Below, one piece after another: positions 1-64,000 of a stretch of DNA of 64,000 nt. Both the position numbers and the translations under genes were made by a program. Origin of the DNA: Trichoplax adhaerens. Its lineage: Eukaryota; Animalia; Placozoa. Position 1 is the stretch's first letter. The number at the start of each line of letters is the position of its first letter. The notes under the pieces were generated by a model. The model was not told the DNA's origin, did not search any database, and was given only the letters and a program-made list of their open reading frames with translations. Location of the stretch: contig NW_002060956.1 in NCBI RefSeq assembly GCF_000150275.1, forward strand, positions 1,796,280 to 1,860,279, in the 5' to 3' direction.

Positions 1-113
1 TTGGTTAGATAAAATAATGAAATTTAGATAACTATCACTATTAGAATAACAATTTTATCTAATTGTTTAAAATACTTAATTTCTAAATTTTATTTTGTAA
101 TCAAAATGATTAG

Positions 114-193
114 ATATGTTACAATTGACAAACTCCTATCAGGAACTATTGGTTCAACGATGGGACGATACTGATGATCAACAATTCTCTTGA
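114..193 (+). CDS. Possible terminal coding exon of a gene entering from the left edge (xMLQLTNSYQELLVQRWDDTDDQQFS*)
   Basis: tag acceptor at 111-113 after AT-rich intron-like sequence, then an open phase-1 frame to TGA at 191-193. No recognisable homology. Confidence 0.3.
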
Positions 194-2796
194 CCGATTG
201 GATATAGGCCAACGATTCATTTTCAATATGGTAACCATTCGTTAATGATATTAAAGTACTCGTTCAATCAGTCAAGACGATCCATTTTGCTTCTAGACTA
301 AATAACTATGAATCGAAAAGTGAATTTATTTTTGCCGCTACTATCATAGAAACTTGAACGTAAAAACTTAGTTGATTAAAGAGATGAAGATCCACTGAGA
401 GAAAAAAATATATGGGCTTGTTGTTGACAAGAAGTATTCATGTTCACTAGTTTCTTCTAAGCGTTGACTTACATGTTCCTTCAAGATGATGTCGACGCTG
501 CAAATAAATCGATCAATAATTCTGTCAAGTTGGGCGTAATAGAATCACAATCAATGGAACGTTCAAGAGGGCTTTTATCCAATCTTAGATTCTTGCAATA
601 ATAACGCCATATATATTGTGATAGACTTTGACGTATATATGATCAATCTTATAATGGCTTTGACAGCACTATTATTCGATAGTAAATGCTTATGAGAATA
701 GCGATTGTATTACAGTATCTCGTATATTCGACAAGAATGCATTGTAATGCCAAATAGGCTATATTCTTTCTCTACAATTGCAATGGTCAATCCAACAAAG
801 GCGATCAATGTATATGCCACTCTGTACTACACTAAATACGATATTATGCAATTACTTGGACATACATTCGAATCAATCAATAAGCCGTTGTTTCTTCTAT
901 TTTCTAACTATGGTTTGAATAATTTACACCTTTACAGTACAGCTCAACGATAGCATATGAGCGAAGTTTATAGACAGATGGAAAAGGGAGGACATAGCGT
1001 ATCCCGACTATGTTATGTAGCAGTACAGTTCGAAGGATCTATGAATATGTACAGTATACCGGAGACAATACGAACCGTTTTCTCCATCCAAAATTGGTAA
1101 TTGGTAGTCCAAATACGTATGGGTAATATTGCATATTTGCCTATATCGCTACGCTATACGAAAAGACTGTAATAATTGGGAGTGAATCGTTGTTGTAACC
1201 GCCATGGTCTGTTCCGTAGTCTGAAACTCCTACTAGCGAATTAATTACAGAATAACAGAGTTCCGAGCAATCACAAATACATCTTATAGATCGATTATTT
1301 ACAGTCAAAGTTGAACTTAGTCTGCCAGGATAGTAGTTCAGAGTTCATTCAATCATAAAATAGCCTAAAAAGTATCATGTCAAATTTTACTACAAACTAC
1401 TAGATCATGTAAATGACAAGTATACCCAAGCATACACTTTTAACCAGTAAACAAGTACTTCTAAAAGTTTTGAACTATAATAACCTGCTTATCTATCGTT
1501 AATACAAATACTCCATTGCAGTTTTTAAACCGGCAATATAATGTTTTAATAGCCTGTGATTACGTCGATATAGAAGTAAAAAAAACTCTCTCATAAAGTA
1601 CAAATTGATATGTTTAAGTAACCGCCTATATTAATGAACACTTTATACGTGAAATCATAGCTCGTCTAATCATTTGCTATCATATTTTGAATCATGGATA
1701 TAAAATATTTATATGTAGTCCATTTTGCTAACTATAAACTACACTAAAGAATTAATTTAATAGTCTATTGATAATACTGTAATTCATTCAAGAGTATTTA
1801 CGCAATAATAAAAAATATTATACAACGCTGTAACAAGGAAGAAAACGTGACCGTACATAGGTCTTTGAATACAAGCAAAGTACCGATAGCATCCGTATTC
1901 TCTGAAACTATTTCGGTACGAAATAGTTACAGATTACGATATGAATATTCTTAAACGCTCATAATTATATCGCTGTCACAACCCTCACTTGTGGCAAAGG
2001 AAAGTAAAGAACTCTAGTGTAGTTACTTAAAACTTGGGCTATTTCTCCCAGTACTTTCAGTTTCTATGAGAGAAGTATTTGAGAACTCGATTCCTCGGCT
2101 GATCTCCACGGACAACTGACTAATTATTACACTATTCTTCACGATATGAGTCTTGCCGTTTCTTGAGCAATTACTTACTTTATTCTACAAACACACGCGC
2201 TTAATTAGGTTTCTACAGTGAATTCCAATATTAACGAGTGAGAATTCATGCTTTACAAGTTACATTAATTAGTATAATACCATTACTAAATATACATGTC
2301 GATATGCTCAGACTTAGATCGCTACAAGCTATCAGGTGTTAAGACGCTTAACCTTCGTCCATATACAGCTCAATTTTTAGAGATTAACACACCTTATAAA
2401 CCTACAGTAAATTAACTGCTAACAACTTCTATTTTTATCTCATTTCTACCATCCTATTATCAGCTACAAGCGCATTAAAACATAGCACATAACCTTATCT
2501 TATCTATTCATAAGCATTCATTAATTTACAGTTACTTAATTAGTAACGGCGTACCGTGACAATCGCATATTTAACGATTAAGCCACTCGATTCTTGAAAC
2601 TTAGTTTGTAGAAAACATTCCTCAGTCAATATCAACTGATTTGCTTTGTAGATCTATTATCCTGATTTCCAGACTACAAAGATTAATACAGCTATTGGCA
2701 TTTCTGTAGCCACTGCTCGTTTCAATAATGCAACATAAAGGGCTGATTCTATTTTAATATTACAATTTCGAAATAGGTATAAATCGCTTATTAGTT

Positions 2797-5700
2797 TTAT
2801 TCGCCATTTTCATTCACTATTGGCTTATCGGATAAAGAATTGTTTAATTCTATATCAAAGTTGTTCGGTACGGCTTCATCCGGTGGCAAAACTTCAATGA
2901 TGTAATACAATTTTTTGCTCGTTATCCAACTAAAGCTGTTGTCGAAATGCAGGATATCTAGTGTGTATGAACGTAAATTATTTTCAAAGACAAAAGGACG
3001 TTTGTACGCAACAATAACAACGACTTTTGTTAATTACGGAATAAGTACAATAAAATTAAATCAACAGCAGCTAAGAACAAGTTCATGAAATATATACATA
3101 CATGTACCAGGATCTTCACAAAGGTAACTGCCCTCTTCGATTACGATTTGACAATTACGTCTTATAACGGGAATCTTGATTATGATTACCAAGTAATAAT
3201 TTTGTAACGAAAAGTGTTCATATTAGCTCTTACTGAAATTTTAATGCATGGCAGCTCGATACGTTGTAGAATTATTTCGAACGTGTGATTTTGATTCTTA
3301 CCACTTCGTAATTTTCTTCACTTCCATCATCATTTCTAAATACCTTTATAACACCGAATCCAATGTTGTAATAGTCTGTTTTAAATTCCCATCTAATGGC
3401 AAACAGGAAGGATGAGAAAACACATTGTATTTGTATCACATTGCTATCTAGCCGTCTTTATAATAGAGCGAATCTAATTTGGAATTATTAAATTATACTG
3501 CTTTTCCACATATGATACTACGATCACTAATAATAAGGAAATAAAGTATGGAATTAGGCACAAAGCGAACCGTTACTCTGAAGCTTACTTTAATAACGCA
3601 CCAGAAGTTTCAATATTGTAATTTAATTTTAAAGAATCCCCTCTAGCAATTACTACCGAAGAATAATCGTCCAAAGGGCGGGCAGATTCTTTAATTAGTT
3701 CAGAGCGATAAAGAGACCGTGGGACATTGCCACCGGATCCAACCTACTCAATTGATAGTACCAAAAATAGCAGCATAGCTGAGATCTCTTCTTGACTAAA
3801 TAGGTATTGGTTTATTAAGGTACTACTGCAAATAGAGGCAATAAGTAAGCACTAACTATTGCAGAGCAATGTGGATCGCCATTTTCATCGGTAAGATTAC
3901 CGCCAAGAGCTTTGGGAATGAAATCCTTATCGACGTATTGCTCAAGTATTTGCAGATGATCAGCTAAGGTCCACAATTATAGTGGTAATCAATTTTAAAA
4001 CATGTTATTAGTAGAGGTAAGAAATTTGCAAAAGTTGCTGAGCTTTAGAATGCTTAAGATCAACTAAATAGTGTCATTACATCCCAAAACTTTCATTTTT
4101 TCTTTCGTTTTCTGGCTAAGGAACGGTTTCATGATTGCAAACATGATATAGAAAATTCGTGGAGCTACGATCATAAAGTAGACAGAAGCATAAAATCGTT
4201 CTTGTCAAGTTTTTCGGAATAAATATGGCGCAGTAAATACACACAGTCATATGAGTTTGCTTTATTGAAAAAAGTTAGCACTTAGGATTATACGTACCGT
4301 TAATGATAAAGGCATGTTTCATAAATTCCGGATAGTTATCCTCAAACATTCCTAACACCTATAAAGAATGTTATCTTCATTACTTGCGTAAAATTTAACA
4401 TGCTTTAATACAAAAAGTTTTGAATAGACTACTATGTATGATTACACATTGTACTCAGTGCAAGCTCAGTTTGTGATATTCCATACAGCATTTATCTACC
4501 TTAGTAAAGTGGGCTATTGCTAAAAGTTAAAGAATCAAATTAGAAAAAGATGGGTTAAAATCGTACATTAAATTACGTTTTATTTTCTACCCCACCTGGT
4601 TTATAAAATCCAGTCATAGGCATGCCTGCCATATCTTCAATAACTGTTACACCTTCTATTCTTTTTCCAAGCTAAGCAAAGGATAAAGTTATGAACCAGC
4701 AGCATTTGCAAATCAATTTGATAAGATATTAATACAGTATAGCTAACTTATAACGAAGGCATAATTTCTGCAAAACCCAATCTAGCAATTCGTTACCTTT
4801 TTGCTCTGCCGTTCACATAACTGCATGCCTTTTTCCGCTACCGCTAAAGCATGTTTAGTTATTTCGTCTGCTTTCATAGATAAAAAGACGCCTGTAATTT
4901 AATCGGTAACGACGTTCATATTAAGATTATTACTCGTTTTACAATCACGATGTTATAATAAGCTACAGAAAATAATTTATTAACTTATCCATGTAATTCA
5001 CAAGAGCAGCTGACCTTTAACATCAAATTTGCCAATATTTAGCAAGAATATGGGTGCTTCATCTTTATCATATCCTATATAATCTCCAGGATAGTAGGTA
5101 CGCCAAAGCTATAACGCAGAGAAAATACTCGCGTTAGATTACTATGTTGAATCCATTCTAGTTTAAACCACATTATCTTCAATAACAAGTGATGGTGCTT
5201 GCCAATGTACCGTATTGTTCGCTTATCAGTTTATAGGATAATGCAACTAGCAAAGAAAACTCTTACCTCAGGAACATTGTCCTCTGCGACTAATCTATCA
5301 ATCTTCCATTCTTTACGAAATCGACAATTCTGCAAAGTTATGCATGTGTACGTTAGTTATCACATTTGCACAAGTAAATCACAGTAGATCATTATAATAT
5401 ACAAATTCGGCTATATCGCAACATACGCTTATAGCATATTAATATTAAATTTATAAACGCCAGCAAAATAATACCAGGAACTACTAAAGAGAAAGAGGGG
5501 ATAGGAAACGGTCGTTCATTATACTAATAATGTGGAGGCTGATTATTTTACTGCCATTTCAACTGTATCGCATGTCTACAGTGGTACACTATACTATCCA
5601 CTATTCGCATCCAAATTAGCTGCAAACTGCTGCTAAGTTAGCTAGAGCAGTATGGGCATAAGGTTTCATTGATACCATATAATAGAATGACTGGAAAAAT

Positions 5701-6513
5701 GATCAGCCTCCATATTATTTCGTACTGGAAGTGTCTTCCAGTCCTCTCTTTATTTTTTGGGAGTCCCTGGTAATACCTTAATTACCAAGTTAAAATTTAG
5801 CTAAGTATACGTATTCACAGTTGAAATAAAGAAGTCTAGTGTATACTATAACATACCTTCTTTAGCATTTCTTCTGATTTTTGTAAATTGAAATCTCGGG
5901 CTAAAATTAATTGGAAGTCTATTTATAGATACCGCTTACAGTGTAGGTTTGGCATGCTACATAATTATGGCTAATTGTTGACTTTAGATATTAATAGTAC
6001 ATTGGTTAAGTATTCGATTAGTAACAAATTTTACAGTAATTGATGATTAAGAAGTTGGAAATGCAAACGTAGACTCTAACTGCAGAAAAATCGCTTTTAG
6101 ATCTATTAGATAACATGTTTGTAAATTTCAATAGCTGATATTTTGACAAGTATGTAGTCTTGAATCCTGACCTCTCAGCCATCTCAGCAAGAAGTAATCG
6201 TCATCTAGCTCTTCTGGTGGCAAGATATTGGTGAATCTGAGGCGAAACTACACAAGTAGTTAATATTTATGTTCAATGAATGTGACGTCTATTGATATTT
6301 TCGATTTTAGTCAACGCTAAGTGATATAGGCCATATGAAAACATGAATACATTCCATAACATATAGTATAGCCCAATCATTAACTATATAACTTATCGAT
6401 AGAAAATCGCGAAAATTGTAAAGATCAATAGCATCTTGAGTCGTTCGAGAATAATTTACTTTATTTAATGCTTCTTGTTGCTGTAGACTTAGGTTACCAA
6501 CATGACCACTCAT
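2797..6513 (-). CDS. SEC14L2: SEC14-like lipid-binding protein (CRAL-TRIO + GOLD, SEC14L2/3/4 family), paralog 1; 15 coding exons, about 417 aa
   Basis: Exons 6460-6513, 6172-6247, 5857-5900, 5267-5329, 5015-5108, 4797-4891, 4596-4671, 4500-4519, 4298-4358, 4081-4164, 3857-3963, 3589-3743, 3302-3392, 3102-3174 and 2797-2957 all have GT-AG boundaries and join in frame. Motifs: [91 protein letters not shown]. Confidence 0.93.
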
Positions 6514-7720
6514 CTTTTTGAGCTAGTTGCATAAGAAAATGTTGAATTAAATATTCAGTTCAGCACTACCTTAATAATTACTCCTTCTTTCTGCATACAG
6601 TAAATTAGTTTCATGCTTCTTATTTTCAAAAACAACGTTACCATTCATTGAAATGATAAATAACAAGACATGATGCTATTTCCTTAGCTGATAAAGGCTA
6701 TACATAATGCTTCGCAGACATGATGATGTATCAGTGATACATTTTAGATAGCTGTTATGTACATAACATACTGTAATAAATCTCTGAGCTATGTTTCTTA
6801 CTAATCTTTGTATATTTTATTTTATACTATTAATGATCTTAGACTGAATAATTGCATAATCTTATTTGTAACATTTTAGCTGAGTTGTCGTCCTACTATT
6901 GGCTCATGTTACCTAAATCTGTTCTAGTTGGTGTGCATGCTTAGTAGATATAAATAGTAATATATTGTATACTTGGAGAAGATAGAGTGGATGCTACGAT
7001 AAAGAGTAGAAGAACCGGATAAAAGTCTGGACGAAGACAAGTGTAGTCTCTTTGATGCGAGATTACCACGTTACGAATCTCGATTTATAACAATGGCCTA
7101 AATCTATACTGGATCAGTCTGATCCTGAGATCCTCCATTTTCTCAATAAACAACAGTTGAAAATTCTATATTACCACTATTCAGTACTGTACTAAGCTAA
7201 AGTATTGTATGCAATCTGCATTTTGTAAGATAGCCGACAATCTACGAATATTCAGTTCTGTACCATAAATCAAGTATGCGGCACAATCTACATTTTGTAA
7301 GATGGTCAATTTTCTAGCCAAATACGTACAATAAACACCCTTGATTTCCTACAATATAAGTCGATGGTAAGCTTACGTTCGCTCTTGAGGCTAGGCGCCT
7401 TTGGGTAAATCAGTCCAAATTAGGTTAAGTTCAGCAAGCGTTTGATTCAGCTTGGAACGGAATATGACCAGCACTATTGAATGGAAAAAAATTCGATCCT
7501 TCCTGAGGAAAGAAAACTCAACCCAGAGTTGGATTGCTCTATGTTCAATTTGCAAGACAGGGCGAGGAGATAACGCCTTGATGATATAAATACGCAATAT
7601 CAGTAGATACAAAGGTGATGGAAATAATTAACTTGGCAGTTGTTTCCAGATCACAAAGATAGGAAATGGAAGAGACCTCTACAGCTCTTGCAGCAACAAT
7701 TCCACCGTTTGTAAACAGAA

Positions 7721-7945
7721 GGGCGGGCACCTCTCTCGCTGACTTTTCTAAAGTACAGTACGGTGTTTAGTATGAATGTTACGATGACGTCATGGCTTAC
7801 CGTATTGCGCAAGGGACTCTAATAAGGACTGAAAGTCTTGAAAGCTCATTCAGTGGTCACGAGGTACAGTACAGTACGTCGCAATCATACTGTACACTGT
7901 ACACTGTACGGTACGGTACTGCACCGTACTGTACAGTACAGTATG
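7721..7945. promoter_or_regulatory. Putative promoter of SEC14-like paralog 1 (GC box, perfect CRE, paralog-conserved block, GTAC cluster)
   Basis: GGGCGGGC at 7721-7728 and palindromic ATGACGTCAT at 7784-7793. TTGAAAGCTCAT-N-GGTCACGAG at about 7838-7863 is shared with 13587-13612. Dense TACAG/CTGTAC repeats at 7864-7943. Confidence 0.5.
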
Positions 7946-9189
7946 GAGTGCGTATTCAGACTACTATCCATTAATTATATTAATTATATATTATATTATA
8001 TATTATATTAACATTGGCCGTAACATTAATTTAATTTAATTAGCTGTCTCTGTATTAACAAAAATCAAGCGTAGCAAAGTTGCATCTCTATCATTCTTTT
8101 ATTGCAGTGAAGTGCTTTGGAATAAAATTTTACTACTACCAACAAAATATTGAAAAAGTTCTTGATGCTATTCTGTGCATGTTCCTATGAATAGACGGGG
8201 ACCTCATTTTCTGCTTATTTCGTCTCTCATTGACACACTTTGAATACCTATGTTATTCGAGCTAGAAATCAATGCACTTTGCAATACTGAACATGCAATG
8301 ATTTCAACCAATGAATAAGAGAAATTTATGTATTTAAAATAACAAGTATTTATTTATCGACTATACTGTATTTAACGCGATCGGTACGTTATAGCCTTAA
8401 TCGATCTCTGTATTTAAATAGGTTACAGACTAGTTGCAATTTTTTATAACAGAGACTAGTTAAATGAAGCAGAAAAATATCGCGGACTCGTTAATGTTAA
8501 CCAATGATAATTGAAATATCTTATCCTTGCTAAGGGGCGTATCCAGCTATTGGATAGCAATGAAGAAACTCATGCCCGCACTATACAGTGAATAATTGCT
8601 AATCTGGTAAATTATTTTCATAGTTCATAGTCAGAAGCAGCGACACAGATATTTGTATCTTCATGAGTTTTTTAACGTAATTATACATAAAAAAATAAAC
8701 CAATACTGATATTACAGGCTATACTAATAGAAAATAGAGGGTATAAGTGATTACAAATAACGCGTGGAACATCCTTCTCATAGTCAATGGAAATAAGGAA
8801 ATATAGCTTTAATTATGCCTTCGAGTAAAAATAAAACACTGCGCTTGAGTTTACGAAATTAATTACATGAAATCTGAAAAGTAGCGAGTTACTTATCATA
8901 TAAATGAACATAAATTTATTTGATTACATATAATCCTGCTATAACTGATCTATTAATATTCCTCTTTAAATTTGGTACCGTATGCTACAAAGTATTGACA
9001 TCAATTAATGCAGCCTATCGTCTAGCATCCTACCTAAGGAGAATACTGATTGCTATTGCATAGTAATTTCGTATTTTTATATGAGGCGCACAAAATGAAA
9101 ATTTATCTTGTATTCCCTAATAGTTACAACATACTAAATTGCTCCTGACTTTTTATTCTTGTAATGCCAAAAAATGAATCCATGATTAA

Positions 9190-12100
9190 TTAATTTTGGT
9201 CACTATTTCCATTGACAGTTGCCTTATCTAATGGAGAGTCCGTATCTAGTTTCTCAGGCATAGTTTTATCTGCTGGTACAACTTCGATAATGTAGTGCAA
9301 ATTTTTGCTCCTAATCCAACTGAAGCTATTATCGAAATGCAAAATATCTAAAATATAAATAAATACTTGATTTTAATTGCATCATCTTTCATATATAGTA
9401 TCTATTACGGCTACACAAATGTTTTCAAAATACTACGTATATAACTATAGTGATTTAATCTACTTATGAGGATATGTGCTAATAAAGTTTGGTAACTGGA
9501 TTCAGGACGCGTATATTTAAAATAAAAGTTACTTACACGTTCCAGGATCTTCGCATAGGTAACTACCTTCTTCCAGTACAATTTGACAGTTTCTTCGCAT
9601 AACAGGAATCTTGGTACAAATTTTAAAGTAGTACAATTAAATGAATTAATAGTAATCTTTGCTTGAAACTGACATAGAATGATATCTAAACCGTTTTAGA
9701 TATATCAGAATACATGTACATCCTTTATTCTTACCACTTCGTAATTTTCTTCACTTCCATCATCGCTCTTAATCACTTTTATAACACCAAATCCGATATT
9801 ACGATACTCCGTTTTAAATTCCCATCTATGGATGGAATAGAACAGAAGTGAAAAAACATCAGCATTCCATGCCAGTATATGAAGGTGAGCTATTAACGCT
9901 TGAAGAAATATCATAGAGTTTAAGCTTACTTTAAAAGAGTACCGGAATCTTCAATATCGTAATTTAATTTTAATGAGTCTCCTCGAGCAATGACTACTGA
10001 TGTAAAGTCTTCTAAAGGGTGAGCAGATTCTTTAAGCAGCTCAGAGCGATAATAAGATATTGGAACTTCACCGCCATGTCCAATCTATTTCATTAAGTAA
10101 TTGTGATGCCAAAAATGACAGAATATGTATTTAAGATCTCTGTTAAGGCATCAAATAAGAAATTAGCAAAACTAGCGTAATGATCATAAAAAACACTAAC
10201 CATCGCAATGCAATTTGGATCGCCGTTTTCATCGACAAGATTACCGCCTACAGCTTTCGGTATAACGTCTTTATCAACATATTCCATGAGTACTTGAGCA
10301 TAATTAGCTAGATAGAACCATCGTAATGGTAATCCATTTCAATATGTCATTTGAAGGCAGTAAAGATTACACCTATTATAAATTGAAGCTGTTCAAATGA
10401 ATAAAAATGATCATAATTACATCCTAAAATTCGCATTTTTTCTTTCGTTTTCTGGCTAAGAAAGGGCTTTATGATGGAGAACATGATGTAAAAAATTCGT
10501 GGAGCTATATGTAAATGAGCAGAAATAAAAATTAGTGTATATCGAATAACTTGAAACGAATGTATACCGTATTAAATAGGTTGAAATAATACACTCGTAC
10601 ACATTTCTAAAAAAGATTGTATTATTTGAGCACTTTCTATAAATATGCCATCATGTAACAGTATATCATTATACCATTAACGACAAAAACATGTTTCATG
10701 AATTCTGGATAATTGTCTTCTAGGATTCCTAACACCTACGAAGAATATCAATACGATTTATTATCAAAATGTGTTCAACAAATAACTATAAATTTGATCA
10801 CAAGTTCTTCTTTTGCTAAGTGGTAGCTCAGCTGTGGTATTTAATAGTAAATTATCTACCTTGGTAAAGTAGGCTATCGCTACAATGGATAAATTAAAAG
10901 ATTAGCACGTTAATCTTTACAATTAACTATGAAACAACTCTAGACCAAGTTTCGATAAATTACAGAGCAAATAGACTATGTTTAAAAGTTTTGCCTGGTC
11001 TATAAAATCCGGTCAACTGCATATCGGCCATATTTTCAATAATTGTTACACCTTCTACTCTTTTTCCGAGCTAAGATGAGAATAAAGTAATGCACACAAT
11101 GTTCGTACCTTCTCTTACAGGAAAATATAGCTGACTAATAGTAGTCATTTGAACTACAATGAATTTGTTTAATAAATTACTATCAGCTCGTACCTTCTTG
11201 CTCTGTTCGGCACATAATTGCATGCCTTTTTCCGGCACTGCTAAGGTGTATTTTGTTAATTCCTCGGACTTCAAGGATAAATATAGACCTAAAATCGATA
11301 ATGATACACAAGAAAATTGCTGTTTGTCACAGTTGTAAAGGTAAATTTTTTTCTAGATATAATTAAATTATCTCGTCGTACATTTCATAGACATGTCTAA
11401 CCTTTCACATCAAACTTGCCTACATTAACATAGAATAAAGGCGCTCCATCTTTATCGTATCCTATGTAATTTCCAGGATAGTAATTGCGCCAAAACTATA
11501 ATTTATTATTTGAAATGTTATTGCTTCTAAAAGTATGAAAATGATCTCATCTAGTTCACCTTTAGCTCCCTCATTGATTGCAATAATTGATAATGTTATA
11601 CAGCTAATTTTAGACTATATGAATACAACAATAAAGTACAACAGTATTGTTACCTCAGGCAAGTCGTCTTCCGCGACCAGTTTATCAATTTTCCATTCCT
11701 TACGAAATCGGCAATGCTGCAAGAGATTATATGTACGTGTGGGCATGTACGTTATCATAATTAAATTCGTTATGACTACAAATAGTATACAGATACACGG
11801 TACCTGCTTTAACATTTGTTCCGATTTTTGCAAATCGAAGTTTCGCGCTAGCATTCGATTGGAAATACATACAATATCGTTAGAATATAGCTGTATATGT
11901 CTCAGGGGCATAAGGTAGTCATCAGAGAATATGATTGGCCGATTATATGCTGTACTAGAGGTATCGTAAATACCAAACAAATCAGAAACGACTCCTTTAT
12001 ATCCAAAAATTACATGTCAAATTCTGTATAGTAATAGTAATATTTTCTACTAAAGTGTAAAAGGCGAAACTTCAGCAGTTGAAGTTGTACATGTAAATCT

Positions 12101-12602
12101 TGCAATATATCATTCATTCTTACCTCTTAGCCATCTTAGCAGGAAATAATCATCATTGAGTTCTTCTGATGGCAAGATGTCGGTAAATTTAGAACGAAAC
12201 TATTTGAAATAGTGAAATAAACAGTTTTAGAGAAAGCTATTTGCTGTAACATATATATATATATATATATAAACAGTAATAAAAAATGAAAATGAAAGCT
12301 ATATAGCAGAAATATATGAGTAATCGGAATATTTTCTAGAAATATTGCAGTCGTAATATTGATTAAAGATGTCAAGATATTAAAATTTTAGGCTGAAACA
12401 TTTGCTAAAGACTACTTAAATTAATCAGACACATTTGAAAGCCATATCTAGGCATATCTAGATAGCTACAAGATTCATAGTATCGGTAGTTTTCTTGATA
12501 AAACTTTGGTAAAATTTATGATTGACACTAAATAATCATAATATTTACTGTATTTAATGTTTCTTCTTGTTGTGCACTTAGGTTTCCGACGCAGCCACTC
12601 AT
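9190..12602 (-). CDS. SEC14L2: SEC14-like lipid-binding protein (CRAL-TRIO + GOLD), paralog 2
   Basis: Starts MSGCVGNLSAQQEETLNT (12549-12602) and has the same exon architecture as paralog 1 (e.g. 12124-12199, 11804-11847, 20-nt exon 10860-10879). Ends ...[15 protein letters not shown]...NGNSDQN* with TAA at 9190-9192. One intron needs a GC donor (10994). Confidence 0.92.
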
Positions 12603-13684
12603 TTTCTACTCTAGATTGCGAATAACAACTCAATTAGTAATAGGACTCTTAGATTTAATTTAAAGCGAATTACTGAATTAATTATAATACAATTATTAAT
12701 ATTACAGTTAATCGGGCTCCAATATTTAGCAAGTGTGATATTAATTGAATATACAGTAAGATACCTTACTTAAATGTGACTGCTATGGTACTTTCAATCA
12801 CTTAAATCCTGCCTACTGTGTTCCTAATTTAAATTTGAACTAATTCGATTGCAATTTGTTGCAACTGATAATATTATTCTATGGTAAGTAACCACAGCCT
12901 TATTTCTATTGCTTAAACCAATTTGCTAACGAAAATTAGTAGAACTAATCTGGCATCCTCAATAAAGTCCCAATTCGTATCAATTTAGTAACATTCCTGC
13001 AATTGATTATGATTGACTGACACTACGACTACATTTTTCGTAGATGTATAGTAAGTATAATGCAAGTAGGTCGTAAGCTTTCATCTGCCTCTTAAGACGG
13101 ATAAAAAATAAGCAAGTCAAAATTGTTCGTGAAATCAACAATTGCTCATTTTACCTTTAGATGGATTTACTTAACGGAAAATGATCAGTTTCAGGCTAAA
13201 TCTGCCGCGACTCAATTGCAGCAGTACAAAACTTAATTTCTCGTAGTACTTTAAACCAAAACCGAAGGATAGGTCAAAGGCGTTTATGTTAATAGGACAA
13301 TGCCAGTTCTTAAGGTAACGACGGAGGTAATAGTTTACAGCTGCTTTCAGATTGATGACAGACAGTTTCGAGATGCCAGATTAAATGTGCTTGCAGTAAG
13401 GAATCAACAGATTGTTACCCATCCTTATTTATATCTGCTTTTAGTGTTGTATACCTGCCATACGGGACTTAAAACTGTATTGTTTCACGAAACACTGCCC
13501 AAATTCTACTCTTCTAAAGAGTTTAAAGCTACTTATTACATGCCAACTCCTCGTTAAACATGACACGTCACAAAAATTTAGAAACTTTGAAAGCTCATAC
13601 TTTGGTCACGAGTTGGGTTGATCAATTAAAAGTACTATTATGATATCCTTGCAGGGTCACGAGATAGATCTGATCAACAATAAC

Positions 13685-14570
13685 GTCATGTTTAATGAAC
13701 ATTTTCTATCGCTTCCGTCCGTTTCAAGAGCTGCATTCAATGTTATATTATTACCAAATACCAGTGAAACTTTTGATCTTGATCCAGTCGGGGAAGGATT
13801 AGTAGCCTAAATCTTCAAATCGCCATTTAATTTTGCATACTGTTACATTTGCTACTGTAAAAGCAGTATCCTATACTTTGCATCTACAAACCACACGAGT
13901 ATAGTAGATGGCCATCAGTTATATTGTTTGTATAGCCATATTGCAGTGTATAAATCAGATTCATGATTTAGAAGCCCTTATCCGGTACAGAGCTGCATGA
14001 TGCATCCATTGTTGCATCATTGCTAGATACCAGTAAAATTTTTTACCTTCATCCTGATGGAGAAGGACTAGTAAGGATGATCTTCAAATCGTAATCTACT
14101 TTTGTATACTGTAAAGTATACTGCAGTAAAAGCAGCATTCTATAGCTGCATCTTGTTACTATATATCAGATAATCAACGGTTACTTATACCATCATATTG
14201 AAAATACAGTATATAAAGTAGATTCTTGATTTTAAACCCCTATAATGAATTACTCGTTATTGGATTATAGAGTGATATAAGTCATGTTTAATGAGCACAT
14301 TCTATCTCTTACATCCATCCCAAAGCTGAATTCAATGTTATATCAATACCAACTGTCAATAGAAATTTTTGACTTTACTCCTGATGGGAAAGGATTAATA
14401 CGGAAGATCTTGAGATCATCATTTACTTAATACTCTATTCTATACTGTATATCCACTTACTATACGAGTATAGTAGATGATCATCAGTTATTTATACCGT
14501 CATATTGATAATGCAGTATATAAATTAGATTCTTAGCTTGAAAGCTCCTATAAAGTCACTCGGTATTAGA
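13685..14570. repeat. Degenerate tandem array, about 3 copies of a ~300-bp unit
   Basis: GTCATGTTTAATGA recurs at 13685 and 14281. A 'CCWGWYGG.GAAGGAYTA.TA...ATCTT'-like block and a 'CATATTG...CAGTATATAAA..AGATTC' block each occur three times. Confidence 0.7.
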
Positions 14571-15388
14571 TAAGGGTAAAATAAATTTAGGAAACGCGAA
14601 TACTGTACACCATACAGTGCAGTAGTCTGAACTATCTTTTATTATTTTTTAATGCATAGTCATAGAGTTAAAAGAAGAGATTATGGAATAGATGAACTTG
14701 AAATAGAACGCACAAATAAGACCAATGAAAACCAATATAGTGGAAGAAATTAGTATACTGATACTATAACATATCCACAAACCAATACAAATGCATAGAT
14801 TAAACCTTATTAGAAATCGTTATCCTAATTAGAGTGGTTAGACCAAATCAATGAGTTAAGTAACACAAGGCACACTCACGGTCAGATCCCACGAACTAAA
14901 TCATGGTATTATACGTCATTTATCTCTTTATTCCTAATACGATATTTCACAAAATTTATAATCGAGAATAGTGAAATACTGTTAAGCATATTATGATCTT
15001 ATCACGTAATTATGGCTACGATAATCGATGCAATTTTACACCTATTCCTTTTTAGTAGATTATCGATATAGCTACCGCTAAAATATCGCTTTAATGAAAC
15101 ATATTGATTTATAAAAAGTAACTCTAACAATCTCTCAATCAAAACACAGAAATGATACTGATGCGGTGTAAGTATGTACAATCATATCCATTGAAACTTT
15201 TATTACAGTTCGTACCGTAATTATTGCCAAGGATTTATTATGCTTGAGTAAGAAGTAGCGAAACCTTGTTTGTTCAGCTATCGTGTAATAAGAAGGATAG
15301 AATCTACACCTGCAATTATGGTGATTATAAGGATTTAAGTTAAATATAAGTGGTTATGGTCAAATTTATTAATTTAGCTCTTTCTTTA

Positions 15389-18300
15389 TCAAGGAAATCT
15401 TACATTCGTTCCTATTCTATTCATCATATTTTCATCAGGTGATAAGACCTCGACGATATATTGCAAGTTTTTGCTGTTGATCCAGCTAAAACTGTTATCG
15501 AATTTCAAGATATCTAGTAAAAGGCGTTTTATATGTAATATTAGTTAGAGTATTCCTTTGAAAATGTGATTTTATTTGGCATATATTTCAATATACCAAC
15601 TATTCAAGAAAACGAAGAATCATGCTATTAATTGAATTATAATGATCATAGCGACGAATTCGTCTTAACTTACGCAGTAAAGATTCACTTAATTTATAAA
15701 ATTTCCGAAATTAATTGGATTGTAAAATAGTTACATACATGTACCAGGATCTTCACAAACATAATCGCCTTCTTCTGCTACAAGTTGACAGTTGCGCCGG
15801 GTAACGGGAATCTTTAAAGTTATAATTTTTAAATGCAATTATTTAGCTACATGTAGGTTATTGATATTGTAAGTTGAAATTTAAGGCTTTTTGATCGGTA
15901 ATTCCTAACATACTTATCATATTAACTCACCACTTCATAGTATTCAACGGTTCCGTCTTCATTTTCGATTAATTTTATAACACCAAAAGCAATATTATGA
16001 TGATCTGTTTTGAATTCCCATCTGATTGATTACCAGGGTTAAATAAGGAATTATAATATTATTATGAGACCGCTAATCTTAGTATAATTAATTAGTCACT
16101 GAATAAAAACTGTTATTTATAAAATTTAAAAAACGATGAGTTAGTATAATCTTTTATTTTAAAGTCTATAGTACAGTCTTCAACGCCTCCTTAAGACGTC
16201 TATATCTAGTTACATAAATATTTAGCTAATGTACTATATCAAACTTACTTTATTAGTGTGCCAGGAGTTTCGATTTCGTATTTTAATTGTAAGCAATCTG
16301 CTCTAGCAATAACCACTGATGAATAGTCACCTAATGGACGCTCATTACTTTTGACTAACTCAGAATGATAGTACGATTCAGGAATTTTTCCTCCGTGTCC
16401 AACCTTGCCATTAATAACCAAAATATGTTGACATCACTTTCCTTGATTTAATATAATATTATTTATAATCAATTAAGAGTCAAGTATTGCAGGTACAAAC
16501 AATAGCTGAGCAATGTGGATCGCCATTTTCATCCACAAGATTACCCCCAAGGGCCTTGGGTATTGTATCTCTATCGACATATTCTAATAAAACTTGCTGA
16601 TAATTTGCTGAATAAAATCAGAGAAAATTTAAACTGATTAGATAATCTACCATTGATTACATAGTCACACTTGTCTGTAAAAGCAGAAGTTATGCCCAAA
16701 ATTAACAGTACATCCTAAAATCCGCATTTTATCTTTTGTTTTCTGACTAAGGAATGGCTTAATTACGGCAAACATGAAATAGAATATTCGAGGTGCTAAA
16801 AGGTGGATAACAATCAAATGTGTTAATCGGTTTAATAGAGTTACTTATCTGTATAATATCATAGATATCGTATTAAAAAAATAAAGAATTTTCCCATACC
16901 ACATTGTTAATTTACTTCATAGACGCAGTCACTTACCATTAACGATCAAGGCACGTTTCAAGAATTCTGGATAATTATCTTCGAATAATTGCATCACCTA
17001 GTAGACAGTTTTCTTTACTTATTAAGATGTTGATACAGTGACAGCTTCTATTTGTAACACGGATGCATCGACTGAGAAATAGCACAAGGTAATTAAAACT
17101 AACCTTAATAAAATGAGGTATAGCTTATAGTAAAAGGTAAAAAAGAACATTAATTGTCAAAAATAACCTAGTACAGATAGGATTGGTACTGGTTTCACAT
17201 GCTCTTATAGCTATGACTAACTTGGTCTATGAAAGTTACTTAAAGATAACTCATTCAAGTCTTGAATAACTGTTACACCTTCTATTCTCCTGCCAAGCTA
17301 AAAATAAATCAAATTATACGTACATAAATACATTTGTCTTGAGTTATCAGTAACGTAACAATACAGAGAAAATCTTCAATAATTGTATTTTCACTATTCA
17401 TCTATTAATCTAATTAGAAAATATCACTGTAAGCAATTTCAGCTAATAGAATGCAAAATTAACTTCAACTTCTTGTAGGCATATTAATAGGAAGAGATTT
17501 AATGCCTACTTGATTAGATTATTACCAATTTACTTTGCTCTCGACACCGTTGCATGCCTTCTTCTGTGTGGGACAGGGAATATTTGATCAATTCTTCCGG
17601 ACGAAAACAATTATGCATACCTAAATAGGGAATTTAACGTAATTAGTGAGTAATCAGCCCTTTTTCAGTTGAATAAAGACAAACTAGCCTATCCTTGTAG
17701 AATAGCATATCTAGATCATCTATTCTACAAGGTAATAATCCTTTCAATTACGCCTGCTACAGCTAAAAACTAATTAGTATGAGTATATCTCTGACCTTTA
17801 GGATCGAATCTGCCAAAGTTCACAAAGAATACTGGTGCCCCTTCTTTATCATTTCCTATATATCCCCCAGGATAGTATTTTCGCCAAAGCTATTTTTCAA
17901 ATAGGATCATAGAAAAGTAAAATGCATTATTTTTATTTTATGGTATTCAAATAATTATAGATTTTCATCATTATTTATATCAAGTTAGCTATCATAGATA
18001 GGTATAATGTTAGGATAAGGAAAGAAATGATATCAGTATGATGCAACAAAATACGAATCACCTCCGGAATATTGTCCTCTTTTACAAGCTTTTCAATTTT
18101 CCATTCCTTACGAAATCGACAATTCTGTAAAATCAAATCGTTTATGGTGATTTTGTCCTTGAGTTACTACTATCAACGACCTTAACTTATTTATAACTGC
18201 AAAATTTACCCGTCTGAGCATTTGCTCTGATTTTTGTAAGTCAAAATCCCGAGCTGATAGTAAAAATAAAAGAAGAAATACTAAGTACATCGATCCGTAA

Positions 18301-18980
18301 AATCTGTGCTAATAATTTTAATAAACGTTAAAGTACCGTCGATGATCGTTTTCACACTTTATTAAATTTACTGCCTCATTTACAAAATATATGCTATAAT
18401 AGTTTTCAATAGTACTATTACTATTATTGCATCAATTTCATTTTTATAGCCTTTAGATTGCATTAATACTCACCTCTAAGCCATCTTAGCAAGAAATAAT
18501 CATCACTAAGTTCTTCCTGTGGTAGGATATTGGCTACATTGTTGCGAAGCTACTCAAATTACGTTTGTAGAGAAAGTGATGTTAAATTAGTAATGTGGTA
18601 CTAAAGAAATCAACAAAGCCTCAAATAAAAGGAAATATGACATCGATGAAACAGCAATTGGATAGGTAAGGCACTCTAATTAAGCTTCGTCTCCGGTAAT
18701 TAACGTCTCGAAATAGCTTATTACGGTAGTAAATTGCTACTCAGTACATCTCAAATTAGTTTACAGATCATATCGACAACGACGTTATTACATGTAGGAA
18801 TTTACTACTAAAACTCTGTTGTGTTACCAATGTTAATTACATCTTATATGAATGAAATTCAACCTAGAACGTATGTATTTTAAGATAAATAGAATTCTAA
18901 GCATTTTCATGACCTAATAATCTTACTTGATTTAAGGCTTTTTGCTGTTCTAAGCTTAAATCTCCCACATGACCACTCAT
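15389..18980 (-). CDS. SEC14L2: SEC14-like lipid-binding protein (CRAL-TRIO + GOLD), paralog 3 (most divergent)
   Basis: Starts MSGHVGDLSLEQQKALNQ (18927-18980); exon 18474-18549 encodes DDYFLLRWLR; 20-nt exon at 17104-17123. Motifs FEDNYPEFLKR, GGNLVDENGDPHC, WEFKTDHHNIAFG and YILKFDNSFSW. Stop TGA at 15389, or a spliced GTG TAG end at 15304. Confidence 0.92.
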
Positions 18981-21900
18981 CTTGATAGTCCGGAAACTGT
19001 TTAATAGAGAAAGAAGGATTACAAAATCATTTCATTTTGTGGATTATACTGTAATAGGTCTTGTATTTGAGCTATTTTGATGACTTTAATATCAAACACG
19101 ATAATTTGTTGACATTATTAACTAGATACACCTCGAAGGTAAGACAACATATTGGTCGAAAATAATGATAAGTCATGAACTATTCAGGCTAAAGCTATAA
19201 GGTTACTAAACTATACGAAAGCAAAAGTCCGTCGTAGCTAGAAATAGTACTGTACGCTATAGAGACAAAATTTTGATAATTGAACCAGTTTAAAGATCGT
19301 TCATGATACTAGCAAGTTGAAATACTTGCAAGTCAAAAATCTTTGAATTAAGTTAGATATCAGAGGTTAGGTAACTTAATGTTTCGCTTGATGATCATCA
19401 TTAACTTGCATAGGTCTTATCAATAAAATTAATTGTAGGCACACAGCTTAACAATCCCTTTATCTGTAGTAATAGCAGAATAAAACCTATAACTTATTGC
19501 ACGTCATATCTTATTCTTTCAATTGCTTTTTTAGTATTAAAATAATTACTGCTAAATTGTGATAACCTTTATACACTTTACAATGATAAAGAGTGGATTA
19601 TCAAAGGAAAACACAGGCAAATGCTGATACTATCTATTAATTTTGCCAGATAGAACGCTAACAATATTGATCTTCGCATAGGATATAAATGCTACGGGGC
19701 TATTATTACATTATTTACAGTAGATACTAAAAGAAAATATTATCCCATTTAATTAAGGATTCGTAATTATTGAAGGTGCATTTTATGTTATTGCAAAGTT
19801 CCGAAAAAGTGTTCCTATTTACCAACCGTAACAGAGAAATAACTATGGCAAGAATGTTACTAGTCACTTTAATAACCTTTACGTATAAAAAGTAACTAAA
19901 GTCCGTGGTCGTAATAAGCATCCAAATAATTTACATAAAATTTATGATTCAAATCTAGCTTGATAATAGCTAATGTCAAAATAATATTTTACTTACGTTA
20001 TTCCTTGATCAATAATATCACAAAATGACAGTAATGAAAAAAAGATTCGATAGAAATATTGTAATATTCCTTTCGGAGTAAATTAAATAAACTCGCTGAA
20101 GCTTCACTTAGCAAAGTTTAATTACTAATTGGCCTACAGCAGTCGTCTCCTTAAAATTACACTAGATTTCATATTAAATCCATTACACTGGCATTGTTTC
20201 TGAATATAATATGCTCTTGTTCTAACTGCAGCACCGTATTTGCTCTAGACTTGGACATTGTATTATAGTCGTATAGTATTCCATACATTTGGAGAGGGCA
20301 TAGCATTAGTAAAAAGACAATGTATCTCTATGGATACAACTCAATCATGGACTACTACGTCTATAGACTTCGATATTTCTTAGTCAATTCGGTGATTATT
20401 TACGTGCAAGGAAGGGGTCGTTAGAATCTGAACGTTTAAAAAATCGGACTGAAGGGAAATAAAGATATTTAATATAGCTTATATAGTAGTTGTAGCCTAA
20501 AATATTTCCTGATTAACACTACTGTATTTGCTAGACATGCAAAGGAGAACGACAAGTAATTTATTCTATAGGGATAGAAAGAATGCAATTTTAGTACAAT
20601 TGTAGTTGCCCTATTTGCGGCTTCAATAAGAAACATTAATGTCCTTATTCAAGGACTTGTACTTGTTGACTGTCGCTATACATTGAAATGTCTTTACCGA
20701 TTCTGCTGCTAAATTTTCAATAGTCTTAGTACATATCGTATTCTGTATAATTGGAAGATTAGTTTTACATTTTGATGGTAGAAGTAGATATAATTATAGT
20801 ATAGTTAATCAATGTTGATCATGGCACTAACACAGAACAGAGCACTTTGTATTCGTCATATTTTTAGGCTTTCATCAGCGAAATAGCCATCGAAATATAT
20901 CTATAATGTAGCCACTACATTTGATAAATATACTCGCAAATGGTATATAAATCTAATTCTAGCTCTAATCTAATTTGCTAAAGTCCGTTTCTAGAAAGTT
21001 ATATTAATGATAGTCTACTAGCAATTACATTTATTTCTGTGAGTATCCAGTTTAATTGTTACATGCATATTCTAATTTATCTTTATACAACGGATTAATT
21101 TATCGGTTACAGCAGACAGTACCGGTAAAAATCCTATACTCATACTGTAAGACATTCTAATTAGGTATATTAAGTTTACTTGAATAACGGAAGTAAGGTA
21201 TAGGTCTGATAAAGCTTCACGAAACATTAGATTAATATTTTTTCTTAAGGGTAACTTATAATGCTATTCATTGAGATGAATTGCCTTAGTGCTCGATTAA
21301 CACCTGGTATAAAAAATCATTTGCACTTTCGTACAGTTTTTGTAATATCAAGATAAGATTTCGTAATTCATACCGAATCATGTATACAACGCTCATTATT
21401 ATTAATTTCTCATCGCGGTATTATGGGAATGTGTAATTGTAGACCAATGTAGTTTGATATACGAATATTATGTCAGAAATAAGTCTATTATCTAGAATGC
21501 TACGGCACTAGACGGTCATTCCGCAAAAAGCATTGGATTTTCTAAGCTGGATTTTTTTAAATGGGAGCAAAGCTCTACTGTATTTGGATTATGTATGTCT
21601 GCTCTTCGTATTCATTTTATTCAGTAACCTCGAATTAATGGTTTACGGTAAAAAACACGCAGATTAAGGCTACATACTAGCCTAAGACACAAGGACTAAC
21701 CTAGTATTCTGCATGGAATAGACAAATGATACTATATATTTCCGATATCGATAATTGCACCTAACCTACTTAAATCCTCAGTATAGTAATGAAGAATAAC
21801 CTGCTGCAAATATGAAGATGAACCGAACTATTCCTTTTCTTCATAAGTTTATCCTTTCTAGGCGTAACTTCCTAAGCTTACTATTCTCATTTTAAGTGAG

Positions 21901-22757
21901 AAAAATTTTTAATTACAATACCATTATTATTTGGGAAGCAAATTCTTGCATTTGAATATTAAATCTATCCCTCTCTCGCCTTAAGTCCGTATACGTATAT
22001 GTTGTCAATTTTTAAAACTAATAGCATGATTTTTAATTTTTGCTATAGCTCATCGTATAAATTCCAAGTTAGAAACAGATCTTATACGCAATCATGGCGT
22101 ACGAGTTTAAATTCGTATTTACACTTATATAGAGGTGTGCACGAGGTATATTCTAGGCAGAAATATACAGTTTTCTACCATACATTTTCAGCGAATTCAT
22201 TCAGATTAGAATCTTGATTTAAATAGATGGCATTACTCTGATTGCTTAAGCAAGATACAGGTGTGAGTTTAAATAGCAATCGTTACTTATAGAGTTGTAT
22301 ATGCTTCGATAGTTACCACTATTTCGAATAAGTGTTCGAATTCAGCATTATCGCGCATAATCATGATGACAATGTTTATTTATGTTTGTTTTCTCACCAG
22401 ACTTATATTGCATCTGAGTCATTATACGCGTATCGAATGGTAGGGAGCGTAAGAACTACGCCCTCAGACGATTCTTAATACTCTTTACCATATGTTGTAA
22501 ATACGTGTCGTTTCTCACGCAAAAGTTATTGTAGTCAATGGCCAAGTATTCACTCGTCTTCCGAATCAATTAATTCAATGAATCGGATATAATTCGCCAA
22601 GCCAGAGCATATCAGAAACTTTGAATATGCTTTCGATAGATTAATGTAGCAAAATTAGAACATAGGATACTAGTTGAAACGACCTTAGCATATTAAAGTT
22701 CGTGGGTTAAATAACGCGGTGGATTGCAAAAATTTTTTTCGGTCAGATTGAAGCAGA

Positions 22758-25700
22758 ATGAGTGAAAGTAAGTTATAAAATAATATTTGTTTGTAAAACT
22801 TTTATACTAAATACAGTCTTTCATAGCTATTTCAGTTCGAAGGATTCTAAAGTCTTAATTGATTTATCGCTATATCTTTTTAATTTCTCATTGATTTAGT
22901 CAATAATTAATGTCACTGATAGCGTCAGATTAAATGGATATCATTAAATAGCCTTCTGCCTATCATTCATACAGTCAAAGAGTAATGCTGATGGCAACTT
23001 TACTAGAAAATGCTATTTTATAGATATCGCCTACTTAAACAGAAGTTTCTAAATATAAATCGTCTCTTACCTATTAATACGCATCTATCATATTATGCTA
23101 CAAGGAACAAGGACTTCATCAGGAACTCTGACCATGAATAACCGTGAGTTAGACTAGCATGGCATTATAGATAAGATTTTAATATTTTTCGAAGTATGTT
23201 GGTAGTGAAGAGCATTTATCACCGTACTTATATTCTTAGGCGCAAGAACATTATCTGCCACCTTAAACACCAATAATCGTAAGCTAGGACAGCAGAATGC
23301 TGGCGATGTAGTCTATCATGCAGCCAAAACTAAAAATGAGCAATTATTGGCTCAGTTAAAGAAAAACATTGATGCTCCTCTGACGGTAATTTAAAGGAAT
23401 CAAGAATTGAATTGCCTAAACGTTGAACTATCCAATTTACTTTTATTTTTTACATTTAGATACATAACTGATAAAAATATTTTCAATCAGCATGATTGCT
23501 ATAAATAAATGTCTGGATTGATAGCATAGCTTTTGCGGGTAAAAATAGGAAGCAGACTACTCTAAACTAATGCTATTCTTATTAAATTAATGTTAACGAT
23601 ATCACAAGAATGAGGATAGAATACGATTTAAGGAGAGTTCTACCTTTCAATCCATACATGATGGTGATGCAAATACGCTTCGTCTACTTTTAAAGTATGG
23701 GGCAAATCCGAATTATTGCAATGTTAGTAAAAGAGATAATGAAATTGTCTAATCAAATAATTAAAATAATACTGGTAGTGATCGGCTTGGGTATTAATTT
23801 ATACAAGATAGGTCATAAGTAGTTGTTATCCTATTCATAATAGACTCTTTAAGATGTTGGTGATATTGTGATTGATTTATCGTATCTTTTGTAGACGTGG
23901 CTTTGCACTCCTGTCCATCGTGCAGCTTTAATTGGATCCGTGGAAATGTTAAAGATGTTATATGAAGCTAATGGTGATTTAAATTCCCTTGTAGACGTAA
24001 GTAATATCAATTACAGTGGTTTCGAAATCAATTTATTCGATTAATCAATTAGATTATTGTACCTTACGATTTGTACTTAACTGATATATTGCCTATTATC
24101 TGAATTGAAATCTATAGATCAAGTGTTCACCTTTGCATTATGCAGCACGTCGTAAAGAATCTATTGCTGTTGAATGGTTAATTAAGAACAAAGTAGATAT
24201 AAACCAAAGGGACGATGTACGTTGAGAAGCTATTTTATTCATTATAAGCAACCGAGCAAATATAATAATTTATAATATTGAATTAGAGTATTTTGTTGGC
24301 TTTGACACATTTTTTAGAGAGGACGTTGTGCCATTCATCATGCAATAGAAATAGGAATGGTGGAACCACTAAAGGTCCTTCTTAAGTACGGAGCACGAAC
24401 AGATATCGCTAATAATGTTAGTATTCTTATAAAACATAGATTGCTATCGTCACTTTCATTATTATTCTGACATCAGCTACCAACTAGCTAATGAATACTA
24501 CTGTTTCTATTCTGTAGGAAAATAAAGTACCAATTTTATATGCAATCGCCCATGATAGAGGAGACTGCCTTAAAGTTCTTCTTAAACACTGTAAAGATAT
24601 TAATCAGTGTTATGATGTAAGTAAAACGCTGAATATAAATCTATAAAAATCAAATAGTTTAATATATACATCTGCAGAGGAAATTAAGTCAGATCATTTT
24701 CTAAACTAAGCTATTTATCTCAAGACAGCCTTGATTTCTCGTTTCTACCATAATCTCTAGAATTTTGGCACAGCATTACATTATGCTGTTCGATGTAAAA
24801 AACCAAGATGTGTCGAAGTTTTATTACAATTTAACGTGGATATTTATGCAATAAATAAGGTAAACCATCAAACATTTCCGATATGAAAAGCATAACTTTC
24901 ATTTGAAAATCTTGTCACGGCTTCAGGATAATATCTTTTTTAACGAGAATTGAGACTACAATTTTACTACGTAGTAGATACTCTTTAGTTAGTTCGATGG
25001 TTATTATTATGATTTATCAATAAGTAATGCTTTAAATAACAGCATCCAGCTAGATACATTTCTACCTTAGCGTTTTAAACGTAAAATATAGCTATGTCAT
25101 ATCAATAAGAGTGGCAATCCTTATCAATTACTATACTTCAGGCACGGCTGCCTAAGTTTATGTTAATCTATCAAGTACATTAGCTCATTAAGTATTGTTG
25201 ACCGTCATTGCTGTATTAAAATACCAATTACGTGTGAGTTCTCGAAGCCGCTACTGTTGACATGTAATACTACCAAGGTTCTGATAAACGAAGACTGTTA
25301 CGTAATTGATCTTATTTTTAACACTGACTTTTTTCAAATGTTAACATGTCTAGTATAAAGACAATATTCATGATTACTTTAAATTATCAATTTCTTGTTG
25401 TTTGACATTATATATTATCCAAGTTTGTAAATTCGTAATTATTATACAAAGTTATTATTGCTACATTTGATAATGTGCTACGTGGTAAGTAAAGCTGAAT
25501 ACAATGCTAATTTATTCTCTCTTACGATTACAACATATTTACAGGCCAATGAAACATCAATTGATGTAGCAGCTAAGGTCAATTCGGTAACCATACAGGA
25601 AATTTTAAGACTAACTATAGAGAAGGTCAGATAGGATTTTAATCTCTCCATTTTTTATATATACTTAATCTATCTATGCGTTGATTTGTTAGCAATATTA

Positions 25701-26779
25701 AAATTAAGTAGACAATAAAATAGAGGAATAGAGAAAGAATAAGAAACATTCTTACATTATTTGATCAATATAAATGTTTTAAAATAGTTCGAAATAAGTA
25801 GATACCTTATAGCTAGTCTGTGAGTAAAAGTGAAGTAATTATAATACATTATGATCTAGCTGGAAAACAGATAATTCTAGAAATAATATGTTATGATTTA
25901 TACACATAGAAATTAAATGGAGATGATAATAAAATCAGCAGCGAAATTGAAGGTATTGCAAAAAAGTTATCTACTTTGACCGTACAAGTCAATAACTTGG
26001 AAAACAGCATCGACGATAAAATTTCAACTGGTATTTGTTATTATTCAGCTTCATTGGATTCATTAAGTAATCTTATTGATGATTTAACAATCGAAAATAA
26101 GAGACGCGATGAAGATATTGATATAGTTAGTCAAACGCAGGATAGCATGAGCAAATACATGCAAGATCTATCACAAAATACTAAAAATTATATCGAACAA
26201 AGTACAAGTAATTTTGAAATGGCTCACAATGATTTGCTCAGCCAAGTAGATAATTTCAATCGAAAACAGGCAGTGATTGCAAAAAAGTTGGAGTCTACTT
26301 GTTCGGAATATGGTAAATTAAGAGACGATGTACAAGATAAATCTTTAGAATTGGTTGCTGAACAGCAAATACATCGAGAGCATATCGAAAGGCTACAAGG
26401 AGGTGTCCAAGCGTTAACTGAAAGTTTAAAACAAGTCTTTGAAGATTTGCAACAGTTGCAGCAGCAAAGACAATTAGAATGGAGTAGCGAATTAATGACT
26501 CTTGGCCGCAATCCAAAAATACATGATCCAGATCGAATACAGAATGAACGAATACAAGGGACTCTTAATTCTATTTCTGATAATTCTAAAATGATGTCAG
26601 AAGCAATTAAACTTCTCAAAGATGAACAACAGCGGTTATCAGATCACCAAAAGTTTAATGATCGAAATCAACATACTAATAACAACAATGATAACACAAA
26701 ATCGTTTATATTAATTATTGTGGTAGGTATTTTAATATCCATGCTACTTCAGGTATGGCAGAATATGATAAGAAAGTAG
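22758..26779 (+). CDS. Ankyrin-repeat protein with long coiled coil and C-terminal transmembrane helix (tail-anchored); 11 exons, about 585 aa
   Basis: In-frame exons 22758-22767, 23105-23143, 23240-23385, 23609-23722, 23895-23996, 24118-24216, 24318-24416, 24518-24616, 24761-24859, 25545-25625 and 25910-26779. Ankyrin motifs TPVHRAA, SPLHYAA, AIHHAI, TALHYAV and LLKYGA. The last exon is Q/E/L-rich heptad sequence followed by SFILIIVVGILISMLLQVW-QNMIRK*. Confidence 0.85.
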
Positions 26780-27217
26780 CTAATTTAAATCATAGTATCA
26801 ATAACTATTAATGTGACGAGTATCAATAATTACTATAATATTTGAATCTGTATCGATATTAATGGACAATTTCATATTGCATACTTGATATACTGCACTG
26901 TTATGCAAATTGATGTAAAGAAAGTCTGCCTATCAGTAAGGCTATTACTATATTATTCCACATATCTAAACTAGATTTATAATCGTATTTACTGTAATGT
27001 ATGGCTATAAATAAATAATTATTTCAGATGGTACTTGTATACGAAATTTATGTGTGGTATACGGCAAATTAGAATTCCAACGAAATACTAACATGTTACT
27101 AAAATTTATACAGATCGTCACTTGATATATAGTCTTATAATAGCATTTTCGTGTACTAGAAGAAATAGTTAAAATATTTTTATTACGATGAAAGTATGAG
27201 CTAGAGCATACTAACTA

Positions 27218-27545
27218 NNNNNNNNNNNNNNNNNNNNNNNNNNNNNNNNNNNNNNNNNNNNNNNNNNNNNNNNNNNNNNNNNNNNNNNNNNNNNNNNNNN
27301 NNNNNNNNNNNNNNNNNNNNNNNNNNNNNNNNNNNNNNNNNNNNNNNNNNNNNNNNNNNNNNNNNNNNNNNNNNNNNNNNNNNNNNNNNNNNNNNNNNNN
27401 NNNNNNNNNNNNNNNNNNNNNNNNNNNNNNNNNNNNNNNNNNNNNNNNNNNNNNNNNNNNNNNNNNNNNNNNNNNNNNNNNNNNNNNNNNNNNNNNNNNN
27501 NNNNNNNNNNNNNNNNNNNNNNNNNNNNNNNNNNNNNNNNNNNNN
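27218..27545. other. Assembly gap (328 N)
   Basis: Run of N characters. Confidence 1.
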
Positions 27546-27939
27546 GAAGTAATTGATTTATTTTAACTATCGAAAAAGAATAAGATATGTAGCACGACTT
27601 ACTTAAAGGATACAATGATTATATACGATTATGGACAAAAATTTGCTCATTTTTAAAATGAGGGCAATTACAAAGTAATAATTTAAACGCATAAAGAGAT
27701 ATTTTAGTACAGCTATACGATTGCTTGACTAAGTATCAATTATAGCATGATATTATAATAACTGTAGTAGTTAGAATTTAATTTTTTTAGCATTAATGAA
27801 TGGCATCATTATAATACATATTAATGATAATTAATAAAGATATCGTTACAGACAGTAGTATTTCTAATATATAAAAAATTAGACAGCCTTACAAATACCC
27901 CTTATATTTGTTAAATGTTACGAAGCAAATTTAGGTAAA

Positions 27940-28987
27940 TTAATTGTCTGACGCACAGACTGCTACGCAAGCAACACAACAGAAACAGAAGCAGAAAAAA
28001 CCTACAATGATGTACCCGGCTGTAGTAATCCAAAAAGCAAATAAATAGAGCGTTTGGTTGCAGTACTTAATATCCATTGGATTAAAGGATGGTTTGTATA
28101 TACTGTAAATCCACACGTTACCGGCAATGAACCAAGCAATGAGAAAGCAAGTTATAAGGGTCTCGTAACTTTGCACGTCATTACTTTTAGAAGATTCCGA
28201 ATTATCGGAATCTTCCGAATCGTCCGAATCATCTGTATCACCCTTCGATACTTGTTGGCAAAGATCCAGAAGATTCTTGAGCAATCCAAAACTCCCAAGA
28301 ACAATTAAATATATTGGGATTTTAGGTTGTACTGGGCACTGGTCTTTGTATATTGCTCCTAGATGTTATTAGCTTAGGTTAGAATAAAATGTCTTTCTGT
28401 TGGCATACATAATTGATTAACACACGTATAGTATAAATGTATTACCTATAACAATCAGGGAGATTGGAATAGCCAGGAAGATACCCAAAAATATTGTGAA
28501 GCCAACTGTCATGGTTGAAATGAAAATTAATAAACGCTGATGATTCTAAATGCAAGTTATCGTTATAAATTGGTTTTTAAGACAGAAAATTTGATGACTC
28601 TTACATGTGCCAATAATCATTTTAAATATTTTTCCAAAGAACTGAGGATAGTTATCTGACTCTTCTCGCGTTCTGCGTATTTTCTTTACGACTTCAGAAT
28701 AAGATGGTGGTGGACCTAAGATTTTATAAATGAAGTTTGACGACATTTTTATTATACAACGTATAAATCTGATGACAGGATTTCTGCCCATAACCGAAGC
28801 AGTGTTATTTTTTTACGTATTTGCTTTCAAACCAAATTAAAGATATTAGATCTTCACCTGGAAATGGCAGGTAAGGTGGCGGTGCTTCCCGTGACTCCAA
28901 GTTTGTTGGTGGCGCTTCAGGATCTTGTGATCCGTACCTTGGTGGCGGATCAGCCACTAAAGTCGCATTGGTCCTATCGGTAGCCAT
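27940..28987 (-). CDS. TMEM272: TMEM272-like 4-TM protein with N-terminal PPxY motifs and Cys-rich C-terminus; 4 exons, about 239 aa
   Basis: Exons 28858-28987, 28605-28715, 28446-28505 and 27940-28358 splice in frame. Family motifs IGAIYKDQCPVQPKIPIYLIVLG, WFIAGNVWIYSIY and YCNQTLYLFAFWI. Confidence 0.85.
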
Positions 28988-29088
28988 TATCTCGCATTAA
29001 TCGTCTGTAAATCTGTTGTAAGTAATATTATATTGCAAATTCAATTAGTACATATCTAAGTATAAAAGATAATTCGTAGCTAAGAGGT

Positions 29089-29719
29089 TGTCACAAAACA
29101 GCTTTGCAACAAGATAACGCAATATACGATCAATAAGTCAATTCCTTGAACCACGTATCAAGGAACGATATCTGCACTATCACAACCACTTTTGCTCTAC
29201 TAGCAGACTACACAAAGACTTAAACGCCTCGTATTTTACGTTAAACACTAAGTTGGAGAATTCTTCTTTATTTCACGATACGCTGCATTTATATACTATT
29301 CCTCAATAGTTCATGAGTCATAGTTAATACAATTAACATTAGAATCATTTACTGAATTAGATATTAATTTTAGCTACTGCTCCCTTAATGCAGACAACAG
29401 TATTTACGAGCATAGACATGTAATGACTAATACAGAATAGTCAGATTACGATATGTCCTATCACGGAACATTTCCATGATAATTTACAGTCTACCATAAG
29501 TAAATTACAATCACAATGATTCGAACTGTAAGCAGATGATTTGCATTCCCTATTATAGCTATTAATTTCAGTATGTGTATAAGTGTTACTGTGATAAAAA
29601 GTCAGTGCTATATTAAAACACAGTATATCCAAATTAGAAGTTAACTAAATAAGGATAGTCTAATAGAATTATCCTAACATAGATATTTCTACTGTAATAC
29701 AGTATATAACACTGTAACA
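29089..29719. mobile_element. Solo LTR-like element, copy 1 (631 bp)
   Basis: Begins TGTCACA and ends TGTAACA (TG...CA with a short inverted repeat). Perfect 5-bp flanking duplication GAGGT (29084-29088 and 29720-29724). About 96-97% identical to 59615-60245 by manual count. Confidence 0.85.
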
Positions 29720-31659
29720 GAGGTACTTTCCAATAAATAGGAAAACGCTTATTAATTATAAACCTACTGGACAGGATAATCACATTTATATGGCTGATTA
29801 CATTTGTAGCAGTTGTGATTGAATTATTATCTCTTGAAATGATATCGCTGTTACATGAAGCACGTAAGGCATATCAATTATAATTATGAAGCCTTATTTC
29901 CCCGACAGTACCTGCTAAAACGATGGAGGTGAGAAATTCTTTTAAACTAATACTGCATAAGTTATTTCATTAATTAAGCAGTATTAGGTTAGAAAGATGT
30001 AAAATATCGTACATCATCTATAACGATAAAGTGTAGTAATAAGAAAATATGATGCAATTACATTGAACGTATAGAAATTTTAATAATATAATAAATAATT
30101 TATCAAGCATGATGCAATGTCAAAACAGAAGATTGAAATAAGATTAATCTTTAGAGTTAAAGCGTTCTTTCGGGTGTTACTTGTCTACATATTTTATGGC
30201 AGAATGATAGTTATATATTTTTTAACAGGATAAATCAAATGTAATATAACCTAGTAAATTTAAAAAATCATCAGCCACACGTAGTTAGTGTTACAATAAA
30301 AGGAATACATACAAAACCCCTCGAGGAAAATATCATATTCACTAAAATGTCTCAAAACGTGGACATTCGACTAACGTCCAATCCCAAGTTGAATAATTCT
30401 ACAATAAAATCATCTGCTATTTAATTCTCTTCCAATACAGTTTACTACGACAGATCACTTAGCCAGCTAATTTAAGTGTACAACAAGGAAAAATATACTC
30501 GATTCAAGCAAAGCGTTCTCAACCGTTGGATAAGAATGAATGAAATTTTAATTAATGGTTTGCTGCGTAAAAAATTTTTCTACCAAGAAATGAACAGCTT
30601 CACGTATAAATAGGCGTACACCGAATTATGCTATTGTACAGTATAGCAAAGAGATTTTACTATTCGCTGCTGATTATATTATTGAACAAATGGTAAAATT
30701 AATTGAAACAATTTAACAGACTAATACGATTCATTGATGTGTAGTACCTTTTAGATGACGGCAGTTTAGGAAAAATAAAAGAAAGGACAAACTTTAATCC
30801 AAGAGATTAACTAGTACAGCTGCTTTCGTAAGAGCAATAATAGCAAAATAGATCGGAAATAGACGCATGGAAAATTTACAGTAGTGTGTTATCACAACTG
30901 CGGATACATCGATCGACGTTCCTTCTTGATCAATATTATTGTGATATAATGTAGTGTTACATCATTTTTGCACTTGCAAAATACGCCCTTGGATATCTCA
31001 GTGGATCATTGTTCCAACTGACAGAGGACAATTTTAACAGTTTCATTTTTTATCACAAGAAGCAATTTAAAATGTGATACAGGACGACGAAAGCTTAACC
31101 ATACCAGATTTATGGGTAAGAGTTAATTTAAATTGTGTCTCGAAACAATAGTAGGAAATGAGGTAATGCTATACATTATTGATTTCATCTTTATATTGCT
31201 TTACGAATATTGCACATATAAAGTTATTGAATCTATCATGGATGTATCTGCTAATCCAATCTCTCATTTCTCAATTACGCGTATAACGACTTTATTACGA
31301 ACAAGTTGGAAAAATCGTCAAGACAATCCTCAGATTAAGTTAATAGCTGCTATATTCAATTACATTAAACTGAGCAAGGTCCACTATATTGACGTTTCAG
31401 CACGTAAATTTTTACGTATACCGGCAAAGCCCAAAATGTTACGAGTAGAACATGGTGTTAAATTTGAAATGCAAAGATACTATACTATTAAGCGTAAAAA
31501 TCCAGTATTTGCACGACATGCTGGGACAATTGTAAGAATTCGAGCTTATGCATTGTAGCACCTAGTAAAATTGAAATCATGCTGTCATTAAATCAATCAA
31601 AACGAAATAGCTATTGATTTTGCACTTGATGGATTATCTTTCTATCCACAGTAGTCATC

Positions 31660-32700
31660 AATCTGACAGCTTATTTTACAGGACTTTGATAAATGATGAA
31701 ATCCACTAATTTGAGCTGATTAGTGTACGTATGGCGTATTAACTCAATCAATGCGAATAAAATGATCAACGAATTTGAACTCGATAGACAATTTAGTTAT
31801 CAATAGTACTGTACATTTAACGTTCCTTGTTGACTTTTGATTGCATCGATAATAAATAATAAGATCATGTAATTTTATTGTTCTATATCCCTATATACTG
31901 TGCGTCCAGATTGATAAAAGATGCAGGCAATTAACATTTTAAATTTTTGAACTTTACTGTTTATTTTTCTTATAACTACATTGGTGACAAGTGATGAGAT
32001 GAAATAATTTTGATTCATTTCTATGATTAATGGTTTGAACTCGATAACCAATCTAATTTTTTTGCACCTTTTACCGATTAATTTTCCTGTAACTACAGTG
32101 CTGATGAATGATAAGATCAAATACAATATTAATTCATTTCTATGATTAACGATTTGAATTCGACAGGCTATCTATAAATTAAAACCTTTACAGCTTATTT
32201 TACTTAGCTACATTGGTAACAACTGATGAGATCAAATCAATTTTAATTCACTTTTACGTGTATTCGTAAGAATCCTACTTTGAATCAATAACGACACAAC
32301 TACCGTCGATTTCAGGCTTGATAGACTACAGTACTTATCATGATATATCATCAATACGCGTATTATTAGCGTATTTTTTACTAGGTATTGATTGCATAAG
32401 CGATCAATGTGCAAGAACCACTAATTTTAATAGTGTGCTCCATATCTATTGGACCTTAAAGCAATGCAGATAAAACGGCTCATGAATTTGAACTCGAAAG
32501 ATTACATATTTACGTACGACATTTGATGGAAATTAATAATAGCTGTTTGTCTTGAGCGATCCCATCATATTTGAACTCATAGTCAAGAATGAAACTAGGA
32601 CTAATGATGTTGAATTTGATCGACAATTTAGCTATACATTCGAGCAGCATTTTTAGTAGACTTTGATTAACGAATTTAAATTTAACGCAGTACTAAAACC
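31660..32700. repeat. Degenerate tandem array, clearest units about 115-117 bp
   Basis: Units start TAACTACA/TAGCTACA at 31973, 32090 and 32205. ATTCATTTCTATGATTAA and (A/G)TTTGAACTCGA motifs recur, the latter also at 31771 and 32485. Confidence 0.65.
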
Positions 32701-32776
32701 CTTAAAATAGATTCGATTTGCAAGATAGATCAAGATATTGCGCAGGTGTCGATGGTAAACGAAAACAATTCGTATG

Positions 32777-32857
32777 GTAGAATCAATACAATCCGAATCA
32801 ACAAAATAAGCTGTCAATTCCTGCCTATTTTGTTGATTCGGATTGTATTGATTCTAC
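32777..32857. repeat. Perfect inverted repeat: 32-bp arms, 17-nt loop
   Basis: GTAGAATCAATACAATCCGAATCAACAAAATA (32777-32808) is the exact reverse complement of 32826-32857. Confidence 0.95.
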
Positions 32858-35237
32858 ATATTTTCATCAGCTACTAGTACCACGTATTTGACTGACTTTT
32901 GAAAAATTTCAATTTTCTAACGCCCTTGGAATCAGGATATAATGTTCATTTTTCTTCCGTCCCGTGTCAATTTTATCACTGTTGTTAGGACTACGTATAG
33001 AGAAATGGAGTTGTAAGCGTCGATAAAATTTGTGTACAATTGGAGGGTTTACCGAACTGAAGAATTCCCCGTAGATTACCTTTTCTACGGCTAACAACTA
33101 CAGAACTGTAGATTCTGATACAACTAGCTAGTTCTGTAATAGGTACTGTATGTTTATTGGACAGCTGGTTGTTTGGATTCGTGTCAATGATAAATGATAT
33201 CAGAATTCCTATCACGTTCTCAAAAGTGAATTCATCATTTCCTATGGTACAGTAGTATGATACAGTATACTAAATGCCATCCAAGTTTTTGACTGAAGTA
33301 CCCGTAGTTGGCCTTTATTATAGTTAGTAACCACAGGATTAGACTATTATCCCGACCTCAAAAGCAAATCCTTCTTTTACTATAATAGTATGATACTAAT
33401 TAATTAGAATGCTATTCAAGCATTTCCACAGTTGCTAAAAACGGAACCGACAAAACAAATGCGAAATCGATAGTCAATGTGGTCGATATTTTGATTCTAC
33501 CTTTCAGTTTCTGCTTCAATATAGGATAGTAACTAATAAATGAGTAGCCATTTTGGATTAACTGACGGTCGACACGACCATCAAATTTATGTTGTTATAA
33601 TTAAAACAGAATACATCGAGCTTCTGTTTGTAACGCTATCATCAAAGGTCTCGATCGGCTGGGAGTCTAAATTTTGTTGAACTGTTATTAATTATATATT
33701 GGAATTATCATTGTATTAAAAGTAGTTAAGGGAAGAGTTTTATTTTTCTACCATGGTCACGACATGAGTAGTCAATTTTACTTGGTTACAAACTATCTAC
33801 TAACCCTCCCAGTTGATGATAGTAAGTAAATGAATCAAGGTTGCTGATGATAGCAGTAGAATAACACCGAGTCAATAATTATTAATTAAAAAAATACATA
33901 CACGTCTATACTATCTATCTACGAGAATAATAGACTAGACAACAAGAAATATTAATCAATTATTCGGCTCGGGATTTCATCAGGGTGGTATGGAAAAATT
34001 CGATGAAAGCTGATAGAGTACAGATGGTCTCTATCCCATCAACTTGTTCAATTCCTTTTAACAATCTACAGTACTCTTCTTTCGTGTGATAGGATAATAT
34101 CATGATTGGACTGGTACGATGTAGGTAATGATGTGGTAATGGCGATAAACTGTCATATCACGTACACTGAGTAACCGATATCCACGGTGCGGGAAAAGTT
34201 GTGGACAAGGTCGTGCGAGAAAAAATACTCGTACTGTAGCATCAGCATGGAAATTAGTCGAGATTAACACGAAGAGAAAGAAGGCATAGGCATGTAATGA
34301 AGGGCAAAAGGATAGACAGATTAATTTGGCAGCAGTAAAGATCTCATCATCCATATTTATTTCCAATTGCTCCATGTCTACCTACAGTAAGTCATACTAC
34401 TGTCTAGTGACTGTATACGGTATGTTGGGAACATGTTTTCTTCTGCCAGCACAGAATGTTACCGTCAAAAGTGACGAGAGAGAGAGAGAGAGTTGACGAC
34501 GGCATATCGTATCTAATTACTACATACAGTAGTACATACAGTAGTCCAAAAGGGTTTCTCAAAGCAGGAATGACTCAAGCAACAATTTTCCCTCACCTTA
34601 CCGAAAATTCTAGTTTTCAAGGTAAGGGCGTTGCATATCAATTGACGATCATGAACGATCAATAATCGCAATGACTATACAGTATACAGTATATCGATTT
34701 CTAATTCATTTCATACATTCCTATCCATACACAATCAATCAAAATAAAACGCCTATCCCAAACGGATAGAATCAAATTATACTACTGAACTTATTGGAGT
34801 CATTCTTACATATCCTGGAATATAGAATATCGCCGTACCGATGAGAGTTGTTGTGAAATTAAATTTCGATTGTCAAGCGACGTAAATTTTTCGCTGATAA
34901 AAAAGCCCAAATTAACCAAAGGTGCTGGAAGACTTGTCGTACGGTATGGCTGCTAATGCAAAGTACTGTACAGTACTGTACAGTCGAGAAAAGTCCTTCA
35001 TCAGTGTTGACTACGGAAAATCGATGACGTAAATAAAACAATAGACCTTCGGTGTACAGTACCGTAGGTATAGTACTAGTTCAAGTGTTGATATAAAGAA
35101 TAGTACTGTATTATGGTTAACATACATTACAGTCGATAGGCCACTCTTGCAGGGGCGTGGCTACCGTGTAGTGTTATTCAATGGTGAAGAAATGGACTTT
35201 CAATTTGGCTAGAATTCCATGCAGATACATCTGTACA

Positions 35238-35337
35238 ACCTTGAGCCATTGGCTCTTGATATGTTGATTCCTTTTTATCGCAGTATTACCTTGAGCCATT
35301 GGCTCTTGATAGGCTGATTCCATTTGATCGCAGTATT
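35238..35337. repeat. 2 x 50-bp tandem duplication, each copy carrying a GAGCCA-T-TGGCTC palindrome and a CCAAT box (minus strand)
   Basis: ACCTTGAGCCATTGGCTCTTGATA...ATCGCAGTATT starts at 35238 and again at 35288. Confidence 0.9.
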
Positions 35338-35392
35338 GAATAATTCTATTTCTACTTTCTAATACAAACTATCAGGCGCTTTTCGATGTATG

Positions 35393-35540
35393 GTCGCCCT
35401 GGGCAACCATTTTCTACAAGTCACGTGGTAATACCGGTCGACAAGTCCTTGGAGTACACTCAGACACTGTACAGTACCCATCGACCCAGAGAGCTCAAAG
35501 GAAAACAACCTGGTCACAGCTAGCCTGGAGTCTATAAATC
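35393..35540 (+). promoter_or_regulatory. BLOC1S6 proximal promoter: RFX X-box, CLEAR/M-box-like E-box, TATA-like box
   Basis: GTCGCC-CTG-GGCAAC (35393-35407) fits GTNRCC-N0-3-RGYAAC. GTCACGTGG at 35420-35428 and TATAAAT at 35534-35540. All lie within 250 bp of the ATG. Confidence 0.55.
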
Positions 35541-35642
35541 ACCATACTGAATCAGTTGTATTCAGTACTTAAAACTGACACAAAACCGATAGCAGTCTTT
35601 AGCACTCTGGCACTGATCGAGCGGCAGCAAATGCATTTACCG

Positions 35643-37348
35643 ATGGAAGAAGGAAGAGAGAAAAGCTCGACGCAACAGGATTCTGAAATAACTGCCCAAG
35701 ATGAGAGGATCGATCCAAATGCGACCATCCTAAGCCATTCTGTTTTATCTCTACTTGTACCAAAGGTTGAATATGTTCAGGGCAGCGTCAAAGAAATTAC
35801 GTAAGTGAAATGATGTCATTTTGCTTGGAAAGTGATCGATGAGTCACAGCGTGTTGGTTAGCTACTGCAAACTTTTGTCACTTTTTGCTAGATGCTGATT
35901 TTCATTTGTAGAGTATCATTGCCACTTTTATGACTTTCAACCTTCAATAGTATTGTAACAAATATTACCCTAGCCTTTGACAGTAGAAATTCAATCTATA
36001 CCACATGGATAAACTCTCCAAATGGCTGAAATGACAGAGGACCATTTTACCAGCAGTTTCAATTGTACCACAACTTAACGAGCAAAAGTACCCCCTTTAC
36101 TTGCTCTTACTTTATCAAGTACTCTACTCGTAGAAGTGTTATGAGGATTGATTGATTGTAATTTCCCGCTCAAAACATTCTTGAAATTAGATGGTTGTGC
36201 TTGAATGGACCTTCCATTCTTGCGATCGCTTTAAAGTTACCCGTTAGACACAACATAAACTTGTCATAAATAATAGTGCCCCGCTACAAGCACTACCAGC
36301 TACTTGAATGAATGTAAGGTCTCTTCCTCATTATGGTACGTGCTAGGGGACTCGTCAACGAACAGAATAGGCATAACTAAGTTGAATTCAGTATCTAAAC
36401 AACATTCTAGCGGACTATTATAATAAGAAAACGAATCTTGCCTAATAGAAATCATCCTATCGACATTGTTTGCCCTTAATCCTCAATTTGCTAGTCTTGT
36501 AGTGAATACGGACTGTAAGTTGCAGCGCAAGTGATCATGGGAAGGAAATGTCATGACACAAATGAATTGATCCCTAAAATCAACATTTCTACTTTATAAG
36601 ATACCCCTGACATACTGTGCAACTAGATATTATTAACGTTTACCATGTGGCTTTGCTAAGAAATCAACAAAAGTGTTGTATTCATTTTTCAGTAAAACAC
36701 AGAACGTCCTTGCCAAATCAGTCGAGCAAGAAAATGAAAAGTTTCGGCAAATTGGCTACATTCATGACTTATCAAATACTGTAAGATATGCAATCATCTC
36801 AAATTGCAATGTTGTTATCATTGATGGATTAATGGAAGGCATTTAGAGACTCGATAATACTGTTTTAATGATACTCATTTTGATACTTTGAGTGAGCTTT
36901 AGATGATTTGTTCATTTTCATGTGATATATTATCGATATCATTGGTATGTTAATGTCATTATAATTATAGTTTATTAGGTGCAGACGTTGCAGATTTAAG
37001 CTAGTCAATATCAGGAGAGAAATGTTGAATCTGAGCGATAGAATGAATAAATTAAAGGTAGGCAATCGTCGTGATTTATCACGCCAATCGTTTGTGCTCT
37101 TGATAATATAATGATACACTTACTACAATTCATTATCGATTACTCTTTGCTGTTACGTTTGCGGGTACTTATTCGTATGTTGCTTGTTTGTGCTGCTGTC
37201 ACTTGCAACCATGCAGAAACGTGCTGCAAGACTAAAGTCTATCCGCGAAAAGCAGCAGTTAAAGCAAGCCCAAGAAGAAGCCGAAAGACAAGCCTATCAA
37301 GCTAGCTTACTTGCTAAACCCGCCAAGCATTTAACAAATCAAAACTGA
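35643..37348 (+). CDS. BLOC1S6: BLOC-1 subunit 6 (pallidin); 4 exons, about 154 aa
   Basis: Exons 35643-35800, 36693-36780, 36971-37057 and 37217-37348. The spliced EITKTQNVLAKSVEQENEKF...KLVNIRREMLNLSDRMNKLKKRAARL...LLAKPAK matches recalled pallidin ELTQNQVVLLDTLEQEISKF...KLVNIRKEML...KLKKRALKL...LTARPAK. An alternative in-frame ATG lies at 35631. Confidence 0.92.
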
Positions 37349-37744
37349 AAAGATGATAAAAAGACTAAGACTAAGTTCATGCAATGAAATACTTGATTTT
37401 TTTCACGTATATAAGATAGCCATCACTGTACATTGTTTTTATATCCATGATATGAAGGATAACCGTACTTCGATTAATTATTAGCTATTGGTTATCGTTT
37501 TCGGATCTAGATAATTTTCAACAGTATCCTATCACGATATCATGGATTAGGATACTACGTTTAATAATTGCCAAACCATCTAAAAATTGATTGCAAATAT
37601 ACAGTGTTTTGCGAGGAATTGATAGTGTGGTTGTGCAATGGTGAAACAGCATGGTCATAAAAATAGATGAATACTCTTAGAAGCACATTCATTTTGGTGC
37701 TATGCAGTATCATAGTGTTATCTGAAAAACTTTATTTCAAATTT

Positions 37745-40700
37745 TTATATTATTTTCATGCCAACAATGGCCAGATTTCTAGGTGAAATGTATTCCTCAA
37801 ACAAAGGTATGATTCCACAATCTATGTTAAGCTCATTAAGGTACAAACAGCGGTCGATTGTTACGATACTTTCTAATAACGGCTGAAATAACACTTGTAA
37901 TGCCTATGGGATAATATAAATTGAAACAAACTAGAATATCGTAATCACTAAAATGTATGTAGAATTTTCTTTTGAAGAGAAAATCTTACCGTTATGGCTT
38001 CTGCATATGGTATTACCAGCTCGTGCTCCTTGTACTTTTGCATGCATGTAGCGAAGCATTTCTCATAATTTTCATCAGTGACTGCTATGGCAGTAAATTA
38101 TTTATTAATGCTGACATCAGTCTATCATATCCAGCACAACATTGTAGTTTGCAATCAACACAGATTTTAATATCATTAAAATTAGAGTGCTTTCTAAGTG
38201 ATTATGCGTGCTAAAGTAGCATCAGGTAACCACTAATTTAAGTGACTCATTGAGCTAACACAAAAATTACGGTACTAAAGCAAGGTGACAGTTAGGGGTT
38301 GCAGAGGTTCGGTTACAGTAACAGATATGCTTAGAGGTAACAACGTATACAGTATGCGAGGATATAGAATCTTAATCATTCTATTTTACCTTGGATGCGG
38401 TTAAGATAGATTTTAGTGTAATCTTCGAAGGTCATCGCTGCAGATACTTTAATACGAACACGACCTTGATTTGTTTCACGAATCTCTTTAAAATCATTTA
38501 AAGGCAAAGTATACTTTACACGCAAAAACTTTATGAGTACGGATATAAACGATAGAAAGATTGGCTCAGCTACCTCTAGGCAGTGCTTCATTTACAATTG
38601 AACGATATGCAACATTTTTTGTATGGAGTACATGCTGAGCTAGGCTCATTTTTTCCCATCTATAAAGTTAAGTTCGCCATATACAACCTGATTAAACACT
38701 ATCTGCTTTATCATTCGACCTGGATTGATATACAACACCGTATTGTAATACATAATGTAAAAAGCAAATTCTAACCTCTTTCTGGTCTCTTGTGCAGCTA
38801 AGCGCATTGCGTAAATCCCCATTTGCCAGTCGTGGTACTTTTTGCTCATCTGTGACAATATATCCTGTATAACACAACACAATGAACTTCAGCAATGTTA
38901 CTTTCAATTTAAGACTATTATTGATTATACGGGTATAGTATATGTCAATACTACGTAGAAGAGGCTTTGGTTGTGTTGAACTTAAAAAGTTATTACGATA
39001 CACCTACATTTAGATGAAAGCTCATCGGAAAATTTTTGAAGCAGCTATTTGCCTTAGTATCTGAAAGTCCAGTGCATGGTTTTGATGAGATTATGAAATA
39101 ATTATTTAATATTGAAACAAAATTACCTTGCCGCTCAGGCAGCGGGGTAGTCATGCCGTGATAACAGCAACCTACACAGACAAGAAGAGCAGAAAATGGG
39201 CAGTGTTCTCCAACGTAGTGCAAGATGTTAGGAGTTAAATCATTACAGCAATGTAAACCAGCGAAACAAATTGGTATAGTTAAATTTTCCTGATTTTGAT
39301 TCGGGAAACTAGCTACAGCTTGACAGTTGCCGTCTCTGGCGCTTTTCTTATTCACACCAATTGGATAATACAATCCTTTGCTGTTGTTAGTATGGTTAAT
39401 CGATAAATCTTCAACTAATCGTGTTAATTCTTGATAACTTTGAGTATCACCGCTTATTCTTAACGTAATACTGTTTATATCTTGTGGTCTAGACCCATCC
39501 CAAGTTGATAATGAGGCATTCCTTTTAGAAATTACTTTAACATTACGAGTAATAGCACTTTCGGATCTTTGCGAATTTGAATCAAGTCCAACAATTTTCA
39601 TTTTGTAAAGGCTATTAAGAACCTGGCCCAGATAACCCTAAAGATGAAGATACGTATCTTAATCTAATATGATTCATAGAGTAGCTGAACAGTAGGAGTA
39701 TTTCGTTTAATCTGCTTAATTTCAGCATTTCCTAACAAAAACTGATGTAGTATGACCTGTATTGAAAGCTACCATACAAAAACTAAATGAATTAAGCTGA
39801 ATTACCAGACCGGAACCAATGTCGACAACAGTCTCACAGCCATAGTTTTCGCACATTTTCGCAATGAAGGACGCCATTGATTCAACCTATTTGTGTATGT
39901 TGCGGGAATATATTACAATGAAGAGGACAACATGAGGATCAGGCAGAATCATTATTTTAAGTATAAAGTTATGTAATCGGCTAAAAGGATAATGTAAGAG
40001 TTGTCTATTAAAATCGATTAACCTCATGACGCTTTTTTGGGATCATTCCTAAGCCAATATCATCTTGAATCTCGGCCTTATCAATATTCTGATTTGGCTC
40101 TCGAGGCATAGCTAACGCAGCTACTTGAGTAATAAAATTCTGTAAAGATTTGGGCCAGAATTCCTAAGGATATATGTACAGATTGTGATTACTAAGAAAG
40201 GGTATTAGGTGCAGAAACAGTAGTAATATAGCAGATAAGGCTACTGGGTATTGTATTTTGCAGCATAATAAGCTCACTATTCTCATTCGAGCAAATCGCT
40301 TGAGTAGAATAACATCATTTCTATAGTACATGGATTAAGCAGCAGATGATAGTCTATAAAAAACCTGAAAGTAATCTTTCACTAGATTATAGACTTTGGT
40401 TTACATTATGCTCTGACATTACCTTTACTCTTCCTTGAGGAATATACTTTAGATCTTCATAAGAAAGCTGTAATAGAGGTTGCTGCCACTAAAGATGCAA
40501 AATATTTTGATGACATATTAAAAATTTCGAATTCATTCATTAAGCAGAGCAATGTTTAAATTCAAATCAGCAGTACTAGGAAGGTAATTGTACTTGTTAT
40601 CATGATAATTAATTTAATCGTCTACATTTAATACTGTATTGATAGGAAAATCCATCTCTACTAATTACAATATACTGTACTACAGTTGTTGTAGAGCAAA

Positions 40701-41078
40701 ATCGCTTGATTTCAACTCGAGCCTAAAGCAGTAGGTGATACGAGTACAAAACCTATCCGCGGTTCCTGCAGTATCACTCGATGAAATATCGCCTTATCTT
40801 AGACATATAGTGAAAATTACTCGTATTCTACCTTTAATTTAATGGTGCCTTGTAAAGCACCCAACACTCACTTCTTCAGGTATTTTTTCCCATATTCTCT
40901 CTTTAAAAAAGTCAACAACCTTAAAATTGTAAATCCATTCAAATTGAGCTACTATATCCACCACATCTTGCAAGTATTGTAGATGTCCATCTTTCCAGTG
41001 ATCATATGGAGAAGGTAAATTATAAGGATTGGATATTTTCTTTAGATTAAGCATTCCAGTAAGGTTCATCGATCGCAT
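37745..41078 (-). CDS. METTL25: METTL25 / METTL25B (RRNAD1) family SAM-dependent methyltransferase; about 11 exons
   Basis: Spliced motifs VVDFFKERIWEKIPEEW, WPKSL, GMIPKKRHEV, VVDIGSGLGYL (SAM motif I), IVGLDS, GLHCCNDL, VGCCYH, FPMS, and PLLESIVTIDRCLYLNE...PLFEEYISPRN. Stop TAA at 37745. The subfamily assignment is uncertain. Confidence 0.88.
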
Positions 41079-41184
41079 TCATTACTCATGTATGACCTTT
41101 GTCAGAGACCACATCGCACACCCTTCAATAATCACATGATTATAGAAAGTCTTGAGTTGTTCAACTGGTGCAAATAAAGATCTA

Positions 41185-41257
41185 CTTACGCAACGAAAAG
41201 CTTATGTCATGATAGCAGTACTTACGCTACGAAAAGCTCATAGTCGTGATAGCAGTA
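41185..41257. repeat. 2 x ~36-bp tandem duplication upstream of the methyltransferase gene
   Basis: CTTACGCAACGAAAAGCTTATGTCATGATAGCAGTA followed by CTTACGCTACGAAAAGCTCATAGTCGTGATAGCAGTA. Confidence 0.85.
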
Positions 41258-42486
41258 TTAAGCTGTGCCTTAACTTATTTTGGTCATGGAGGCCAAAGCA
41301 AAAGCTTTCTTTGACCTCAATGGATTGGACTACAATTTATATAAACGTATACTGTATGTGTCTACTACTCCGTTGAGTATACAACTGCGACTGCGCAATG
41401 CTAAGCCTCCTAATTGGACCAGTACTGTAACCATTCTGTATTTCATGGGCGGGGCGAGCTCTCTATACTGTACACTGTACATATGTACATGTAATAGTAC
41501 TAGTTAAAAGCACTTACGCAATACTGTGGTGTAGCCCCTTACAGGAACACTCCTCAGATCATAAGAATTATAATGGCATCCAAAAATATATCTACAGTAT
41601 TAGGGATAAGGGAAATTATGTGCGCATATAAAAGCTTATAGTGTACTGATGTCGGCTTTTCTTTTCCCGTCACCTGGAGCACCGTAAAAGGGATTTTATA
41701 TAAATAAATTAGAGAATTATAGAATTATCTTAACCTATACAGTACTGTATAGTATACACCCGTATATACTCGTATTACCGTGACTTTTCCTACAAAATAC
41801 TTCTCTTATCCCTTTAGATAAAATATCGTTATCTATGACGTTATACATACTTTATATACAGTAGATAACTACATAGTTTTATAATATTATTACATACTTA
41901 CGTAGATTTTCTATAAATTGAGCGACTTTTTAATAAAATTTGGGTTCAGCTTTGTCTAATAAGAGAGACTAGTATTGTGTTACTGTTCCTCCTGACGATA
42001 GAAGATCGTCAGTATTTTGAGTCGGACTGTAGGTAAATATCACGGAGGACAAACCCAACAGTAGACTCATCGTGTAATTTCTATTATAGTTTTAACTTTT
42101 CCTCTTTACAAATTTCTATTTGTAACAATTATTAATAGCACTTACTTTAAATTTGGCTAAAATTTCACGTTAGCAGGTCCTGACAAACCTTGAGCAATTG
42201 GTACTTGATATTTTTCTTGAACTTGTACTGGAGTATTGAGTTATTTGATCTTTTTTCAATTTTTTGATATAAACCATCAGTCACTGCCGCTTGTGCGGTC
42301 GGTTCAAACAGTATACAAATTATGCCGTGGCCTATTCCTTTATTGAATACTGATTTCAATTTTGAGGAAGCGCAAGTTTCTCAGGATGAGTGCCGATATT
42401 ATTATGGCTAGAGCATTAAATAGGATTCACAATCTGAGTAGTCCCACGATAGTTTGCTAGTAGGCTAGATCGTAAGATTATGCAAC

Positions 42487-43123
42487 TATCTATTGCCACT
42501 AGAGAGATATATTAGATATTGATAGTCCTCGGTATAAGAAATGATTGCTCGTGCGTACTGCTATAGCAAATGCAAAGCTGAACAAGAACCAAATATCCTG
42601 TCAAATATAGTTTTCGAAACAATTATTAGAGTGTGCAATGTGCATGTATCTATTGCCACTAGAGAGATACAATAGATACTAATAGTCTTTAGTAGAAGAA
42701 ATAATTACCCGTACGTACTTCCATAATAAATGCAAAGTTGAACAAGAACCAAAAATCTTTGTCCTTTTGTGCTTTTTTGAGATAATCATCAGATTGTAAA
42801 AATATCTATTGTCGTTGGAGAAATGCAATAATACTAATAGTTCTTGGTTGAAAAATGATTACTCATACGTACTGCAAGAATAAATGGAATAATGAACAAG
42901 AAATGCAATTCTTGTCTATTTTGTATTTTTCGAGACATTCTTTAAGATGTACGTGTATAATCTAGATCAAATAGGATGAATAATTGTCTATTGTCACTTG
43001 AGAAATGCAGTCGCTATTGATAGTCCTTAATAGACGAAGTGTAAACATGCTCGCATGCACTGCAATATTATAATTAATGCAAAGTTGAACAAGAAGCAAA
43101 AGTCTTGTCGATCTATTTTTTGA
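42487..43123. repeat. Degenerate tandem array, 4 copies of a ~160-bp unit
   Basis: Units start T(A/G)TCTATTG at 42487, 42647, 42803 and 42985, and share AATGCAAAG(C/T)TGAACAAGAA-like blocks. Confidence 0.85.
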
Positions 43124-43875
43124 TGCACTTACACTTTTACGTTTATAAGCTAGACTGTAGGATTTCTACAAGTATCACTCATCATTGAAGAGATGCGTGC
43201 AGTAAATGCTGATAAACATAATTAATCTTTGGTATATCGGATGGATTTTACTCATATTTATTAATCATTAAGTGAGTCTTTAGCTCTAATAACACCATTT
43301 TACTTTCATAGCATTCGATATGAAGGTACTTCTGAAGAACTATCTCGAATTTTCTTAATAGTCAATTGCTTCGTTTAATGTTCGTTGCAAAAGCTTTCAA
43401 ATAATTTCAAAATAGCTCTGGCCCTTGTTAAAATTTAGCACATTGATTTTACCATACGCATAAACAGAAAAAGGGATACGTTGATGTTTTACGATAATAA
43501 GATATTTCTTTTCTGATATCTGTTCAATAGTACAATATAAATCAGTGAATGATATCAAATTAAATAAACGTTAGCTACTGTGCTGTGTACAATATTACTG
43601 ACAAAAAGGTTACTTCAATGACGACCAATTGTACAAGAAAATGTTCAAACAGCTAGCTAACCGACAATCGAGGTAGAATTTAATATCTATGTCTAGATCG
43701 ATTCGGAACAATAATACTTTAAAGAAATTTTTTCGGATTTGATCAAACAGTATTATTATTAAATAATATGAACAATATCATAGGTTTTATATATAAGTGT
43801 GTTAACGTAATTATCCACGTTTACCGGTCCTTCGCTCTATCTTAGACGGACTATTGACTTGTTACTGGCGTGTGT

Positions 43876-45180
43876 TTAAGTTTCAGCTATTCTTTTCCCG
43901 TAAAAGTGAATAACCATTAGCATAAAACCCTCCGGAACAAAATATAAACTTAATACCAATAGCCTTGGAAAATACTTTATGTTAGTCCGAATAATATCGC
44001 AAACTTCACGATCTTTAACTTCCTTACGTGAGTGATCTAAAGGGGACCTATAGATTATGGTAAATAAATACCAAGCTATAATTCCAAGCAGTAGTAGAAT
44101 TAGAATTAGTTTCATCCACTTAAGCAGACTCTTGTTTTTGTTCCGTATCCCAATACATGCAGCAGCCATACATATAAAATTAATCACTAAATAGCATCCA
44201 AGCACAATTGCTGCTGTTGGATCATAAGCCCCAAGAGCACGTATTTTCGATAAGATAGTGCCACCTAATTGACAGATAGTGGCAAGAAGAAACAATTGAA
44301 ATGGTGTAGTTTCTTAATATCATTTTAAGAATGAATTGTACCTTTTAATCACAAACGAGTAGTTTAAATTAATAGTAATGATTAAAAAATATATAAATTA
44401 CGACCAATAAAGGTAAGCTAGTCTTAATTGTCATAAATGATATATTAAAATATTTAGGGTATTGTTTATTGCATTCTCTGTAAACTCTAAACTTACCTTC
44501 CAAAATATAAAAGAATGGGGTGACGATATAAATGTAAATTCCAATGATTGCGAGGATAATACCTAAGACTGAATACAGAATTTTTTTATAGTCATTTCAT
44601 GCAAGGATTGAAAACCAATGTAAAACCTCGTGATACTAGAATTTTAGTTCTGCATAGTTAAGACGAGAAATTTGTAATATAGAAGCATTTATTTAAGAAT
44701 CGTAGCCCTACAAAATTTAAGACATGTTGCTAATATCGATAATCTGGTTGGCTTCAGCGCTATTATTTTAGGTTTGCTTGGATCTAAAAATACAGGTTTA
44801 AAAAATAAAATTATTTTATGAGTTAAAATCATGTCACCTATAAAAGAATGCCTCAAATACCTATAAACGTATACAAGGATAATAAACAACATTGTATGTT
44901 TTAAGTCTGCATATCTATTGATACATGTATCCAGTCTTAAAGAAGAGGAAGTGAAACTCTTGAACAATGAACTCATTGAAGGATATTGTATTGACAACTT
45001 GTTTCACAAATTTTCTACCAGGGCGATAGAATAAATAGATACTATAAACAGATATTGATTAATACTTTAACGGACCTTCTTGCCCTGCTATTGGCAGCGG
45101 AGAGTCAGTAATAGTTGCTAAAGGTATGTCATTTTGGCCATTAGTAAGATCAGTAACATTAGCAACTGGATATACAATAC
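43876..45180 (-). CDS. Small multi-pass (about 4-5 TM) membrane protein of unknown family; 5' end unresolved
   Basis: The hydrophobic last exon 43876-44312 joins in phase with 44497-44562 (IILAIIGIYIYIVTPFFYILE|gtaagt). Less certain phase-compatible exons lie near 44710-44783 and 45076-45180. The start codon was not located. Confidence 0.55.
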
Positions 45181-47278
45181 CTCAATTGAAATATCTACTA
45201 TTTTTAAACCTGTCACAGTTCTACCAACAATGAAAACGTCTTTTAAGATAAACTGAAATTTTCATAATTTTTGCTAACTTTAAATGATCTTTTGTGGCTT
45301 TACGTAACTTTCCAGATGTAATCTTGTTGTTTATTGGTTACAAAGCAGCTATTAGTTTACTGATTTATCCAGGATTCTATTGCAAATGATCATGTATTGC
45401 ATATATGCAATAAAATTTTCTACATTGATAGCATTTACGACTGCAGTACTGATATGCTTGGAAGTTAACCATATGTTATTACAAAAAACAATTGACCATG
45501 CTAACAAATCCAGGTGGCTGCTGTTGTCAAACTATTATAAAGAATGCCATTATTGATGATTAATAAACATGGAAGAAGAATTACGCCAATATAATTCTCT
45601 AGATCATTTCTGTCATTAATATAAATTGGGTTGCAAGACTTCTGCTCAACAAGTCAAGTGATCATGTCGTACAAACAGCTAAACAATTTTCTTTACAGAA
45701 TGCATTAAATTAACAGTTTTACCTAAAGACCTTTATTTTAGTTTAAATTAAATAGGAATAATGTTGCAATGGCTTCTAATCTTTCTCTATTATTAAGTTT
45801 TATTTTCACGAATGGTAAATCTGCCTTTTCTGTTAATTATTTATATTGAAAGGATTTTGACAATGACAGTACGTTACATTCTTAGGCGTTATAAAATCCA
45901 AATAAATGCTTGTTTAATACGATGATACTTGCCAACAGTTTCCGAAGTAACTTTCTGCTAGTATAAAATTTAATTTCTAACTATTACATGAAACTAAATC
46001 TGAACAAATAGTAAATCGGCCAGTTTTGGTCTATTCCTTCCATTTAATGATAGTAAGTAAATATAATATGAACTGCATAAACGAGGAATAACTTATTTTA
46101 AGTAATGTAGAGATAGTAAGTTTTAAAAGCTACTGAAATTTATTAACGAATCACTAGTCCAGCATTGTATGAAATATATATCACTGTGAGTACGTATATT
46201 GCAAGGCTATACAGGCTAAATATTGAGATAAAATGAGTTAGATATATTTGATTTCTATAAGGCTACATAATATATTGTTCTCATAATATAGGATGGTATT
46301 TTGATGATAATTTGAATCTAGATATGTAGATAGAGATTTGTAGATACGGTATTTTATAAAAATGATATACAGTTTAACATAGAACAAATTCCTTCCCAAG
46401 TGTTCTAAATAACATTTCACATAATTTTTTTCAACTAAGAAATAACAAGTATATACGTCGTGCAATAAAGTACATCTCTCTCACGTCAGCATTTTCAAGT
46501 ATCGTAAGGGCAATAGCTTTGAAAGCAATTATAAGATATTAACTAGTCAACTAGTTATTTCGATATTTACTTTCATAACTTCAATAGTAGAATTTATAAC
46601 CGAATTATTGCCGAATTCTAACATATTGCGTTGAAATATCCTGAGTAGCAATATAGACAGGGCAACTCCATTGAATAAAAATAAATAAAATACTTCCGAC
46701 AATTTCCTCCATAATCAATAGAATTAACTTTAAATTTAACATACTGTACACTAAAAATTCTATTTTTAATGAACCTCATAATTCAGAAGTTTCTTATGAA
46801 AATAGATAATAGAAGCAGAGAAGTTTGACTGCTATAAATTCCGTGACAGTATTAACTAACTCATTGTTAGTTTTTGTTCTTAGAAATTTAAAGGATAAAT
46901 TTATCTTACAATAACATCATCTAAATGTCATAGCCATAAAGGAGTATAAATGTAAAAATAATATGTTTCAAAAGTTTTATAGCCCGAAGATGAATTATCT
47001 TAATATTTATTGCATCATGAATCACTGTAGCTGGATGTCGTTAAATAAATTAAGTACAGTTTATTCATAAACCAGCAAGCCATAATCCGCTCATATTGCT
47101 TTGAATACGGTGAAGGTGATTCAAGGGGAAGTAATTTGTTTCTAGATCAAATCTAAAAACTGAATTTTAGAGAATAACCATTTCACAGAAGTTCATCAGT
47201 AAAATGCAGTGAGTAAAGTTAGCCCACTTAATTGATTCGAGTGCTTGCTTTTTTTAACTTTCAGCTTTCAAATTTAAA

Positions 47279-48379
47279 TTGCTTTATTATCAAAAGGTTC
47301 AGGCAGAGTTTTTTCATTTTCTTGCTTTGATCACTTGCTTTTATTATTTTAGATTTAAAGCTCCTAGAACGTTAATCAATTTGTTTCAACATCCTGCTAT
47401 CATTATAGCATGGATTATCGGTCTATGTGGAATGATAGCTAACGTTACGCTTCTAATTGCTATTTGGAAAAGATATCAGGCAACCTTTAAAAAGGGCTGG
47501 TTCAAAAAGGAGTTAAAGACAGTGGAGTTATATATCATTAATTTAGTATTTGTTGATATACTAGGTGCAACCTACCTGCTTATCATTGCTGTTGCAAATA
47601 CTGTTTATGACGTTCATGATACCCGTGGAAAGTTACCATCTTCAAATTTTAGCAATATATTCACAAATAATAGCAAGCCTGTATCTATCGTTAATAGATG
47701 GGGAATCCATCCCCTCTGCAACATAGCCAGATTTCTTTACTTTTTATCACTTACTATGTCTGTTTTAATTACACTATTAATCGCTATAGAGCGCTGGTTA
47801 GTTGTCGTTGGATCTTTAAAAACTTCAGAAGTTAACAGAACAAGAGCGAGAGTAATATTAATACTCTGTTGGTTATTTTGTATCGGGAAGGCTCTTTATC
47901 CATTTATACGATCTATAGTGGTCTTAGATCGTGTTAAGAATCAAACACGCAGCAATCTAATGTTATGCCTACTTGCAGATCCTGATATTTCTAATGTACG
48001 TTATTTCAACATCATTAACTTAAATATCTTTTATATTTCTTACGTTTTCTGCATTTTAATATACATGTTATTGCTGATTAAAATGCATCAAGCCAGAAAG
48101 ATTACTCTATATAACAGTAAGAAACCGCAAGTTATTTTAGCAAAAACTATGGCCCTTATCACCGTTTGTAATTTATTCTCCAATCTTCCCATTACAATCA
48201 TTATTATATGCAGAATGAGAGGATTAACTATTGTTTTTAACCCAAATTTTACACATGCTTCTGCGATTTGTATCGTACTGATGTTTGTCAGTACAATTAG
48301 TAATCCAATTATCTACATTAACAGAAATCATCAAACTACGAATCGTAGTCAACGCCGCGTACGCATGAGAAAATTATAA
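47279..48379 (+). CDS. Rhodopsin-class (class A) GPCR, LGR/GRL101-like 7TM domain
   Basis: 366-aa ORF with 7 hydrophobic segments and motifs NLVFVDILGATYL, W..HPLC, IAIERW and SNPIIY. The TTG start is doubtful: a pyrimidine tract and ag at 47351-47352 suggest a splice acceptor or a different start. Confidence 0.88.
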   Translation: MLYYQKVQAEFFHFLALITCFYYFRFKAPRTLINLFQHPAIIIAWIIGLCGMIANVTLLIAIWKRYQATFKKGWFKKELKTVELYIINLVFVDILGATYLLIIAVANTVYDVHDTRGKLPSSNFSNIFTNNSKPVSIVNRWGIHPLCNIARFLYFLSLTMSVLITLLIAIERWLVVVGSLKTSEVNRTRARVILILCWLFCIGKALYPFIRSIVVLDRVKNQTRSNLMLCLLADPDISNVRYFNIINLNIFYISYVFCILIYMLLLIKMHQARKITLYNSKKPQVILAKTMALITVCNLFSNLPITIIIICRMRGLTIVFNPNFTHASAICIVLMFVSTISNPIIYINRNHQTTNRSQRRVRMRKL

Positions 48380-51300
48380 TAAATTAGCGGCTATAGAGAC
48401 CGGATCATATTATAGCCGTATTAAGCAAAAAATAGGTTAGCAAATTTAAGTTCTTACTAATAATAACGCCAATACCAATTTCTGAATTTAGTATAAGGTA
48501 GTATGATTCAATTGAAAATATAAACACCGATACAGTAATTACTTTCTCTGGTAAGCTTTGCTATATATGACGTTCATATTACGGAACTATGTCCGGATGT
48601 TATGTTTACTTAGTGACAATATTCTTCAATGTCTTTAGAGTGATCAGTAGACTAGCATATACTTATATACTTTATTCCCGTAGCAAGTTAATCCACAATC
48701 TAATATTGCATTTTAAGGCGAAACTTAAACTCAGTTGCACAGTACTACATATTGCAATCATATAATTGTAAACCTCCAAGGTAACCATTCTAGAAGAAAA
48801 CAACTTGTGTATATTCTTATTAGAATTTGATGATCCGTTTTTGAAATTTGCAAACCATAGAACTAGCTTCGATCATGTTATTTATTTTATTGCATAGCCT
48901 GTGGCATTCCTAGGATACTTTGTAATTAAAATAATACTATTTAATTATAGACAACAATGCGTTTAATACGTACATGTATAGAGATATCCTTTCCATGCAG
49001 CTCCTTTTAAGAATCTTACCACCTAGGGCATTTTAGAGATAAGTAGTTATTAATTTCTTAGTTTACTAAAAGAAAGAGCAAAGACTTGAAATTCTTGTAA
49101 TGATAAAGAATATTACGTTCAATTTAATCTATATTAATATTTAAGATCTTTTATTTTATTCCTTCATTCTTAAGAATTCGTTGTCGCCTCGATTAAAATC
49201 GTGTCTTAAACGAAATTATCTCATATTACACGATCAAATAAATTTAATATCTTTCAGTATCAAAAAAAATCTAAATTAAGCATACTACTATCTATTATAG
49301 ATTATTATATTAGTTTCTAATGCCTTGACCATCCCATTGCCATTCTATTGCTTAAATGTTTTATCACATATATTAGCGCAGCCTGTGAAGCTATGAGTAA
49401 TTGTAAATCTTAGGTCTATGTACCGTATATTTACTTTATTAGGTACATTTAAATGGTACTGATGTATTCATTATGGCAAATGATTGATGATGTCTTTTAT
49501 CAGATCATTAGGCAGCGTCTCGATCGCATTTAAATACTGCGTATATAAAGATACAAAATCACCCCACATACGGCGTTGCTTTATGGATATAGCTTCGACA
49601 GGACCATTAATTCAATCCATCACAATCGCCTTATAGATATTAGCAAAAATATTATAATATTTGTCCATCAGCTAATGGATAAAAAAAAAATATCATGATT
49701 TAGAGTTTAACAGGTTAATATATTTGAATTAATCATCACTGAACAGTAAATATATTTAATCGAGTGTAAATTCTATTATATTAAAATTCAAATAATCAAT
49801 ATCTAAATATCTTTATACAATATCATTTTATTCATCTTATACAGAAAGGCCGTCAATTCAGTGATATTCAAAATCACATAGGAATTTTTTCTATTTCCAA
49901 TGGTATCAAATATATTAAATTAAATACGATAATTGAGAAAATGCCCATTAAATTATATACGAGTGATTATAGTAGCTGTCAATAATGTATGCAGTTTTCA
50001 TTGGACTATTCTAATCTCGTTGTTAACTTGTGATTGCCATAAATAACTCCAGCGCAAGCTATCTTTTTCTCTTACATGTATCCGTAATTTCGGCATTATT
50101 GACAATAACGATATTAAATAACCATGCACACCTTAAAAATTACTGCTATGGTTTTGTGCAATTATGCGATCTTATGATCTACGTTTGGCATTTATGATTA
50201 GAAGCTAATTTCGGAGATATAATCCGTTATGCTATTACTTCAATTTTTTATCTTCTTATGTTAAGTATCATGAATCACGATTTGTTTTATTTTAGTAGCG
50301 ATGAAAAATGATTCGCATAATATCTATATGGTCATTCTCTTTCCAATATCAACTATTATTGAAATCAACACCATTAAGTTCGCAACTTTGCTTGCAGTCT
50401 TGATATTGAAACATCGTATTATAAAATTCGAATTATAGCTGCCTTTACAATAATTGCATAAAATTTGGAGCACCGATACATAGTGCAGTTTATAATTGAA
50501 TACTAATATAAAATCTCTTTCGATATACTTCGAGTATATGTCCTATGTACTCAGTGATTATCCATCTTGCATGGAGTAAAGGAAAATTTTATACAAACTA
50601 GCAGAATTACACGTATTGCGTCCCAACAAGATTTATCAGTTCCTTCTTGCATTTCTACGATAAAAACGATTACCTTTAAATGTTCGAAAACACCTAAAAT
50701 GATTTGCAATGCAATACGGCCATCTAGCTGGAAATACGTCAATAATGAATCAAAACAGTCTTAACAGTTAATCTTCCGTATCAAAATCAAGCATGCTTCT
50801 GTGCATTATGCGCAGTACAGTAATGTAACCTACAGCATCTACCGATATATGTTATTAATTACAACAGATCATTAATTAAATTTAATGCATTTTTGTCGTT
50901 AATGAAATTAAAATATAATCAGTTCTTTAGCACAAATTTAACGCTGAGCTAAGTATGTTGCTAGAATCTCATTTGTATTCATAAAATCATCCGACGTTAA
51001 TTGGTAAGTATGATTACATTAAGAATTCATTATCAAAGTTAAGTACGGGTAGGTTTAATATTCAGTGCTTAATTATTAGTTACGGCAAATATTTAAAGAG
51101 TCATAAAGCACGAGCCTGAATTCCATTTGGTAAAGCGGGCGCCTCTACAGTAAAATCCTGGTTGCCGTCAAAGAAAATCTACAATATACTAGAAATTTTT
51201 GGACGATAAAAAGATTGCAAATATATTAATTAGTCATTGTGTAGATGTTTTCAAAGTTAAATCACTTTTAACTAAATTAATTGGGAACTATCGAGCTTTT

Positions 51301-52808
51301 TTAAATGGATTATTTTGGATAGGCAGTAAAATTTATGAAGTTTACAAGCAGTAACACAGAGTAGTTAAGAATTTAACATCACATTGTAAGCAATATATAA
51401 CATACAAAAATTTAACATTCTGTTTCAAAAAATTGATCGTGAATTATCATCAATCATTTAGGTCATAGCAAATTAATTTACATTAATATTATATTTTTTC
51501 CTTACAAGAGTAGTTAATTTTTATCTATTTTAATGAAGTGATTGATCTTTACAGTGTTCAAGTATAAAATAATTATAACGGTAATAGACTATTATAAATT
51601 GCATCTAAAGATTGTATTTAGCGTTACTACCGTTGTATAGCATATATATGACCACAAAGACCAATACGTGTGTAATAAGCAGTTTTACTACATACAGTAT
51701 GCAATGCATAACGACCGAAACTAATTTGTTTACAAAGAATGTAGATTCTACCAATTTTAATTATTTATTTCCTCCGCAATGATTAGTTAAAGCAGATGTT
51801 ACAGAAATCAGAGATGTTGTGCACTTGGAATAAAGAAATTGAATTTACGGTTGGTATGAATAGTTGACCATTACAAAATAAGAATATGCATATATGTGCT
51901 ATTATTGCAAAGGAGTAATGGCCATTTACGGATGCATGTCATGGAGACATATGTTCAGCTTTCAAAAATTTTATCAATATACCAAAATATTCAATTTTAG
52001 CTGTAACAATTCGAAATAAGGATTTCTAATCTTTACGAGAATTTGAAAACTTTTAGCTCCTTTCATAAACATTCCAATTCCCTTTAATAAGAATTTATAA
52101 AAAAATAAACAGTGAAAGAGGGCGACAGCCAACTCAATCCAGGTTCTTAATAAATCGTCTATGCAAAATCGTAGAATGCTTCCAGTTTAAAATCTAAAAT
52201 ATGGAATAGGAGCAGACAATGTCCTCGCAAACTATTTTGATTTGAATCGGTTTCAAGTTTAATAAATGATTGATCCATTTTCGGCTGAAATCTCGATCAA
52301 ATATCATGATAATTTATAATAAAGCACAGACATATAAAATCAATTACTACTTAGTAAGATTCATGATTGGGATAGAAAAAGGAAGTTGACTTCCTGCCTG
52401 ATCGATCAAATGTATGAGGGCGATTAGTATCTAATATCATATTCCATTTCTTCACCCCAAATAACATATGGCATTCAGTAGTGAACATTGAGAACATAAT
52501 TAGCTAATTAAGTGAACTATTATTAACCAAATTAATATAATATTACGCATGTGTAAAAGCACGATGATAACTACCACCGACAATATAAATATTCCGCTTG
52601 TGGAAACAAATTTCAGTTCGCGTGTAAATAATTCAAGCCCGAAAACGATAGTTAGTTCCATCGAAAATCGTGATAAATCTTATTGTCGAACCAAAGCCTT
52701 TAATTAATATAAAAAATCGTACCCTACATACGAAAATTTGAAAGTTTCTACCGAAGCTATATCGTAATTATTGCGTAAACCATAGTTATTATTCTCTTCA
52801 ATTTAAAC

Positions 52809-53885
52809 ATGTTCTATTCACTTTATCAAGGAAATAACACGGCAAGAGCGACGGCGTGGATTATCGGTATGTTAGGCTTAATTGGAAACGGTTGCATAAT
52901 TATTTATTCTCGAAAAAAGAATTTATTGAAAGTCAGTAATAAAGGACTAAGTACTCGTTCTAGACAAGCGACCCGTAAATCATCAGTCATATGCAATTAT
53001 CTAATTTTTAATTTAGCCATTGCCGATTTGTTAGGCGATCTTTATTTAACTATAATTGTATCAGCCGATACATATTATGGAATTAATTATCCAGTAATTT
53101 ATCAGACTATCAATCCTGTTAATGAAACAAATATTTGGATCTTTCATCCATTCTGTCATATTGGTAGATTTTTTTACTTTACATCTACTATTTTGTCTAT
53201 ACTGATTACATTAGTTATTGCCGTTGATCGATTTGTGAGCGTCATTTTTCCCATTAGCAAATTAAAACTAAATCTTCAAAGATGTCGAATTATTATGCTA
53301 ATTTGCTGGATCTTAGCAAGTAGTTTCGGTCTATATCCCACTATTAGAGGATTTATCAACGTAAATTTATTTGCCAAGATGTTCTGGTTCCCTATTAATG
53401 CATGTCTTTATGAAGATACTGATGAACAGCTTGTTACGGACTATATCAACGCAAAATATGCAATTTTTTACACTTGTAGTTGTTTAGTATGTCTTTGCTA
53501 TATTTTTATTTTGATTCACGTAAAAACTAAAAGTAAATCTAGTAGTGCCACTCAATCTGAAGCTATTCAACGTCATATCCTTCTCATCATGATCGCCGTT
53601 ACCATTTCTAATATTGGCAGCCTATTACCGTCAACGGTCATGTTTGAACTCTATAGATTAAATACTCCATTTACTCCTTTATATGATTATATGCTAACCG
53701 TAGGTACCATGATAACATTCGTTAATACCGCAGTTAATCCAATAATTTACATGGTTATGTCACCTTCTTTGACCAGGAAACTCTTCAAATGTTGTAAGGT
53801 TAGATTTTATATACGCAACAGAGTTAACGATGCTTCGCATTGTATAGATGAGGACAAGCCAGTGCATAATCCTCAACAATCGTAA
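52809..53885 (+). CDS. Rhodopsin-class GPCR, LGR/GRL101-like 7TM domain, single coding exon
   Basis: 358-aa ATG ORF with GLIGN, NLAIADLLG.LYL.IIVSADTYY, W.FHPFC, IAVDRF.SVIFP, NACL and NTAVNPIIY. Confidence 0.93.
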   Translation: MFYSLYQGNNTARATAWIIGMLGLIGNGCIIIYSRKKNLLKVSNKGLSTRSRQATRKSSVICNYLIFNLAIADLLGDLYLTIIVSADTYYGINYPVIYQTINPVNETNIWIFHPFCHIGRFFYFTSTILSILITLVIAVDRFVSVIFPISKLKLNLQRCRIIMLICWILASSFGLYPTIRGFINVNLFAKMFWFPINACLYEDTDEQLVTDYINAKYAIFYTCSCLVCLCYIFILIHVKTKSKSSSATQSEAIQRHILLIMIAVTISNIGSLLPSTVMFELYRLNTPFTPLYDYMLTVGTMITFVNTAVNPIIYMVMSPSLTRKLFKCCKVRFYIRNRVNDASHCIDEDKPVHNPQQS

Positions 53886-56800
53886 TCAACTGATCTAAGT
53901 AGTGACTTTAGGTATTGTACTATTATTTATTACTACTCATTAAGATTCCTGTATACTTGATATTAAAATATGCTGTGGTGTACAGCTTAGTCTACTATAT
54001 TTAATTCCTGTTGGTTATCATTAGAAGGTCTCCTCTGTCTCATTTAAAGGGTTAACGATTAAATATATGACGTATTTGAAATCAATTCAAATGCACCAAG
54101 CACTTATCATTACGTTAATAATATTCTAGCTTCCTTACATTTAATACTAATATATCTTCATCTAAAACTACTAGGACTTGCAATCATTCAAAGTTTCGCT
54201 AGTTTATGATACCTTAAATGGTGACAAAACATATATAATGCAAAATTGTAGAGTACTAGTTATAATAAAGATTACTTTTATTTGAACCGGACTTGATCTA
54301 ATGCGACTGATGTTAAATAAATCAATATGTAACTGCTTGAAACTATAATAAACTCTAACTTATAAGAAACTTAATATTCACGCCACTGTGTTGTTACAGT
54401 TTATAATTTTACTGTGGATGGGTTTGTATTTTTTTCAACGTAATCTCGAGGCCTTTCCTCAGTAGCAACTATAGACTTAAGCAGTTAGTGTATTATTTCT
54501 AACCTTTGCATTTGTATCATTTTGTAGTAAACTGACGTAGAAAAGACATTAGAGCTAATTAGAGAAGTTATGTAGGTGTGAAAGTTTGTGTCAGTTCGTG
54601 AACTTTCTCTCCAGCTATTCACTATATGCGTATCAGATATTCTATTGGCACAGTCTAACCAACATATTAATTAAATATTAGGCAGGTATTAATGCGTACT
54701 TTATTGTTAAGAAAAGTATTAGACTAATTAAAGTGAAGAGTAATCGGTAACTTTAGATTAATTAAATGATGTAATATTAGCCTTGTAACTCTACCTCAAC
54801 ATGCTAAAAATAATCACTCGTTTTAAAGCTAATGGAATTAAAAAGTGAAATCGATATCGTAAGCGAGATTTAATTATCGTATATCAATTTAATAGAAGCT
54901 ACTTTTAAAAAATATTTAACTGCTCACGTTAAACAGCACTGAATACCGTAAGTTATGTCGACTCGTAATTTCAGTACTTACACGTGGTGATAAGATAGCT
55001 TGCGATCAGTTTTTATGCTTACTATAAATTTACGTCAAATACAATGTCATAGTGAAAAATTTAATATACTATGTCAAGAGTCAATCTCTATTACTCAGAA
55101 TACAGATAAAGCAATAATTGCTTTATCTTTGCTTGAAGGGTATAATTATTAGATGTAAAAGACGTTCTCGTTCTGTTGTTTGAATATTATTTTCTATTAT
55201 AATTAATTAGCGAATACAAGTTACTTATTATTCTCAAGTTAAAAGTAATTAATAGAATAGGATTGTGAAGTTAAATTTAAATAACAATCGTTCGAACTTC
55301 AGGCTTCGAGTATATTTTGGGAATTAAGTACGGATACTTTATTTCAGAGACGGGAAAGACCATAGAAATTATTAGCACTGCTTACTGAACATATAGAATA
55401 AGTATTTAAATTTTATGCTATAAATTCTGACATAGAGAATAATGAAATAGTGAAAGAAGCAAAGATAAAAATTTTATTGAAAGACTGTATACATAAATAG
55501 GAAAATTTGATCTTCTTTTTTAAGATCTGCTGTAGTAGGAAGTTTTCCTAGTCTTTCAGAGCTTTTTGTATTATTACATAGTATCTTGACGATAGAGAAT
55601 CGGTAACAAAATCTGATATTATAGAATTACTTGTGTGATTTACATTATTATTACAGTTAGTAGAACAGCTTTTGTGACAATGACGGAAAGAATAGATATG
55701 CTTTTTACAAACTCTGCCTATTCCAATATTCGTTTCCTCAATAAACAAAGTATTACGAGTGAGTAAACAGTAACATGTAAGGGCAAAATCTCTCTTTGTA
55801 TTGATAGGCTACTGTAATGCTGTGAGTTTAGTACTTGAGTTAAATTCTTAATTAAGTATAGAATTATTAATATGCACTACCGTAGGCTATAGCACTTGCG
55901 TAGTTTAATGCGATTAGTTGCTCGTGCCCCGGCAAAATATGATAATTTAATGCCCGTGATTAACGTGTGGAAGCGTGATAATGCTACTATCATTACTAAA
56001 TAGGTCATGCGCTAGGATTTATAAGCGTATGCAACAGTAGATCAGGAGTTCTTCTTGTTCATAGTTTGTTGTAAATACAGTTACAATTGGCTTTTATTGT
56101 AATAAAGCTTAATTTGAGTTTTAAATCCAGTTAAACTGATTTATTGTACTTAAATTAAAAATGTAGTTCATGACTTTGTAAGTATCGATGCTTACAAATG
56201 TTGATGTCGCATTTTTCTCATAAATTCACCTCGTATTATTGCTTGATCTGATCAATTTACAGTCTAAATTCTCAGTACTATTGCAGCAATACACATAATT
56301 TCATTTCGATGTACAATATATCCGTCAAAATTTTTGATAAATCATAAATTTAAAGAAAATTGATTAATAAGTACCTTTATTTAATAAATACTGAAACCAA
56401 CTGCTGTTTTGTATATGTACACGTATATACAATGATGTAAAAAGTTTCTGTTGAGAGAGTAATACAGTAAGGGCTGGTAAATTTATTTACTTAATGCTAG
56501 TATAATCAACATATAATTAATAGAGTATATTCCCTCTCATCTGTACTAATATTGTTCTAGTAACTATACGTTCACTTTCAGTATTTTCATTTTGGATTGA
56601 AAATAGTAAGAGAAGCAAAAATTAAAGTTTTCTTGAAAAACTGTGCGTATAGATATAAAATTTGATCTTAATCTGATAAGGAATACTGTACTACACTGTC
56701 TTTAGGTGATGGATTGGAGCTCTGGATTTCTTGCCCAAAATCCAAACTACCATTACATAAAATAAATATTAGTCGCCATATTATTGCAGATAAGTTTATC

Positions 56801-59614
56801 TAAGTCAATCTACAAAATAAAATTTTCGAAAAATTTTTAGAATTTGGCAAGAAAATATTCTGAAACTCCGAATGGCATAAATAAATAAGAGAATTGCTCA
56901 GTTTACATGGTCATGCTGGTGAAAAAACGCCACTAGTCTCAGATATTATTAATTTTACACGGTTGCTAGATCATTAGCGAATTAAAATTACGAAAAATAA
57001 ACCCATCACACTTCATAAGACTACTCATATGAAAATGTATAATATGCAGTGATTTACGAATTGTTTAAAGGTTGTTCAGTCTATGCTTTCAAAATATTCC
57101 AAACAAATTGGCGCTATTTTGTTTATTCAACACTGTTATTGACAGCAGCTTTCCGTAACTAGGTATATTTAATTATGGCAGTCTTCATCATTCATCACCT
57201 CAATGAGAGAACAGCAAATATTATAAACTTTATGTAACCTATCACTAAAGAAAATCTTAAACGATTGCTATTGCCACTAACTATTGCTCTGTCAAGGATC
57301 ATTAAAATAAAGAAATATTATCTTCAGTAATTTATAGGCCTAGAGATAAAGACATTTTTGCTATAGATAATTACTTAGCAGAATCGACTTTTAATTAAAC
57401 GGCCGGATTCAAATTTGTCTTTGTAGTTCCATTGCTGGATAAAAGAAAATGGTTCAGTACAAACGAATTGCATTGTATGTATATTCCTCCTACATTACTC
57501 TTAGATATTCTTCATTATAACCTTTTTTATTAACTCTGACTACTTAATTTGATATCTATTTAAATCTGCCTGGTTTTCGCAAATGTATTTTTATTTCTTT
57601 TTGAAGATTTTTTTGCAAATTTTTCGTTTAAATGAATTGAATATTTACTCTACCGTATTCAATTCATTAAATAATTAATTAATATATAATAATGAATTTA
57701 AGTTTAACTGAAATAAAGATTTCATAATGTAGAGCCAACTGCGTATAAATGGTATCTCCAGTATTATCAATACTGTATAGCAATTACAGATATATTTATG
57801 ATGCGTTTAAATAGCATTGGATATAATTACTGCTGTACAAAGGCACCAGATTTTATAAGGTCTCATTATAATATAATTAATCGTATTAATAGTACAGAAA
57901 ATTAATCAAATAGCATTTGGAATTCATCTGTTAAGCAATTTTGCGAAATTGTTGCATCAACACTTATTTGTAATGGTGCGCGTATTGATATATTAGCCAT
58001 TGCTATTAGCCAATTTTTAGTCGTTTTTTATGAGTATGCCTTATTAAATCAAAATTAATCTCACAAACTGCTGCATTAATTTACACACATATATTTGCTC
58101 GAAAGAGCATGTAGTTTTGGTCCATACACAATTATGAAAGAGATTGTCCACAAAGAGATATTTTGTTAAGTTGTTTTGTTTTGTATTATTAAATCTCTTT
58201 ATGAAAAATAGATTGTTATCAGTTCGAATGAAAATTAAAAAATCTCTTTAAGTAGGGTACGCTGTTTCTAAAAATTTATTGCATTTTTATTTTCAGCTAC
58301 CAAAAACTAAAAGCAGGTTGATTAGTGTTAATAATACGCAATGGCAGGCTACTCAATATAATTTTTTGGGCAAAAATTGTAGTCCTTATTTCTAATGCCA
58401 CTAGGATATTGCCATCAATGGTTGTGTGCTAGTAAAGTGAACCATTTACCTTTCGACATAGATATACGCTAAATATTACCTGTAAAAGAACATCTAAATT
58501 CTAATCAATACAATACCATAGTTTATGTCATCATTCTTGAGCAAGTCTTTAAACGTCGTTATATAGTCTAATTTACGATAGAGATATTAAGTCTTGGTTA
58601 ATACTACCAGGAAAATCAGTATATAATAATTATTTACAGCGTACGATACTATACTAACCATTGCTAGGATACTAATAAGGAATTTGTTTCAAGTTTACTC
58701 ATTGTAGAAATGGATAGATTGATGAAGTAGATCTGAGATACAGAGACTGTTCGTTTAGTATACTTTATCATCAATATATAGCAAGCAAGAAATGCTGACA
58801 ACAAGTGACACACGATGCTTGCTTGGTATATAGAATACCAAAATTCTTCAATGTCGATGTAGGAACTTATTTGGGTAGGATACTCTTAAAGAATTCCACC
58901 ACAGGACTCTTATTACCTGTTATAACTATAAAAAATTAAAAAATAACGTATTAATTGCCGATGTCTACTTCCCACAGAATAGAACTGAATCGATAGAGCG
59001 CTTCGATCGTTGTGATTATATCTCAGCAAAGCATCAAATTCAAAAATTACGTAAATTACTAACAGCCTCCAATTCCTACCTATAGGAGCTGGAATTTTCG
59101 ATTTTAAAATGGCCAGTTATAATTCTTCTCCTCGCAGCTGTAAAAAAATTGTTAATGTCGCGTTGCAGCTGAGAATCTAAGTTCATGGATTCAATCGACG
59201 ATCTACCATCAAGAAAACAATAACTATTCCTGCTCTATCTACAATTATTATCCAACATTTAACGAAATTAATTATAATTTTAATTTAGAATATACTTTTA
59301 CATATCCGGCATTATATTACCACAAATGGCAACCTATTGTTTTATACAACAAAACTGTATTTATCTCAAAAATTTATTGAATTTTCCAGTTGCTATTGTG
59401 GCAAATACTTAAAATTCCGATAACGATATTTCTATACTGAATTAGATATTCTAACACCAATGTACACAACTATATAGGTATATTAATAGATTAGGACATA
59501 GTAGGGACTTTGAAAGCTCACGTACACATTTCACCTTTTAACATAAGCAAGTGCATATAATGTATTCTAACTTTAACTAGAGATTATCAAGTCTAGCTTT
59601 TCGGAATATACCTC

Positions 59615-60245
59615 TGTCACAAAACAGCTTTGCAACAAGATAACGCAATATACGATCAATAAGTCAATTCCTTGAACCACGTATCAAGGAACGATATCTG
59701 CACTATCACGAACACTTTTGCTCTACTAGCAGACTACACAAAGACTTAGACGCCTCGTATTTTACGTTAAATACTAAGTTGGAGAAATTCACTTTATTTC
59801 ACGATATACTGCATTTATATACTACTCCTCAATAGTTCATGAGTCATAGTTAATACAATTAACATTAGAATCATTTACTGAATTAGATATTAATTTTAGC
59901 TACTGCTCCCTTAATGCAGACAACAGTATTTACGAACATAGACATGCGATGACTAATACAGAATAGTCAGATTACGATATGTCCTATCACGGAACATTTC
60001 CATGATAATTTACAGTCTACCATAAGTAAATTACAATCGCAATGATTCGAACTGTAAGCAGATGATTTGCATTCCCTATCATAACTATTAATTTCAGTAT
60101 GTGTATAAGTGTTACTGTCATAAAAAGTCAGTGCTATATTACAACACAGTATATCCAAATTAGAAGTTAACTAAATAAGGATAGGGTAATAGAATTATCC
60201 TAACATAGATATTTCTACTGTAATACAGTATATAACACTGTAACA
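59615..60245. mobile_element. Solo LTR-like element, copy 2 (631 bp), same orientation as copy 1
   Basis: TGTCACA...TGTAACA termini. Flanks ACCTC (59610-59614) and ACGTC (60246-60250) form a 5-bp duplication with one mismatch. Near-identical to 29089-29719. Confidence 0.85.
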
Positions 60246-61138
60246 ACGTCACTAACAATTGATACTATTTAGGCAAATAAGACGATTGGCTAATTCGACG
60301 TTCAATGATACAATACTTTCATTAACAATGCTTTCGAGTAATTCGATATATAAGCTGCCATGATTTATAACGTTTTTTTATAACAGTAAAAGTAAGCTTC
60401 TGTTTAAAATAGAGACAATCAGATGTACCGGATTTCTTCTTGATTAGGTAATAAGGTAATATATTTATGTTTTCATTTAAAAATATTTTCTTACGACTAA
60501 TTATGCCTTTTTATTGTTTCTATTACTCTTTCACTTGGCATTCATTAGTAATTTAGATAGGATATACGTTCAAGGTTCAAGCCGAATTCCTGCAAAAACT
60601 GAGCTATAAAAATTTTAAAATTCACGTGATTTATCATTCAAATGACAAGTTCAATGATTGCTATTGTGGCAATCTCAATTTATTAACTAGAAGACGAAAT
60701 TTTAATTAATCATTCTTTTGGTCAAGATTACTGCTGGAACAGGATTTGGCTAAGTCATTGACCGATCAATGACTCAAGAAAAATAAGATTATTACAGCAA
60801 ACTATGCTTTGTTAGCGAAATCAATTTATTGAATTTATCGTTACAATTAATCGCTATCCTATTCTTATTTTGGCTATTCAAAGATAGGTTTTGTTAAGAA
60901 TTTTACGTTAGTATTTATTATTACCTTCTATTAGCGTAAACTGTACTTTATCAATTATTTATCTGTAGATATTAATAAAATATATAGTTGATACCGTATA
61001 ACATATATAAGTACGGATGCAAATAAGTTAGTAGGAAATACATGCAAGTCATAGAGCGTAACATAAACTTGAGCAACTGAGACCTCCATATTTTATCGTA
61101 AATTTTACTAGAAAAATTTTATCATCAGTTTTTCAGCT

Positions 61139-62206
61139 ATGCCTTCATTGCTTCAGAACAATCCAGTAGCACGAATTCTCGCCTGGACTTTTGGTATTAT
61201 GGGTATTTTAGGCAATCTGACTATTTTATGGTATCAACATAAATGTAAACTTCTTAAAATCAGAGCCCATAACTCCTCAAATACTCATCAGCAACATGCT
61301 ACAAGAAAAACATCTCTAGTAACCAGATATTTAATCTGCAATTTGGCGATAGCCGATCTTCTCGGTTCCATTTATCTTATTATTATTGCTTCTGCTGATG
61401 TTTACTATGGCTATCATTATCCAAATGTCTTTCGAAATCCTAATCGTGGAAATGTTACGAATCCATGGTTACTTAGCCCTTTCTGCCATCTTAGTCGCTT
61501 CATATTTTTTCTTTCTTCCATTATGTCTATTGCACTAACATTTGTTATAGCCGTAGATCGTTTTATTGCCGTTATATTTCCTTACAGCAAATTTCGATTC
61601 GATCTTTACCGTTGTCGTATAATTACTACGGCATGTTGGTTTATTGTTATATGTTATGCTCTTATTCCGACCATTCGTCATCTTATATATCGCATTACGA
61701 AAGGATTTGATTCAAATTCTAATCTTTGCTTATATCGTGATGTAGTAAGAAAACATACTTTTAATTTCATACGATCCAGGCAAATTATTTATTTCATATT
61801 AACCGGAGCAATTATAGTGCTATATACTGCAATTATCATCTATGTTAAATTGAAAAGCAGTAACATGAGATCTCAATTAAACAAAGTTGAGAAAAAAATA
61901 TTTCTAGTTATGCTCTTTATCACAATTTCTAATATTTTCACTTTGCTTCCTACATTTCTCGTAATGATATTCTCTAATAATCGAGAATTTAATATCTCTA
62001 TCCAATCATTTCAGCTTATGCTTCCCATCTTTATATTCGCTATCTATTTTAGTGCTGCTATCAATCCAATTATATATTTTGTATTTACTAATTCAAGTAA
62101 GTATAAGGCTATTCTATCTTCATGTTTCAAAACTCAAAAAGAGACCACAATTCCGTTAAACACACACTGCAGTACTTTACAAAAATTAAATTTTGTGGAC
62201 TCATGA
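61139..62206 (+). CDS. Rhodopsin-class GPCR, LGR/GRL101-like 7TM domain; close paralog of 52809-53885
   Basis: 355-aa ATG ORF with GILGN, NLAIADLLGSIYLIIIASADVYY, WLLSPFC, IAVDRFIAVIFP, SNLCL and AINPIIY. Confidence 0.93.
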   Translation: MPSLLQNNPVARILAWTFGIMGILGNLTILWYQHKCKLLKIRAHNSSNTHQQHATRKTSLVTRYLICNLAIADLLGSIYLIIIASADVYYGYHYPNVFRNPNRGNVTNPWLLSPFCHLSRFIFFLSSIMSIALTFVIAVDRFIAVIFPYSKFRFDLYRCRIITTACWFIVICYALIPTIRHLIYRITKGFDSNSNLCLYRDVVRKHTFNFIRSRQIIYFILTGAIIVLYTAIIIYVKLKSSNMRSQLNKVEKKIFLVMLFITISNIFTLLPTFLVMIFSNNREFNISIQSFQLMLPIFIFAIYFSAAINPIIYFVFTNSSKYKAILSSCFKTQKETTIPLNTHCSTLQKLNFVDS

Positions 62207-64000
62207 TTTTTATCAGTTAGATTTTGTCGTTTATTGCGCTAATACACAATATTTATACTTTGCTACTGTAGTTAGCATCTTACTACATTACTATCTATAC
62301 TAAGCAAGAAATTAAGTAAATCGGTATACTCCTGCAGGAATAAAACGAGTGCGTAAATTAATAATAAATCAAGATAATTTGCATCCTATTTAAAAGTAAT
62401 AGACGATAATAATACATGCTGAACTCGATTGTTTTTCCACTTTATGATAATGTGCATTAACTAAGAAATATTGTTTCTTATCTGTACTTCCACCTACTCC
62501 AGACTAGAATGCTATTACGGCATATAAGCTTATTCTAGCATTATTCATTACTCGGATACAATCGTACCATTAATATAAATCTAAGATAAATTTATAGTAC
62601 GAAACGCCTGATACTTTGTACCATTACTTCATATTGATAATATATATTTTAATTGTAATAGTTAATGATGATCAAATATGTTATTAATATTTTGATCGAT
62701 CTTACTAATTCTATAACAACGCACCTAATTTGTAATATATTACTATATTTGCTTAAATCATTAATAAAACTAAGCTAATTAAGCAAAATAATGCCTTAAA
62801 TCTTTATTCATTAGGCAATTTAGCCAATTTTACTTCATATCAGTAATTTTGCGTGTATAATAAAGTGCATTCCTCGTCTGATCTAATTAGTTAAATTATT
62901 GGAGAGCATGAACGAAATTTGACGAAAAGAATACCGTATACGGATTTTATCGATTTTTAATTATAGTTTATATATAATATAATCTATTTTCACAAGAAAT
63001 ATATTAATTTATAGAATCTCTTAATTATGGAAATTCTTATACCTCTCCTAATACATAGGAAAAAGAATTCCGAAAGCAATTCAACGACACTAATTCACTA
63101 CTGCAATAACAACATCTGCTTATAAAGTCTATGAGTGTTGTGAAATCTAATTTAAATTTAGATTGTTGATGTCGATAGTAATTTGTTTATGTGTAGATCA
63201 TTTTGCTATTAGCTATTACTTAGTAATTTCGGAAATAAAGTGACTATTTGCAATTCTGCACTTATTGATTGAAACAGAAAATAAGCCATTACAAACTTTG
63301 TTTAGGCAACGAGACTTTATCGTAACTCAGAGTATTACTTATCTCAGTAATCTATTTTAATACTTGAAGATAGATACACGTATGTCTTGCAATCCATTGC
63401 TATATTGACACCTATTTATGCTGAAATGCGGTATAAATTATGCATGTTATTGAGGCTGAGATTTATCTAATTGCTCGAAATGAAATGATATCATATGACT
63501 TATAAAATTCTTTATGTAATTAAGATTGTCAGTTATGACAATATCGATATCAGGTAGTTCCATATAATATTCCAGTTATACATATTCCAATTCTTGAATG
63601 GCAAATGGCAGAGGTTGTGTTGATTGTTATGTAGTTAGACTGTTATTTTTATGACTAAAATCTAGATGTTTAAAGGTTAATTTTTAGATTGTTATGATGT
63701 ATAATGATTAGGAATTATGTTAAAAGTGAAGATTAATGTATTTTAAAGTTATTTTGTTTGATTTTGTAGTGTTTTGTAAGGGAGTACGTAGGGTAAATTG
63801 TATCTGAACTTTCAGTACTTTTTGTTTTCTTTATTGGTGCAAAGTAGTTTTCTAAAATGGATCTAAAGGGTGATTGACTAATAAAATTTTAGTTTTAAAT
63901 ACTACTGAGAGCTCTGCGAAGCCTATAAATGATAGTACAATCAGAAAATTTAGAGTAGAGAGGAAAAGAAGATTCTTTTGAAGAACTTGTTGAATCTTAA

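Follow-up and report, generated by a model that had tools for sequence, protein, structure and literature searches.

Two 631-bp repeats in a Trichoplax adhaerens contig are very probably solo LTRs of a high-copy Ty3/gypsy-type family with a weak palindromic target preference

Two repeat copies and their target-site duplications

The window, that is the whole stretch of 64,000 nucleotides of Trichoplax adhaerens DNA that was analysed (contig NW_002060956.1), contains two direct copies of a 631-bp repeat spaced by 30.5 kb. Copy 1 is located at positions 29089..29719 and copy 2 at positions 59615..60245. Both are oriented on the minus strand, the U3 start of copy 1 being at 29719 and its U5 end at 29089. 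The start of a TMEM272-like gene is located 102 bp past copy 1. As the sequence-only reading had described, the two copies have the same length and identical termini with TG..CA ends, beginning with TGTCACA and finishing with TGTAACA. They share 96.7% identity (3.3% divergence), and the repeat itself is far above chance level. The terminal inverted repeat is imperfect and limited to 7 bp. A cut-and-paste DNA transposon or MITE making a 5-bp duplication was therefore rejected, since inverted repeats longer than about 10 bp are missing.

Each copy carries its own 5-bp target-site duplication, in agreement with the earlier description. Copy 1 is flanked by GAGGT at positions 29084..29088 and 29720..29724. 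Copy 2 is flanked by ACCTC on the left (59610..59614) and by ACGTC on the right (60246..60250), with one mismatch (4/5). The orthologous site of copy 2 is occupied in Trichoplax sp. H2 (L085:16835-17465), with 9 differences over 631 bp, an identical left duplication and the same mismatch in the right one. For copy 1, the corresponding site in H2 (GCA_003344405.1) is expected about 13.7 kb ahead of position 1594536 of NOWV01000002.1, and protein searches found no H2 gene model close enough to reach it. No empty site for either window copy was found in the same assembly.

Because the two copies have a common orientation, lie 30.5 kb apart and are bordered by related target words, they might have arisen from a segmental or inverted duplication of a single insertion. 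However, the similarity breaks off precisely at the terminal TG and CA of the repeat, and the flanks have no common sequence past about 12 bp in either orientation. Moreover, the target duplications of the two copies are separate, the copies differ by 3.3%, and either one has relatives elsewhere in the genome that resemble it no less than the other window copy does. The flank comparison thus already refutes this origin, to which we attach next to no probability.

The repeat belongs to a large family. Searches with the LTR ends gave 498 genome-wide matches to one end and 376 to the other, as compared to 0 for the controls. This corresponds to about 500 copies and about 0.3 Mb of DNA. Copy 1 is 97-98% identical to dozens of them. 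Among 58 unique full-length copies, 52 have their own 5-bp duplication (49 perfect, 3 with one mismatch), five have none and one adjoins a gap. The sampled copies have the same TGTCACA...TGTAACA ends as the window copies, except L002, which starts with TATCACA, and L048, which ends with TATCACA; TGTCACA occurs as a minority form of the end. Allelic empty sites with a single target copy were found for two members of the family. For the copy on contig C788, the flanks map to C1394, where they overlap at 195665-195669 by the 5 duplicated bases and no more. Likewise, the flanks of the copy on contig C1053 overlap by 5 duplicated bases at C1399:1206377-1206381. Both insertions are polymorphic, as they are missing from the other haplotype, yet they are already solo. 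The check for empty sites was therefore positive for two other family members and negative for copies 1 and 2, of which copy 2 is also filled in Trichoplax sp. H2.

Target sites of the family

The sequence-only reading had seen in the two target sites the mark of a sequence-specific LTR element, whose integrase would recognise about GAGGTAYWTTCC and insert in either orientation. The underlying match was confirmed in the window. GAGGT is the reverse complement of ACCTC, and the right flank of copy 1, GAGGTACTTTCC, agrees at 10 of 12 positions with the reverse complement of the left flank of copy 2, GAGGTATATTCC. Two further observations favour the proposal. The site of a third copy (L059), GTAGCTTAGAGGTC, is close to that of copy 1, GTAGCTAAGAGGT, and the 4-mer GAGG/CCTC is present at 5 of 51 sites as compared to 1.2 expected (nominal p 0.005). 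However, this excess loses its significance once about 136 4-mers are taken into account, and the copies that prompted the proposal themselves provide two of the five sites. No extended flank homology was detected between copies 1 and 2, whose similarity ends by about 12 bp, or between copy 1 and L059.

The proposal was examined on 51 sites with a duplication, a sample of the roughly 500 copies that is biased to well-preserved ones. The duplications are diverse, with 48 different words at the 51 sites. Genome-wide, GAGGT precedes one LTR copy and ACCTC precedes three, that is 4 of about 500 copies. The same 5-bp word was found in 6 of 2550 oriented pair comparisons, as compared to 3.8 +/- 1.8 in shuffles. 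Flank matches of 10/12 or better were slightly commoner than in shuffles (5 of 2550 oriented pairs versus 1.8 +/- 1.3), and the four pairs other than copies 1 and 2 involve unrelated words. The target-site match thus does not rise above the level of coincidence. The GAGGT/ACCTC match between copies 1 and 2 is a coincidence, and the sequence-specific reading is largely refuted for this family; we regard it as highly improbable. With its failure, the two sites have nothing new to say on integrase targeting.

A target logo built from the 51 sites showed another pattern, with no common GAGGT motif. T is present at position -3 in 41 sites (p 1e-10) and A at position +7 in 42 sites (p 5e-11). Conversely, T is found at position 0 in only 4 sites and A at position +4 in only 8. 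Thus, the target preference of the family's integrase is no more than the usual weak one, with two-fold (palindromic) symmetry. Targeting of tRNA genes as by Ty3 was also considered and rejected, since a search of 1-1.5 kb around the 58 sampled loci revealed no tRNA gene; the window contains none either.

LTR signals and internal regions

Sequence motifs typical of an LTR were found within the repeat. On the minus strand of copy 1, a TATATAA box is located at 29289..29295 (LTR position 425 in the functional orientation), followed 23 bp downstream by an AATAAA signal at 29267..29272. In copy 2, the corresponding minus-strand motifs are at 59815..59821 and 59793..59798. The TATATAA box is present in 55 of the 58 sampled copies, the AATAAA signal in 56, and the pair with its 23-bp spacing in 54. 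This spacing would imply a short R region. A hairpin is predicted from sequence and fold in U5 of copy 1 (29142..29165, minus strand); its arms, TTCCTTGA and TCAAGGAA, enclose a loop of 8 nt, and 53 of the 58 copies retain the two arms unchanged. The region from 28900 to 29900 was also searched for a hammerhead ribozyme, as would be expected of a retrozyme, and gave no Rfam match at E values up to 1.

Only in the minus orientation are the two signals placed as expected of the promoter and poly(A) signals of an LTR. The same orientation was obtained from one locus of the family, L077 on contig C913. There, a reverse transcriptase fragment is followed by a purine run at positions 863-886, which directly abuts the LTR start, TGTGACAGTG, at 887. 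From this junction between polypurine tract and LTR, together with the TATA and poly(A) signals, the functional orientation of both window copies is the minus strand, the reverse of the left-to-right orientation initially assumed.

The L077 fragment matches the RVT_1 profile (E 2.7e-18) and is decayed, with stop codons. Its best relative among solved structures is the Ty3 reverse transcriptase 4OL8 (E 3.6e-18). In this ranking, 4OL8 and the Ty3 Gag-Pol structure 7Q5B are ahead of caulimovirus, foamy virus and HIV. The internal remnant consists of the reverse transcriptase piece and a short motif, presumably of the type that closes Ty3/gypsy RNase H domains, and then ends. On a second contig (C844), internal sequence of the L077 type at 2057-2797 adjoins a perfect young LTR end (2026-2056), with the same junction as judged by coordinates. 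Overall, the internal region was found in 2-3 contigs only, decayed and without integrase. A relative on contig C1162, with 75% nucleotide identity in the reverse transcriptase, encodes a zinc knuckle, a protease and an H2C2 plus rve integrase. Genome-wide, profile searches matched 11 rve integrases and 13 RVT_1 reverse transcriptases, and only one of these loci, that on C913, bears an LTR of the family.

No gag/pol-like coding sequence was detected anywhere in the window by tblastn with 82 retroelement ORFs, and the same search against all LTR-bearing loci found no retroelement coding sequence adjoining an LTR. No TGG-type primer site adjoins copy 1 or copy 2 either. The sequence-only reading was therefore correct in noting that primer site and gag/pol are both missing beside the two copies. 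Directly after the LTR of the family itself, no primer-binding site was found. A search with the LTR end gave 23 matches, of which only three share downstream sequence. These three come from a sibling LTR family with the last 17 nucleotides in common, whose LTR is followed by an 18-nucleotide site starting with TGGTGG that may match the 3' end of a leucine tRNA.

Five close same-strand LTR pairs, with internal spans of 2.7-9.3 kb, were considered as candidate full elements, that is as paired copies enclosing a primer site, gag, pol and a polypurine tract. None of the five encloses such an internal region. The spans share no sequence with one another, the DNA between the LTRs is unrelated, and most of these LTRs have their own duplications. 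The close pairs are therefore clusters of separate copies.

Origin and mobility of the family and comparison with known systems

The own duplications of copies 1 and 2, the family of about 500 copies, the empty sites of other members and the junction of polypurine tract and reverse transcriptase with the LTR all support the earlier view of the two repeats as solo LTRs of independent insertions. The two copies thus very probably represent solo LTRs from a Ty3/gypsy-type LTR retrotransposon of high copy number that integrated separately, their GAGGT/ACCTC match being coincidental. Reverse-transcribed DNA of the element, with LTRs probably laid out as U3/R/U5, would have been integrated once for each copy. 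A retroviral-type integrase would have cut the target with a 5-bp stagger, giving the 5-bp duplication. This enzyme prefers T three bases before the duplication and A three bases after it, and avoids T at the first duplicated base and A at the last. The internal region would then have been lost by recombination between the two LTRs.

Alternatively, the 631-bp unit might itself be mobile, as a non-autonomous unit with LTR-like ends inserted by an integrase, either a Ginger-like cut-and-paste derivative or an LTR-only product. Such a unit would account for the single state of nearly all sampled copies, each with its own duplication, and for the very few internal regions set beside only 11 integrase and 13 reverse transcriptase matches in the genome. 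It would also suit the two insertions that are polymorphic yet already solo, and the close similarity of many copies, since 70 of 1653 copy pairs differ by less than 0.5% and some pairs are identical. However, the terminal inverted repeat does not go beyond 7 bp, two contigs have a polypurine tract and a reverse transcriptase remnant right at the LTR start, and the conserved promoter and poly(A) signals are arranged as in an LTR. In addition, we know of no mechanism for the copying of a lone LTR, and full-length repeats of young age are often missing from draft assemblies or collapsed in them. We consider a mobile lone unit unlikely, and retain the interpretation as solo LTRs of a Ty3/gypsy-type element.

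The two insertions had been called fairly recent, which holds only in part. Each copy differs by 2-3.5% from the family's young core, and copy 2 is not very recent, since it is also present in Trichoplax sp. H2.

The family as a whole bears on the published picture of the genome. With about 0.3 Mb, this one unclassified LTR family exceeds by a factor of more than two the transposon total given for T. adhaerens in 2010 (0.13%, 125 kb; PMC2871265). Identical copies and insertions missing from the other haplotype fit poorly with the published statement that no Trichoplax transposon is active (PMC2871265, PMC6057997). It is conceivable, although we lean somewhat against it, that this family and a wider Trichoplax LTR set (TGT(C/T)AC...TGTGACA ends, 5-bp duplications) have been recently mobile, and that most placozoan 'unclassified interspersed repeats' are gypsy-type solo LTRs spread by integrase-less internal regions mobilised in trans. 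This would mean recent mobility in a genome published as almost without transposons, none of them active.

Among known systems, the family resembles the solo LTRs of Ty3/gypsy elements (Metaviridae), such as yeast sigma. Common features are the TG..CA ends with a short inverted repeat, the 5-bp duplication and an LTR that itself contains promoter and poly(A) signals. As in these elements, solo copies are much more numerous than internal regions, and the rare copies that are not solo have a polypurine tract and Ty3-like reverse transcriptase beside the LTR. In contrast, Ty3 targets tRNA gene start sites, whereas no tRNA gene is near the about 58 copies examined here. The Trichoplax internal regions are also decayed and without integrase, and no complete element was found. 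In the same genome, the gypsy-like elements Ta1-11 ('Tag' clade; Wang et al. 2010, PMC2871265) belong to the same superfamily by reverse transcriptase similarity. Their coding parts are few and fragmented, with stop codons. That survey, based on protein homology, reported 53 gypsy pieces (38.7 kb), did not mention solo LTRs and found no active elements.

Truly site-specific LTR elements, which rely on tethering or sequence targeting, have in common with this family only that they are LTR elements. They show one shared feature or motif at most insertions, whereas the Trichoplax family shows none. The closest parallel for the target logo is provided by retroviral integrases with 5-bp duplications (HIV-1, SIV, EIAV, Rev-A; Serrao et al. 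2015, PMC4422553). The HIV-1 pattern is (-3)TDG(G/V)TWA(C/B)CHA(+7), and in viruses with 5-bp duplications T and A are disfavoured at 0 and +4, respectively (PMC4422553). The Trichoplax sample differs in its size of 51 sites only, in its placozoan host and in coming from a retrotransposon rather than a virus. It shares with this retroviral set T at -3, A at +7, the disfavoured T at 0 and A at +4, and a two-fold symmetry centred on the duplication. A placozoan retrotransposon thus displays the symmetric T(-3)/A(+7) signature that is known for lentiviral integrases.

Two solo LTRs of an abundant family

The window contains two 631-bp units in direct orientation, copy 1 at 29089-29719 and copy 2 at 59615-60245, which are 96.7% identical. 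Their similarity ends precisely at the TGTCACA start and the TGTAACA end. The adjoining 5-bp words are GAGGT and GAGGT for copy 1, and ACCTC (left) and ACGTC (right) for copy 2, and the right flank of copy 1 matches the reverse complement of the left flank of copy 2 at 10 of 12 positions. The sequence-only reading had noted the copies, their TG/CA ends, the 5-bp duplications and this flank match, as well as the lack of adjoining gag/pol, and all were confirmed; indeed, no retroelement coding sequence was found anywhere in the 64-kb window (C1401:1796280-1860279 in an assembly of 105.6 Mb, 1414 contigs and about 31% G+C). The terminal inverted repeat is just 7 bp long, which makes a cut-and-paste element unlikely. 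No Rfam family matched copy 1 and its surroundings (28900-29900, E up to 1), which rules out a ribozyme-bearing retrozyme. Segmental duplication of one insertion, named beforehand as a refuting alternative, was also ruled out, homology stopping at the TG and CA ends and the flanks being unrelated.

Searching the genome with a 31-mer from each LTR end, at most three mismatches being tolerated, gave 498 matches for one end and 376 for the other, and none for control patterns. From the roughly 500 copies, we sampled 58 unique full-length ones with their flanks. The 5-bp duplication was perfect in 49, carried one mismatch in three (including copy 2) and was absent in five, the last copy abutting an assembly gap. 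Thus, 52 of the 58 possess their own duplication, as the solo-LTR reading supposed. Empty counterparts were found on main scaffolds for two copies, both located on small unplaced scaffolds. The flanks of the copy on C788 map to C1394 with 99-100% identity (94% for the 36-bp piece adjoining the LTR) and overlap there by exactly the five duplicated bases; those of the copy on C1053 map likewise to C1399, with 93-98% identity. Therefore, these are genuine insertions that duplicate 5 bp of target, and some of them either differ between haplotypes or arose by very recent duplication. The two small scaffolds are seemingly alternative haplotypes of C1394:195199-197145 and C1399:1205198-1206544, where the insertion is absent. 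Such small scaffolds account for about 40 LTR ends among the first 100 listed.

Copies 1 and 2 diverge by 3.3% from each other; from the remaining sampled copies, copy 1 diverges by about 1.9-2.4% and copy 2 by about 2.7-3.7%. Within the family's young core, differences amount to at most 0.5%, and some pairs are identical. Copy 2 occupies the orthologous site in Trichoplax sp. H2 (GCA_003344405.1, NOWV01000002.1), with 9 differences over 631 bp and the identical ACCTC/ACGTC pair. It is therefore older than the H1/H2 split, and the description of the insertions as fairly recent holds only in part.

The family by itself represents about 0.3 Mb. Wang et al. 2010 put T. adhaerens transposons at 0.13% (125 kb), with 53 gypsy pieces, no active element and no mention of solo LTRs (PMC2871265). 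Kamm et al. 2018 gave 6.6-6.7% of repeats, mostly unclassified, and again judged transposons inactive (PMC6057997). The 631-bp family probably sits among these unclassified repeats. Overall, copies 1 and 2 are two ordinary solo LTRs of an uncharacterised family of known kind.

Internal region and functional orientation

The genome yielded no more than 11 integrase and 13 reverse-transcriptase matches; one of them, on contig C913 (L077), bears an LTR of the 631-bp family. From left to right, this locus, whose internal region spans L077:1-886, consists of a reverse-transcriptase fragment (RVT_1, E = 2.7e-18) broken by stop codons, whose nearest matches of known structure are Ty3 reverse transcriptase and Ty3 Gag-Pol; a short open frame terminated by a candidate for the motif that closes RNase H domains in Ty3/gypsy elements; a non-coding stretch of about 130 bp; and a purine run in direct contact with TGTGACAGTG, the reverse complement of the right-hand LTR end as read left to right in the window. 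On C844, a perfect young LTR end (2026-2056) adjoins the same internal sequence (2057-2797), and a third copy of the internal part lies at C1381:212900-213493. The reverse-transcriptase remnant and the purine run abutting the LTR assign the 631-bp LTR to a Ty3/gypsy-type element. The junctions on C913 and C844 further show that the functional orientation is opposite to the TGTCACA-to-TGTAACA direction first adopted, so that copies 1 and 2 lie on the minus strand.

In the functional orientation, the LTR has a single TATATAA at position 425 and a single AATAAA 23 bp further, both kept in 54 of 58 sampled copies, and a hairpin close to the U5 end. These signals point to a U3/short R/U5 layout.

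The three internal copies share a reverse-transcriptase remnant, a short tail and a polypurine tract, and all end short of an integrase. Therefore, the surviving internal region is a non-autonomous, decayed derivative; the copies have the appearance of a propagated deletion derivative. No gag/pol remnant was found next to any other sampled copy, and the proposed search for paired copies enclosing an internal region yielded no complete two-LTR element among the pairs examined. This great scarcity of internal regions, together with the fact that even polymorphic copies are already solo, leaves a small probability that the 631-bp unit is mobile by itself. Arguing against this are the junctions with a polypurine tract and reverse transcriptase, and the signal layout, which is of LTR type; young full-length repeats also tend to drop out of draft assemblies.

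A TGG was sought at most 6 nt past the LTR U5 end. Three of the 23 matches begin an identical 18-nt sequence, TGGTGG..., presumably the complement of a leucine tRNA 3' end. All three follow a different LTR family of at least 100 candidate copies (for instance L068:2468-2636, that is C1380:382880-383048, L070:1778-1862 and L013:179-259), and no such primer site was found after the LTR of the 631-bp family. The two families have only the last 17 nt (AAAGCTGTTTTGTGACA) in common, a shared terminus suggesting sibling families that use the same or similar integrases. The sibling LTR has its own U5 hairpin, and a few of its copies are followed by C, the 18-nt primer-binding site and a leader.

Neighbouring genes and repeats

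A TMEM272-like gene (exons 28987-28856 and 28359-27943, minus strand) has its start codon 102 bp beyond the end of copy 1, which lies upstream. The gene product is 100% identical to a T. adhaerens NCBI protein, "expressed hypothetical protein". Gene and LTR are on one strand, with the TATA box of copy 1 about 300 bp ahead of the ATG. Copy 1 could be a source or modifier of the promoter. An assembly gap, seen as an N run at about 27280-27610, separates the gene from a coiled-coil tail-anchored ORF (25976-26779).

Three rhodopsin-family receptor ORFs (7tm_1) lie on the plus strand at 47279-48379, 52809-53885 and 61139-62206. Those at 52809 and 61139 are single-exon genes in the H2 gene calls, that at 47279 is not, and a receptor ORF of the window is 99% identical to an H2 protein. 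Copy 2 is intergenic, between the genes at 52809 and 61139; it lies 894 bp upstream of the latter and in divergent orientation. At 3000-19000, three diverged units, each roughly 6.3 kb long, stand in tandem. They lack long ORFs, align in many blocks at 63-86% identity and are probably a paralogous multi-exon gene family.

Elsewhere, LTRs are nested within LTRs (L049:809-2066, that is C1395:1201308-1202565; C1404:2040375-2041641; L044:6958-7726 and 8530-8822), repeatedly at almost one point of the LTR, at about LTR positions 487-498 in the left-to-right direction first adopted. This could reflect an integration hotspot within the LTR or a composite copied afterwards. A repeat of about 560 bp, 88-93% identical between copies, is frequently near 631-bp LTRs (L012:362-922, L030:1005-1495 and 2134-2195, L048:5624-6186, L051:1-531 and 1766-2320); in L030 it is interrupted by one.

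Target-site choice

The sequence-only reading had proposed an integrase preferring a motif like the one that the two target sites have in common. The duplications comprise 48 distinct words at 51 sites. Among the roughly 500 copies, GAGGT precedes the LTR at copy 1 alone and ACCTC at three, copy 2 among them. In 2550 oriented pair comparisons, the same 5-bp word occurred in 6 (3.8 ± 1.8 in shuffles) and a match of at least 10/12 in 5 (1.8 ± 1.3), slightly more than in the shuffles. Of the five, one is copy 1 with copy 2; the other four have unrelated words. GAGG/CCTC was found at 5 of 51 sites as compared to 1.2 expected (nominal p = 0.005), an enrichment that disappears once the roughly 136 4-mers are corrected for, and copies 1 and 2, which prompted the motif, supply two of the five sites. 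No flank similarity was found beyond about 12 bp, nor any tRNA gene near a sampled copy. We estimate that such a match arises by chance in about 0.4% of pairs of copies; across about 500 copies, a number of LTR families and about 1650 windows, approximately one chance match of this kind should turn up. The suggested sequence specificity is coincidental.

The target logo that had been suggested as a check, built from the 51 sites, indeed contains no fixed word, GAGGT/ACCTC or other, and reveals a weak, clearly two-fold symmetric preference. T occupies position -3 at 41 of 51 sites (p = 1e-10) and A position +7 at 42 (p = 5e-11), while T is rare at the first duplicated base (4/51) and A at the last (8/51). 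In the HIV-1 integration consensus, (-3)TDG(G/V)TWA(C/B)CHA(+7), T and A are disfavoured at positions 0 and +4, respectively (PMC4422553). The logo of the 631-bp family is the published pattern of retroviruses with 5-bp duplications (PMC4422553).
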